DNA from: a virus
DNA: 64,000 bases
IMG/VR virus record: IMGVR_UViG_3300010399_000004
Coordinates: 23,740 to 87,739 of that record
Strand: one strand, 5' to 3'
Shown here: positions 1 through 64,000 of the stretch, piece by piece
Position numbering within the stretch: position 1 is the stretch's first letter
Layout: every line of letters starts with the position of its first letter
The notes under the pieces: generated by a model
The model's database searches: none
Told to the model about the DNA's origin: nothing
Seen by the model: only the letters and a program-made list of their open reading frames with translations
Translations under genes and position numbers: made by a program

Positions 1-266
1 AGAATAATAACTGACGTTTTTCGGTCGTCGTAGGCTTCTTGCATGGCCGCGATGTGATGATGGAAGAGGGTTAAAGCATTTTCCGCTGGAGGGACTGGAA
101 GCATTCTACGCTGATCCTCGTTGAAGGCCGACAGCAACGGCCAAGTAGAAAGGACCGGTGTATGCCGGACGGGGACAATGATGAGCCGGGAGAAGTCTGG
201 AAGTGTGTGCATTCCCCATCCTACGAAAGATTTTTAGGGGATAAAAGGAAAAAGTGAAAATTTCGC

Positions 267-294
267 TTGCAAAAGAAGTATTTTGCCTTAGAAT
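267..294 (+). promoter_or_regulatory. Sigma70-like promoter TTGCAA-N16-TAGAAT; related copies near 3829, 40899, 46384, 52102
   Basis: Recurring (AAAATTTC..)TTGCAAAA(G/T)AAGTATTT pattern upstream of gene starts. Confidence 0.65.
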
Positions 295-306
295 TCATTC
301 ATATTC

Positions 307-552
307 ATGAGCAAGCATAGAATCATACTCCGAACAGTAACAATATCTGAAATCGGTCATCTTGATGGATGGCTTTACAGAGAGCAGGGTATCAAGTATA
401 AAACGGCCATCGGAGCATTCATGGGGATTCGTCGCAGATTTACCAGCATGGCAAAGGATTGTCCTGATGCTGTCATCGTGACCGTTGTTTCTTGGGTGCC
501 GAGGACTTCCGCCGGAAGATTGCTTGTTCAAGCCATCACTGACAGATCGTAG
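307..552 (+). CDS. Hypothetical protein
   Basis: ORF directly after promoter. Confidence 0.6.
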   Translation: MSKHRIILRTVTISEIGHLDGWLYREQGIKYKTAIGAFMGIRRRFTSMAKDCPDAVIVTVVSWVPRTSAGRLLVQAITDRS

Positions 553-570
553 TTTGAAAACTTTTCAAAA

Positions 571-843
571 ATGAAACCCGTCTTTTACATATTCACTCAA
601 GCATCGAAAAATGAATTTCGGATCAGAACGGATTCAAGGCAATATTATCCTTCTCTGAGTCATAGTAAAGGCAATACGGTAAAAACGCATCGGGCTGATG
701 TTATGATTGTTATGCAGAACGGGATGTTCATGGTGATCAAAGATAGGTCCGCTCATTTTCTTAGCAAAACAGGAGACGTAAGGGAAATACCCGCCCTTCT
801 TACTGAGATCAATGAATTCTATTTGAAAACTTTTCAAAAATGA
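571..843 (+). CDS. Hypothetical protein
   Basis: ORF coupled to next gene by ATGA overlap. Confidence 0.6.
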   Translation: MKPVFYIFTQASKNEFRIRTDSRQYYPSLSHSKGNTVKTHRADVMIVMQNGMFMVIKDRSAHFLSKTGDVREIPALLTEINEFYLKTFQK

Positions 844-1556
844 AACTGCTCAAAGCCCCCAATACTTATAAGCCCGGCACCTACGGGGGCTGGATTCTTT
901 CTATGTCGGAATCCAAGAGCAATCATATCCTGCCCAGCTACTACTCTGGAATGGTAAAGCCTAAAGGATTTATTCCCACGCTGCACGATAAGGATGGTCT
1001 GCTTTGGATGTCAGTAACGGTTATGGAGTTGGAGTCTCAGTTTCACCACAACGCAAATGCATTCGGAGACGTGATAGTTGCGGGGGCCGGACTATGCGTG
1101 CTCCCCTTCAACTTGCTCCAGAATCCCAAAGTGAATCACGTAACGATTCTGGAACGCTCTCCGGAGCTTTTTGATTCCTGGGGAGAACTTGTGGGTCTGT
1201 CGCAATGGAAACGGAGCGACAAGCTGACGCTAATCAATGTGGACGCTTTGCAGTGGGAGGGGAAATGTGATGTATTGCTGGCGGATATCTGGCTGGAAAT
1301 TGGGCATGAATCGTTGGAAGGGGATATGGAAACCTTTGTTCGCAGTATCAAGTTTAAGCGAATGATGTGCTGGGGAGCGGAGATTGCCTTTATTCATTGG
1401 GCCACGCAACGGGGTATTAACGCTTTCACGACTAAGGAGCATCACGCAAAGGAATGGAGCCGCCAGACCGGGCATTATGTTTGGCCAGGATTTCACATAG
1501 ACGCAACGAACGCAGCAACAACCGCCCTTACCGGCACAACTTATCCAAGAGCATGA
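840..1556 (+). CDS. Class I SAM-dependent methyltransferase-fold protein (spermidine-synthase-like)
   Basis: VIVAGAGLCVL motif I, VTILERSPE acidic motif II, INVDA, DVLLADIW. Confidence 0.65.
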   Translation: MKLLKAPNTYKPGTYGGWILSMSESKSNHILPSYYSGMVKPKGFIPTLHDKDGLLWMSVTVMELESQFHHNANAFGDVIVAGAGLCVLPFNLLQNPKVNHVTILERSPELFDSWGELVGLSQWKRSDKLTLINVDALQWEGKCDVLLADIWLEIGHESLEGDMETFVRSIKFKRMMCWGAEIAFIHWATQRGINAFTTKEHHAKEWSRQTGHYVWPGFHIDATNAATTALTGTTYPRA

Positions 1557-1813
1557 TTCCAACAGAAGCACAACAGGAAGCCATCGAAGCAGAGGAAAAG
1601 CGGCAAAGAAGTTTGCCCCGAGGCTGGCATCCAATCAAAGAGCTTGTCATAAATAAAAAAGGCAATGGTAATTGGATTTGGTCTGTCTTTTGGTTCTATA
1701 GAAAAGGAGGGTCAAGCTGCGAGAGTGCTTTGGCCTGTAAATCCAAATTCGGGGCGGAAATTCTGGCATGCATGCTTAACGATTCGGGGGTTAAACCTTA
1801 TACATCCCATTAG
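1553..1813 (+). CDS. Hypothetical protein
   Basis: ATGA-overlap start MIPTEAQ. Confidence 0.55.
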   Translation: MIPTEAQQEAIEAEEKRQRSLPRGWHPIKELVINKKGNGNWIWSVFWFYRKGGSSCESALACKSKFGAEILACMLNDSGVKPYTSH

Positions 1814-1814
1814 C

Positions 1815-2444
1815 ATGAAACAGTTCAACCCACCTTCCCTTCCAGATATAGATGTTGACTGTCTGAAAATCATTGCCAAGCGGGGCAATCAGACTTTCCA
1901 TTCATATCTGGACGATAGAATGTTTAGCGTGGCCGCGGCCTGGAATATTATTCTCAATGCACCCCGCCGACCGCTTTGGGCGGATATTGAACCCCTCCTT
2001 CCCGTTCTGCTGGAAGCGGACATTGACCGGGAGTATGCGGAAAATGAATTGCATCCCGGTATGGATACGGTTCCTGCTCTGGTGTATTTGGAAAAGAATG
2101 GGGAGGATCGCATCATTATTCTGGATGGCTGGCATCGTGTGTGGAATTGGTATAAACGGGGCGAGGATTGCTTACCCTGCTTTGTTTTGGAGCCGGGGGA
2201 AGCCGATGCTGCGGAGATTACAAGAGAACAGGGTGTAGCTCTTTGTTTGCCTTACCAGAAGGACTCAGAGACTCGTAATCATATGTCTCGTATCGTTTCT
2301 CGTAAGCTCAAAGCCGACCGCAGCGCGATTCATGAAATTATTTGCGGCGTTTTGGATGGGCAGGGAATATCCTGGGCAGCTACTACTGCAATCCGGAGAG
2401 GTATTGATCCCTATGCTTTGATTAATACATTGGCAAGCATCTAA
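1815..2444 (+). CDS. ParB/Srx-like N-terminal domain protein
   Basis: IILDGWHRV motif. Confidence 0.55.
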   Translation: MKQFNPPSLPDIDVDCLKIIAKRGNQTFHSYLDDRMFSVAAAWNIILNAPRRPLWADIEPLLPVLLEADIDREYAENELHPGMDTVPALVYLEKNGEDRIIILDGWHRVWNWYKRGEDCLPCFVLEPGEADAAEITREQGVALCLPYQKDSETRNHMSRIVSRKLKADRSAIHEIICGVLDGQGISWAATTAIRRGIDPYALINTLASI

Positions 2445-2450
2445 ATTTTT

Positions 2451-2843
2451 ATGGCTGATATACCTGAACTCTACCGCCGAATGGCGGAGTTAACTCTGTC
2501 GCACTGTCTCAAGTGCCCCACTAGATGCGCAACCAAGTGTTGCGATCCTGACTACTGTGCAATGGTGCCCAAGATAGCCAATGAGCGGGGGGAGCCAGTG
2601 CCCGCTACTACAGGACACTCCACGTTGCCATATATGGGGCCGTCCGGTTGCGTAGCTCCCCCACACCTGCGCCCCCTTTGCACTCTGCATTTGTGCGATA
2701 TCAACAGCGTGGGCTTTATTCGTAAACCAGCAGACAAAACGGGCCGAAAGGGGCCGGTGGACCTTGATGCCACTAACGATTACTTTGCACTTCGAGAAGA
2801 AATCAATGACGCAGAGTGCGCTAATGTGGAAAATATTATCTAA
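2451..2843 (+). CDS. Cys-rich hypothetical protein (possible CxxCxxCC Fe-S/Zn family)
   Basis: CxxC...C..CC...C and RPLC pattern. Confidence 0.55.
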   Translation: MADIPELYRRMAELTLSHCLKCPTRCATKCCDPDYCAMVPKIANERGEPVPATTGHSTLPYMGPSGCVAPPHLRPLCTLHLCDINSVGFIRKPADKTGRKGPVDLDATNDYFALREEINDAECANVENII

Positions 2844-2853
2844 GTTAAATATC

Positions 2854-3285
2854 ATGAAAATCGAATCCATTTGGTTCAAACCTTCGTTCAATATTTCTTT
2901 TTCGGGGGAGGAGTTGCGGGTAATGATTCACGTTGCGAGTAATCATTACGATGGCACATGCCGCCGGACTGTTATGGAAGAATGGCCGGATGCGTTTTTA
3001 TTGCAAGCTCAGAAAGCAGAGCAAAAGTTTCCTGGTGTGTCTTGTTCTTATTCCTGGAGAGACCTAGATTTGTTGGCCAAGATTCTTACAATTATAAATC
3101 ATGGATGCTTGGAAAGTGAAGCGGACCGTAGACTGGCGGGAGAGCTTTATGCTAAGATCAGCGGATTGATTCGGGAGCACAAAGTCATATCCGCTGAGGA
3201 TTTGAAAAGTTTTCAAATCAAAGCAATAAGGGGAACTCAGAACCCCGCCGAGGCTATACATATAATCAAAGGATTGAATCCATGA
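2854..3285 (+). CDS. Hypothetical protein
   Basis: ORF in operon. Confidence 0.55.
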   Translation: MKIESIWFKPSFNISFSGEELRVMIHVASNHYDGTCRRTVMEEWPDAFLLQAQKAEQKFPGVSCSYSWRDLDLLAKILTIINHGCLESEADRRLAGELYAKISGLIREHKVISAEDLKSFQIKAIRGTQNPAEAIHIIKGLNP

Positions 3286-3818
3286 CTGAGCCAGAAGTAA
3301 GAGAACGATTACTGGCCGCTCGCCGGGCAGAACTTGAAAAGGCTGCTATCGCTTACGAGTTTCACGCTGCTTCTATTGACCGGGGAAAGCATTCCGTAAT
3401 ACTGGAGAAGCTTTTGGCCACGGCCTACGAATATGGGGCAGCGTATAGAACCCGATTGGGGACTCCGTGCGATAACTGTCCGTGGGTTAGCGAGGTGGGA
3501 AGGAAGGTATTTAATAAGGAGGTAAAGGAAGCGGCGCGGCGGGGGGATGACTTTGTATGCCAGGGGCAAATGACAAGATGCTGGGGGGCTTTCCTATATG
3601 GCTTGGAATTACCTGCCCCCGCTTCCAAAGGTATGAGCATACTGGACCTGGCCGGGGCCGCAGAGGCTATAGGCGCAGCGCATGGGGACTTGGAAGTAGA
3701 ATGCCGGGGAAGTGATGGAGAACCGGCCCCTCTTCTGGATATAAGAGCGGAGCGTAGAAAGGACGGGAAGAAGGGTGCAAAGGTTGTTTTGTTCCTGGAT
3801 AGCGAATTGCCCGATTAA
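3282..3818 (+). CDS. Hypothetical protein with PCxxCPW...FxC motif (DUF6283-like)
   Basis: PCDNCPW and FVC; similar motif in the 61959 ORF. Confidence 0.55.
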   Translation: MTEPEVRERLLAARRAELEKAAIAYEFHAASIDRGKHSVILEKLLATAYEYGAAYRTRLGTPCDNCPWVSEVGRKVFNKEVKEAARRGDDFVCQGQMTRCWGAFLYGLELPAPASKGMSILDLAGAAEAIGAAHGDLEVECRGSDGEPAPLLDIRAERRKDGKKGAKVVLFLDSELPD

Positions 3819-3862
3819 AAATTTCCCCTTGCAAAAAATCCATTCTCACTTAATATATTCGT

Positions 3863-4141
3863 ATGTTTAAAGGATTCTATCACGGAGAAACAGAAAGCGG
3901 TCTGGCGCGGATACTTAGCCCGCGGGCCGATGGCCGTATTGTCTTTGTCCCTATTGATCGGACTTCACGATTCCGGAAGGTAGCAGTAAAGAATCCGGAG
4001 AAGGACGGAGCCGTATCCCTAAAAGAATGGAAGCCGGGGGGCAAACCATGTCATTGTATTTTCGATGTAGAGGGATGGCTCAAAAACAAGGATGATATGA
4101 AGGGGTTTGATGAAGCTGTTTTCGGAAAGGATTACGTTTGA
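3863..4141 (+). CDS. Hypothetical protein
   Basis: ORF after promoter; stop codon lies inside the palindrome. Confidence 0.6.
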   Translation: MFKGFYHGETESGLARILSPRADGRIVFVPIDRTSRFRKVAVKNPEKDGAVSLKEWKPGGKPCHCIFDVEGWLKNKDDMKGFDEAVFGKDYV

Positions 4142-4165
4142 AAACTTTTCAAAAGACCAATCATT

Positions 4166-4600
4166 ATGAATGCAGCCCTACGTCCCCCCCGCCGAACTCC
4201 GCCAGCAGCTTTAGCCGCCCTTCCCAAACCACCGCGGAGGGGAAGCCCGATAGCGCTGGAAGTTTACGCAGAGGAGATTCAGCCTGACATACAGCAGGAA
4301 CCGGAACCGGGAATCTTCCCCCTTTGCGGGGGCCTTACGGTTTTTGTTCGCAGGAGTAACAGTCTGGTAGCCAACTTCTCCATGCAGGGGCAAATCGACT
4401 CCCCGGAGCACGCAGAATCGCTTGCAAAGGAAAAGCTGGGCGGGGAGATCAATCTTGTTTGCATCGCCGCGGTGCGCCCCGGAAACCCCAATCTGACGCT
4501 GCCCTACGTAGCCCGCCCTTCTGATCCTTTGGTTACAGAGTTGAAGGAATCGTTTCTACGAATCAATGCGGCCTGCAATGCTTTGGGGTTTAAGAAATAA
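4166..4600 (+). CDS. Hypothetical protein
   Basis: ORF in operon. Confidence 0.55.
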   Translation: MNAALRPPRRTPPAALAALPKPPRRGSPIALEVYAEEIQPDIQQEPEPGIFPLCGGLTVFVRRSNSLVANFSMQGQIDSPEHAESLAKEKLGGEINLVCIAAVRPGNPNLTLPYVARPSDPLVTELKESFLRINAACNALGFKK

Positions 4601-4624
4601 GAGTGGCAAAAGAATGTCATTACA

Positions 4625-4861
4625 ATGAGTAATACAACATCAGACACACCACGCACCGATGCAGCCGCTGACTTTCCAGCAGGTCGGCATTGTGTTGATA
4701 TTAATGTATCAAGAGCGCTAGAAAGAGAACTCTCTAGTCTGCGGGACGCGACAATGGCTCTGATGGAGTGGGCTTCTGGGCCCGGTGGAGACTCATCTGT
4801 TTTACACCGCATCATCGCACAGGCTACTGCCGCTTTAGATAAAAATTCTTCTCCAAGGTAA
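4625..4861 (+). CDS. Hypothetical protein with DTPRTDA N-terminal motif
   Basis: Motif shared with 53652..54050. Confidence 0.55.
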   Translation: MSNTTSDTPRTDAAADFPAGRHCVDINVSRALERELSSLRDATMALMEWASGPGGDSSVLHRIIAQATAALDKNSSPR

Positions 4862-4869
4862 AATGTAAA

Positions 4870-5373
4870 ATGAGTGTTTATGTTGATGGAGAAGAGAACA
4901 GCTTTCGTGGGATGAAAATGTCTCACATGGTTGCCGATACTCTGGACGAGTTACATACTACGGCGGGGTATTTTACGCTAGATGGATTCAACACCATTGC
5001 TTACGTGATGGATGAAGAAAAACTTCCTTTGGACAAGTGGATTCACATAAGCCAGGGGGGAGTATTCGGAGAAGTATGGGAAAAGTTGTTTCAAGGCAGG
5101 GTGCCTATACCCATTTCCCTTTTGCAACTTAGGAACGCTTCCAACGATGTGCGCCATGCGGCCGGGCTTATTATTCTCTTCTTTGAAAAGACGGTGGAAG
5201 AGCGGGTGCCTATTTTCCTAAGAGAACCGGAGACACATCTTCATCCTGCGGAAGCGCGGTGCATAATGGGTATGATAAAAAAACTTCAATATTTCTGCGG
5301 AATTGCTTGCCGCGGGCCAAAGTTCGTCCCTAAACCGGTCCCAAAAGGCAGAAGATTGAATCTTGAAGTTTGA
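4870..5373 (+). CDS. Chimeric protein: DUF4031-like N-terminus plus ATPase Walker-B-like segment
   Basis: MSVYVD..SHMVADTLDELH followed by IFLREPETHLHP. Confidence 0.5.
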   Translation: MSVYVDGEENSFRGMKMSHMVADTLDELHTTAGYFTLDGFNTIAYVMDEEKLPLDKWIHISQGGVFGEVWEKLFQGRVPIPISLLQLRNASNDVRHAAGLIILFFEKTVEERVPIFLREPETHLHPAEARCIMGMIKKLQYFCGIACRGPKFVPKPVPKGRRLNLEV

Positions 5374-5388
5374 AAACTTTTCAAATCT

Positions 5389-5820
5389 ATGAATAAAGAA
5401 GATTGCCCGGATTGCGGGGGGACTGGATATCAATTCTTCCCTACTGTGAATCCAAAAGTTTCGGGGACTCACGCGTGTAAAACCTGCAAAGGGCAATCAG
5501 GTAAGGATTCAGTAGTGAAGAATCAACTGGCCCCAGCCCCTTCTATAGGAGGATTGAATCCCGGCCGTGTTGCGCAGCTTGTTCATGAATTCAAAATAGA
5601 AGTATGGAGATTGAAAGGAAGCATTGAACTGGATACCTGCGGCTGGTATGCTCTTATCTTTGGATGGACTTTGGCGCAGGGGGAAGATTTTGACGATTGC
5701 ATAGCCCTGGCGGAATACATACATGAAAACCTATTAAAACAATGCTCTACTCCAAATCAGAATGCGCAGAAGCCAGGAAAGAATGGGAAACTTCCGGAGG
5801 GCGAGGCTGGAAGTCTATGA
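5389..5820 (+). CDS. Hypothetical protein with DnaJ-like CxxCxGxG zinc finger
   Basis: CPDCGGTG, CKTCKG. Confidence 0.55.
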   Translation: MNKEDCPDCGGTGYQFFPTVNPKVSGTHACKTCKGQSGKDSVVKNQLAPAPSIGGLNPGRVAQLVHEFKIEVWRLKGSIELDTCGWYALIFGWTLAQGEDFDDCIALAEYIHENLLKQCSTPNQNAQKPGKNGKLPEGEAGSL

Positions 5821-6335
5821 GCGCGGATGAACAATCCTTATTGGTTATGGCAACTAATGAAAGAAAGCGAAAACTCCGGGACAGCGTTTTGACGGAGGAA
5901 GTTTTGCGGTCTTTTTGGAATTTGGTCGATAAGAAATATTTCGATAACAAGGAAGGAATATGGGAGGAGAATCATCCCTACGGAACTTGCACCTGGGTAA
6001 ATTCCTCGCCCTTCCGATGGATAGAGAAAGGAGCCAGAACAGTTGAGATTTATGGCGGAGACGAGAAAGCCTGTTCAGATTGTGGATTGACTACTACGCT
6101 GGGAATGATTACCGGGCATGACTGGCTGTTTGTAAGCGGGAGATGGCTTATAGATATATGGGCCTGGGCTTATCTCGGTGCCCCGCAATGTCTATATGAT
6201 CTTTGGGAGCCAACTCACGTGGCATGGGTTGACGTTCTGTATCCAAAGCGATGGGAACGAAACGAGAATGCAGAGAAGTGGTCTGCGTGGTTTGATCTTG
6301 CGGAAAGAGACTGGAATGAGTTATTGTCGAAATGA
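5742..6335 (+). CDS. Hypothetical protein (start uncertain)
   Basis: Trp-rich ORF coupled to next gene. Confidence 0.55.
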   Translation: MLYSKSECAEARKEWETSGGRGWKSMSADEQSLLVMATNERKRKLRDSVLTEEVLRSFWNLVDKKYFDNKEGIWEENHPYGTCTWVNSSPFRWIEKGARTVEIYGGDEKACSDCGLTTTLGMITGHDWLFVSGRWLIDIWAWAYLGAPQCLYDLWEPTHVAWVDVLYPKRWERNENAEKWSAWFDLAERDWNELLSK

Positions 6336-6766
6336 AAACCAAACCAAAATTACTAGCTGTTGATTTTGACGGCACTTGCGCGGTTTCCAGATTCCCGAAG
6401 ATAGGGGAACCAGTTCATCTGGCCATTGAATCCCTCCGATTTCTAAAGGAACGGGGCTGGAAGTTAATACTATGGACTGTTCGCAGCGGGCAGACTTTAG
6501 TGGAAGCAATGCAATGGGCATCGGATCGGGGAGTAGAATTCGACAGTGCCAATGTAAACCCGAATCAAGGCCGATGGTCTTCCAGCCAGAAAGCTTACGC
6601 CCCATTTTATGTAGATGACTCGGCGCTGGGCTGTCCCCTTCTTGAAGTCGGGAAAGACGTAATGGTTGATTGGTATTCTATAATGGAAATACTCAATATT
6701 CATTATCCGGAGGAAAGAATCGGGGCTTGGCTTACAAAGAAAATTATAGTGAAATCTAACGAATAA
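6332..6766 (+). CDS. HAD-superfamily phosphatase-like protein
   Basis: AVDFDGT motif I, ILWTVR motif II, YVDD motif IV. Confidence 0.85.
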   Translation: MKTKPKLLAVDFDGTCAVSRFPKIGEPVHLAIESLRFLKERGWKLILWTVRSGQTLVEAMQWASDRGVEFDSANVNPNQGRWSSSQKAYAPFYVDDSALGCPLLEVGKDVMVDWYSIMEILNIHYPEERIGAWLTKKIIVKSNE

Positions 6767-6770
6767 CATT

Positions 6771-7016
6771 ATGGGGCTCTATACAGAAAAAATGAAAGAA
6801 GAACAGAAGGCGAAGTCCGATGCCTTTCTCAAGAAGTTATCGGCCGCAGAGCATCCCTCTGCGAAGGTTCCGGACGCGGAAACAAAAAGGTGCATCGGGT
6901 GTTGGGGTAAGAAATGGAGAGTGGACCCGATAACTGGAATTTGTGGATTGTGTTCGCGCTGCAACGGCGCCGGATTCCTCTGCCTGCGGAACCCGTCCAC
7001 AGGGCAGAAGGAATAA
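6771..7016 (+). CDS. Small zinc-finger protein
   Basis: CxxCxG..CxxCxG. Confidence 0.5.
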   Translation: MGLYTEKMKEEQKAKSDAFLKKLSAAEHPSAKVPDAETKRCIGCWGKKWRVDPITGICGLCSRCNGAGFLCLRNPSTGQKE

Positions 7017-7071
7017 GCTTGCTCCTTTCAGTTTAGTGATTTAGTCTGCGGGTCACTACACACTAATATTT

Positions 7072-7425
7072 ATGGACAGAGAAGAAGCACACCCCCTTCA
7101 TTTGCGTTGCGAAGCTCAGGCCAAAGAGAATTCTGATCTTTGGGTTATCATTGATATCTTGCAGGCCGCATTGCGGCGGACTGAACAATTCATGCCACAG
7201 GATGGAAGGCGGCAGGATGTATTTACCCCGCAAGTTGTATTGGCTTTGTTTGCTCGGCAAACCAGTGTTCCTGCGGGAATGTCTTCTCTGCGGATCAGCC
7301 GTAAGTTTTATAATGAAGAGGGGGATGTTGTAGGAACAGAGTTAAGTCGGGCTGGTTTGAATACACCTTTTGTTATTGGGATTGGCCCTGATTCTCCTTT
7401 GGTTACAAGAATAGAAATTTGTTGA
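7072..7425 (+). CDS. Hypothetical protein
   Basis: ORF. Confidence 0.55.
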   Translation: MDREEAHPLHLRCEAQAKENSDLWVIIDILQAALRRTEQFMPQDGRRQDVFTPQVVLALFARQTSVPAGMSSLRISRKFYNEEGDVVGTELSRAGLNTPFVIGIGPDSPLVTRIEIC

Positions 7426-7426
7426 T

Positions 7427-7849
7427 ATGAAACTTTCTTCTTTGAATCCCCAATTTTACAGATACGACCGCCGTATGACGGATGTAGAATTATGCGTAGG
7501 GGATCAGGCTACGTGGAGGGAACGGGGATGTCCAACAGAGAAGAAAAAGGAACTGCGGGACTATCGAATTCCTGTAAATAATATAGAGGAAGCCCAATGC
7601 GTATGGTTTCAATGCCCTAAATGTGTGAGGGAAAAGGGAACCGTGGTTGGGTGTCATTTTGTTGAAGTTACTTTTGCTGACAGGGGAGTTCTGCCTGGGC
7701 AGGGAATCAAAAACAAATCGGGGGAGGATATTCGTTGGAACATAAGCGGAACAAACTATAACGATCTTACGGTTACCCCTTCGGTTCTAATCCAAGGAGG
7801 CTGCGGCTGGCATGGATTTATAACCGCGGGCGAGGTTTCCATAATCTGA
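7427..7849 (+). CDS. DUF6527-like protein
   Basis: FQCP...LTVTPSV..CGWHGFITAG. Confidence 0.55.
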   Translation: MKLSSLNPQFYRYDRRMTDVELCVGDQATWRERGCPTEKKKELRDYRIPVNNIEEAQCVWFQCPKCVREKGTVVGCHFVEVTFADRGVLPGQGIKNKSGEDIRWNISGTNYNDLTVTPSVLIQGGCGWHGFITAGEVSII

Positions 7850-7921
7850 CGCTATGCAAAGAAAGTCTTTTAGCTTGAATAGCCGTATCTGTTGTGCTAA
7901 AAGCGTTTGAAAACTTTTCAA

Positions 7922-8596
7922 ATGTCGGACCGCTCTACAGAACGCATAGTGCCTCAAAGAAGATCGCAGCCCGCGGTCTGCCCCCCGCCTTCTGTTCCGG
8001 GGGGAGCATCCAAACGAATTATTGACGGCACTCCGGGGGGAGAAAAGAAAAAATCCGAGGGAGCGTTGCGTATAATAGCCGCAGAGAAGCAGTTTCTTTT
8101 AAAGACTCTGCGCAGCAGTTTGGGAAATATTTCTCTGGCTTGTTTGAAAGCCAATATTTCGCGGACAAAGTTTACCCGATATGTCGATGAAGACCCGGCA
8201 TTTGCGGAGGGGGTAATTGAAGTTAAAGAAATGGCGGTGGATTTTGCAGAGGGGTGTTTATTTAAGCAAATGCGTAACGGCTCCACTGCCGCAGCTATCT
8301 TCTATCTCAAGACGCAAGGGCGGCACCGGGGCTACATAGAGAGGATTCGACATGAGCTTCCGGACGCTCCGGATGTATCCGCACCGATCACTGCGCAATC
8401 TATTGAAGAGGAAGTTCCGGATGAGAGCATGGATGAAATCTTTGATGTAATTGCCGAGGGAGTAGCGGCGCAAAAACGATTCATCGAAAAACGTAAAGCG
8501 GATGCCCTGAGGGCCGCGGCAGAGAAAGCAAAAGCCATGCCCCCTTCCGGACCAAGACTAATAACGGTCAAATCAAAAGCGGGGGTTGGGGGATGA
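7922..8596 (+). CDS. terS: Terminase small subunit
   Basis: HTH GNISLACLKANISRTKF, AAIFYLKTQGRHRGYIER; directly upstream of TerL. Confidence 0.8.
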   Translation: MSDRSTERIVPQRRSQPAVCPPPSVPGGASKRIIDGTPGGEKKKSEGALRIIAAEKQFLLKTLRSSLGNISLACLKANISRTKFTRYVDEDPAFAEGVIEVKEMAVDFAEGCLFKQMRNGSTAAAIFYLKTQGRHRGYIERIRHELPDAPDVSAPITAQSIEEEVPDESMDEIFDVIAEGVAAQKRFIEKRKADALRAAAEKAKAMPPSGPRLITVKSKAGVGG

Positions 8597-10992
8597 ATCC
8601 TGCACACAGGCAGAAATTTGCTCTGCTTATCAAGAAGGCCAGGAAAAGTTTCCTGGCTTATTTGATGTTATTCAACAATCCGAAGACTTCTCAAATCAAG
8701 ATGGGGAAGTTGCACAAGTTTCTGGCTGATCTTGTGCAGGGGGTAGTTGATGGGACATATGGAGCCTATCAAGCAGTTTCAATCCCCCCGCAGCACGGTA
8801 AGGCTCTGCACGATGATACTTTGATTCCTACCCCGGACGGGTTTAAAAAAATTGCGGACCTTGAAGTAGGGGATCGGGTATTCACCCAGGATGGTTCTGT
8901 GACTTCTGTTTTATGCGTGAAACACTGGAAGCGCAGACCGATCTACAAACTGACAATGGATGACGGAACGTTTGTGAAGGCGGATGGCGAGCATTTGTGG
9001 TCAGTCCGTATGTGTCGAAAGCGGAAAACAACACACACGCTCTGGACCACTGAACGGCTTAGCAAAAGAACGTCCAGCCGCTCCCCCGCCCTTCCTGAGT
9101 CTGGAGCTTTGGTGTTGCCGGAAAAGCCTTTTGTGGTGGCTCCTTATGTGCTTGGCTGCTGGCTTGGGGATGGAAACTCTAATGGAAACTTATTCACGGC
9201 AACAGAGGAGGATCAAGAGCATTATGCTCAAAGGTTCTCTGCGATGGGATTTCCGGTAAGCAGAACAGCCTACGCGATGCGGTTTCGTTTGCAGGCTTCT
9301 TGGTATATTCGATGGCTGAAAGACTCTGGATTGCATGAAAACAAGCACATCCCAGAGAGATATATGAGGGGAAGCGCGGAGCAGAGGAGGGAACTGCTGA
9401 AAGGCCTAATTGACACTGACGGCTATGTTTCGTCTGATGGACAGGTTGAATTCTGCAATGTAAACTATCGCCTCGCCTGCGATGTTCGGCGATTAGTCCA
9501 TTCGCTTGGAATCAAGGCGGCCATGTCCGAAGGGCGGGCAACTATAAATGGAGTTGACTGTGGTCCAAAATACCGAATCTTATTTTATGCAGACAGAGTA
9601 GCCTCTCTTCCACGAAAAGTAGCCAGACTCCGCAATCCGCAGAAACGATGTCGTTACATAGAAAAAGTTGAACGATGCGGAACGGGCAATACTACCTGCA
9701 TCCAAGTAAATCATCCATCGGGTATGTTCCTTTGCGGGGAGGCTTGCATACCCACCCACAACAGCCTTATGCTGGCGGTTGAGACTGTTTCCTGGCTAAT
9801 GGGGCATTCTCCGGGAATCAGCATCGCTATCGCTGGACATAGGCATGATTTGATGACTGAGTTTTCTCAGCAGGTAAAAGCGAGGATAAGTAATCCTTTA
9901 TATGCTTTAGTGTTTCCTAAAGCGGGGGAGATTATTCGGGGTAGGGATAAAGCGGATTCGTGGATGCTTGGCAATAGGTCAACCTTGAGGGCAAAATCGG
10001 TAGGAAGTAAATTGACAGGGAACCGGGTGGACTGGCTTATTATTGACGATGCCCATGCAGGCCGGGCGGAAGCAGAAAGCGAGACTCAGCGAAATAGAGT
10101 GCATCAGTGGTATTTCGGAGATTGCGTTACTCGTTTGTCTCCGGGGGCTAAAGTATTCATCATTGGGACGCGTTGGCATCCAAAGGATTTGATAGGACAT
10201 TTAACTAGCAAGGAGTATGTTGATACGCTCAAAGCAGAAGGGCAGGAAGAGCGTATATTTGAAGTAACTAATCTCCCTGCCTTTGCGGGAGAAAATGATC
10301 CTTTAGGAAGAGAATCGGGGGAAGCGCTATTTCCGGAAGTTCGTAATGCTGCCTGGCTCATGGGGGTTAAAGCGTCTATCCCTTCTTACGAATGGGATTC
10401 TCAATACATGGGCAACCCCCGTTCTATTGCGGAGGGGCAGGCAGATATTAGCCGGCTTAGAAGAATTCCTATGGATCGTGTCCCTATCCATATTCCCAGA
10501 TTGCGGGGGTGGGACCTTGCTCTTACAGAGAAGAAAACATCGGACTATTCAGTAGGATCGCTTTGCGCATGGGATGCAGACAAAGAAGAGTTTTATATAC
10601 TTAACATGTTCCGGGTAAAACTGGCTTGGCCAAAGCTTGAGCCCCGTCTTCTTGCTTTATCTCTAAGGGATAAGCTGGAATGGAATTGTAACAAGATGGC
10701 TATGGAAGCCGTAAGTGGATTTGAAATTGGATTACAAAACATTCGCAAGGCTTTATCCGGTCAGGTAAAAGTGGTAAAAAGAAATCCAGGGGTCGGAGGG
10801 AAACTGATGCGGGCGCAGGGGTGGTTGAATGTTTTGGAAAAGGGCAGAATGTTTATGGTTGAAGGTCCCTGGAATAAGGATTTCTTAGATGAGCTTCTTG
10901 ATTTCCCTAACGGAAAAAATGATGATATTGAGGATTCGGTTAGTGTCGCATGGGAAGAGTTGACTTCCCCGCAGAAACTTCTATATGGTTAA
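8593..10992 (+). CDS. terL: Terminase large subunit, intein-containing
   Basis: PPQHGK[intein]S Walker A, LIIDD Walker B, GTRWH, WDLA and DDIEDS nuclease motifs. Confidence 0.95.
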   Translation: MNPAHRQKFALLIKKARKSFLAYLMLFNNPKTSQIKMGKLHKFLADLVQGVVDGTYGAYQAVSIPPQHGKALHDDTLIPTPDGFKKIADLEVGDRVFTQDGSVTSVLCVKHWKRRPIYKLTMDDGTFVKADGEHLWSVRMCRKRKTTHTLWTTERLSKRTSSRSPALPESGALVLPEKPFVVAPYVLGCWLGDGNSNGNLFTATEEDQEHYAQRFSAMGFPVSRTAYAMRFRLQASWYIRWLKDSGLHENKHIPERYMRGSAEQRRELLKGLIDTDGYVSSDGQVEFCNVNYRLACDVRRLVHSLGIKAAMSEGRATINGVDCGPKYRILFYADRVASLPRKVARLRNPQKRCRYIEKVERCGTGNTTCIQVNHPSGMFLCGEACIPTHNSLMLAVETVSWLMGHSPGISIAIAGHRHDLMTEFSQQVKARISNPLYALVFPKAGEIIRGRDKADSWMLGNRSTLRAKSVGSKLTGNRVDWLIIDDAHAGRAEAESETQRNRVHQWYFGDCVTRLSPGAKVFIIGTRWHPKDLIGHLTSKEYVDTLKAEGQEERIFEVTNLPAFAGENDPLGRESGEALFPEVRNAAWLMGVKASIPSYEWDSQYMGNPRSIAEGQADISRLRRIPMDRVPIHIPRLRGWDLALTEKKTSDYSVGSLCAWDADKEEFYILNMFRVKLAWPKLEPRLLALSLRDKLEWNCNKMAMEAVSGFEIGLQNIRKALSGQVKVVKRNPGVGGKLMRAQGWLNVLEKGRMFMVEGPWNKDFLDELLDFPNGKNDDIEDSVSVAWEELTSPQKLLYG
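8803..9762 (+). mobile_element. Class 3 intein with LAGLIDADG endonuclease in TerL Walker A
   Basis: Begins Ala (ALHDDT), ends THN/S; W-C-T triplet (EHLW, TTCIQV, PTHN); LGCWLGDG and LKGLIDTDG motifs. Confidence 0.92.
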
Positions 10993-10997
10993 ATATT

Positions 10998-11255
10998 ATG
11001 AAAGGAACAAGAAAAGAACCTGATGCTGATGGAAACCTGAATCTCAAGCCAGGGGAGTATGGCAAGCACGGGCGGGACGGTAACTGGTATTGTTGCCCGC
11101 CGGGCCGGGAGGATTGGTTTATAGGAAACCTCCAAGCGCATCAGGTTACAGAGCATGAAGATGGAACCATTACCGCCGCTCCTTCTATCCTGATAAAATC
11201 CTGGAACGGAACTTGGCATGGTTATCTGGAGCGGGGCGTATTTCGTGAAGTCTAA
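10998..11255 (+). CDS. DUF6527-like protein (second copy)
   Basis: WYCCP...TITAAPSILI..WHGYLERG. Confidence 0.55.
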   Translation: MKGTRKEPDADGNLNLKPGEYGKHGRDGNWYCCPPGREDWFIGNLQAHQVTEHEDGTITAAPSILIKSWNGTWHGYLERGVFREV

Positions 11256-11267
11256 AATATTTGTGCT

Positions 11268-11468
11268 ATGAACTTTGAAAACTTTTCAAACTGGATTTGG
11301 ATTCTGCTTGCTCTGATTCTCTGGGCATGGGCCGGGTATAGAGTTTTCCTTGCTTACGTAGCTTCCTCTATTGATCTTCGTAACGGATGGGAAAGAGCGC
11401 TGATGCTTCTATGTGGCCCGCGGGTATGGTTTATCACGTTAAGGCTTCGGAGGAAGTTCAGGAAATAA
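11268..11468 (+). CDS. Small membrane protein
   Basis: N-terminal hydrophobic segment. Confidence 0.5.
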   Translation: MNFENFSNWIWILLALILWAWAGYRVFLAYVASSIDLRNGWERALMLLCGPRVWFITLRLRRKFRK

Positions 11469-11509
11469 GATTGACTGGCCCACGTCTTCATGTAAGACTC
11501 AACACTGCT

Positions 11510-12238
11510 ATGGCTACACTAAAGAAACACGAAGTAAAAAAAGAACAGACACTGCAATCGCTTAAAGCGAATGCAAAGAATCCCAGGAAGGAATGGAGCA
11601 GTGACGAAAAGAAAGCTGCATTCGTAAAATCACTTTCTGAATTTGGCGATCTTTCTGGAATCGTTTGGAATTCAAGAACAAAGCAGTTGGTGGGGGGACA
11701 TAAACGAATTGAAGAGTTCAAAAGTGATGATGCTGCTAAAATCGAATATACCAATAAACTGGAAACGGCGGATGTCTCGGGAACTACTGCATATGGTTAT
11801 GTGATGTTGACTTCCGGAGTGCGATTCGCTTATCGTGAAGTAAATTGGGACAAGAAGAAAGAGATGGCCGCTAATCTTGCGGCTAATCAATGGGCAGCAG
11901 AGTGGGATTGGGAAGGAGTATCGGATATGCTTAAAGAGCTTAATGATGGCGAGTTTGATCTGTCCTTGACGGGTTTCGATCATTCGGAATTCGAACCTTT
12001 ACTTGCAGCGGAGTGGGACCCCCCCGCAGCCGGGGATATGCCGGTTAATACTCCTTCCGAAGATCAGGAAGGAACTAATATTGCCAAGGGGATGAAGCAG
12101 TTGGTAATCAGCGATGCGGCGCATGATGCTTTGCAGCGATATAAGGAGGAAGGGAAATATCCTGATTACTCCGCGGCCATCCTTGCTTTGGTGCCTGTTG
12201 CTCCTAAAAAGGTTACTCCGCCCCGTCGGGGGGTTTGA
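11510..12238 (+). CDS. ParB-like N-terminal domain protein
   Basis: KNPRK..SLSEFG..IVWN..LVGGHKR; typical partner of phage DNA-modification genes. Confidence 0.8.
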   Translation: MATLKKHEVKKEQTLQSLKANAKNPRKEWSSDEKKAAFVKSLSEFGDLSGIVWNSRTKQLVGGHKRIEEFKSDDAAKIEYTNKLETADVSGTTAYGYVMLTSGVRFAYREVNWDKKKEMAANLAANQWAAEWDWEGVSDMLKELNDGEFDLSLTGFDHSEFEPLLAAEWDPPAAGDMPVNTPSEDQEGTNIAKGMKQLVISDAAHDALQRYKEEGKYPDYSAAILALVPVAPKKVTPPRRGV

Positions 12239-12239
12239 T

Positions 12240-13280
12240 ATGGATGTTCGTTTGGCTTATCACCCCGAAGGGGGGAGGACTTTGAGTATGTTGAAATTTC
12301 CATCAGTGCGTTTGGCCGTTGCCCATAAAAGTCAAACAGGAGCTAACTCTGCGGAACATCATGTGAATGGTGCCGGGCTGGGTCACCCCACTATTCGTTT
12401 ATCTGCCGCCCCTAAAGGGGCGCAGGGAGATAACGTGTTGCAAGGAAAGCGGGGAGTAAAGCAATTAGGCAAAGAGAGCGCTCCCGCATTGTTGGTATCG
12501 TATTTCTATATCAAACCTTTTTTGGCTAATCAGGCGCAGTATTGTTATAGGGACTGGGTTCTAGACTCTGGCGCATTCTCTGCTTATATGAGCGGGGCTA
12601 CGATTGATTTGCAGGAATATATCAATCTCTGTATAAAGCTTCGCCGGGATGATCCTACTTTGACGGAAATATTTGCTCTGGATGTGATCGGCAACCATGA
12701 AGCCAGTTTGCATAACTGCGAAATAATGTGGGCGCAGGGAGTCGAAGCAATCCCTTGTTATCATTATGGTGAGCCGGCAGATGTCCTTATAACGATGGCT
12801 CAGAAATATCCAAAGATCGCTATCGGTGGTTGTGCGCGGATGCGGCTTGGAGCAAAAATGAAATTCGCAGAGCAGTGCTTTTCAAGGATATGGCCAAAGA
12901 AGATACACGGTTTTGGTTTCGGCAGTGAACAATCAATACTCGCCCTTCCCTTCTATAGCGTTGATGCTACTAATTGGGAAATGGGTCCTTGTGCATTTGG
13001 CAGGTGGAATAAGTTCGGGCAAATGAGTGTGCGGGGAAGCAGTCAGAATCTCAAACAGGAAGTTGAATATTATTTGGAAGTGGAAAGAAAAGCTCGTATC
13101 CGATGGAAAAGGGAGATGTTGCAATTGGAGGCACTTCCGAATAATAATCCCACTCTGCGACTCGCTATTGATGCTGCTTCGGGGGGAGGTAAAAGAGTAG
13201 GTAAAGCTTTGAAGAAATCCACACACACACACAGCACCAACTATAAGACTGGCCGCGGTTCCCTCCAGCGGACGCTCTGA
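12240..13280 (+). CDS. DpdA/TGT-like DNA guanine transglycosylase candidate, paralog 1
   Basis: LDSGAFS, ALDVIG, IPCYH, IAIGG, IHGFG, SVDATNW. Confidence 0.75.
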   Translation: MDVRLAYHPEGGRTLSMLKFPSVRLAVAHKSQTGANSAEHHVNGAGLGHPTIRLSAAPKGAQGDNVLQGKRGVKQLGKESAPALLVSYFYIKPFLANQAQYCYRDWVLDSGAFSAYMSGATIDLQEYINLCIKLRRDDPTLTEIFALDVIGNHEASLHNCEIMWAQGVEAIPCYHYGEPADVLITMAQKYPKIAIGGCARMRLGAKMKFAEQCFSRIWPKKIHGFGFGSEQSILALPFYSVDATNWEMGPCAFGRWNKFGQMSVRGSSQNLKQEVEYYLEVERKARIRWKREMLQLEALPNNNPTLRLAIDAASGGGKRVGKALKKSTHTHSTNYKTGRGSLQRTL

Positions 13281-13295
13281 AAGAACCTTTTCAAA

Positions 13296-14039
13296 ATGAA
13301 ACCTTCTGTGCTTATAGCTTTCCCTTTCTGGAAGGATGCGATGAGCACGCATTTGACAGGGAGGGATTGGGTAATGGATTCTGGTGCATATTCCGCATTT
13401 ACATCCGACAAGCATATAGCTTTAGGTGATTATATATCTTGTATAAAACGATTGCAGGACACTGCACATGCTCCGCGTCATGTATTTGCTTTAGATGTGA
13501 TTGGGGATGAATATGTAAGCTATAGCAATGCAATTGCTATGCGAACCGCTGGAATTGAGGTGATTCCTACTTGGCACGCAGGAAGTAGCCTGGAAGCATT
13601 GCGGAGAATTGCTGATGAGTTTTCACGAATTGCTATCGGGGGGCTAGTAGGTCGGCGTCCGAATCGTCGTTTAGTAATGGGTAAGAAAGCTCGAATTTAC
13701 TGGGTTTCCAAAGCATTTGAAACTGTATGGCCCAAATGGATTCATGGCTTTGGGTTGAGCTTCGTTGATCTTTTGCAATCATTTCCGTTTGCATCTGTGG
13801 ATAGTCTTGGATGGAGATTTACTCCCGAAGCTTTCGGTATATGGAAAACATTTGGAGGTAAATTGCCACTAAGAAAAGTTTCCTCCGTAGGGGTTGACTG
13901 TGAGATAAAGTGGTATCTTGAATTTCAAGAAAAGTTAAAACAGCAATGGAAACGTGAGCATGAGTCTGTTCAAGAATCTAATTTTTCAATCAAGTTTGCA
14001 TGTTGTAATAAGAAAGAAATAGTGCAACTTGATATATGA
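13296..14039 (+). CDS. DpdA/TGT-like DNA guanine transglycosylase candidate, paralog 2
   Basis: MDSGAYS, ALDVIG, IPTWH, IAIGG, IHGFG, SVDS. Confidence 0.72.
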   Translation: MKPSVLIAFPFWKDAMSTHLTGRDWVMDSGAYSAFTSDKHIALGDYISCIKRLQDTAHAPRHVFALDVIGDEYVSYSNAIAMRTAGIEVIPTWHAGSSLEALRRIADEFSRIAIGGLVGRRPNRRLVMGKKARIYWVSKAFETVWPKWIHGFGLSFVDLLQSFPFASVDSLGWRFTPEAFGIWKTFGGKLPLRKVSSVGVDCEIKWYLEFQEKLKQQWKREHESVQESNFSIKFACCNKKEIVQLDI

Positions 14040-14812
14040 AAACTCATGTTGTTCAATCAATCAGTGGAGGTATGGATTCAACCTGCCTCCTTTTGCGTCA
14101 TTTGGCACAGAATCGCAGTATCCATCTCTTGTCTTTCGATTATGGGCAGAAGCATAAACTTGAATTGGAAAGATTGGATAAGAATTTGGAGTATCTGAAA
14201 GCACAGGATTTGGGCCATACTCGAATTTCGGTCCCATTCGGAGGCATTGCGTCCTCTGCATTGACTACTGCTGAACAGGATGTTCCGGAAGGTTTCTATG
14301 CTCAGGATAATATGAAGCAAACTGTGGTGCCGAATCGCAATGCTATTTTTTCAGCCATTGCCTATGCATCTGCTCTTTCTCTGGCTAATGAATTGCATCA
14401 GGAAGTATTGCTATCTCTGGGGGTGCATAGTGGAGATCATGCAATTTATCCTGATTGCAGGAGGGAATTCTTTGAAGCGCTGCACGCCGCATTTGTTTTG
14501 GGTAACTGGAACGGTCAAGCCGTCATACTTGATCTTCCTTATTTGGATTGGGATAAAGTAGATATTTTGCGGCAGGCAGTCAAGGATTGTGAAACTTTAG
14601 GGATTGAGTTCGATACAGTGCTTCGTAACACCAATACTAGTTACGCCCCAGACGTTTCGGGGAAAGCCAGTGGTCGCACGGGAAGTGATGTGGAGCGTAT
14701 CCTCGCTTTCCATGTTATAGGCCGGCGGGACCCAGTTGAATATATAGATGGATGGGAGAAAGCCCTTGAGTATGCTTTGCAATCGCAGAAAGATTTCAAT
14801 ATGAAAGGATAA
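14036..14812 (+). CDS. queC: 7-cyano-7-deazaguanine synthase
   Basis: SGGMDST, FDYGQKH, VPNRN, YPDCR. Confidence 0.92.
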   Translation: MKTHVVQSISGGMDSTCLLLRHLAQNRSIHLLSFDYGQKHKLELERLDKNLEYLKAQDLGHTRISVPFGGIASSALTTAEQDVPEGFYAQDNMKQTVVPNRNAIFSAIAYASALSLANELHQEVLLSLGVHSGDHAIYPDCRREFFEALHAAFVLGNWNGQAVILDLPYLDWDKVDILRQAVKDCETLGIEFDTVLRNTNTSYAPDVSGKASGRTGSDVERILAFHVIGRRDPVEYIDGWEKALEYALQSQKDFNMKG

Positions 14813-14818
14813 AGGGAT

Positions 14819-15259
14819 ATGGCCGTGCCTACCTTAGTATTGATTGGATGCTCAAGCAGGAAAGCAAAGGAAGCTTGCGCAGTCAGAGATTTCTATTTGG
14901 GAACACTATTCAAAGCTTCGGTTGAGTGGACAGAATCTTGTAAATTGAAATGGGGGGTTATTTCCACGAAATATGGATTTGTCTTACCCGATCAAATTAT
15001 TGCTCCTTATAATGAAACCTTTGCCTCTTTCGCCAAAGGATCAGTAGGATATAGGAAAATAACTGATGGATGGCGACTTTTGGTGCGGAGACAGCTATTG
15101 CCTTATAAGGGAAGAAGAATGCTAAGTATCCTTGGAAAAGAATACGAAAATATTGGACTTCCTCTTTTTAATCCATTTAAGTATTTATGGTTGGGGGCTA
15201 GAGTTAAATGGTTATGGGGTCATTTAGGTATGCTTCCTTCTACTATTATAAAACCATGA
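14819..15259 (+). CDS. DUF6884-like protein associated with deazaguanine clusters
   Basis: LIGCSSRK..A.D.Y.G.LF..ISTKYG..I.PY. Confidence 0.6.
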   Translation: MAVPTLVLIGCSSRKAKEACAVRDFYLGTLFKASVEWTESCKLKWGVISTKYGFVLPDQIIAPYNETFASFAKGSVGYRKITDGWRLLVRRQLLPYKGRRMLSILGKEYENIGLPLFNPFKYLWLGARVKWLWGHLGMLPSTIIKP

Positions 15260-15681
15260 TTTCCTGCACCAAACGATATATTGATCTTCCATTCGCACAT
15301 CGTCAGCCCCACCATAATGGGCATTGCGCTATGATACATGGACATTCATGGGGCATTGAATTTGAATTCACTGCGCAACGGTTGGATGAATGTGGATTTG
15401 TAGTTGACTTCGGAAGTCTAAAATGGCTCAAGGAATGGATTGATGCTATGTTCGATCATACTTTGGTGCTGAATGCAGACGATCCATATTTGAAAAGTTT
15501 TCAAATTGCTCTGGAAGGCACTGCGAATATCAAAGTCGTTCCGGATTGTTCCAGCGAAGGATTGGCCATATTTATATTTCAAACGGTTGCAGATTTACTT
15601 TGGAAAACAGAACAAGGCCGAGTATCCCTGTTGCGCGTAACCGTATTTGAGGACTCAAAGAACTCTGCCACATATAAATGA
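15256..15681 (+). CDS. queD: 6-carboxytetrahydropterin synthase
   Basis: FAHRQ..H.GHC..IHGHSW, VVDFG, FDHT. Confidence 0.92.
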   Translation: MISCTKRYIDLPFAHRQPHHNGHCAMIHGHSWGIEFEFTAQRLDECGFVVDFGSLKWLKEWIDAMFDHTLVLNADDPYLKSFQIALEGTANIKVVPDCSSEGLAIFIFQTVADLLWKTEQGRVSLLRVTVFEDSKNSATYK

Positions 15682-16376
15682 AACGACCATTTCAATTACC
15701 CATCCACGAGCGTTTCGCTGCCTTCCAGGGGGAGGGTTGCCATATGGGGTTATCGGCATTCTTTATTCGCACGTATGGCTGTCCGGTAAAATGTAAATTT
15801 TGCGATTCTGCGGGCACTTGGCATAAGGATTTTGCCCCAAAGAAATCCTTACTTGTCGATGTTCCCGATCTTGTAAAGGAAGCAAAAGAAGCAAACCCCG
15901 TGTTTGTAGTATTGACCGGGGGGGAGCCCTGCATTCATCGGGAAGGGGTTCAGGCGCTCTCAGAATCGCTTTCCATTGCAAAGATAGCTCTACATGTTGA
16001 AACGTGTGGAGCATTCCCACTGCCCCCTTCCTGGTTCGATTGGATTACCGTTTCACCGAAGAGGGATGCTTTGCCTAAAGACGAAATGTTGCTTGCGGCC
16101 AATGAGTTGAAAATTATAGTGGATAATGTTGGTGCTATTGAGGAATGGATGAGTTTTATAAATGGAACACTTCCTAAAGTTCCGGTGTGGTTGCACCCAG
16201 AATGGTCCATGCGCAATGATCCATCTATTTTGAATTACATATCAGAATCTGTAAAATTGAGAGGGGGGAGATTCCGGGCCGGCTATCAGCTTCACAAACT
16301 TTATAACGTGGACAAGTTGGACAAGCGCTCTGCACCTTTAGTTCCGCTGGGTGGAAATCCCAAAAAAGGATTTTGA
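15678..16376 (+). CDS. queE: 7-carboxy-7-deazaguanine synthase (radical SAM)
   Basis: FQGEG, FIRTYGCPVKCKFCD, LTGGEP, VSPK, QLHK. Confidence 0.93.
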   Translation: MKRPFQLPIHERFAAFQGEGCHMGLSAFFIRTYGCPVKCKFCDSAGTWHKDFAPKKSLLVDVPDLVKEAKEANPVFVVLTGGEPCIHREGVQALSESLSIAKIALHVETCGAFPLPPSWFDWITVSPKRDALPKDEMLLAANELKIIVDNVGAIEEWMSFINGTLPKVPVWLHPEWSMRNDPSILNYISESVKLRGGRFRAGYQLHKLYNVDKLDKRSAPLVPLGGNPKKGF

Positions 16377-16377
16377 T

Positions 16378-16956
16378 ATGAATATGAAGGAGATAACCAT
16401 TGATGGTTTGAAAGCTCTGATTAGTTTGTCTGGGGATGATCCTACCCGCACAGGAATGGAAGAAACTCCAAACCGCTTTGTTAAAGCGTTCCTTGAGATG
16501 TGCAGCGGATATAAGGAGAATCCTTTAGATCATTTGCAGAAAGAATTTGATCTAAGTGATACTGGCGACGGCCATACGCCCTATGGGGGCATGATTATTT
16601 CTAAAGACATTCCCTTTGTCAGTCTTTGTGAGCATCATATGCTGCCGTTTCATGGAACAATTCATATGGGTTACATCCCCGGAGAATCAGGCAAAGTAGT
16701 GGGACTCTCAAAGCTGGCTCGTATGGCCGATGGTTATGCCAGGAGATTTCAAGTACAGGAAAGATTGACTCAGCAGATAGGTGACGGACTACAAAGTTTG
16801 AATCCACAGGGAGCTATCGTAGTGGTTCAAGCCCAGCACGCATGCCAATGTTTTCGTGGGGTTCGCAAATCGGGGAGCATGATCACTTCTGCGGTATATG
16901 GAGCTTTCAAAGAGCAACCTGCGAGGGAGGAATTCCTTACTTTGCTGCGTTTGTAG
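16378..16956 (+). CDS. folE: GTP cyclohydrolase I
   Basis: ETP.R, SLCEHHMLPF, VGLSKLAR, QVQERLT. Confidence 0.95.
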   Translation: MNMKEITIDGLKALISLSGDDPTRTGMEETPNRFVKAFLEMCSGYKENPLDHLQKEFDLSDTGDGHTPYGGMIISKDIPFVSLCEHHMLPFHGTIHMGYIPGESGKVVGLSKLARMADGYARRFQVQERLTQQIGDGLQSLNPQGAIVVVQAQHACQCFRGVRKSGSMITSAVYGAFKEQPAREEFLTLLRL

Positions 16957-17003
16957 ATTTGAAAACTTTTCAAACTTGAAGGGAAATGCACAGTCAATGC
17001 AGA

Positions 17004-17032
17004 TTGACTTCCCCGCGTAACTGGTGAACAAT
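17004..17032 (+). promoter_or_regulatory. TTGAC-type promoter candidate before portal; similar near 11471, 18357, 26011, 28990, 35409, 35843, 45019, 47399
   Basis: TTGACN, ~16-17 nt GC-rich spacer, -10-like hexamer just upstream of gene starts. Confidence 0.5.
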
Positions 17033-17046
17033 CGCCCTGTTGCGTT

Positions 17047-18360
17047 ATGAAAAACATATTTCGCCGGAGTAATACCATATCCAAATCAAAGCGGGGGGAA
17101 GCTATTGCTGAAATGGCTATACCGGGACGCAAGGAACGCAGTTTCATTGAGAATCTGCTTCGCATCCCCATTCACGCTATGGGGGATTCCCGGTCCTATC
17201 TGGAAACGGGGAGTAAAAAAGTATGGGCTACCTTTCGGGCTTGCCACATTACTGCTTCTGCACTCCTGACTACGGTGTTCAAGGTTGTGGGCTCAAGCAC
17301 CGGGGCGGAGGTAAATAACCCCGAGATATCCCGCCTTCTCAAGTCCCCTAATCCTCACGATTCATGGGAGGAGATTCTTTATCAGTGGGTGTTTCATATG
17401 AAGCTCACAGGGATGGCTTTCTGGTATAAGGATCAGATGAACGGTAAAGGGCAGCCTTTGCATTTGTATCCTCTGATTCCGCAATATATCAGAATCATTC
17501 CCGATGAAAAGAAACGGATTGCGGGGTTTGAATATCAAATCAACGGCAGGAAGATTGAATTTGATGAAGAAGAGATTATCTTCTTTCGCCGCCCTCATCC
17601 TTCCAATATTATTTTGGGTATGGGGGACATTGAACCATCCACGGACCTTTACCGCAACTACATTACCCGTCAGACTCTGGAAAATCGCTTCCTGCAAAAC
17701 GGGGCTATGCCTTCCGGTATCCTGACTAAAGAGGAAGAGGTAGGAGATGAGGAGGAGTGGAGAAAGATCAAAGAATGGTGGCGGGCTGAATACGAAGGCT
17801 CCGGTAATGCCGCTAAGACGGCTTTTCTCAATGGGAAGTGGAACTATACCAAGATGGGACTAACGCATCAGGAGATGCAATCCATCGAAAGCGAGCGTTG
17901 GAGTGTATCTCAGATATTCAATAATCACGGAGTTCCTTTGTCATTAGCGGGGCTGGAGAAGGCGGCTAACTATGCGACCGCTCGGCTCGACGAGATGAAT
18001 TTTAAGCGCTATGAAGTAGTTCCCCTTCTCGATATCCTCGTAGGCAAGCTGAATGCTATGGGGTCGGACGGCCACGGGGTATTCATTCAGGCATATGCAA
18101 CGGCGTGGTGGCTGGTGTATGAGCTTTCTGGATTGATCGACATTGAACAGCGTGTCAGGGAATATAAACCGCTGGCTGAAATAGGGGCCATAACTTTGAA
18201 CGAACTTCGGGTGCTTTGTGGGCTAGAGAAGCTGAACAACGCTTTGTTGGATCAGCATTTTGTGGCTTCCGGAAGGCTGCCTATTGAGATGGCAGGACTG
18301 GCTAATAATCCTCCGTCTGACGAGATTCCAAAGGAACCGAATGATTCGGTAGAAGCTTGA
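17047..18360 (+). CDS. Portal protein, HK97 family
   Basis: PNP, G.AFW, LYPL.P, NGAMPSGIL, GVP, TLNE.R motifs. Confidence 0.93.
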   Translation: MKNIFRRSNTISKSKRGEAIAEMAIPGRKERSFIENLLRIPIHAMGDSRSYLETGSKKVWATFRACHITASALLTTVFKVVGSSTGAEVNNPEISRLLKSPNPHDSWEEILYQWVFHMKLTGMAFWYKDQMNGKGQPLHLYPLIPQYIRIIPDEKKRIAGFEYQINGRKIEFDEEEIIFFRRPHPSNIILGMGDIEPSTDLYRNYITRQTLENRFLQNGAMPSGILTKEEEVGDEEEWRKIKEWWRAEYEGSGNAAKTAFLNGKWNYTKMGLTHQEMQSIESERWSVSQIFNNHGVPLSLAGLEKAANYATARLDEMNFKRYEVVPLLDILVGKLNAMGSDGHGVFIQAYATAWWLVYELSGLIDIEQRVREYKPLAEIGAITLNELRVLCGLEKLNNALLDQHFVASGRLPIEMAGLANNPPSDEIPKEPNDSVEA

Positions 18361-18390
18361 CAGGGTCCTTAATCTGGACACCATGTTTAT

Positions 18391-18996
18391 ATGTCCGAAT
18401 CCGTTGTAAATACCCTTATCAATGGTCTTTTCAGTTTGGTTGCCCTGATCGCCGGATATTTTTTCCGAATACTGTTGGTGTGGTATAAGGGCAAAGATTC
18501 CCGAAAGTTTGCCCACGTTATCGGCAGGGTCAAGGACGTGTATGGTCATATCGGGATTCTCAGAAGGGAAACAAAAGCTTTGCGGGTCCTGGTAGTAAAA
18601 GCCCACAACGGAGGGGGAAAACCCAAGCTTTCCGGCCCTCTTTACGCGTCTGTTCTTTATGGAGACTGGGAGCAGAACATGACAGATGCATCCGAATGGG
18701 TTAATCAGAGGCTGGACGAGGGATATGTAACTACACTAAATGATATGCTTGCTGCGGGGGAAGGATGGGTAGATATGCGGACTGAGAATCTAAAAGACGG
18801 ACAACTAAAGGATATGCTGGCTGCTGATAACGTGGAGCACGCTATGTTTTTTTGCCTGGCCCAGCTTCACGATTCCTTGCTGTATCTCAGCATCAATTTT
18901 GGAAACGCCAACGTAATGCAGGCGCGCCAGCGTTCTATTATACGCGAGATCGTAAACAATATGCGTGCGTTGTTCAAAGCAGAGCCGGTATCATAA
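18391..18996 (+). CDS. Membrane-anchored hypothetical protein (possible GAF-like domain)
   Basis: N-terminal TM helix. Confidence 0.6.
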   Translation: MSESVVNTLINGLFSLVALIAGYFFRILLVWYKGKDSRKFAHVIGRVKDVYGHIGILRRETKALRVLVVKAHNGGGKPKLSGPLYASVLYGDWEQNMTDASEWVNQRLDEGYVTTLNDMLAAGEGWVDMRTENLKDGQLKDMLAADNVEHAMFFCLAQLHDSLLYLSINFGNANVMQARQRSIIREIVNNMRALFKAEPVS

Positions 18997-19005
18997 TGCA
19001 ATACT

Positions 19006-19464
19006 ATGCCTCCCCCCGGTTCATCCAACGATAGATGGAATGTGGAAACACTACACATTCATTTAATGTCGTTGATAAGTGCCGCGGAGACTCTTAACAG
19101 TCAGCGATTCGGAGCGCAGGAGACGCAGGTAGGCACGGCTATGGTTGCGGCAGAGAAGGCGGTAAATGCCGCTCTGGCTTCATCAGACAAGGCTATTTCT
19201 GTGGCCAGCGTCATTGCTGAAAAGTGGCGGGAGAATGCCAACGAATGGCGGGGGGCTATGGAGGATAAAGATAAAACCTACGCCACCCTAGTAATGTTCA
19301 TAGCTCTTACAAAAGAACTGGATGCACTGACTTCCAGATTCAATAAAGGGGAATCGACTGCGCAGGGGGCGCATCAGGGCACTAGTAGAATCGGAGCTAC
19401 TATTCTTTATATATTAACGGCTGCTTCTCTTATCCTATCCGTTTTTACTTTCTTCCGTAAATAG
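19006..19464 (+). CDS. Coiled-coil protein with C-terminal TM helix
   Basis: Ala-rich helix, hydrophobic C-terminus. Confidence 0.6.
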   Translation: MPPPGSSNDRWNVETLHIHLMSLISAAETLNSQRFGAQETQVGTAMVAAEKAVNAALASSDKAISVASVIAEKWRENANEWRGAMEDKDKTYATLVMFIALTKELDALTSRFNKGESTAQGAHQGTSRIGATILYILTAASLILSVFTFFRK

Positions 19465-19470
19465 CTTCCT

Positions 19471-20409
19471 ATGTCCCAATGGAACTACAGACCATGCATT
19501 TGCCCTCGGCATCCAATAACAAGGATTCCGGCCCCTTCTTTACTGTTGGATAAAGCAAGGGAAAGCACCCCATTTGATAATGACTGGAATCAGAAAAAGC
19601 TCTTGAAGCTTATAGCTGATATGATTCGTGCTCACAGGGTAGCCGTTGCCCGCGGTGTAAAAGCTTTGGTGTTAAAGCTTTCGTTATTCTTTTCCCGGCA
19701 GTCCACAATGATTGAGGATGGGTTTCGCCTTAGCTATTCAAATCACTCTGGCAACCATCATGGCGCAGTAGTGTTGTCGGCAGATACGCACGAAGCGTTA
19801 TGGAGAGGAAATATCGAAAGGGTATTCAGAGCTACGGCCCTGGAGTTTGATGCTTTGCTTTTGAAAATTTTTCAAAGCACCGCAGATATTTCCTATGCCG
19901 CAACTTTGTCTCTGCTTGGATTGATCGAATCCATGATAGGCCGGGCGCGAGTAAATCAGCGGGTAAGAAGACTGCTTCAATCCAGTCCCGGAATACTGGA
20001 GACTGCAAAAATTCGCTGGTATTCTTTGATCCATAAATTTGTGCGGGAGGATAAGCTGGATGTGGCCCAAACCTTGGCAGCAACGATTAGAAAAATAGAT
20101 GAAACTACTCGCGCACATATCCCTACGATTGCCCGCACGGAAGCAGGAAGGGCGGCTGACGAGGGGCGTAAACAGGGACTAATAGACTCACAAAAGGTGA
20201 AAACTATATCAGTAATTGGCTGTCAGGCCCGCGAAAGGAATTCTCCGCAGTATCGGGGGGAATCTACATGCAACATCGAACGAGTGCCTATCTACGATAT
20301 TGATTTACTAGAGTTCCATCCTAACCATACTGGCACAATAGTTCCCTCAGAGTTTGTGGACCGCATACAGCCTCCGATTCCTGGGCTGGAAAGAGAGCCG
20401 GGGGAGTAA
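19471..20409 (+). CDS. Head morphogenesis protein (SPP1 gp7/Mu F-like)
   Basis: TIARTEAGRA and HPNH motifs; position after portal. Confidence 0.75.
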   Translation: MSQWNYRPCICPRHPITRIPAPSLLLDKARESTPFDNDWNQKKLLKLIADMIRAHRVAVARGVKALVLKLSLFFSRQSTMIEDGFRLSYSNHSGNHHGAVVLSADTHEALWRGNIERVFRATALEFDALLLKIFQSTADISYAATLSLLGLIESMIGRARVNQRVRRLLQSSPGILETAKIRWYSLIHKFVREDKLDVAQTLAATIRKIDETTRAHIPTIARTEAGRAADEGRKQGLIDSQKVKTISVIGCQARERNSPQYRGESTCNIERVPIYDIDLLEFHPNHTGTIVPSEFVDRIQPPIPGLEREPGE

Positions 20410-20458
20410 AAGATTTCCTTGCACCCCCTTCCTAATGTTGTAGATATAGGGCAAACTT

Positions 20459-21046
20459 ATGAATGCTTTTGTCCGCGCTCGCTATACTGGCCCACCTACC
20501 CGTCTCGGTTCTTATGGGTTTCTGAAAACAGGCACAGAGGTTTCTATATCCTGGCGTGACTGGCAATACATGGAAGACCATAACAAGGATGGACAGCCGG
20601 ATAATTTCGAAAAGCTGGGGGAATCAGATGTTTCGGAAGATTTGGTTCATCCTGATGTGGCTTTGGATATTCCTGTTGAATCTGAGTCCATTGGGAAAGA
20701 AGGGGGCGACGATGGTGTGCCTATCCGATTGGTGGAAGGAGATGAAGAGGATGAAGAGGAACTTACCCAAGAAGTGGGAGGGACTGAGTCCCTTAAATTG
20801 GTAGAAGAAAAAGAAGATGGGGAAACTGATAATTCGGAATCGGAACAATCCGAAGAGAAGACCGACGTTATTGCGGAAGATTCGGAAGAGCAAACTGTTG
20901 ACTCTTACGACGAGCTTACCGTTGCGCAGTTGAAAGAACAGCTTTCCCTCCGCGATAAAGAAATCCCCCACCGCGCTACCAAGAAAGAGCTTATCGCTTT
21001 GATTCAGGCTGCGGATGCAGAATTAGATAAAGCAGAACCCGCTTAA
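20459..21046 (+). CDS. Acidic protein with C-terminal HeH/Rho-N-like domain
   Basis: YDELTVAQLKEQL....ATKKELIALI. Confidence 0.65.
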   Translation: MNAFVRARYTGPPTRLGSYGFLKTGTEVSISWRDWQYMEDHNKDGQPDNFEKLGESDVSEDLVHPDVALDIPVESESIGKEGGDDGVPIRLVEGDEEDEEELTQEVGGTESLKLVEEKEDGETDNSESEQSEEKTDVIAEDSEEQTVDSYDELTVAQLKEQLSLRDKEIPHRATKKELIALIQAADAELDKAEPA

Positions 21047-21081
21047 CTGCGGAGTTTGAAAACTTTTCAAAACATAACATA

Positions 21082-21921
21082 ATGAAGAAACTCTTTGTTG
21101 GCCCCCGGCGCAAAGCTGCTCCGGCCCCTTCCATGAAAGGACATCCCGTTTTTATTGAGCAGGATGGACAAAAGATAGTGGCCGTTATATCCGAGGAGCT
21201 TTCTGGGGATAGACTTAGCATTGAGTTGACTTTGCCGGACGCTGATGGGGTTCTGCACAAAACGGGTTCTTTCCTAGTAATCGAAAAGTCTGCGGTCCGG
21301 AAAGGAGAGGATGTAGTTATCTCCCCAAACGATTACAAAATCAAAGAGTGGAGCGCCCAAACGGATATCGTAATCCCTGCGGATGAAAAAGCTCCTACCC
21401 CCGTGCGGGAAGGCGGGGAGGCTAAGGGCCGCGTTGTGGATTATGAGAATGTGACCATTACTGGATTCCTTTCTACGTTTGCTTCTACGACGCCAAGGGA
21501 CCGCGACGGGGATTATGTTATGGACGGAGCTTTCAATGCCACTTTGGCAGAGTTTAAGCGTAACCCTGTTATGTTGATTGACCATCGCAACGCGGTGGAC
21601 CATCTGGCAGGGAGCTTTACCAAGATAGGGGCCAATGCTCAGGGGCTGGCTATTGAAGGCAAGATTTCCAATGCCCCCGGCCTTTGCGATCTTCGTTTCA
21701 AGGTAGCGGAGGGGCATCTGAAAGCCCTTTCGATGGGGGGAATCTTCTATTACGATGACGACGGCCGGGGTATCAAAGAGGTTAAGCTTTTTGAAGGCTC
21801 CATCGTTCCCGTTCCCGCCAATCAGGATGCTTTGTTTTCTGTTCGTGCTTTGACCGCGGTTACAGCGGCCAAGCAATTCAGAGCTTTTTCCGTCTCTGGC
21901 AAATCTTTGGCCGTTGCGTAA
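21082..21921 (+). CDS. Prohead protease, HK97 family
   Basis: GFLSTF, DRDGD, MLIDH, LSMGG, LFEGSIVPVPAN. Confidence 0.92.
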   Translation: MKKLFVGPRRKAAPAPSMKGHPVFIEQDGQKIVAVISEELSGDRLSIELTLPDADGVLHKTGSFLVIEKSAVRKGEDVVISPNDYKIKEWSAQTDIVIPADEKAPTPVREGGEAKGRVVDYENVTITGFLSTFASTTPRDRDGDYVMDGAFNATLAEFKRNPVMLIDHRNAVDHLAGSFTKIGANAQGLAIEGKISNAPGLCDLRFKVAEGHLKALSMGGIFYYDDDGRGIKEVKLFEGSIVPVPANQDALFSVRALTAVTAAKQFRAFSVSGKSLAVA

Positions 21922-21955
21922 TTCATTTTCTTAACTACACCAATTTACTTTTTGT

Positions 21956-22939
21956 ATGACCATAGTTCCTTCTGTTTCTATCGACTTTCTGGCCAGAACT
22001 ACGGCTAATAACGTCAACATTTTGGATTCCTTCCGCGTGGGGATTACCAATGTAGTTCCAGAGTTTCCTGAATCCTGCAACCAGGTTGTAGCTAACGAAG
22101 TTGTCTTCGATGCGACAGATATAACCGATTGGGAGCTTTCTCTTTTGATGGGAGTCAGAAGTTCCTATACATCAGTTGAATCCGGGGCCGTGGTTAGTCC
22201 CTATTGGCGCAATGCCGACGGGGAAGTTGTTTTCCTTTCCAAGATATACGGCATTGTGGTTCAGTGCCTTGCCCACACCCCCACGGACGATGGAAGCCGG
22301 TCTGGGTGGACAGTGGCCATTCAGGATGCAGAAGTTCTTGATTTTGGAGAATTACTGACCCCCCTTCCTGATGTTGTAGGGTATGTGGACAGTGTAGGCA
22401 GCGTTTGGCTGCAAACGTTTCCTGACGGTCTGCTCATTACCTCCGCTACTCTTATAGCCATTACCCCTTTGCAGGATCAGATGGCTGGAAATTTTAGGAT
22501 TACCCTTTTAGGAGAATCTACAGAAAGCGAAGTATGGGCTCTGACCCCCTTCTTTAGTAGCATTACGGGAGTGCATGCTACAAACGTAATTACTGCAACG
22601 GGGCATACATTTGAAAACGATGACGCAGTTATGCTTCCTACTTTAACAGGGGGTGGACCGGAAATAGAGGTTGATACTATCTATTATATAGGAGACGTAT
22701 CCGGCGATACGTTCAAACTATACGACGCTCTGGGTGGAAGCATTATCAATTTTTCTGCCACGATTACAGATGGCTCTATAATGCTGGAAGCTGGAAGATA
22801 TCGTGTAGGGGATTTGGTTACTCAGGACGGTGTGTTATTTAAGCAATGGCTTTGCACCGTCGCGCACTACTCTTCTGCTGTATTTGAGCCAGGAGTTGGA
22901 GGAGACTGGGAAGATGTTTGGCAGGATGTAACCAATTGA
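21956..22939 (+). CDS. Putative virion protein with C-terminal CBM5/12-like module
   Basis: YRVGDLV..W.C..AH.S..PG..W..VW. Confidence 0.55.
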   Translation: MTIVPSVSIDFLARTTANNVNILDSFRVGITNVVPEFPESCNQVVANEVVFDATDITDWELSLLMGVRSSYTSVESGAVVSPYWRNADGEVVFLSKIYGIVVQCLAHTPTDDGSRSGWTVAIQDAEVLDFGELLTPLPDVVGYVDSVGSVWLQTFPDGLLITSATLIAITPLQDQMAGNFRITLLGESTESEVWALTPFFSSITGVHATNVITATGHTFENDDAVMLPTLTGGGPEIEVDTIYYIGDVSGDTFKLYDALGGSIINFSATITDGSIMLEAGRYRVGDLVTQDGVLFKQWLCTVAHYSSAVFEPGVGGDWEDVWQDVTN

Positions 22940-22953
22940 TTTTTACTGATTTT

Positions 22954-23574
22954 ATGACTAAAGACCAAGCCATTACAGAAGCGGTCAAGCTTCTAAAAGA
23001 AAAGCAAAGTGGGAATTTGTCTGACGATGAGTTTTCTTCGCAAATCGAATCTTTAGCTGCGGGGATTGGAATATCACCAAACTCCCGATTGGTGAAGCTG
23101 GCGGAATTGAGGATCAATAATGTGCAAGCTCCGAAGCAAAGAACGCAGAAACAAGACCTTGCTGTAAACTTTACGGCCCCGCCTTCTCAAGCTCGGGATG
23201 AAACTCCAAAGGTAGGACCTTTCTCGTTGATAAAAGAAGGAGTTTCCGACGAAGATGGGGGGCTTGTATTCTCTGATCTTCCCCCCGGAGAACGATTTGT
23301 TATTATCAATCTCCCATCAAACGGAGTTTCCTATGGTCCCCAGCCTGATGCCATAATGGGGGGAGGGACGGTGCGCAGAACCTTTACAGCGGTGGCAACT
23401 TTTTTTCCTGGTCAGGCACAGATACCTCTCTCGAAGGGGCCGGTTGGCCCTGTGCCGGATGCTCTCCTCATTGATACCAAAATTCACCCGGTTATTCGCA
23501 CAGGGAAGGCGCAGGAGCCTTCCGAAACGCAAAAGGAAGGAGAAGACCTTGCCGGGGAGGATGTCCCTTCTTAG
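22954..23574 (+). CDS. Hypothetical protein
   Basis: ORF followed by terminator. Confidence 0.6.
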   Translation: MTKDQAITEAVKLLKEKQSGNLSDDEFSSQIESLAAGIGISPNSRLVKLAELRINNVQAPKQRTQKQDLAVNFTAPPSQARDETPKVGPFSLIKEGVSDEDGGLVFSDLPPGERFVIINLPSNGVSYGPQPDAIMGGGTVRRTFTAVATFFPGQAQIPLSKGPVGPVPDALLIDTKIHPVIRTGKAQEPSETQKEGEDLAGEDVPS

Positions 23575-23613
23575 AGGCTCCTACGCGTTCTTTTTTCCTG
23601 GGGTTGCAGAAAT

Positions 23614-23648
23614 AACCCGGTCCCGTTTTAAGCGGGACCGGGTTTTTT
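23614..23648 (+). terminator. Intrinsic terminator
   Basis: AACCCGGTCCCG/CGGGACCGGGTT hairpin plus T run. Confidence 0.85.
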
Positions 23649-23817
23649 ATTGTATTGGAATATAAAAAGGATAAAAAGGATTTGAAAACTTTTCAAATCG
23701 TGGTGTTGTAGGCGCGTCGGCCAGCTTCATGCAAAACAGAAACCGCCAGTGGGAGTAATGCCAGCCTGTCTGCCCGCCTTCCCAATAAACAACCAAAACA
23801 CAATCATACGTAACTAA

Positions 23818-25533
23818 ATGAAAACTGCACAGATTGCACGTCTCAAAGCTCTCCTGGCGAAGGGTGAAACTCTCACTGGCGATGAAGCCAAGGAATTGCT
23901 CAAACTCAAGACCCTCGCGGCCAAGAGTAAGTTCGATCCGGAAACCGGGGAGGCAATTGTTGGCGATGCCAACAAAGATAACAAGGATGAACCCGACGAA
24001 GGGCTTAGCGAGGAAGCCGTCAAAACGCTGGTAGCTGAATCCACTGCCAAGGCTTTTGAGGGCATCGGCTTGGACAAAGAAACAGTCAAAGCGCTCAAGG
24101 ATCGTCTTGAGCAGAATACGGTTTCCACCCCAGAAGAAATCCAAAAGGCCATCAAGGACGTTCTTGGTGGAGAGAATGTGGACATGAAGGCGCTGGCGGA
24201 AGCTATAAAAAAGGGCCTGCCCGCCTCTGCTCTAACGGAAGAAAAAGTCAAAGGTTTGCTTACGCAGATGTTTGATGAATTCAAGACTTCCCAGCGCAAG
24301 GAATCCAAGATGGCTTTTCCCAGTGGCGAAGCCAATTTCCCCATTGAGCATCGTTCCGGCAATATGACGGTTGCCGCCAAACAGCTTCTCAATATCTGCA
24401 TGATGCATGTAGGGGAGGAGGGTCTGGCCAAGTCCGATGGTGGCCGCGGCATCAAGCGTCCCACAAGCATGAATGATGGTATTACTGACGAACAAATCAA
24501 AGCCGCCGTTCGCAGCGGAGATATGTTCGCCAAGCAGGTGCGTCAGGAATGTGTCTATGGCCGCAAAACCGCTATCACTGCGGGCGGAACTGGAACCGGT
24601 GCCGAATTCGTCAATACGGACCTGTCCAGCGATTTGCAGGCTCGGATGTATATGGAATCTCAACTCGCCTCCTTCCTGGTGGCCAGTGAGATTACCATGC
24701 CGTCCAACCCGTTCAAGCTTCCGCTGAGCACTTCCCGGCCCACGTTCTATAAGGGGTCGGAAGGGGGCACCCCAACGGTTTCCAATCCAGGGACTGCGGC
24801 TATCACGCTGGATGCGCAAAAGCTCATTGGTTACTGCGAATACTCTTATGAAGCGGACGAGGATGCTATTATTGCTATCCTTCCCTGGATGCAGGAAATG
24901 CTTGCCAAAGCCGCCGCGGAAGCGCTTGAGGACGCCTTCATCAATGGGGATACTACTGGCTCCCACATGGACTCTGATGTGACCGGGGCCACGGATGCCC
25001 GCAAGCTCTTCAAGGGTCTGCGCTACTACGCCAAGGCCGTTGCAGCGCTCAAGGTGTCCTTCGCTACCGGCGGTATCACCAGCGCCAATATCGGGGCTCT
25101 CCGCAAGGCAATGGGTAAATACGGCATGAAACCGGCGGATATGTTCCTGCTATGCGGAACTTCCGGCTACAACGATATTGTTCTTCTGGCCGAAACCCTG
25201 ACCGCGGAGAAAGCGGGGGCAGCGGCCCGTATTCTTACGGGTAACGCTCCTCAAATATTTGGTATTCCGATCATCCCCTCTTCCAAGATGCGGGAAGACC
25301 TTAATGCCTCCGGGGTTTACGACGGGTCCACCGTTACCAAGGGTTCCCTCCTGCTAGTCCACCGGCCAGCATGGTATGTTGGCGTGAAGCGCGGACTGAT
25401 GATTGAAGTCGATACGAACAAACTCACTCAGGTCAACCAGGTGATCGCTTCGTTCCGTCGGGACTTCAAGCCCCGCGAAACACCTTCAGCTACTGAACAG
25501 ACAGTTGTGTTAGGATATAACTTCACAGCTTGA
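23818..25533 (+). CDS. Major capsid protein, HK97 fold, long N-terminal delta/scaffold region
   Basis: Charged helical N-terminus; AFINGD and IFGIPII motifs; downstream of protease. Confidence 0.92.
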   Translation: MKTAQIARLKALLAKGETLTGDEAKELLKLKTLAAKSKFDPETGEAIVGDANKDNKDEPDEGLSEEAVKTLVAESTAKAFEGIGLDKETVKALKDRLEQNTVSTPEEIQKAIKDVLGGENVDMKALAEAIKKGLPASALTEEKVKGLLTQMFDEFKTSQRKESKMAFPSGEANFPIEHRSGNMTVAAKQLLNICMMHVGEEGLAKSDGGRGIKRPTSMNDGITDEQIKAAVRSGDMFAKQVRQECVYGRKTAITAGGTGTGAEFVNTDLSSDLQARMYMESQLASFLVASEITMPSNPFKLPLSTSRPTFYKGSEGGTPTVSNPGTAAITLDAQKLIGYCEYSYEADEDAIIAILPWMQEMLAKAAAEALEDAFINGDTTGSHMDSDVTGATDARKLFKGLRYYAKAVAALKVSFATGGITSANIGALRKAMGKYGMKPADMFLLCGTSGYNDIVLLAETLTAEKAGAAARILTGNAPQIFGIPIIPSSKMREDLNASGVYDGSTVTKGSLLLVHRPAWYVGVKRGLMIEVDTNKLTQVNQVIASFRRDFKPRETPSATEQTVVLGYNFTA

Positions 25534-25602
25534 TCCTAAACTACTGGGCACTGACAGTTGAAAACTGTGTGGTGGTTCCAGTGTGTAGCACCACTACGCG
25601 AC

Positions 25603-25642
25603 AGCCCCCGCCTTCCATGAGAAGGCGGGGGTTTGTTGTTTT
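25603..25642 (+). terminator. Intrinsic terminator after MCP
   Basis: CCCCCGCCTTC/GAAGGCGGGGG hairpin plus T-rich tail. Confidence 0.8.
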
Positions 25643-25646
25643 GAGG

Positions 25647-25919
25647 TTATGGCCCAACTATACAGTCCCCCGGTTCGGTTTTGGCGAGAGCTTCCTCGAA
25701 GGTTCCAGCTTTTGCCTTGAGATTCCACCCCGGCCGGTTGCTTGTCGGAATCAGGTGTTCTTCCCAAATTTGATAAATTGGCGAGTCTTGAAATTGTATA
25801 TTGGCCTGAATTGAATAACAAAGCAGGCTTGAGCCAGGAGATTCCATCGCGGTTCCGGAACGCGATAGGTAGCCAATACTTACATCTGAGAGGGTTTTGA
25901 GTGACGGAAGAGCGTTCAT
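25647..25919 (-). CDS. Hypothetical protein, antisense moron-like insert
   Basis: Has own minus-strand promoter of the conserved TTTACA class. Confidence 0.65.
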   Translation of the reverse strand: MNALPSLKTLSDVSIGYLSRSGTAMESPGSSLLCYSIQANIQFQDSPIYQIWEEHLIPTSNRPGWNLKAKAGTFEEALAKTEPGDCIVGP

Positions 25920-25931
25920 TATTACTTTTAG

Positions 25932-25980
25932 TTTGGATTACGGGAACAGAATACCAGAAATAGTTCTTTTGTAAAGTGAA
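25932..25980 (-). promoter_or_regulatory. Promoter TTTACA-N16-TATTCT-N5-CGTAATCCAAA
   Basis: Same pattern at 28854-28897 (-), 48533-48576 (+), 60983-61026 (+); partial at 44186. Confidence 0.8.
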
Positions 25981-26062
25981 ATCTGAAACTTTTCGTCAAA
26001 TTTTCGCAGATTGACTCCCGGAAGGGAACGTGTATGCTCTCGTTACACACATTCAGAACATC

Positions 26063-26449
26063 ATGATTCGCTGCAAATATAAAGGGAAGGAACCGCAAAA
26101 TCTGGCCGTCGGCCCCGTCGTTAAGGGGTCCATTATTATGCTTCATGAGGAAGAAGCATTTACTCTGCGGGAGGATGCGCAGTGGGAATTGATGCCAGAA
26201 GCTTTTCCTCCCGGAGTTCCTGAGAATCTGCGGCCGATTCGTGGGAAGCATTTCGATTTGACTTCCCTTCCCTGGAAGAACAAAAGGTTATTCAATGCGG
26301 TCAAAACTTTGGGCCGTTCTGTTCTTGTAAAGGGGTTGGCACAGATGGAAGCTTTGGGGTTGCCGGTCCCTCCAATCAGTAATACCAACGATACCGCAGA
26401 TTTGCGGGAAACGTTTCTTGAGTTGGGGAGGAAAGCTGCCTGGATTTGA
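26063..26449 (+). CDS. Hypothetical protein in head module
   Basis: ORF; stop inside palindrome. Confidence 0.6.
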   Translation: MIRCKYKGKEPQNLAVGPVVKGSIIMLHEEEAFTLREDAQWELMPEAFPPGVPENLRPIRGKHFDLTSLPWKNKRLFNAVKTLGRSVLVKGLAQMEALGLPVPPISNTNDTADLRETFLELGRKAAWI

Positions 26450-26474
26450 AAACTTTTCAAAATAAATAACTAAA

Positions 26475-26669
26475 ATGAACGTAAACAAAGCAACCGCGGA
26501 GCGGGCTATTGAATTCCTCCCTTCCGAAGATCAGGCAGAATTTCGCAAGAGGCTTCAACGCTGCAATACTCCGCTTTCTTTGGAGGAGTTACATAAGGAC
26601 GTGCTCCGCCGTCTCAAGCAAAGCGGAACGCAGCAACACAAAGGCTCCCGCCCTTCTGCGGTGAAGTAA
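26475..26669 (+). CDS. Hypothetical protein
   Basis: ORF abutting next gene. Confidence 0.55.
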   Translation: MNVNKATAERAIEFLPSEDQAEFRKRLQRCNTPLSLEELHKDVLRRLKQSGTQQHKGSRPSAVK

Positions 26670-27362
26670 ATGGCTACAACCTTATTTTATCCTTACACGT
26701 CTTTGGCTGCGGTGCAGCAGGAGACAAAGAACCGGGACTCTGATAAAGAGGACTGGTTTAAGGAATGCATCAATAATGCTTCACGCATTATTGAAGAGGA
26801 GTTGCGCCGGGATTTTCGATTTCACGATCATACCTCTTCTGCCCTTACTGTAAAATCATCGTGGTTTGCCGGACAGGAAATATTTCTCCCCTGGCCAATC
26901 TTAACTTTGACGGAGGTTAAAATCAATGAAGATGATGCTCTATCTTCGGACGATTATATTTATGAAAATGGAGCGTTGAATAAAGGAAATGCCGTTATTC
27001 GGAGGCGGGGGGCAGGCTGGGGCAGCGATGCTGATGTAATAATTATCGGTGGAAGTTTATTTGATTCCGAGGAGTATGGTTCTCTTGATAGACCAACGAA
27101 AGCCTATCCCGATAGAACACTTACCAAGGTTTATTTGAAAGGAACCTTTGGCTATGCGTTGGTTAGTTCAAGCACAGCAGTTACTCCTGTGGATATCCCA
27201 GAGAAAGTAAAACGAGCCGCTACGCTAACCGCTGCCGCAATTTCAGGTTACATGAGAAAGGAAATCATGGGAATGGATGGGGAGCGTCAAAGCCTTATGG
27301 ATACCCGTATTCCTCCCGCGGCATGGGCCTTGATAAAAAATCTAAAGGTTACAGTTTTGTGA
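26670..27362 (+). CDS. Head-tail adaptor
   Basis: YTSLAAV..INNASRIIE..R.F and FGY..IP..VK.A pattern; synteny. Confidence 0.7.
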   Translation: MATTLFYPYTSLAAVQQETKNRDSDKEDWFKECINNASRIIEEELRRDFRFHDHTSSALTVKSSWFAGQEIFLPWPILTLTEVKINEDDALSSDDYIYENGALNKGNAVIRRRGAGWGSDADVIIIGGSLFDSEEYGSLDRPTKAYPDRTLTKVYLKGTFGYALVSSSTAVTPVDIPEKVKRAATLTAAAISGYMRKEIMGMDGERQSLMDTRIPPAAWALIKNLKVTVL

Positions 27363-27844
27363 ATATCAGTGTAAAGGTGTCTGCGGGGAAACTTTTAGGC
27401 AAGATTGCCAGATTACGAGATACTCTGCAAACAACTACACAAAAAACGGTATTGGAAAAGGAAGCCAAGCTTTCCTTGCGCAGATTGAAATATGCCACTC
27501 CCGTTCGATGGACTGGGAAGACCCGCAAGGCGTGGAGAATAGAACATGCTTCTCGTGCCCGCAGTTATGGGTTTCGGATTATAAACGATACCAAGGAAAT
27601 GCTGTTTCTTGAAAAAGGAACAAAAGCGCATGGACCAAAGCGGGCCAAGTTTCTCTATATACCGCTTAATCGCCGGGCGGCCCGAGGCTGGTCCCCTTCC
27701 CTGAAAATAGGCAGAGACTACATTCTCAAGAAATGGGTTCGCGGAATTCGTGCTATGCATATCGTAGAGAAAGAGCGTAAAAAGACCAAAGCGAGGTTGA
27801 AGGATTCCATGAGGGAGTATATTAGCTTTGTAATCAAATCCTGA
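27359..27844 (+). CDS. HK97 gp10-like tail completion/neck protein
   Basis: TPVRWTG..R..W, FLEKGT..H; basic. Confidence 0.7.
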   Translation: MNISVKVSAGKLLGKIARLRDTLQTTTQKTVLEKEAKLSLRRLKYATPVRWTGKTRKAWRIEHASRARSYGFRIINDTKEMLFLEKGTKAHGPKRAKFLYIPLNRRAARGWSPSLKIGRDYILKKWVRGIRAMHIVEKERKKTKARLKDSMREYISFVIKS

Positions 27845-27854
27845 TTAAACGCTG

Positions 27855-28388
27855 ATGCCTGCTACTCTATCAGATATTCCATTTTCGATCCGCCCACTTT
27901 GGGTTATCGACAAGCGGCTTACTTTCCATACAGGAACTAGCCGAATGTTGGATGGATTGACTTTCAAAAGAGAAGGAAATTTTGAAGCGAAAGGTAAACA
28001 GGATTTGCCTTATGTGCAATGGTATGGATTGGAGGACGAGGAAGATTGGACCGCGGGGGCAGGCACCCCTGTTAAAAGCGAAAGGAAGCTGCTGCTGGAA
28101 ATATGTGCTTTTCGGGCCTATGGAATGTTTCGCAGGGACCCTACTGCCGCACTGGCCGACTCTGATACGATGGGGGGAGGTAAGGGGGTTCTGGAGTGGG
28201 TGGAGCTTGTCCGGGATGCCATCGAAACCAAGACTACGGGAGAAACTGATCCGCTATTGGATGGAACACAAAGTCGCCCCATATTAACAGCTATAAGAGA
28301 ACAAACTCCTTCCGATCTGGGATGGTCATTTCTATTGGAAGTAACCGTAACCATTGATTCCATGTGCCGGGGGATGCGATCCTTATAG
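27855..28388 (+). CDS. Putative tail terminator
   Basis: Synteny, LPYV motif. Confidence 0.5.
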   Translation: MPATLSDIPFSIRPLWVIDKRLTFHTGTSRMLDGLTFKREGNFEAKGKQDLPYVQWYGLEDEEDWTAGAGTPVKSERKLLLEICAFRAYGMFRRDPTAALADSDTMGGGKGVLEWVELVRDAIETKTTGETDPLLDGTQSRPILTAIREQTPSDLGWSFLLEVTVTIDSMCRGMRSL

Positions 28389-28389
28389 C

Positions 28390-28842
28390 TTAGTCTATCC
28401 AGTCAAATACGACTAGGTCGCAATAAAGTTCTCCATCGTCTCTATGAAAATGAGTAGAATCTCTTCCCCTTGTATCCACATATTTGTAGGGGGCGTAATC
28501 TTTTTGAGTTTTTGCAGTTTTACTAAACTGAGATAGAAAATCTGCCTTCCTTGGATCGTTTCTACGGTAGTTGATTAAGCGTCCAACTTCTTTCTGTTTG
28601 TGAAATGTAATTTCGGGTGGACCGTAAGCTTCGGTCATATCCTTCATCCATTTTCGGAAATAGAATAGTTTTAAGATATCCCTGCTTAGCTCACTTCGTA
28701 AATCTGGTTTTGCTCCGGAAAAGGTTCCCAGAGAGTAACCGAATGGAACGCTGAGTCGCATTAACCACGTAAGGCATGTTCCCGTGTTTCGGGTTTCAGT
28801 GCTTGGGATGATTTGGTTTGTGAGTTGGATTTGATTTTTCAT
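28390..28842 (-). CDS. Hypothetical protein, antisense moron-like insert
   Basis: 150-aa ORF preceded by conserved TTTACA/TATTCT promoter. Confidence 0.7.
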   Translation of the reverse strand: MKNQIQLTNQIIPSTETRNTGTCLTWLMRLSVPFGYSLGTFSGAKPDLRSELSRDILKLFYFRKWMKDMTEAYGPPEITFHKQKEVGRLINYRRNDPRKADFLSQFSKTAKTQKDYAPYKYVDTRGRDSTHFHRDDGELYCDLVVFDWID

Positions 28843-29049
28843 AAGTAGATGGATTTGGATTACGACTCAAGAATACCCCATCTAGATGTTTTGTAAAGTG
28901 AAATTTTTAGGGCAAAAATTTTTCAGCTTCCCGGCTCAAAGTCGGGTTTGAAAAGTTTTCAAATCTGACAAAATCTCGGAAGAAACGCGTTGACGCCCCC
29001 TTCTTTAGTGGCACAATCTACCTTAATCACTTTAATCCTTTTCATTATT

Positions 29050-29397
29050 ATGGCCTGCGGCACTATTGTTGGATCAGCACTCCAGTTTGGGGTATCTGTT
29101 GACGAAGCTTCTCTCGTTACGCAAAGCGTTCGGGCCACTCGAAAAAATGACAAAAAGGAAGCCCGCGATAAATGCGGCATCGTGGTGTCTGTAGCATACT
29201 ACAACCCTACGGCAGACATTGAAATCGAGGGATTGGGAACGTCGGCAGCGGAAGTGGGGGCTGCTTTAGCCCTGAGCGGTGCATTTGGGCTTGGAAGTGG
29301 AAAAATCTGCATTGATGAAATTTCTGTGGAAAAAGGAAATGAGGAATTTACCAAGTCCAGTATCAAAGCTACGCAATATGGCGGCATTGCTGCATAA
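29050..29397 (+). CDS. Putative major tail (tube) protein, unusually short
   Basis: Position before tail chaperone; beta-strand-like composition. Confidence 0.5.
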   Translation: MACGTIVGSALQFGVSVDEASLVTQSVRATRKNDKKEARDKCGIVVSVAYYNPTADIEIEGLGTSAAEVGAALALSGAFGLGSGKICIDEISVEKGNEEFTKSSIKATQYGGIAA

Positions 29398-29482
29398 TTG
29401 AAAACTTTTCAAACTCTGTGCCGTCGCATTCTTTGTGGTGCGACAGACGCCTGGCTCTCTTATATGTGTCCGGGTAATTCAA

Positions 29483-29959
29483 ATGAACAGACAATCTACT
29501 ACAACGAATCCGCAGCCCCTTCCTGATACCTACGGCGATACGCTGGAGCCAGGAACCGAGGTTATATTCGTGGGAGATAAAAGACTGGCGGCTGCGCTTA
29601 TCGCTGTTGGGGTTCATCTTCGGAAGGACCCTCCATATGTTCAGGTAATACGTCCGGACGGTTCCACGCAGACGATATTTCATTTTCTACCATTGGATTC
29701 GGACGGAGTTCTTAACACAACGGAGCTTATCAAAGCGTGGGGGCAGGACCTTGATTTTATCCAAGCCAACCCCCTTCACCCCTTTACCTTTGCAATGTGT
29801 GCTCTGCGCAATTACCAGAGTATATTGGAGCATTTGCAAAACGATGTTCCCTGGGTCCAATTTGAAGGTATGAAGGATGGAAAGAAAGTGAACCTTCTCG
29901 TTAAGAAGGGGAGCAGGAAAGAGGAAGCCGCCCGCAAACGTGGGTTGCGCCAATTTTGA
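29483..29959 (+). CDS. Hypothetical protein
   Basis: ORF; stop inside palindrome. Confidence 0.6.
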   Translation: MNRQSTTTNPQPLPDTYGDTLEPGTEVIFVGDKRLAAALIAVGVHLRKDPPYVQVIRPDGSTQTIFHFLPLDSDGVLNTTELIKAWGQDLDFIQANPLHPFTFAMCALRNYQSILEHLQNDVPWVQFEGMKDGKKVNLLVKKGSRKEEAARKRGLRQF

Positions 29960-29986
29960 AAACTTTTCAAATATACACCTATACCT

Positions 29987-30490
29987 ATGAGTAAATCTAC
30001 CATAAAAAAACTTTCCCCCGCTGAAAGTGAATTGAACGAAATAGTTGCTGGGTCGGCTTATCCTGAGCAGTCCGAACAAAGCATTCACGACTCCCGAGTT
30101 GAGGATGCCATGTTGCCGGGGTTTGAGGATACGTTAAGTATGGCAGGAATTGATTTGGAGCATATGAGCTTGACCACTATGACCTGGTTGCGCCGGGCCG
30201 GGTCTTGTTTTGTTACAGGTGTCAATACTTCGGAGGAAGGAGTAATTGTGCGGGATACCGGGATGTTCCTCTTGGCACATAATAAAAGAATTCCATTTAA
30301 GGACCGCTCCCGCCTTTTCCGAAAAGCGGGGGATGAATTGGAAGATGCTATTGATGAGCTTTTGCACCGTGTTCGCATCAGCGATGCCTCCCCGCTGTTT
30401 AAGGCTTTGGCTGAATATGTAAGAACCGAAACAGCTACTCTGGCTACCCCAGAAAAAGAAGATGGGGATAATGAAATGGGAAACGGATAG
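29987..30490 (+). CDS. Tail assembly chaperone (G-like)
   Basis: Precedes tape measure; ends at slippery G GGA AAC. Confidence 0.75.
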   Translation: MSKSTIKKLSPAESELNEIVAGSAYPEQSEQSIHDSRVEDAMLPGFEDTLSMAGIDLEHMSLTTMTWLRRAGSCFVTGVNTSEEGVIVRDTGMFLLAHNKRIPFKDRSRLFRKAGDELEDAIDELLHRVRISDASPLFKALAEYVRTETATLATPEKEDGDNEMGNG

Positions 30491-30678
30491 GACCTCCCTT
30501 CCTGACCTGGATTTCATCCATTGTGGCGGGGGAGGCCAGAGTATCCATCGAAGAAGCTATGAGTATGCGCCTCCTTCTTGTATTCTCTTATCATCATTGC
30601 TGGATGGCTAAACAGGGGATAAAATGTAAGTTGTCGCGAGGTTCGGAATCCCTTGAAGAGTTCATGTTTTTGAAGTAA
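30478..30678 (+). CDS. -1 frameshift extension (GT-like) of tail chaperone
   Basis: Heptamer GGGAAAC at 30478-30484; -1 frame open to TAA 30676-30678. Confidence 0.8.
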   Translation, partial: GKRIGPPFLTWISSIVAGEARVSIEEAMSMRLLLVFSYHHCWMAKQGIKCKLSRGSESLEEFMFLK

Positions 30679-30691
30679 TAAACTTACACAA

Positions 30692-32566
30692 ATGGCCGAC
30701 AGCATACTCATATCCGTTCTTGGCGATATTACCGATGTTCGGAGAAAGTTTGCTCTGCTTCATCGGGACATAGCTGGATTGGGGGATGGGATATCTGAGA
30801 GGTTGAAATCTTCTTTTACGGGGGTAGGGGTAGCGGTTACGGCTATCGCTACGGGGGTTGCTGGAATAGTGGGCAGCGTTCTTCTAATCAAGCGGGGGCT
30901 CTCCGAAGCCGCGCAGGCAGAAACCCTTACGGCGCAGTTTGAAACGCTTCTGGGAAGCGCGGAGGCGGCAAAGAAACGCTTTGCTGACTTAGTTCAGTTT
31001 TCCCAGCAGACTCCCTTCAATCTTATTCAGGTTGCCGAGGGAAATCGGACATTGGAAACTCTTACTAGGGGGGCGTTGTCAGGCAAGCAGGGAATGCAGT
31101 TGGTAGCGGATGCCGCTACTATAACAGGAGAGCCTTTTCAGCGTTTAGCTTTGCATATCGGCCGCGTTTACGACGGTTTGATGAATGGTCGCCCAGTTGG
31201 GGCATCTATTCGACGTTTGCAGGTTCTTGGTATTGTTTCTTCGGAGACTAGAAATAAGATCGAAGATTTACAGAAAGCCGGCAAATCGGGTAATGTCGTA
31301 TGGCAGGTAGCTGCAAAAGAGATAGGAAAATTTTCCGGTAATACAGAACGACAATTCCATACCTGGTCGGGGCAAGCAGAAGCTTTAGGAGAAAATATAT
31401 CTGCTTTGTTCCGGGCATTCGGGGAACCGATTATGAATGTGCTCAAGCCCATTCTTGGTGACGCTGTAAAGACTACGGATGGGTTGGTGCCTGCCGCTAA
31501 GGCTGCGGGGGAAGCTGTGGCTGTAGCGATAGGACGTTTGATGCAGGCTGGGAAAATGATGATTGATCTTTTCCGGTCCGGGGATTTGGCCGGTGTGGCA
31601 TTTACTGCTCTGTCTTTGGGATTCAAGAAAGCGATTAATGTTCTTGTAAATGGTTTAGCTCTCGCGGTTGATTTATTCAAAGCGCATGTTGTAGGAGTAT
31701 TTAATACATTCTCTGATCCGGAAGCCTGGATGGCTATGTGGGAAATATTCCGCGGGGCCGGAGCAATATTGGTAGGGGCGGGGGCTACATTAATAGCGGG
31801 ATTGATAGAAGGGGGCCGACTGTTTGTTGATCCTGTTGTTACTGCTTTTGTATTTGTAGGAAACAAGCTCATCGCCTCCTTTGAAATAGCGGTAGCTACT
31901 TTGAAAGCGGGTATGCTGGGGGCAGCTAAAGAGTTTTTGGAATTCATCAATGACGCTCCTTTGATTGGGGGAAATGATGAAACTATTGAGAGTCTTGATA
32001 ATGGATTGCAGACGGCTCTCTTTGATTTAGATAAAGCCTTTAATAAGATAACGGAATCGTGGGGGGATACCATGAATGGTGTAACTAAAACTATAGACAG
32101 TTCGATTCCAAAATTGAAAACATTCGGCAACGATGTTTTTGATATGGGAAAAGATGATCTAAACGAAGGTTATAATAACCTCGGAAAGATTAATGGAAAT
32201 GCTTATTTGAAAAGCATGGCCGATGCTATTAATTCCCATAAAAAGGTAACCTTGTTTGATGAGAGTCGGGAGAAAAACATTCTGTCTGAACGGCTTGGTA
32301 AATTTTTTGGTGATATAGATACAAGCTCCAAAGGATTGCCTGGAGTAAAAAAAGGAAATGCTCTTGGAGATGAAATAGATGATATGGTTTCAGGGATGTT
32401 TGAAGCCGTTGGGGATTCTATTACTTCTGTTGGCGGAGGCGGAGGAATCTTCGGTGGAAGCAATATCGCTGCGGATCAACTGACTGTGCAGCGCAGTATG
32501 GATACTCGTCTTGCATCAATTCAGGGCATGCTTGAGAAACAACAACCTTTAACCGTTCGCGTCTAA
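30692..32566 (+). CDS. Tape measure protein
   Basis: FETLLGSAEAAK..L..F...TPF domain; Ala/Gly-rich helices. Confidence 0.9.
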   Translation: MADSILISVLGDITDVRRKFALLHRDIAGLGDGISERLKSSFTGVGVAVTAIATGVAGIVGSVLLIKRGLSEAAQAETLTAQFETLLGSAEAAKKRFADLVQFSQQTPFNLIQVAEGNRTLETLTRGALSGKQGMQLVADAATITGEPFQRLALHIGRVYDGLMNGRPVGASIRRLQVLGIVSSETRNKIEDLQKAGKSGNVVWQVAAKEIGKFSGNTERQFHTWSGQAEALGENISALFRAFGEPIMNVLKPILGDAVKTTDGLVPAAKAAGEAVAVAIGRLMQAGKMMIDLFRSGDLAGVAFTALSLGFKKAINVLVNGLALAVDLFKAHVVGVFNTFSDPEAWMAMWEIFRGAGAILVGAGATLIAGLIEGGRLFVDPVVTAFVFVGNKLIASFEIAVATLKAGMLGAAKEFLEFINDAPLIGGNDETIESLDNGLQTALFDLDKAFNKITESWGDTMNGVTKTIDSSIPKLKTFGNDVFDMGKDDLNEGYNNLGKINGNAYLKSMADAINSHKKVTLFDESREKNILSERLGKFFGDIDTSSKGLPGVKKGNALGDEIDDMVSGMFEAVGDSITSVGGGGGIFGGSNIAADQLTVQRSMDTRLASIQGMLEKQQPLTVRV

Positions 32567-33357
32567 TGTCTGTCTTATATATAACGGTTGGCAATCAGCT
32601 TACTACGCTTATTGAAGGTCCGGATTCTTCTTTGGACCTGGATGAGAATGGAAAAGTGACCGCTATCGTAAATTACAAAACAAAACGTCAGATGGCACTT
32701 ATAGTTGCTTTGCGTTCTGCCCGGCATCCGGATTATCCCATGCTGGTGCGCAAAACTATCAATATACAATTTGAGCCTCCTGATTGGGCTAACGTATCGG
32801 TGAAATTTGAGGGGGCTGTTACGTCCAGCGCAGAGACAGAGCCTGGGGTAAAAAAAACCTATTCAATATCAGGAACCACTGGCAATGAGCCTATCGAAAC
32901 GCATGAACAATTTCCCACCTTCGGAGGAAAACCACCTACAGGTAAAAAAGGCACAAACGATAAAGGAGCTACATTTGATGATGCCGGAAAGTTCACTGGA
33001 TTTGCGGTTCAGGATATAGATAATGATTTAGATTATTACGGCACTGATCCAAATTTGAATCTGGCGGGGGTTCGATCTTATTTAGCTCCCGGAGTTATAT
33101 ATACAGAAACAGCAACATATAACGGAGCGGGGAGAGCAGATGCTCCCTCTAATCTGGATAATTTAGGAAAGATAGATACGCCGCCCAGCAGTCCCCTTCT
33201 CCCTTCTTTATCTGGCCCTGCAAACTGGTTACTAGTTTCCTTTGAAGCGGGGGATGTGGGGGATGGTGTGCAGGTAAGACGTTCCTGGAGAGCTTCCGGC
33301 CCTCGGGGATGGAATGCATTAATTTATGCCCCTGGGCTTGGTATTCCTACTCCGTAA
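32566..33357 (+). CDS. Putative distal tail/baseplate protein
   Basis: Follows TMP; EPIETH.F motif. Confidence 0.55.
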   Translation: MSVLYITVGNQLTTLIEGPDSSLDLDENGKVTAIVNYKTKRQMALIVALRSARHPDYPMLVRKTINIQFEPPDWANVSVKFEGAVTSSAETEPGVKKTYSISGTTGNEPIETHEQFPTFGGKPPTGKKGTNDKGATFDDAGKFTGFAVQDIDNDLDYYGTDPNLNLAGVRSYLAPGVIYTETATYNGAGRADAPSNLDNLGKIDTPPSSPLLPSLSGPANWLLVSFEAGDVGDGVQVRRSWRASGPRGWNALIYAPGLGIPTP

Positions 33358-33363
33358 TTCTTT

Positions 33364-34992
33364 ATGCCTGCCCCCCGCATACAAATCAATCACGATGGGC
33401 TGCAAAAAGCATTCAATGCTTTAGCGGATTATTTGGATTCTAAAGAAAAAGGAGGGGGAAGTATATCGCTTACCGGAGATGATGTAATTGAAGGTCTGCC
33501 TGGTAAATTTTCTATTGCTTCACAAGCTAAAGATTCTGAACTTGGAGGCATATGGCAGCTTAGGAGAAATAAAGACAAACTCTATATTTCTCCTGGATAT
33601 GTGCATGTCTATACGTCGGGGGGTTCAAAACTTGCGGCGGTTTATCCACCTGATCTTGAAAACGTATCTGTATTTAACTCAATCCGCCCCTTCTGGAATC
33701 TTCCTTTAGCCGAGGAAGAAACATATAAAGTGTATTTGGTAGTTGCTCCGGAAGAGGATGACGGGAATCCTACGGAGGAGACAGGAACCGTTACGGGGGC
33801 TGATCCCAACACAGGTGCGGGTCCATCCAGTTCAGCTACCGCGGCATGGCTGGAGCTTATGCTATCTTCTGTTTCTACGGAAGATGTATTTCCGGAAGAT
33901 GCCAAGGTTATTCTGCTTCATAAGTTTTCTACGAATGCGGAGGGGTATCCAATTTTTTCTGATTCAACCCAAAAACTGTTTTCAGAGCCAGTCATTGTGC
34001 CTGATGTGATACGCTGGTGTCATATTACACAAGCGAGCGTGGACACAGTCACAGAGGAGGAAGGAAGCGGAACGACGGGGACTGTAAATATAGCGGAGGG
34101 GTGTGTTATGGTAGGTGATGCGGGGGCAGTAGATGAAACAGACCCAGTCCCTTCTAAAGTCTTAACGAGATTAATTGTAGATGATGTTTTTTTGCCCGCG
34201 GAGCTGGAAGATGCGGAAGTTGTTCACGAAGATAAAATCTATGTTAAGTTAACCTATACAGTAAATGAATATGGCGATACTTCGACAGTTCGACTTTTGG
34301 AATGCACCAGTGCAGAATACTTAATTACTAGTTCTGCGCCGGAAGACGATGATACCGCGTCTCACATTCTAATAGGGGAGATTTCTATTGTGGATGGAGT
34401 AATGACAATTGAGCATCATTGGCCGGGTGTTATTACTGCGCCAACGTTAACCCTGCCTGTCGAGGGCACGGATGATGCAGCGATTTCTCAATCTTGTTAT
34501 TGGGCAGCGGAGATTATTGCCCCAGGAGCTATTAGCATAGGAAGAGGTCTTTTGATCTATTGGGAATACTATTGGGTTACAGAAACACTTTCTTCTGTAA
34601 CTCAGGGTTTGATAACGTCTTTCGCAGAAACCGGAGGCACTCCAAGTGCATCTGATATTCAGGTAGGAGTGGCAGTAGACCCTATAGCAGATGGAGATTT
34701 TGTATGGCTGTCGGTGCCCGTAGGCTGGGCGTCTCGACAGGTTCTTACCAGTGAATATACCGCGGCTGAACCAAATCACCATCATGAATACTACGAAGAT
34801 TACAGTCGGATAAATTTAAGCGGTGATGCTCCTTTTCTTGATTTTGGGGATGAATTACCTGCTCCCGTTGAGGGTGGGGATACCATATACCCGATAGGGC
34901 AATATGTTAATTCTACTACTTGGGTTCAATTTCATATAGGTGCTCTTATTATTCCGTCGTTCGCTACGAATAATAGCACACCCAATGAGTAG
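33364..34992 (+). CDS. Putative tail tip protein (acidic, internally repeated)
   Basis: Synteny; repeated I..G...VYL..I.IG modules. Confidence 0.55.
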   Translation: MPAPRIQINHDGLQKAFNALADYLDSKEKGGGSISLTGDDVIEGLPGKFSIASQAKDSELGGIWQLRRNKDKLYISPGYVHVYTSGGSKLAAVYPPDLENVSVFNSIRPFWNLPLAEEETYKVYLVVAPEEDDGNPTEETGTVTGADPNTGAGPSSSATAAWLELMLSSVSTEDVFPEDAKVILLHKFSTNAEGYPIFSDSTQKLFSEPVIVPDVIRWCHITQASVDTVTEEEGSGTTGTVNIAEGCVMVGDAGAVDETDPVPSKVLTRLIVDDVFLPAELEDAEVVHEDKIYVKLTYTVNEYGDTSTVRLLECTSAEYLITSSAPEDDDTASHILIGEISIVDGVMTIEHHWPGVITAPTLTLPVEGTDDAAISQSCYWAAEIIAPGAISIGRGLLIYWEYYWVTETLSSVTQGLITSFAETGGTPSASDIQVGVAVDPIADGDFVWLSVPVGWASRQVLTSEYTAAEPNHHHEYYEDYSRINLSGDAPFLDFGDELPAPVEGGDTIYPIGQYVNSTTWVQFHIGALIIPSFATNNSTPNE

Positions 34993-35037
34993 AAGGCGGC
35001 GCAACGATGCAAACTTGACCCCTTGGTAGAGCGTATA

Positions 35038-35412
35038 ATGATTGATAATATATCTCACCTTTGGACGGTTCTCCATGTAAAGGCTGCGGGTTGGTTAGAT
35101 GTTCCGGAGTCGGAGGATATTTTAGAGATGCAACAATGGTTGATCTACTTTGAGAGTAAGTTTCCTGTCGGCTGTCCATGTAAAAAAGAATGGCGGGAAG
35201 CCATCGAATTATGCCCACCTCCTTTACAGGAAGGGCGGGAAGCTTTTTTCCAATGGACTATAGCGTTACATGATCGAATCAATGTTCTGTTGGGGAAACC
35301 GATTTGGGTAGAAACTTCAAAGCAACATATTCTTTTGACTTCTCTATTTGCTGACCCCCGATTTGCGCATAGAGAAGCAGACTCGGCGGTGCATAAAGAA
35401 ATTGGGATTTGA
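35038..35412 (+). CDS. Erv1/Alr-like FAD sulfhydryl oxidase candidate
   Basis: LWTVLH...PVGCPC...FQWTIALHDRINVLLGKP. Confidence 0.7.
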   Translation: MIDNISHLWTVLHVKAAGWLDVPESEDILEMQQWLIYFESKFPVGCPCKKEWREAIELCPPPLQEGREAFFQWTIALHDRINVLLGKPIWVETSKQHILLTSLFADPRFAHREADSAVHKEIGI

Positions 35413-35447
35413 CGCCCCGCCTTCCCGTTGTAGGATGCTTAAACAAA

Positions 35448-35750
35448 ATGGCATTCTTTAATTCACTTTCTGCGGCCATTACGGCGGTTGCCAACGCCCT
35501 TGCAGCCCGCGAGCATAATGTATCATTGAGAATGTTAACTGAAATTGGAAATTCTTTATATGAAGCCAAAAAGGAAATACTCAATCTTCATGATGGTGCT
35601 GCTAATGAGCGGGATATTGATCTTGCAGAGTTGCGCCTCCAAGCTCTCGAAGAGCAAGAGCGACGCATTCTCTCCGCCGCCGCCCGCACCGCGTCTGTTG
35701 ACGCTCCCGGAGTCGTTCCGCCCAAAGCCATACCAGTCAGTGATCAGTGA
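35448..35750 (+). CDS. Putative i-spanin (Rz-like)
   Basis: Hydrophobic N-terminus, coiled coil, overlapped by lipoprotein ORF. Confidence 0.5.
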   Translation: MAFFNSLSAAITAVANALAAREHNVSLRMLTEIGNSLYEAKKEILNLHDGAANERDIDLAELRLQALEEQERRILSAAARTASVDAPGVVPPKAIPVSDQ

Positions 35751-35838
35751 AGAAGGGGAGTGGATAACGCAGCCGGGAGAAGTTTGGTGGAGCCACAAGG
35801 CCTACATGGATCAGGTTGCTAAAAGATTCATTCCCTGA
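35590..35838 (+). CDS. Putative o-spanin lipoprotein (Rz1-like)
   Basis: Lipobox-like ILQSC, Pro-rich, overlapping in another frame. Confidence 0.6.
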   Translation: MMVLLMSGILILQSCASKLSKSKSDAFSPPPPAPRLLTLPESFRPKPYQSVISEEGEWITQPGEVWWSHKAYMDQVAKRFIP

Positions 35839-35892
35839 GTGATTGACTTTATCCCCCGCGGAATGTAATCTCGGTTTGAAAACTTTTCAAAC

Positions 35893-36018
35893 ATGAATGC
35901 CAATGCTTTGACCCTGGAAGAATTGAATACGAGCGTAGCTGCTGGCAATGAACCGGAAGCCAACGACTCTATTGCCGTCCTGCTGGCTAAACTGATAAAT
36001 GCTCTTCTTGCCGTATGA
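35893..36018 (+). CDS. 41-aa protein paralogous to the N-terminus of the next gene
   Basis: NALTLEEL..DSIAVLLAKL vs NHLTANEL..DSIPVLLGKV. Confidence 0.5.
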   Translation: MNANALTLEELNTSVAAGNEPEANDSIAVLLAKLINALLAV

Positions 36019-36446
36019 ATCACCTTACCGCAAATGAATTGGCTACGCAGGTAGAGACTAATGCTACCCCGCAAGCGCTGGATTCTATACCCGTTCTTTT
36101 GGGGAAAGTATTGCTTGCAGTTGCAGAAATTGAAACTGCCTCCCCTTCCTGGGATGATCAGGAAATAACTACCCTTGCGGCAGTTAATCAAGGCGATCCA
36201 ATTACTGCTACGGGATTGTCTCATACCCCTATCGGAAGGATTGATGTATATAATACCGGGGGTCAACGGTGGAGAATAGGGGATGGGGTAAAAACCAAAG
36301 ATATTTACTTTTCAGGAAATGGAGGGACAACAGCCCGCGCTCATGCGGCTATTGTTTTGGGGGATATTCCATATCTCGGAACAACAGGAGCAGACGCTGG
36401 CGGGGTCCCTTCCGGAGAAGCAATTTCAATATGTTACAATCAATGA
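36015..36446 (+). CDS. Hypothetical virion-like protein
   Basis: ORF coupled by ATGA overlaps. Confidence 0.6.
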   Translation: MNHLTANELATQVETNATPQALDSIPVLLGKVLLAVAEIETASPSWDDQEITTLAAVNQGDPITATGLSHTPIGRIDVYNTGGQRWRIGDGVKTKDIYFSGNGGTTARAHAAIVLGDIPYLGTTGADAGGVPSGEAISICYNQ

Positions 36447-54867: not shown

Positions 54868-55069
54868 ATACTTTACTTTTACTTAGAAAGCCAAGAATTC
54901 ATGTAGGGGTTACATTTTCGGAGAATGGAAATCATATACGTAAATATGAAGAATTTGATAGTAGAGATTCGGCTGCCAAAGGAATACGGGATGCAAGACA
55001 AAGGGGGGGATCGTTTATAGTAGTCTTAGTTCCCTCCGATTCATCATATGATAAAGTTACAAAATCTGT

Positions 55070-56350
55070 ATGAGCCTTGGCCGTCAATTTATTCAAGCGG
55101 TCATAAGGGATTCTACTCCCACGCTGCTTAGGCAGTCCGGGGTGGGATTGTTTCTGGAAGAGGAATTGGCTTTGTATCAATTCGTGGAAATGCATTATCT
55201 TGCACATCACGCATTGCCCGATTCTTCTGTGCTATCGGGGGCCGGGTTTCATTTACCCGCGCTTACCTCCTCGCAGCCTGTATCCTATTTCCTGACCAGA
55301 CTGCGGCAGCGGTTTATATACAATACGGTAGCTGGAAAGTTAACAACTCTTACAACGGCCCTGGCTTCTCAGGATACGGAGGCAATGGTTGATCTTTTGC
55401 GGGGGACGTTATCGGAGATTGGTTCCGCGGCGCATTCTCACTCTGTGGTTTTGATCGGGGATGAAATGGATGGAGTGCTTGATGACTTTGAGATAGCCAG
55501 AACCCACTTCGGTTTGCGGGGAATAACGATGGGTTGGCCTACGCTGGATGCGGCTACGCTGGGAGCTTCTGGGGGGGACTTGATAGTAATAGCCGGCCGG
55601 CCTGGGCTCGGAAAGTCATATGCGCTACAGGAGATGGCATATGCAGCGTGGCTCAACTCTCACCGCCTTCTATTTCTTTCGATGGAAATGGGTAAAAGGC
55701 AGATGAGTATAAGATGGTTGGGAAGACATACAAGATTGAACCCAAAGCTGATACGTTCTGGACAGCTTTCTCCCTGGGGCCGGCAAATGCTGCATGAAGG
55801 CGTTGCGCAGATAAAAGGAGCTACAGGGAGAATGTATTTGGAGAGCGGACAGGATACCCGCAAGGTATCGCAATTGGAGGCACTGGTGTTGCAGTATGGT
55901 CCGGAAGCCCTTTATGTGGATGCTGCTTACCTGATGAGTTCCGAGGGAAAGAAAAAGGGATATGTCAGCAGGTGGGAATCCCTTGCCGAAGTTATTGGAG
56001 AGTTGAAGGCGTTGGCTATCCGATTCAATATTCCTATCTTCATTACGGTTCAGTTTAACAGGAATCAAAAAAACCGCAGTATGCGTGGGGAGCCTGATCT
56101 ATCCGATATTGCAGGGACGGATTCCATTCCGCAGGATGCTTCTATTGTGTTGGGAATTCAGAAACCCCCTGCTCCCCATGCGGATAACAGAAGGATCATG
56201 ACCATGATGAAAAATCGGGAGGGCGATCTATGTCGCTTTCTTTATAGGTATGAATTCCAGCCCGTAAACTTTGAAGAGCTTCCCTGGGAGGCTATGGAAC
56301 CTGATGAAGAAACGGAAGCAGAGGAAGCCGGAACTGCTTGGCAGCAATAA
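55070..56350 (+). CDS. dnaB: Replicative helicase, DnaB family
   Basis: GITMGW..LD, IAGRPGLGKS, SMEM, QFNR, IPQDA, KNREG. Confidence 0.93.
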   Translation: MSLGRQFIQAVIRDSTPTLLRQSGVGLFLEEELALYQFVEMHYLAHHALPDSSVLSGAGFHLPALTSSQPVSYFLTRLRQRFIYNTVAGKLTTLTTALASQDTEAMVDLLRGTLSEIGSAAHSHSVVLIGDEMDGVLDDFEIARTHFGLRGITMGWPTLDAATLGASGGDLIVIAGRPGLGKSYALQEMAYAAWLNSHRLLFLSMEMGKRQMSIRWLGRHTRLNPKLIRSGQLSPWGRQMLHEGVAQIKGATGRMYLESGQDTRKVSQLEALVLQYGPEALYVDAAYLMSSEGKKKGYVSRWESLAEVIGELKALAIRFNIPIFITVQFNRNQKNRSMRGEPDLSDIAGTDSIPQDASIVLGIQKPPAPHADNRRIMTMMKNREGDLCRFLYRYEFQPVNFEELPWEAMEPDEETEAEEAGTAWQQ

Positions 56351-56354
56351 AAAT

Positions 56355-57104
56355 ATGAAACTTTTTTGTGGAGATTGTTTGCAGCAGATGAATCATTTGG
56401 CTCCGAGATCGGTTGATCTTGTATTGAGCGATCTTCCTTACGGGACTACACAGTGTAAATGGGATTCTATAATTCCATTGATTCCACTATGGAAGGGTAT
56501 TTTGCGCATACTAAAGCCTGCGGGGGCGGTCGTATTGACTTCGGCGCAGCCCTTTACTTCTATATTAGTGTGTAGCAATCTTAAAATGTTTCGATATGAT
56601 TGTGTATGGGTAAAGGATAGGGCCACCGGGCATCTCAATGCTGGCAGAAGTCCAATGAGAAGGCATGAAAGCATTCTTGTCTTTGCACATAGAAGAGAGA
56701 AGATAACATTCAATCCTCAGCTTATTGCGGGGGCTGCTTCTACGGCTATAGGAGCATTTCGGGGGTATGGCGGGCATAAAAATAAGGCATCGCAGATTTA
56801 TGGTGTAGCTGGCGGACATAAGAGCAAGCAGTGGAATGCAAAGATAAATCCACACTCGGTGTTATATTTCAATTCTGTCCCTTCCAGACCTATACGACTT
56901 CATCCGACACAGAAACCAGTTGATTTGGCTCGCTATCTGATTAGGACTTACAGTAATAGTGGGGATGTTGTTTTGGATGTTGCTATGGGATCAGGTTCAT
57001 TCGGAGAAGCCGCTCTTCTTGAAGACAGAGGGTTTATTGGGATAGAAAAAGATCAGGCTATATTCGATATAGCTTGCAATCGTTTGAAAACTTTTCAAAA
57101 CTGA
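56355..57104 (+). CDS. DNA amino-methyltransferase, beta class
   Basis: GDCL, DLPYG, HPTQKP, LDVAMGSGS, FIGIE. Confidence 0.92.
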   Translation: MKLFCGDCLQQMNHLAPRSVDLVLSDLPYGTTQCKWDSIIPLIPLWKGILRILKPAGAVVLTSAQPFTSILVCSNLKMFRYDCVWVKDRATGHLNAGRSPMRRHESILVFAHRREKITFNPQLIAGAASTAIGAFRGYGGHKNKASQIYGVAGGHKSKQWNAKINPHSVLYFNSVPSRPIRLHPTQKPVDLARYLIRTYSNSGDVVLDVAMGSGSFGEAALLEDRGFIGIEKDQAIFDIACNRLKTFQN

Positions 57105-57297
57105 GGATGCGGGCAAGATTTTACTTTACAGAGTATCTATTTTGTGTATAATTCCATTATATGAAGACCAAACTTAAGAAAGAACCATTCATCAGTGACC
57201 CTGTTTATGCATTTTTGGCAAGTAAGTGTCCTGCGTTTGCAAGGGACCTTAAACGGGTGCTTGCAAACCAAAAAAAGCGGACTGAAAAAGCAGACTA

Positions 57298-60200
57298 ATG
57301 AGCGTTATATATTCAACGGGTAATCTTAGGAATCCAAAGGTTGTAGTTGTCTGCGATATTCCAACGGTCAAGGCTTATGCCGCGGGCCATGCAATGTCAG
57401 TGGCCTGCATGGATAAGTTCCGGGAGGAAGCGGAGCGGAGTGGATTCGTGAAGGATGACTTTGCATTCGTTATTCCGGCCCCGCCGATGTCAGAGCACGA
57501 TGCAACTTCGGAAGCACGGACTAATGCATTCCTGGATGGCCACCGGCCGCTATTTATGGCTACGCTGAATGGGCTCCTTTCTAAAGGTCCGGCCCTGTTG
57601 ATGTATTGCGGGAAGCACGCGGGGAGGCAGGTAATGGGCAAGACAATCCAGATAACAAAAAAGCGGGGGCAGATTCATAATGAAGAAGGATTCAACATCC
57701 CCGTCCTTCCTATGTTATCGCCGGGGAATGTTCTGCGCCGTCCCGAGGTTGCAGAAACCTTTGAGACGGATTTCCGGCTGGCGGGAGCATTTAAGGAAGC
57801 GGGATGGAGTCTCCGGGGCTACAGCAACAGCAGATTGCGGGGGGAGTATAAATGGTGCCTTGATTTAGAGGAAGAGATTGATTTAGATAATCCTCCCGAA
57901 GCTATAGCTTTGGATGTTGAAACAAAGGGATTGAAGTGGTATGATCCTTCCTTCCGGGTTTTGACTATACAACTTTCCTGGGCTCACGGACAGGGAATCA
58001 TTCTGCCGATAGATATCAATTATTTCAACGATGATTCGTTGCGGGGGGTTTCTACTATCGGTATGCCAAAGATAGGCAGGAGGGACCGGGAACGAATGCT
58101 AAAACAAGTGCGCAGATTATTGGCAGATAAAAGAGTAAAGGTATGCGGCGCGAACCTCAAGTTTGATCTTCATGCATTGAAAAACCTGGATATTGAAGTT
58201 GCTTGTTGGCAGCATGATACTGTTCAATTGGCTTTCGTCTGTGACGATAACATGCAGCAGAAAGCTTTGTCCGAATGCGTTAGGCGATGGATACCCAGCA
58301 TGGCCGGATATAGTGATAATTTTGATAGGGAAATTGACAAGTCCATGATGGATAAAGTTCCTCATGACAAGATGCTCCCATACGCAGCCGGCGATACGGA
58401 CGTAGCGCGGAGGTTGACTTTGATACTTGTAAAGCTGGCAAAAGAGGACCCGCAGAATTATCGCTGCTATACAAGGATTCAGATGCCGGCCCTTCGACAA
58501 TTCTTTAGAATAGAGCGGGAGGGATTATATACCGATCAACCTGATTTGCTGACGCTTGGGAATGTAATTGGAGAACAGATAGAGGAAATCAACAATGCTC
58601 TATTGAATACCGGAAGGTTGAATGAGGATGGAACGGTTCTATATGCTCCTGTGTCAGCCAAAGTAAAAAGGAGGCAATTGGAATTGACCGAAAATAAACT
58701 TGATCCGGAGGATGCTTTGAGTTTTACGCGGGCGGATTTCATTATTGATGTTTTATTCTCCCCAAAGCGGGAAGGGGGTCGGGGGCACGTTCCGGTTGTA
58801 TTCACAGACACGACCGCGGCCCTTGATCCATCGGAACGGGTCCCTTCCACTTCTGCCAAACACCATCTTATCTATTTTGATGAAGACCCATTTGTAGGAG
58901 ACTTAACGGATTTGATCCGTCTCCGTAAGCTGCAATCTACTTATGTAGGATTGCCGGAAGGATATGAATATCGCCCGGTTAAGTTATTGAAGAATGGAAA
59001 GTTTCAGAAAGCTGCGCAGGATATTATAACGGCTAAGGAATTGAATGTAACCTATCAGGAAGCTCCGGGGGGAGAACCGGAAGCGGAGCACATGGCTTTC
59101 GATGTAAAGGAAAACGTGGCTTTCGTTCTTGATCTTCATGGAAGACCGCTATGGAGAGATTACCGCCCCCCTTCTGGATTCTGGCAGCATTTGGCCCCGG
59201 ATTCAAAGATTCACCCTGGATTCTATCTGGACAGAACTGTCACTGGAAGATCCGCTAGTAAAGATCCTAACGGACAGAACATACCAAAGCGCGGTAGGAC
59301 TCCTAGACTTAAAATCTTGGTATCATCATATAGGAAAATATTCAAAGCAAGGCCGGGGTGGATATTGCTGGAAGTGGATTTAAGTCAGGCGGAGCTTAGA
59401 CTAGTTGCATGGATGGCCAGAGAAAGAACTATGCTCAAGGTTTATAAGGATGGGGGGGATATTCATGCTACAACTGCTGCCAATGCATTAAAGATTACTA
59501 TGGCACAGTTCAATGCCTTATCTAAGGATGATCGCTTTATGTATCGCTATCACTCTAAGGCTAGGAACTTTGGTCTATGCATAGCTGAGGGGCAGAGTGT
59601 TCTTACTCAAGTAGGAGAAATACCTATTGAAAAAGTTAAGGATTGGCATTTATTATGGGATGGACAAGAATGGATCAAACACGAAGGAGTCATATTCAAA
59701 GGTTATAAGAAGGTCATTACCTGGGACGGAGTTACTGCTACCCCAGACCATAAAGTCTGGGCAGAGGAAGGGAGGATGCTTTCCCTGCGGGAAGCTTCAT
59801 CCGAAGTATGTCCCCTTGCAAGAACGGCGACGGCAGATGGCATCCCTGTCCGTTGGAACGCTGACTTTAAGACTGAGAACTTTGAAAAGGGAAGGAAGCT
59901 ATTGGGTAATAAATGGAAAATGCAAAGCTTGTGGAAACGTATGGGTGTTGTCTTGCAACAATCTATATTCAGGAAAAACAAAAAATTGTCGTTGTCAGAG
60001 GCACAGGAAATATCCACAGGACGGGAGAGCGGAAACTCTCGGGCAAAGATACGATTCTATGATTCAGCGTTGCAGACGGGATACGCACGTATCGTCTCAC
60101 AATTACAAAGGGAGAGGGATAAAAGTATTGTTCGAGAGCAGAGAGGATTTCATATGGTGGGCATTAAAGAAGTTCCCGGAGACAGATTTCAAGGGGTTGG

Positions 60201-60963
60201 ACTTCGACAGGGAGAACAACGATGGTCATTATTCCAAGGAGAATCTCAGGCTAGTTACTCGGAAGGAAAATCTAGCGAATACACGACCAAGGAAGAAGCG
60301 GGAGCGGTGCGCGTTTACGATATAATTAACGCTGGCCCCAGAAGGCGATTTACATGTCAGGGTAGGTTAGTATCCAATTGTTACGGAATGTGGTGGAAAT
60401 CCTATCGCACATATGCAAGGACTGACTACGGTATTCATATATCAGAATCTCAGGCTAAACAAGAATGGGATGATTTCTTTGAGCTTTACAGCGATCTTCC
60501 CCGGTGGCACACAAAGATGAAAAACATTGCTAAACAGCATGGATTTGTGCGGGCATTGCACGGGGCTTTGCGCCGCCTTCCCGCGATTAATTCTAACGAT
60601 GAAAAGGTGCAGAGGGATGCGGAACGTATGGCAATCAACAGCCCCATCCAGCGCTTTGCTTCGGACCTTGGATTGATGGGAATGAGCATATTTGCAGAGC
60701 ACTGCCCCTGGGAGATTATGCACCCGCTGGGATTCATTCACGACGCCACGGTAATCGAAGCGCGGGAGGAGTATGCAGACGAAGCGATGGGGGCGATGAA
60801 ATGGATTTTGGAAAACCTCCCCCTTCTGGAGTGGTTTGACCTTGACCCCCCGCTTCCGATTCTGGCGGATGTATCCTGTGGCCCATCCCTCGGGGAGTTG
60901 GAGGAACGTCCTGATATTCAGGCAGTTCGGCCGGAGTGGCTGCCGGAAAATTGGAAGGTTTGA
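57298..60963 (+). CDS. polA: Family A DNA polymerase with N-terminal UDG-like domain, 3'-5' exonuclease and intein
   Basis: ALDVET, NLKFD, YAAGD exo; TVTGR.S..PNGQNIP, DLSQAELR, K.RNFG[intein]YG, IHD. Confidence 0.95.
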   Translation: MSVIYSTGNLRNPKVVVVCDIPTVKAYAAGHAMSVACMDKFREEAERSGFVKDDFAFVIPAPPMSEHDATSEARTNAFLDGHRPLFMATLNGLLSKGPALLMYCGKHAGRQVMGKTIQITKKRGQIHNEEGFNIPVLPMLSPGNVLRRPEVAETFETDFRLAGAFKEAGWSLRGYSNSRLRGEYKWCLDLEEEIDLDNPPEAIALDVETKGLKWYDPSFRVLTIQLSWAHGQGIILPIDINYFNDDSLRGVSTIGMPKIGRRDRERMLKQVRRLLADKRVKVCGANLKFDLHALKNLDIEVACWQHDTVQLAFVCDDNMQQKALSECVRRWIPSMAGYSDNFDREIDKSMMDKVPHDKMLPYAAGDTDVARRLTLILVKLAKEDPQNYRCYTRIQMPALRQFFRIEREGLYTDQPDLLTLGNVIGEQIEEINNALLNTGRLNEDGTVLYAPVSAKVKRRQLELTENKLDPEDALSFTRADFIIDVLFSPKREGGRGHVPVVFTDTTAALDPSERVPSTSAKHHLIYFDEDPFVGDLTDLIRLRKLQSTYVGLPEGYEYRPVKLLKNGKFQKAAQDIITAKELNVTYQEAPGGEPEAEHMAFDVKENVAFVLDLHGRPLWRDYRPPSGFWQHLAPDSKIHPGFYLDRTVTGRSASKDPNGQNIPKRGRTPRLKILVSSYRKIFKARPGWILLEVDLSQAELRLVAWMARERTMLKVYKDGGDIHATTAANALKITMAQFNALSKDDRFMYRYHSKARNFGLCIAEGQSVLTQVGEIPIEKVKDWHLLWDGQEWIKHEGVIFKGYKKVITWDGVTATPDHKVWAEEGRMLSLREASSEVCPLARTATADGIPVRWNADFKTENFEKGRKLLGNKWKMQSLWKRMGVVLQQSIFRKNKKLSLSEAQEISTGRESGNSRAKIRFYDSALQTGYARIVSQLQRERDKSIVREQRGFHMVGIKEVPGDRFQGVGLRQGEQRWSLFQGESQASYSEGKSSEYTTKEEAGAVRVYDIINAGPRRRFTCQGRLVSNCYGMWWKSYRTYARTDYGIHISESQAKQEWDDFFELYSDLPRWHTKMKNIAKQHGFVRALHGALRRLPAINSNDEKVQRDAERMAINSPIQRFASDLGLMGMSIFAEHCPWEIMHPLGFIHDATVIEAREEYADEAMGAMKWILENLPLLEWFDLDPPLPILADVSCGPSLGELEERPDIQAVRPEWLPENWKV
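59578..60378 (+). mobile_element. Intein in PolA motif B
   Basis: NFGL/CIAEG...ATPDH...VYDIINAG..VSN/CYG. Confidence 0.9.
59837..60325 (+). CDS. HNH endonuclease in an alternative frame inside the intein
   Basis: CKACG..NNL.SG.TKNCRC, Y.SM.QRC, NYKGRGI.V, DREN.DGHY..EN.R.VT..EN..N. Confidence 0.85.
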   Translation: MASLSVGTLTLRLRTLKREGSYWVINGKCKACGNVWVLSCNNLYSGKTKNCRCQRHRKYPQDGRAETLGQRYDSMIQRCRRDTHVSSHNYKGRGIKVLFESREDFIWWALKKFPETDFKGLDFDRENNDGHYSKENLRLVTRKENLANTRPRKKRERCAFTI

Positions 60964-61237
60964 AAAGATTTCAAAATTTCACTTTACAAAGTATCCCTTT
61001 CGAGTATTCTTGATCCGTAATCCAAATTCAAATGAACACTTCAAAGATTTACAAATTCTGCCGCCACATCGGACCGGGGGGCGTGACTTGCCCTTGCTGC
61101 GCCCTCGGACCCCTCAAGAAGACTAAGACGGCGCTGAATCGCGCTTTCCGCCGCAAGACTCGCCAAGAGCTTCGGGGAGATGATTCCTAATCGCCCATTT
61201 GGGCACAACAAAAACACAAACAGAAAATCAAAATACC

Positions 61238-61675
61238 ATGAGCACTGCTACAACCAAGCCAGCCCGCCGGGCCATCAATACAGACTCCAAACTCAACGTC
61301 CCGGAGGACGTTCTCAATGACGCACGGGAATTTTATCTGGCCAACAAATTGGCCAACGAAGCCTCCCGGAAAGCGGAAGCTGCTCGTGCCCGTCTTTTCA
61401 AAGGCATGAGGGATGCCGGGGTTACATCCTTCGACGTTGGGGCCAATACCGATTCCGGGGCCATCATTCTCCAGGCGGTTATCAAGCCGGGCCGGAGCAC
61501 GACGGTGATTGATGTGGTAAAGCTCCGTAAGGAGTTGAAGGATGACGCCGCATTCCTAAAGGTTGTGTCCGCGACTAAGACTTCCGTGGAAACTCATTGC
61601 GGAACGGCGATGGTTGATTTGTGCGGGTCTGTGGTGCCGGGGGATGAAGCGGTTTACGTCAATCCCAAAAAGTGA
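61238..61675 (+). CDS. Hypothetical protein
   Basis: ORF followed by palindrome and terminator. Confidence 0.65.
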   Translation: MSTATTKPARRAINTDSKLNVPEDVLNDAREFYLANKLANEASRKAEAARARLFKGMRDAGVTSFDVGANTDSGAIILQAVIKPGRSTTVIDVVKLRKELKDDAAFLKVVSATKTSVETHCGTAMVDLCGSVVPGDEAVYVNPKK

Positions 61676-61694
61676 TTTGAAGACTTTTCAAAAC

Positions 61695-61730
61695 GGGGCG
61701 GAGTCTCAACAAGGCTCCGCCCCTTCTTTT
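61695..61730 (+). terminator. Intrinsic terminator
   Basis: GGGGCGGAG/CTCCGCCCC plus TTCTTTT. Confidence 0.8.
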
Positions 61731-61958
61731 CCAATAGCGGGGCTGGAAGATTTCACGAAACGCAGAGAAACACACCCATGAATACCCCCTAACACACCAC
61801 ACCCCACATCCCTTCTTTATGAGCTTTGACATTTATGACATTAACTCGCATACTTCCGCTACTAAGAGGAAGGAACGGTTGCGCAGGGGCCGGAATATCC
61901 TTTTAGCTTTGGCTGTAATGTGGGGCCTGGTCTTCTTAATTGCTTGGCTGATTTTTCG

Positions 61959-62489
61959 ATGAGCGCATGTCTTAAACCATGTAAGAGTTGCCCCTGGCGC
62001 AGAGATAGCCGGGCCGGGGCAATCGCGGGGCCGGAAGGACCTGGGCTTACTCCGTTGGAAGGAGATACGTGGACAGGAATGGTAGCTCAGGCCCACGCCG
62101 CCTTTTGGCTCCCATGTCACTCCCGCATGGACCCCGATAAGGGCAAAGATCAGGACCCTGAAAAAGTAACCCCTTGTGTGGGGGCGGGGATTTACCGCAC
62201 GCATATAAACAGGGACCCGCGGCTGGCCAACGATAAATGCCCTCATTATCCGGCCAATAAGGAATTGGTATTCTCGGACCCTGTTGAATTTCTGATGCAC
62301 CATGCAGGTATGATAAAGGAGTGTGCGCAGAAAGAAACCAGTCCAATGAGGATGAGGCTATATATCGAAGCCGAGTTTCGCCGGGCTCAGGGAAAATTGA
62401 TAGCCGTGGACAGGGTTACTGGTAAGGTTTTGGAACTTGGCAGGGATATGAGTGAGGAGCTTTTGAAATCTTTTCAAAATGGCCAGTAA
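61959..62489 (+). CDS. PCxxCPW protein (DUF6283-like)
   Basis: PCKSCPWRR, PCH, C.GA. Confidence 0.6.
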   Translation: MSACLKPCKSCPWRRDSRAGAIAGPEGPGLTPLEGDTWTGMVAQAHAAFWLPCHSRMDPDKGKDQDPEKVTPCVGAGIYRTHINRDPRLANDKCPHYPANKELVFSDPVEFLMHHAGMIKECAQKETSPMRMRLYIEAEFRRAQGKLIAVDRVTGKVLELGRDMSEELLKSFQNGQ

Positions 62490-62793
62490 ATCACAGCGCA
62501 GGGCAAGATGCAGGGAGCGGCGGAAACGTTACTTTAAAAGGGGACATGTTCCGAATGGATGGGGCAGGAGAATACAGATTGCTCGTAATAGGGATTGGTT
62601 TTATGAGCGTAAGGAATCTCTTGAAGGGAGGCATTGGCCGATGGTCGCCCGCCTTCACCGGAGACATACGCAGTGCATCAATCATATTTTGCGTTTGAGC
62701 ATATTAGAGGAACGTATGCGGTGTCGAAAAGATGGAAGTTCTGAGAGATGGCTTGATTATTGGAATTGGAAACTACAGCATAAAAATGACTGA
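62479..62793 (+). CDS. Basic hypothetical protein
   Basis: ORF. Confidence 0.5.
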   Translation: MASKSQRRARCRERRKRYFKRGHVPNGWGRRIQIARNRDWFYERKESLEGRHWPMVARLHRRHTQCINHILRLSILEERMRCRKDGSSERWLDYWNWKLQHKND

Positions 62794-62798
62794 CTAAC

Positions 62799-63023
62799 AT
62801 GAGTATTCCTAGATTCAAACCGATGGCGGAAATAATTGACGAGTTACAACCATCTGATACGGTTCTTGCGGCTTGGTTATGGATGAGCAGAAATACAATA
62901 GTCAATCCGGAAGGAGCTAGAGATTGCGCAAAGACGATATGTCCTAATATGGAGACTGAGGAGGATATCCGCGCTTTGATGGCAACGGAGTCGAAGATAA
63001 GGGAGATTGATTCCGATGAATGA
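62799..63023 (+). CDS. Hypothetical protein
   Basis: ORF. Confidence 0.55.
   Translation: MSIPRFKPMAEIIDELQPSDTVLAAWLWMSRNTIVNPEGARDCAKTICPNMETEEDIRALMATESKIREIDSDE

Positions 63024-64000: not shown

Follow-up and report, generated by a model that had tools for sequence, protein, structure and literature searches.

A dispersed 17-bp palindrome in a large siphovirus genome as a candidate lineage-specific operator array

The window analysed here is a 64-kb stretch (23740-87739) of the complete record, 87,739 bp long, of a soil phage, in which a motif search retrieved 23 exact matches of the palindrome TTTGAAAASTTTTCAAA (Table 1). Allowing up to two mismatches gave 31 window sites (23 exact, eight with one mismatch and none with two), the same numbers at the same positions as listed in the first-pass annotation. 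The whole 87.7-kb genome contains 45 sites (34 exact, ten with one mismatch and one with two; 0 expected), or one per 1.95 kb, which agrees with the earlier estimate of about one per 2 kb. A comparison with shuffled sequence, also proposed in that annotation, yielded no exact copy in 100 dinucleotide-preserving shuffles of the window (mean 0.00, max 0), and a mean of 0.05 (max 1) at ≤2 mismatches. The motif is an 8-1-8 dyad with sharp edges at 17 bp, no T-run and flanks near background, and its half-sites, TTGAAA and TTTCAA, have their centres 9 bp from each other, close to one turn of the helix.

Table 1 Palindrome copies and candidate binder genes, in window coordinates
Feature	Position	Strand	Match and centre	Context
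palindrome	553..569		exact, C	upstream ORF stop ends at site start; ATG 1 nt after
palindrome	822..838		exact, C	in C-terminus of ORF 571-843, which ends 22 nt from site start; ATG 1 nt after
palindrome	3201..3217		exact, G	within ORF 2764-3285
palindrome	4137..4153		exact, C	TGA is stop of ORF 3863-4141; ATG 12 nt after
palindrome	5369..5385		exact, C	TGA is stop of ORF 4870-5373; ATG 3 nt after
palindrome	7906..7922		exact, C	directly before gene (224 codons) upstream of terminase; ATG overlaps last base of site
ParB-like protein	11387..12238	+		PHROG ParB-like match, E=3.5e-24; disfavoured binder
palindrome	11274..11290		exact, C	18 nt past stop of ORF 10950-11255
palindrome	15489..15505		exact, G	within queD (PTPS family)
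palindrome	16958..16974		exact, C	1 nt past folE stop, 72 nt before portal ATG
palindrome	19860..19876		one mismatch, T	mismatch at centre; within ORF 19471-20409
palindrome	21055..21071		exact, C	junction before ORF 21082-21921
palindrome	23681..23697		exact, C	31 nt past terminator 23598-23650; 120 nt before major capsid ATG
palindrome	26445..26461		exact, C	TGA is stop of ORF 26030-26449
palindrome	28947..28963		exact, G	between minus-strand ORF 28390-28842 and plus-strand ORF from 28990; TTGACG-16-CACAAT 26 nt downstream
palindrome	29397..29413		one mismatch, C	starts on last base of stop of ORF 28990-29397
palindrome	29955..29971		exact, C	TGA is stop of ORF 29435-29959
palindrome	35875..35891		exact, C	intergenic, tail region
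palindrome	40818..40834		exact, G	126 nt upstream of AAA-ATPase operon
palindrome	44161..44177		one mismatch, G	repeated promoter cassette, TTTACA-16-TATTCT at 44186-44213
palindrome	45100..45116		exact, G	
palindrome	46360..46376		exact, C	4 nt past terminator 46305-46356; 7 nt before TTGCAA-16-TATGGT
palindrome	47375..47391		one mismatch, G	7 nt before TTGACC-16-TATTTT (47399-47426)
palindrome	48510..48526		exact, C	41 nt past terminator 48431-48469; promoter cassette (48533-48560)
palindrome	49699..49715		one mismatch, C	junction of ORF 49334-49693 and ORF 49719-51356
palindrome	52062..52078		exact, G	then ~22 nt A/T-rich DNA, then TTGCAA; upstream of initiator-like gene
replication-initiator-like protein, 450 aa	52303..53655	+		PHROG 'replication initiation O-like', E=2.6e-5; leading candidate binder
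palindrome	52680..52696		exact, G	within initiator-like gene
palindrome	54046..54062		exact, G	TGA is stop of ORF 53652-54050
palindrome	57083..57099		exact, C	in last 22 nt of ORF 56271-57104; 25 nt before TTTACA-16-TATAAT (57125-57152)
palindrome	60959..60975		one mismatch, G	TGA is DNA polymerase stop; promoter cassette (60983-61010)
palindrome	61676..61692		one mismatch, C	directly past stop of ORF 61199-61675, directly before terminator 61695-61723
palindrome	62462..62478		one mismatch, C	in C-terminus of ORF 61920-62489; ATG directly after site

Gene calls (simple ORF and codon-score calls made for this analysis) place the stop codon of the upstream gene between −30 and +25 nt, counted from the first base of the site, at 24 of the 45 sites, which makes the earlier description of most copies as lying at gene junctions a fair one. 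The TGA of the motif had been read as the stop codon of six genes, and in each case an ORF that scores as coding and has 50 codons or more indeed ends at offset +5 (window 4137, 5369, 26445, 29955, 54046 and 60959). All four copies previously placed inside coding sequences (3201, 15489, 19860 and 52680) fall within called ORFs; the one assigned to queD, with an LKSFQ-like peptide, lies in a PTPS/QueD ORF (Pfam E=1e-27), where the motif encodes YLKSFQ. Copies were seen in structural, replication and early-looking regions alike, as the same annotation had it. Some sites stand 0-3 nt ahead of a start codon, a position that rules out a part in transcription initiation. Intervals between sites are more regular than random placement gives (CV 0.61, P=0.0002) and also more regular than those of random gene junctions (P=0.0008), and the CV in relatives is 0.60 (L338C), 0.48 (G001) and 0.49 (G002). 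Among start-proximal sites of this genome, 11 with centre C against 2 with centre G (P=0.02) reveal a modest orientation bias, with ratios of 7:1 in G001 and 8:1 in HJ05; a symmetric dimer does not predict these biases.

A good sigma70-like −35/−10 match was detected 3-30 nt downstream of 12 of the 45 sites, about a quarter, compared with 4.2% of random positions, six of the 12 not being independent because they are copies of one repeated cassette. More than half of all sites have no recognisable promoter nearby, and none overlaps a promoter core (−35 or −10 box). Palindrome and −35 box are separated by variable distances (5-9, 12, 16, 19-23 and ~62 nt in this genome and relatives), a variation that does not fit a fixed activator geometry, and the palindromes could simply have settled wherever non-coding DNA was available. 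Four copies (genome 9632; window 23681, 46360 and 48510) come straight after a strong terminator (−25 to −28 kcal/mol), and three of them are then followed by a sigma70-like promoter, none being recognisable at 23681. This arrangement argues for a DNA-level role at these copies, and little transcription is expected at those between terminator and promoter. At window 61676 the order is reversed, with the palindrome before the terminator. A unit similar to that at window 52062 occurs at genome position 212. Palindrome and promoter are also combined in relatives, in which the promoter sequences are unrelated.

Relatives of the phage have either this palindrome or one specific to their lineage, in which the TTG...CAA frame is kept, often at the same gene junctions; the occurrence of these palindromes in IMG/VR contigs and cultured phages is new here. 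In close relatives (contigs of ~55-70% amino-acid identity and a higher GC of 52-54%) the 17-mer is identical and the flanks differ. As in this genome, copies precede their portal genes (L014 3606, L023 1805 and L033 3781) and capsid genes, the latter preceded by palindrome plus promoter. More distant syntenic phages contain variant motifs with both arms altered together, namely TTTGMAC-NNN-GTKCAAA in G001 (16 sites), TTGCAA-NNN-TTGCAA in G002 (17 sites), TTGACCG-W-CGGTCAA in L234 and TGCAAC-W-GTTGCA in L237 and L240, with 0 matches to reversed-pattern controls. Among cultured phages, Rhizobium phage L338C has 47 copies, Rhodobacter phage RcKickapoo 20 and Aeromonas phage HJ05 16 (controls 0), one motif form being common to the Rhizobium and Aeromonas phages. 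Conservation of position, which the first-pass annotation had named as a check, was evident in that orthologous positions are kept despite sequence turnover. In G001, the orthologue of ORF 21082-21921 is closely preceded by site 34529, at the junction of window 21055, and the stop of the orthologue of ORF 29435-29959 is directly followed by site 27629, at the junction of window 29955. A copy lies upstream of the AAA-ATPase operon in seven of 14 loci (this genome and six of 13 relatives, 22-114 nt upstream in the relatives), at or just after the end of the DNA polymerase gene in seven of the 13 loci with that gene, and inside the initiator ORF in ten of 14.

The proposal that the sites belong to a dimeric sequence-specific DNA-binding protein is supported by the 8-1-8 dyad and the weakness of the RNA hairpin, and further by the copies in terminator/promoter spacers and the concerted arm changes at kept positions. 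The proteins put forward earlier as binders fared less well. Two ParB-like proteins, an HeH protein and a small HTH had been named; the HeH and small HTH proteins were not located, and the ParB-like protein at window 11387-12238 is disfavoured, its homologue being found in only one of five palindrome-bearing relatives. Searches of the genome with Pfam HTH_3 and ParB_N gave no match. We favour instead the replication-initiator-like protein encoded at window 52303-53655, which is present in all 15 loci compared and whose counterpart in RcKickapoo carries the annotation of an HTH DNA-binding domain protein. In a Mantel analysis of 14 related taxa, using crude motif distances and longest-ORF gene calls, initiator divergence correlated with motif divergence after control for DnaB (partial rho 0.57, permutation P=0.0005); the loader gave a partial rho of 0.41, and five further families encoded nearby (AAA, fam6, DUF1257, small65 and fam3) were not significant. 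The correlation may still reflect shared ancestry and was not clearly reproduced with three cultured phages. A second candidate, encoded beyond the window at genome 3029-3553, is a core PHROG 'transcriptional regulator', which displayed no co-variation with the motif (partial rho ~0, 10 taxa).

Combining these sequence facts with the comparative pattern, we infer protein binding, a likely binder and an effect on transcription. With a probability of roughly 55%, the 17-bp palindromes are high-affinity sites for a dimer of a co-evolving phage-encoded protein and form an operator array that is conserved, lineage-specifically, across a clade of large siphoviruses. At promoter-upstream copies, several of which have an intrinsic terminator on one side and the −35 box on the other, the bound dimer would modulate host RNA polymerase at sigma70-type promoters; it could aid late promoters that are weak, that of the capsid gene here among them, and might restrain or insulate early ones that are strong. 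Junction and intragenic copies, which are evenly spaced, might be auxiliary sites for the same dimer and serve as polar roadblocks, to anchor loops or to keep protein in reserve, a function that is a guess because so many sites lack a promoter and some directly precede a start codon. The initiator-like protein, if it is the binder, would double as a genome-wide regulator. The even spacing and modest orientation bias fit both stoperator-like and genome-organisation readings.

It is possible, if unlikely, that the palindromes are instead initiator sites for replication, serving as dispersed origins or in helicase loading, with the promoter link incidental or for transcription-primed initiation. 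Initiator divergence tracks motif type, the spacing is even, an A/T-rich stretch of ~40 nt follows two copies (window 52062 and genome 212), and half-sites are repeated in tandem past the polymerase gene of G002; the λ origin is located in gene O, to which the copies within the initiator ORF can be likened. Nowhere in the genome, however, is there a cluster of 3-5 iterons, the GC skew is positive throughout without a switch, 45 origins in 88 kb would have no known precedent, and the copies are tied to stop/start codons and −35 boxes. Quite unlikely is stoperator-type silencing, in which a repressor on all copies would block elongating RNA polymerase in lysogeny, pseudolysogeny or a temporal switch. 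Many near-identical sites in short intergenic gaps genome-wide, with an orientation bias relative to transcription, match the pattern described in PMC4351075, but the sites are palindromic rather than asymmetric and keep clear of −35 and −10 boxes, a search for an integrase or resolvase found none, and the four copies just past strong terminators would have little transcription left to block.

Improbable, too, is a role in chromosome organisation, with the sites loading or anchoring a ParB/KorB/Noc-like or other nucleoid protein to compact, segregate or shield phage DNA. Such a role would suit the even spacing, the presence of sites in all modules, genes included, and the ParB-like gene; against it stand the rarity of that gene's homologue among palindrome-bearing relatives, its position adjoining 7-deazaguanine genes, the undetected ParB_N domain, and the failure of a general ORF scan to turn up an SMC-type or ParA partner. 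We regard as very improbable that a transcribed hairpin between cistrons serves in processing, stabilisation or translation control: copies do lie between one gene's stop codon and the next start, centre C is favoured on the sense strand at start-proximal sites (11:2), and in relatives the palindrome is followed by an A/C-rich leader before the ATG, but the hairpin is just −2.5 kcal/mol and no better than shuffles, each stem position is conserved rather than pairing alone, seven of 16 G001 sites have a mid-stem C-U mismatch, and several copies lie between terminator and promoter. There is hardly any likelihood that the motif is recognised by a host regulator, or by a polymerase subunit through a UP-element-like alpha-CTD contact. 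The palindrome is A/T-rich and, in the promoter cassettes, is placed around −43 to −59, which is the region of the UP element; yet G/C-rich versions occupy the same places in relatives (L234, L237), and none of the bacterial stretches among the matches listed (at least 120) has more than one copy. The hijack of a host regulator suggested earlier is likewise disfavoured by a motif that varies with phage lineage and by the form shared by Rhizobium and Aeromonas phages.

The preferred reading, an operator array for a phage-encoded dimer, was compared with known systems. We found no description of this palindrome array in the literature searched. λ O is a dimeric initiator that acts on ~18-19 bp palindromes, with a copy inside the initiator gene and four clustered copies at one origin; the phage here likewise has a copy within its initiator-like gene, but differs in having a single copy there and ~44 more dispersed. 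The KorB operators (O_B) of plasmid RK2 and the conserved inverted repeats (CIR) of Streptomyces phage phiC31 are short palindromes distributed around a mobile genome, both near to and far from promoters, for one global regulator. KorB is a ParB-family protein, whereas no conserved ParB-family protein accompanies the palindromes here, and phiC31 is temperate, with repeats that bind its repressor. The stoperators of Cluster A mycobacteriophages, as described in PMC4351075 and in abstracts of other papers, similarly number in the dozens, being near-identical and placed genome-wide in short gaps between genes, with an orientation related to transcription and specificities that diverge between lineages; they differ in being asymmetric sites for a monomeric immunity repressor of temperate phages, with one site overlapping the early promoter. 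Unlike them, the sites here are palindromic and lie upstream of −35 boxes, in a genome where no integrase was found. The 17-bp dyad repeats of Cluster O mycobacteriophages, TGTTCGGNNNCCGAACA, differ from the present motif in sequence, host phylum, phage lineage and centre (3 nt, compared with 1 here), and have no meaningful orientation, in contrast to the modest bias here (PMC4351075). The passages on Cluster O consulted in PMC4351075 do not report three features found here, namely palindrome variants that differ by lineage at conserved junctions, evenly spaced copies, and the order terminator, palindrome, promoter. Common to both are a 17-bp dyad in more than 30 nearly invariant copies, many of them intergenic and about a third in genes, SigA-type promoters and a siphovirus that looks non-temperate (PMC4351075). 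For the Cluster O repeats, whose function was unknown, the authors likewise predicted a dimeric DNA-binding protein (PMC4351075).

Gene-junction copies of a 17-bp palindrome recur throughout this virus, as the first-pass annotation had proposed: TTTGAAAASTTTTCAAA occurs 23 times exactly in the window and 31 times when one-mismatch copies are included (553-569 to 62462-62478), and dinucleotide-preserving shuffles average 0.00 exact and 0.05 mismatch-tolerant matches. The record is a single 87,739-bp virus, probably from a soil metagenome and given by IMG/VR as 100% complete with direct terminal repeats; the window covers its bases 23740-87739, and its whole genome holds 45 sites (34 exact, 10 with one mismatch and one with two), corresponding to one per 1.95 kb. 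About 130 bp are repeated at the contig ends, as would fit a genome that is terminally redundant or was assembled as a circle. The site is a perfect 8-1-8 dyad whose symmetry is broken only by the centre base, C or G in 43 of 45 sites, and by rare variants. Its edges are sharp, with positions 1-17 almost invariant and flanks near background, and variation is confined to position 1, to positions 7, 8 and 10 beside the centre, and to the centre itself.

Gene calls made within this analysis put nearly all genes on the plus strand; among the few minus-strand genes with good scores, two have a divergent spacer between them and a G-centred palindrome that they face. Ten of the 45 copies are inside called ORFs (eight well inside, two in the last 11 nt) and the others are at or between genes. 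Within the window, the motif's TGA does serve as the stop codon of six genes, and four copies do lie inside ORFs, including one in the PTPS/QueD gene, where the motif encodes YLKSFQ. At 24 of 45 sites the upstream gene's stop falls between -30 and +25 nt relative to the first base of the site, with genome-wide offsets recurring at +5 (the motif's own TGA, nine times), within 1 nt of 0 (five times) and at +22 (twice, an ATGA overlap just past the motif). Distances to the following start codon vary between -1 nt and over 100 nt, some copies ending 0-3 nt ahead of an ATG. The copies are spaced more evenly than either random positions or random gene junctions (gap CV 0.61 versus 0.97, P=0.0002, and 0.88, P=0.0008). 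On the gene strand the centre is C at 26 sites and G at 17, which is not significant overall; a modest orientation bias is seen at 13 sites where a good ATG is no more than 25 nt away (C 11, G 2; binomial P=0.02, Fisher versus the rest P=0.045). For one of the two G-centred sites, the ATG counted is an in-frame one within the initiator gene.

Twelve of the 45 sites are followed, 3-30 nt on, by a sigma70-like -35/-10 pair with a score reached at 4.2% of random positions, and these sites are not all independent because six of them are copies of one cassette. The cassette is a unit of about 60 nt in six near-identical copies (palindrome, 6-8 nt, TTTACA, 16 nt, TATTCT), three of which have the same G-A palindrome variant, and it resembles a portable early-promoter cassette. 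Outside the window, a gene for a type IB topoisomerase (Topoisom_I E=2.6e-17 plus a bacterial Top1B N-domain) directly follows one copy of the cassette. The -35 boxes are always at least 5 nt downstream of the site and overlap was never seen. A hairpin scan gave six terminators with fold energies of -25 to -28 kcal/mol. Four of these immediately precede a palindrome, and a promoter follows within 6-7 nt at three of the four copies; the fourth copy, at 23681 ahead of the capsid gene, is not followed by a good sigma70 match. Since little transcription should cross the post-terminator copies, they would act as DNA, at least there. At window 61676 the order is reversed, the palindrome preceding the terminator. 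Two further copies, at window 52062 before the initiator operon and at genome position 212 before the helicase/RecA operon, are followed by about 22-40 nt of A/T-rich DNA and then TTGCAA; the two regions align over 344 columns with 68% mean column identity, and their A/T-rich units could be promoters or unwinding elements.

Locations of features in this genome and palindromes of its relatives (window positions unless marked genome or with a locus handle; L083, full record)
Feature	Location	Sequence	Copies or remark
Terminal repeat	L083 1-130; about 63870-64000		
Minus-strand gene	51560-51877 (-)		DUF3310
Minus-strand gene	28390-28842 (-)		
Minus-strand gene	L084 6376-6951 (-)		
Promoter-linked sites beyond cassette	553, 16958, 28947, 47375, 57083; genome 15623		
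Cassette copies	44161-44213, 48510-48560, 60959-61010; L083 9632-9690, 11396-11450, 17156-17215	TTTACA-16-TATTCT	
Terminator, then palindrome	genome 9573-9617, 9632		hairpin scan
Terminator, then palindrome	23598-23650, 23681		hairpin scan
Terminator, then palindrome	46305-46356, 46360		hairpin scan
Terminator, then palindrome	48431-48469, 48510		hairpin scan
Palindrome, A/T-rich DNA, TTGCAA	52062-52140; L083 212-290		
Topoisomerase IB gene	L083 9961-10896		
Terminase large subunit	8593-10992		
AAA ATPase	40961-43441		
DNA polymerase	57298-60963		
AAA-ATPase gene string	40961-44776 and 48843-49693		
Cpn10 gene	46685-47026		
7-deazaguanine cluster	12114-16956		
Regulator candidate	genome 3029-3553		
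Contig G001		WTTGMAC-NNN-GTKCAAW	16 sites
Contig G002		TTGCAA-NNN-TTGCAA	17 sites
G002 half-site cluster	L206 14064-14110, 2358-2400	ATAGTTTGCAA	
Locus L233		core as in this genome	15/17 bases searched
Locus L234		TTGACCG-W-CGGTCAA	
Loci L235, L236		TGCACG-N(1-2)-CGTGCA	
Loci L238, L241		TTGCAC-NNN-GTGCAA	
Loci L237, L240		TGCAAC-W-GTTGCA	
Locus L243		TTGCAC-GATC-GTGCAA	
Locus L245		TTGCAA-ACC-GTGCAA	
Rhizobium phage vB_RleS_L338C		TGCAAC-NN-GTTGCA	47 in 109.6 kb
Rhodobacter phage RcKickapoo		TGCAATCGATTGCA	20 in 94.1 kb
Aeromonas phage HJ05		TGCAAC-NN-GTTGCA	16 in 79.1 kb
Microcystis phage Mvi-JY20	L082 1548, 11358, 13828, 14228, 14266, 22908, 33786	AAAAACTTTGAAACTTCAAAGTTTTT	seven in 40.7 kb

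An exact-motif scan of IMG/VR gave 76 stretches, most of them with one chance match; six are relatives by tblastx (L001, L007, L014, L023, L033 and L054), with about 55-70% identity in terminase, portal and capsid and 52-54% GC compared to 48% here. In these relatives an identical or one-mismatch 17-mer stands upstream of the portal and capsid genes, as in this genome, and several of the relatives' copies are followed 5-8 nt on by TTGACA, TTGACG, TTGCAA or TTGCAC with a -10 box. Comparing window 1-20000 with named phages by megablast gave no match, and a portal query in IMG/VR gave no confirmed relative. LAGLIDADG and Hint are matched by the terminase large subunit here, the AAA ATPase contains an intein-splicing domain together with HNH, and an insert of about 285 aa separates the two polymerase segments of the DNA polymerase; these features of three core genes look like inteins or homing elements.

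A DnaB probe recovered two nearly complete syntenic contigs, G001 (70.7 kb) and G002 (78.3 kb), and 13 more loci with 37-53% DnaB identity and 41-64% GC. Nearly every one of them carries its own multi-copy palindrome in which the frame TTG...CAA is retained; no such palindrome was found in L242, and reversed-pattern controls for the variant motifs gave 0. Sites are kept in relatives though their sequence has changed, as seen at three positions: 22-126 nt upstream of the AAA-ATPase operon (7 of 14 loci, this genome included), at or just past the end of the DNA polymerase gene (7 of 13) and within the initiator ORF (10 of 14), with gene boundaries in the relative loci taken from longest-ORF calls. 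In G001, copies are likewise retained behind the orthologue of window 29435-29959 and ahead of that of 21082-21921. Asymmetric variants point one way relative to genes in G001 (TTTGCAC on the left arm seven times, on the right arm once), L245 (one orientation in four of four) and L237 (centre A 7, T 2). Past the polymerase gene of G002, the palindrome is followed by two to three direct repeats with an 11-nt period, an iteron-like half-site cluster. A gene string of AAA ATPase, an unknown of about 220 aa, DUF1257, a Cys-containing protein of about 65 aa and an unknown of about 119 aa has the same order in 13 relatives and is interrupted here by a tRNA-like array and the Cpn10 (GroES-like) gene.

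The nearest named phages by DnaB infect Aeromonas, Rhizobium and Rhodobacter (33-35% identity), and the cultured phages have in common the order AAA ATPase, initiator-like protein, loader, DnaB and DNA polymerase, with helicase, regulator and RecA further on. L338C, RcKickapoo and HJ05 all carry such arrays, with motif controls all 0. On the gene strand the HJ05 centre is TG at eight, CG at seven and CA at one, an orientation of 8:1. L338C has 15 copies in its annotated 41-kb stretch, eight of them intergenic according to the CDS table, and TTGACA/TTGCCA promoters follow four. Spacing is even in L338C (CV 0.60, P<0.0002), G001 and G002, and not in RcKickapoo (CV 1.15) or HJ05 (CV 0.76, not significant). 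Mvi-JY20, a distant relative by capsid, has its own, mostly intergenic palindrome of about 26 bp, whose half-site TTTGAA matches that of this genome and whose arms, being A/T runs, look terminator-like. The capsid match to this phage (29% identity) and DUF1257 had hinted at a cyanobacterial host, which was rejected given the synteny with Rhizobium, Rhodobacter and Aeromonas phages.

Several readings of the palindrome can be weighed against this distribution. An intrinsic terminator was rejected: the 17-mer folds at only -2.5 kcal/mol (z=-0.45, shuffled sequence folding as well) and no T-run is present in its flanks, compared to -25 to -28 kcal/mol for the real terminators here. This weak fold, the C-U mismatch that G001's seven left-arm TTTGCAC sites would have in mid-stem, which counts against an RNA hairpin, and the copies directly after terminators indicate that the palindrome is probably not an RNA structure. 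That it is itself the -35 box of its own promoter or a complete promoter was likewise rejected: no -10-like element stands at a fixed distance from it, and some copies touch the ATG. A promoter for a phage RNA polymerase or sigma factor meets the same two objections, and no match to RNA_pol, Sigma70_r2 or Sigma70_r4 was found, although the RNA_pol control was silent too, so that the RNA_pol result is uninformative.

A Chi-like signal specified by the host was rejected, since one form of the motif is found in phages whose hosts belong to different classes. Hijack of a host regulator, raised in the first-pass annotation, runs into a motif that is lineage-specific and yet common to phages of different host classes, and, of at least 120 bacterial stretches with the motif, the 120 listed contain it at most once each; a host operator is thus unlikely. 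The 7-deazaguanine cluster, with Pfam matches to QueC, PTPS/QueD, a radical-SAM (QueE-like) protein and GTP cyclohydrolase I, holds one copy within a gene, and two putative DpdA ORFs gave no Pfam match; a tie to these genes was rejected because G001 and G002 have palindromes without a blastp match to the DpdA ORFs. Our main reading, inferred from the sequence comparisons, is that the palindromes probably form a DNA-level operator array for a putative phage-encoded dimer.

Candidate binders were sought among proteins conserved near DnaB in all or nearly all relatives, namely the initiator-like protein (window 52303-53655, 450 aa), the probable loader, DnaB, the 119-aa protein, the polymerase and a protein near DUF7173 clusters. 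In a crude co-variation test of motif distance against protein distance, with DnaB distance controlled across 14 related taxa, partial rho was 0.57 for the initiator (permutation P=0.0005), 0.41 for the loader (P=0.0005) and 0.34 for the polymerase (P=0.013), while five other families were not significant. For the initiator, the signal is strongest around residues 240-340; including the three cultured phages in its comparison was uninformative, their bit scores being low. A second candidate, outside the window, matches PHROG_19880 'transcriptional regulator' (E=1e-9) and has a basic N-terminal stretch; its G001 orthologue alone has an AT-hook match (E=0.05), and an excisionase/MerR-like HTH is weakly seen there. 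This type of regulator occurs in every relative with that region covered, including RcKickapoo (gp80). Its case as specificity determinant is weakened by near-identical recognition helices in L234 and L238, whose motifs differ, and it does not co-vary with the motif (partial rho about 0). The ParB-like protein (window 11387-12238), also put forward at first pass, has a homologue in one of five palindrome-bearing relatives, which argues against a ParB site, and no match to Pfam ParB_N was obtained for the genome. The Atlas places the 158-aa gene that follows the polymerase near DUF7173 clusters (0.95), only 19-35% of whose members carry the family, and this link is a lead only. PDB sequence searches with four core proteins of unknown role gave nothing significant, and Pfam was almost insensitive on the small ORFs.

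In the proposed operator array, promoter-proximal copies would modulate the host polymerase, and the others would serve as auxiliary sites or roadblocks. A bolder reading, to which we give about one chance in four, is that the clade's replication initiator doubles as a genome-wide regulator and organiser, binding 16-47 evenly spaced palindromes that have co-evolved with it across phages of different bacterial classes. In this genome the capsid promoter has lost any recognisable -35/-10 and keeps its palindrome, where relatives have the palindrome plus a good promoter, and this fits an activator-type role. If the initiator is the binder, it would couple replication, promoter use and read-through, an unusual way for a phage to tie replication to global transcription. 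Arrays of this type are now seen in large siphoviruses, including cultured Rhizobium, Rhodobacter and Aeromonas phages, so that binder and effect are directly testable. Mechanistic handles are the concerted drift of both arms at fixed gene junctions, the even spacing and the recurrent terminator-palindrome-promoter order, and the array is a practical marker to recognise and sub-type the clade in metagenomes.

To our knowledge, genome-wide repeated operators are known in a few actinobacteriophage groups, with a known function only for stoperators. Among the papers searched, none has the motif strings in a phage context and none describes this clade's palindromes; in the text of the RcF-cluster paper (PMC8601537), 'palindrom', 'inverted repeat' and 'repeated sequence' have 0 occurrences. 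The stoperator-like reading offered at first pass holds for distribution and fails on symmetry, promoter overlap and temperate lifestyle. Cluster A stoperators are asymmetric 13-14 bp sites, whereas the palindrome here is a perfect dyad. Stoperators are oriented with transcription; here the centre is C to G 26:17 overall, which is not significant, and 11:2 at start-proximal sites, with 7:1 in G001 and 8:1 in HJ05. Stoperators belong to temperate phages with an immunity repressor and one site over the early lytic promoter, whereas the sites here keep upstream of the -35 boxes, and Phage_integrase and Resolvase profiles found no match. In ParB-parS and KorB-O_B systems a ParB-family protein travels with the palindromes, unlike here. 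At a lambda-O origin, tandem sites cluster by an A/T-rich region; here the initiator gene has a single copy, the nearest other being 618 bp away, and A/T-rich DNA is found after two copies, at window 52062 and genome 212. E2 and EBNA1 are initiator/transcription-factor proteins of eukaryotic DNA viruses, of which the initiator acting as regulator, if true, would be a bacterial-virus counterpart. The nearest published parallel is the 17-bp dyad repeat of Cluster O mycobacteriophages, which is present 34 times in Corndog and had no known function in 2015 (PMC4351075). It differs in consensus and phage lineage, and resembles the present palindrome as a dyad of about 17 bp in more than 30 near-invariant dispersed copies, some intergenic and some in genes.

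Follow-up and report, generated by a model that had tools for sequence, protein, structure and literature searches.

We analyzed a 64,000-nt window of viral DNA (IMG/VR record IMGVR_UViG_3300010399_000004, positions 23,740 to 87,739) in which a family-A DNA polymerase gene is interrupted by a predicted intein, and found that the middle of this intein also encodes a putative HNH-family nuclease in the +1 frame. The overlap of approximately 489 nt is dual-coding, with both frames open far beyond chance. All sequence features given in the original prediction were confirmed. The element is probably a non-canonical intein, in which two splicing halves (59578 to ~59853 and ~60307 to 60378) are read in the polymerase frame and a separate +1-frame nuclease gene lies between them.

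Anatomy of the polymerase gene and its intein

The polymerase gene, including the intein, spans positions 57298 to 60963 on the + strand as an open frame of 1221 codons. Its translation matches Pfam DNA_pol_A_exo1 (E 4e-13) and DNA_pol_A (E 4e-43), the latter in two stretches around the insert. The insertion site is polymerase motif B, between ...SKARNFGL and CYGMWW..., and the same site is occupied in the relative L004. In agreement with the original prediction, the intein frame (59578 to 60378, + strand) translates without a stop over 267 codons, with CIAEG at its start, TPDH and VYDIIN inside and LVSN at its end, followed by Cys. We infer protein splicing because the polymerase is essential and its motif B is interrupted by the insert.

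The predicted N-terminal splicing domain (59578 to 59853, + strand) comprises Cys1, block B and conserved strands to approximately residue 92, and corresponds to the conserved columns 1-100 of our intein alignment (A4). Cys1 (59578 to 59580, block A) is invariant in 18/18 aligned homologues, and T55 and H58 of the block B motif TPDH (59740 to 59751) are invariant in A4. PHROG matches of the intein frame are confined to this N-terminal part (residues 11-79) and include phrog_26005 (E 5e-12, residues 24-79). The C-terminal splicing domain (60307 to 60378, + strand), containing blocks F and G, RVYDIINAGPRRRFTCQGRLVSN, was assigned by reading the sequence against A4. It ends in LVSN|C: both the final Asn and the predicted splicing nucleophile, Cys +1 of the C-extein (60379 to 60381, + strand), are present, with Ser instead of His as the penultimate residue. 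This Ser is shared with L004, L005 and L037, and His is found in the other 14 of the 18 aligned inteins; some inteins lack a penultimate His. The Cys +1 presumably replaces the Leu of the polymerase motif-B consensus NFGxLYG.

Between the two domains, the linker (59854 to 60306, + strand) is stop-free in the polymerase frame and has no conserved columns in A4 beyond motif shadows. The best Pfam match in the middle of the intein frame is HTH_38, at E 0.17, which bears out the earlier observation that this part has no endonuclease motif. Judging from the alignment, the polymerase-frame reading of the linker reflects the nuclease gene written over it and is not conserved as protein. Pfam intein/Hint models matched 0/18 of the aligned inteins at E≤0.01, and NCBIfam gave no match for the intein. 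A profile of the 18 homologous inteins matched the PI-MtuI RecA mini-intein over block B and the following strands (E 1.6e-4); its matches to the DnaB and DnaX mini-inteins were weak (E 0.36-0.38).

The +1-frame nuclease and its relatives

The nuclease open reading frame (59837 to 60325, + strand) comprises 162 codons from ATG 59837 to the TAA at 60323-60325. Its stop codon sits in the Ile249-Ile250 codons of the intein C-terminal splicing domain, and the stop is at the homologous place in phage APSE-1 and L004. The product contains the motifs CKACG..SGKTKNCRC, SMIQRC, NYKGRGI and DRENNDGHYSKENLRLVTRKEN, and it matches phrog_374 'HNH endonuclease' (E 7.3e-26) as well as four further PHROG families of the same name, including phrog_3377 (E 2e-16) and phrog_2081 (E 5e-12). 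Pfam HNH_3 scores 13.3 bits on this protein, below its cut-off of 24.8, and reaches E 0.002 in one of the 19 aligned family members; NCBIfam yielded no match for the nuclease.

All 14 family-invariant residues (C29, C32, C51, C53, R78, C79, N89, Y90, R93, G94, I95, R125, Y132 and N136) are kept in the window. The canonical catalytic His is absent, with D124-R125 instead of D-H, and the Arg is invariant in 19/19 aligned members. The invariant Y132 aligns with the Tyr of the PacI motif G-Y-S-P, and N136 and N148, the latter at least 90% conserved, align with Asn residues of I-HmuI and PacI. Profile matches in the PDB are weak, both for PacI (E 0.0026, in two short stretches) and for I-HmuI (E 0.09). 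The likeness to PacI (PDB 3ldy) extends to the N-terminal CxxC...CxC zinc motif and to the D-R-x-D/N...G-Y-x-P-x-N-x-R-L core, in which Tyr replaces the catalytic His; according to the accessible text of PMC5714182, this replacement is found in PacI itself, which is placed in His-Me finger group 20. PacI differs in being a free cellular restriction enzyme and not a mobile-element gene. The original prediction of a full HNH-type nuclease holds for the open reading frame and the motifs, agrees with the phrog_374 match, and needs correction as to type: the D-R motif marks a His-less, PacI-like form. Within the explanation as a whole, the protein encoded in the +1 frame is probably a small nuclease of the HNH/His-Me-finger group that binds zinc and resembles PacI.

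A tblastn search with the +1 product matched the DNA polymerase genes of APSE-1, other APSE phages and Gardnerella phage vB_Gva_AB1, and the matches in APSE and vB_Gva_AB1 are likewise +1 relative to the polymerase coding sequence. Among 161 related loci, the nuclease is +1 of a long polymerase-like open reading frame in 59 and +2 in 4, and an in-frame nuclease within an intein occurs in 0/161. The +1 layout is present in 22/82 loci of phages or viruses, APSE-1 P45/P46 among them, and in 37/79 loci from bacterial or archaeal genomes. The host frames of the nested nucleases range in length from 443 to 1576 aa, nearly all nested loci show the intein blocks CIAEG..TPDH and VYDI.NAGP.HRF..VHN|C, and these inteins occupy about six insertion contexts. 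By sequence comparison, dozens of related inteins, inserted at several different sites, have the layout in common, and selection maintains it in many phages.

A real +1 protein could nevertheless serve another purpose than homing, for instance by binding or nicking DNA in regulation or in competition between phages, or it could be a catalytically dead fold. Such a role would be compatible with D-R where D-H is canonical, and with the C-terminal helix-turn-helix-like extension that is present in 12/19 aligned members and absent from the window's nuclease. It would also be compatible with the nearest free-standing relatives (L089, L090 and L091), which are found in bacterial chromosomes beside polymerase fragments and unrelated genes and not in inteins. 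However, the active nuclease PacI shares the D-R...G-Y..N arrangement with Tyr for His (PMC5714182, accessible text), the Tyr and both Asn residues are invariant or nearly so, and short forms of the nuclease are under purifying selection in the close pair described below. The nuclease also travels with the intein to six or more insertion contexts, as expected of a homing enzyme. We consider a role other than homing unlikely.

Dual coding and frame-specific selection

Stops in the +1 frame occur at 43/759 codons of the N-extein, 5/194 codons of the C-extein and 0/162 codons of the overlap. Across the overlap the third frame contains 11 stops, and the polymerase frame contains none over the nuclease open reading frame. 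Recoding the nuclease synonymously with the phage's codon usage introduced a mean of 13.7 stops into the polymerase frame, which remained stop-free in 0/100,000 recodings; synonymous-codon shuffles of the nuclease left it open in 0/20,000. All 44 unique free-standing homologues have stops in the corresponding frame (mean 11.2 per 100 codons), and 22/22 nested homologues have none in the corresponding host frame. These results sustain the earlier proposals that about 490 nt (489 in our analysis) are dual-coding and that an essential gene keeps the host frame stop-free.

Frame-specific selection was measured directly in a close pair of relatives (L020/L026), and for the window's own lineage the corresponding measure is protein conservation in the nuclease frame only. 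In the extein of this pair, 78 of 86 differences are silent in the polymerase frame. In the overlap, 28 of the 37 differences fall at polymerase codon position 1; 30 of the 37 leave the +1-frame protein unchanged, and only 5 leave the polymerase-frame protein unchanged. The +1 product of this pair is under purifying selection, which is relaxed on the linker in the host frame. The overlap in five APSE records has 6 differences, 4 at the first position of polymerase codons.

Comparison of the window with L004 and L003 gave amino acid identities of 57.6% and 51.3% in the nuclease frame, against 27.3% and 19.5% in the linker frame and 30.3% and 22.1% in the third frame, such that linker-frame identity is on par with that of a non-coding frame. 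Nucleotide identity to L004 and L003 by nuclease codon position is 55/74/38%. By these measures, protein conservation is seen in the nuclease frame and not in the linker frame. The overlap is under opposed constraints: one frame is selected as protein, and the other need only stay free of stops, a requirement that visibly shapes codon choice.

The nuclease frame could be a relic that is decaying in this phage and is no longer translated, in which case selection would act on the polymerase frame alone. We found no relatives of the window closer than 51-58% amino acid identity, a distance at which dN/dS is not measurable for its lineage and a recent loss of function is possible, and the G+C-rich sequence upstream of ATG 59837, which has no ribosome-binding motif, would also be compatible with a relic. 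The open reading frame is nonetheless intact for 162 codons, compared to about 5.7 +1-frame stops per 100 codons in the exteins, and retains 14/14 invariant residues. The codon-position identities given above follow a coding-frame pattern, and in relatives the +1 frame is directly seen to be under purifying selection. Decay of the nuclease frame is, in our assessment, quite improbable.

Expression and relation to known systems

An ATG, GTG or TTG codon lies 18-40 codons before the zinc motif in 50/55 unique nested loci, and the window's ATG lies 28 codons before it. No Shine-Dalgarno-like motif is present in the 25 nt upstream of ATG 59837, which are G+C-rich; such a motif precedes only 3/23 long open reading frames of this phage. 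The region has no excess of promoter-like sites over chance (3, with 2.3 expected), RNA folding around the nuclease start gives no signal (z 0.06), and none of the sequencing runs listed as containing the stretch is an RNA run. The placement of start codons makes independent initiation at an internal codon the most probable expression route.

A programmed ribosomal frameshift, +1 (or -2) inside the intein, would instead yield a fusion of the N-extein, the N-terminal intein half and the nuclease, with no internal start. The window's +1 frame is open from 59615, 74 codons before ATG 59837, and in many relatives it is open for 40-60 codons upstream of the nuclease N-terminus, which would be compatible with a frameshift. 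In APSE-1-type members, however, a stop closes the +1 frame 5-7 codons upstream of the aligned nuclease start, and no shared slippery site was evident by eye in the aligned upstream regions. The canonical start codon at the homologous N-terminus in those 50 loci, together with free-standing homologues whose starts lie only a few codons from that position, also argues against frameshifting, which we regard as very unlikely. Of the two routes named in the original prediction, internal initiation therefore fits better than frameshifting.

With an independent internal start, we propose that the full-length mRNA would be read in frame 0 to give the polymerase precursor, from which the intein, linker included, would splice itself out. 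Ribosomes starting independently at ATG 59837 would produce the free nuclease, which would cut intein-less polymerase alleles near motif B, and repair would then copy the intein into them (homing). As the polymerase is essential, selection on it would purge nuclease codon choices that create a frame-0 stop.

The window was assembled from the metagenome of a single soil sample and was compared by contigs, not raw reads, but the idea that two compensating indel errors displaced an in-frame nuclease domain is refuted for practical purposes by an independent assembly of the likely source run (Logan contig, 0 differences, 0 gaps, depth 11) and by the recurrence of the +1 arrangement in 59 other loci (isolates, prophages and metagenomes, including the five separately deposited APSE records), and codon choice tuned to keep frame 0 open also speaks against it.

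The out-of-frame layout has precedents. It was proposed in 1998 for the dnaX intein (Gorbalenya 1998, NAR 26:1741), and other cases are described in papers from 2025-26. Out-of-frame intein endonucleases are already published for other genes, and the window is one more member, with no new principle. In the accessible text of a recent preprint, a cyanobacterial dnaX intein carries an out-of-frame LAGLIDADG homing endonuclease, and its middle is modeled with low predicted confidence (Phillips, DeSimone and Gogarten, bioRxiv 10.64898/2026.09.14.751524). As far as that text goes, the two systems are alike in having splicing halves in the host frame, an unconserved middle, a homing-endonuclease frame overlapping in another frame, frame-specific purifying selection and an essential replication gene as host. 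The dnaX case involves a LAGLIDADG enzyme, the +2 frame and a cellular gene, whereas the window has a PacI-like HNH nuclease in the +1 frame of a phage family-A polymerase, and its intein family, unlike the dnaX intein, occupies several insertion sites.

Non-canonical inteins of actinobacteriophages have been read as free-standing endonuclease genes invading an intein (Gosselin, Arsenault and Gogarten, bioRxiv 10.1101/2025.01.02.630785). In the accessible text of that preprint, the out-of-frame case is endonuclease VII-like and in frame 3 and the HNH inteins are in frame; supplements apart, we found in it no description of an out-of-frame HNH in a family-A polymerase. The ShiLan domain, from the DNA methylase of a mycobacteriophage, hides an HNH endonuclease in another reading frame (Arsenault, Gosselin and Gogarten, Genes 2025, PMC11855218). 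From the accessible text, it resembles the window in having an out-of-frame HNH gene in a stop-free host gene, a stop codon at the 3′ edge of the insert and no detectable ribosome-binding site. It differs in that it has no splicing domains and remains in the host protein, whereas the window's nuclease gene is flanked by clear intein blocks.

A close parallel to the window in layout is APSE-1 P45/P46 (van der Wilk et al. 1999), a homologous intein and nuclease in the same +1 frame with the stop at the same place in block F. The APSE-1 insertion site in the polymerase (YGGKS|C...HN|CEN) differs from the motif-B site of the window, and P46 has an extra C-terminal stretch that the window's nuclease lacks. 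The GenBank record NC_000935 annotates P46 as 'HNH endonuclease' inside the P45 DNA polymerase from an internal ATG, and homology and a GTG start extend 76 codons upstream. In the papers searched, we found no link between the APSE-1 intein and the out-of-frame nuclease.

With this intein family, the small published set of out-of-frame intein endonucleases gains an HNH example. As gene callers drop fully nested open reading frames, the homing nucleases of a large phage and prophage polymerase intein family are missing from annotations, and the inteins end up classed as mini-inteins or as having an 'unknown' middle. The family bears on the question of whether intein endonucleases originate through free-standing genes invading mini-inteins. 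One tentative scenario, which we hold to be possible but doubtful, is that PolA-type inteins with a +1 PacI-like nuclease form one old and very widespread lineage, in which a free-standing gene was captured once by a mini-intein and the two-frame layout was kept since. The element would have hopped to at least six sites in phage polymerases with hosts from many bacterial phyla, and the nuclease would recognize motif-B-type DNA and could also move without the intein, which would explain why the window's nearest free-standing relatives in bacterial chromosomes immediately follow polymerase fragments ending at motif B. If true, these inteins would form a natural series in which to test the model that inteins began with splicing and were invaded by an endonuclease later, and no intein-associated nuclease before theirs would have been of the Tyr-type His-Me finger.

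A nuclease frame overlapping the polymerase intein

The family-A DNA polymerase ORF (57298..60963, plus strand; 1221 codons) matches Pfam DNA_pol_A in two separate stretches (E 4e-43) and, in addition, a 3′-5′ exonuclease domain (Pfam, E 4e-13). Between ...YHSKARNFGL and CYGMWWKSY... it carries a 267-codon insert in the polymerase frame (59578-60378, plus strand), which starts with CIAEG, has TPDH at 59740-59751, and ends in RVYDIINAGPRRRFTCQGRLVSN, followed by Cys. Excision of the insert joins NFGL to CYGM, a junction that we take to be polymerase motif B. The translation thus agrees with the open intein frame of the original prediction, including its terminal block. The absence of an endonuclease motif from the centre of this frame was likewise upheld by Pfam and PHROG searches: the middle of the insert gave no family match (top Pfam hit HTH_38, E 0.17), and the PHROG matches are confined to residues 11-79.

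The +1 frame over the same DNA is free of stops from 59615 through the TAA at 60323-60325. Within it, a plus-strand ORF from ATG 59837 to this TAA specifies a 162-residue product that contains a CxxC...CxC zinc motif; the third frame over the same 162 codons contains 11 stops. The product had been described as a full HNH-type nuclease, and all of the motifs quoted at that time are present. It matches phrog_374 ‘HNH endonuclease’ (E 7.3e-26), four other ‘HNH endonuclease’ families and phrog_8790 ‘restriction endonuclease’; Pfam HNH_3 falls below threshold (13.3 vs 24.8 bits), and an NCBIfam search returned no match. The nuclease-like ORF occurs only once in the source IMG/VR virus record, which is complete (87.7 kb) and bears terminal repeats.

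The HNH assignment stands at the level of the PHROG families and needs refining at the active site, where the family carries Arg instead of the catalytic His and a Tyr (Y132 in the window) is invariant. PacI also lacks the His, and a loop Tyr assumes its role, according to a His-Me finger classification (PMC5714182). A profile built from 19 nested nucleases (ORFs lying inside a long host ORF in another frame) matched PacI (PDB 3ldy) with E 0.0026 over the zinc motif and a D-R...G-Y-x-P-x-N-x-R-L core, and the HNH homing enzyme I-HmuI (1u3e) with E 0.09; the window product retains all 14 residues invariant across this alignment. From the Arg-for-His replacement, the invariant Tyr and the PacI precedent, with weak profile matches alongside the motif logic, we read the +1 product as a predicted PacI-like, Tyr-type His-Me finger nuclease.

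By three measurements, the dual-open layout exceeds chance. Stops in the +1 frame number 43 in the 759 codons of the N-extein, 5 in the 194 codons of the C-extein and 0 in the 162 codons of the overlap. When the nuclease protein was held fixed and its codons were redrawn from the phage's own codon usage (n=100,000), the recodings contained on average 13.7 polymerase-frame stops (minimum 2), and none was stop-free. When the observed synonymous codons were instead permuted among their positions, such stops averaged 10.4, and none of 20,000 shuffles left the frame open. The synonymous codons of the nuclease gene are therefore chosen such that the polymerase stays readable, as expected from the claim that the host frame is kept stop-free over the nuclease ORF.

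A sequencing or assembly artefact is untenable, given an identical Logan contig and, above all, the comparative evidence from relatives in which the layout recurs. The only public run containing the stretch is a soil-metagenome DNA run (no RNA run is listed), which is probably the source of the record and therefore does not constitute independent data. Its independent Logan assembly has one contig (depth 11) spanning 59300-60700 that shows neither differences nor gaps, so that compensating indels were checked at the level of contigs, a weaker test than inspection of raw reads. We consider the observation of an out-of-frame nuclease confirmed, and its original interpretation supported.

Recurrence of the layout in related loci

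Used as a tblastn query on 50,697 phage records, the +1 product matched 245 of them, all at less than 60% identity. In the 12 records with the longest matches (80% or more of the query covered), the match falls within DNA polymerase genes, namely those of Gardnerella phage vB_Gva_AB1 and of APSE-1, -2, -3, -4, -5 and -7. In APSE-1 and the Gardnerella phage, the nuclease match likewise falls in the +1 frame of the annotated polymerase CDS, and GenBank places the APSE-1 ‘HNH endonuclease’ P46 within the polymerase P45. The inteins of both phages are homologous to that of the window but occupy other sites (YGGKS|CLAKG...IVHN|CEN in APSE-1; AELA|CIAEG...LVHN|CGYGG in vB_Gva_AB1).

We then sorted each surveyed locus by its three forward frames. 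Among 82 loci from phage records and IMG/VR (L001-L082), the nuclease lies in the +1 frame of a long ORF (443-1576 aa) in 22, a count that takes in one locus with a rearranged upstream half (L040), and in the +2 frame in one (L046); the rest are free-standing. The 79 loci from bacterial and archaeal genomes comprise 37 in +1, 3 in +2, 38 free-standing and 1 other (L109), in which the nuclease is fused in frame with an unrelated C-terminal part and no intein blocks were seen. Asked whether homologues hold the nuclease in frame within an intein, the survey returned 0 of 161 loci, with 59 in +1. The host-frame junctions belong to one intein family, CIAEG.LVLTD.GLVPIE..VWDG.EWV..G....ATPDH ... VYDI.NAGP.HRFTVSG.LVHN|C, found at about six insertion contexts. 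Within the viral set, all 22 nested nucleases are without stops in the host frame; the unique free-standing homologues have stops in the polymerases' frame in 44 of 44 cases (mean 11.2 per 100 codons, minimum 1.3).

The best relatives of the window share 51-58% identity with it; for closer ones, blastn against the phage records gave no match, and a scan of metagenome contigs gave one weak partial match (L088). Four loci (L046, L145, L152 and L158) have sister-type inteins (CL[AG]SDT / CLAEGT ... GPVV[AV]HN|C) with a homologous nuclease in +2 instead of +1. L040 (2296-3612) has other sequence in place of the N-terminal intein half; an unrelated ORF is fused upstream of its nuclease frame, and its polymerase frame is open only from 2847, reflecting either a rearrangement or a chimeric contig. 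In L003 (3001-4074), the second-closest relative of the window, the +1 ORF of about 357-409 codons combines the nuclease with a long repeat-like, helix-turn-helix-like tail; the host frame is open for 1576 codons, about 1.1-1.2 kb are dual-coding, and the C-terminus of the intein could not be delimited.

Selection on the nuclease frame and its probable translation

The frame under selection can be read from L020 and L026, a close pair of relatives that differ at 140 of 2817 polymerase positions. Their exteins have 86 differences, 78 of them silent in the polymerase frame and 5 in the +1 frame, with 76 at polymerase position 3. The pattern is reversed in the 471-nt overlap, where 5 of the 37 differences are silent in the polymerase frame and 30 in the +1 frame, with 28 at polymerase position 1 (nuclease position 3). 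Across five APSE records, the overlap shows only 6 differences, 4 of them at polymerase position 1.

The nearest relatives of the window are too distant for silent-substitution counts, and we compared them by identity in each frame. Against L004, which has the same NFGL| site, identity is 57.6% in the nuclease frame, 27.3% in the linker (the stop-free host-frame stretch between the splicing halves) and 30.3% in the non-coding third frame; against L003, the values are 51.3%, 19.5% and 22.1%. Nucleotide identity to L004 by nuclease codon position is 55/74/38%. On these comparisons, the window lineage appears to show the same selection picture as L020/L026. The leftover linker likeness (e.g., QELRRARD) may be read as the trace that nuclease motifs such as NYGGRGI leave when translated out of frame.

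We infer that the nuclease is expressed, that the intein splices and that homing takes place. The original prediction allowed for an internal start or for frameshifting; the former is preferred. An ATG, GTG or TTG lies 18-40 codons ahead of the zinc motif in 50 of 55 unique nested loci (recurring as ATG at -30 or GTG at -29 in the largest clade; ATG at -28 in the window), and free-standing homologues start within a few codons of the aligned N-terminus of the nested nucleases. APSE-1-type members have a +1-frame stop 5-7 codons upstream of the start, and fusion by frameshifting further upstream is therefore impossible there. Independent initiation would be the only route common to the family.

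No Shine-Dalgarno-like motif precedes ATG 59837. Its absence carries no information, since 20 of the 23 window ORFs that reach 250 aa also lack one: a motif of at least 4 nt stands upstream of only 3 of them, and the leaders are mostly rich in A/T. These starts point to a host in which translation begins independently of Shine-Dalgarno pairing. A promoter scan gave 3 promoter-like sites, about the chance number (2.3 expected), and no terminator, and RNA folding around the start codon gave no signal (z 0.06). TTG 59627, with AGGAG 9 nt upstream (59613-59629), would open a 232-codon +1 ORF; we set it aside because nothing in the free-standing homologues corresponds to its 70 extra codons. The AGGAG, a rare motif in this phage, was judged coincidental, since it is simply the intein's Val-Gly-Glu codons.

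In the ...AELA|CIAEG clade (L002, L018, L019, L020, L026, L096-L131 and others), conserved Tyr-(Asp/Glu/Gly)-Gly codons before block B create a +1 ATG 67 codons ahead of the zinc motif, and the last +1 stop is usually only 1-2 codons upstream of it. L020 and L026 have no canonical start at the usual nuclease N-terminus and may use this ATG. For APSE-1 P46 (L001:2633-3283), the GenBank start is an internal ATG at locus position 2861; nuclease homology, including the zinc motif, begins 76 codons upstream of it, at a GTG after AAGGG, and the annotation is probably truncated.

Precedents and origin

For the intein of Synechocystis dnaX, an endonuclease read in a different frame is reported to have been proposed in 1998 (Gorbalenya, as cited in later work), and this intein has been studied in depth, with a LAGLIDADG enzyme in a +2 ORF and frame-specific omega values (2026 preprint, bioRxiv 10.64898/2026.09.14.751524); a phage methylase insert with an out-of-frame HNH but without splicing domains is also described (2025, PMC11855218). 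The present case is distinguished by its PacI-like HNH family, the +1 frame and the family-A polymerase host. Among the papers searched, we found no description linking the APSE-1 intein with its out-of-frame nuclease. The endonucleases of the other inteins in the window had been claimed to be in frame, which is borne out for the terminase large subunit gene (Terminase_6C; 8593-10992, plus strand), whose intein contains an in-frame LAGLIDADG endonuclease (LAGLIDADG_3 E 8e-8, Hom_end E 4e-5, Hint_2 E 7e-5). The AAA ATPase gene (40961-43441, plus strand) matches Pfam Intein_splicing over residues 314-572 (E 1.6e-8), with a score of 35.0 bits that falls slightly short of the cut-off (35.8).

A quick maximum-likelihood tree built from 68 nuclease sequences splits the +1-nested ones into two groups set among free-standing genes, one of 17 members (SH-aLRT 91) and one of 6 (99), and places the window with L004 and L003 (98). 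A single clade of all 23 nested nucleases is not rejected by the AU test (p 0.169). Free-standing genes have more stops in the frame read by the polymerases than in the other alternative frame (11.2 vs 4.6 stops per 100 codons), yet 59 of 63 nested cases use the former. This is easier to reconcile with a few captures and subsequent spread, which we infer, than with many separate invasions.

The nearest free-standing relatives of the window, L089 (2531-3495), L090 (141-1459) and L091 (about 2400-3654), share 51%, 41% and 38% identity with it and reside in bacterial chromosomes or MAGs (Micavibrio, a Pseudomonadota MAG and Rhizomicrobium). No downstream polymerase half was found at these three loci, and an Rfam search of L089-L092 for a group I intron returned tRNAs only. 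Each of the three lies directly 3′ of a short polymerase fragment that stops at or near motif B. At the least, these cassettes would link the nuclease lineage of the window to polymerase motif-B DNA. L089 also adjoins a tRNA and an integrase.
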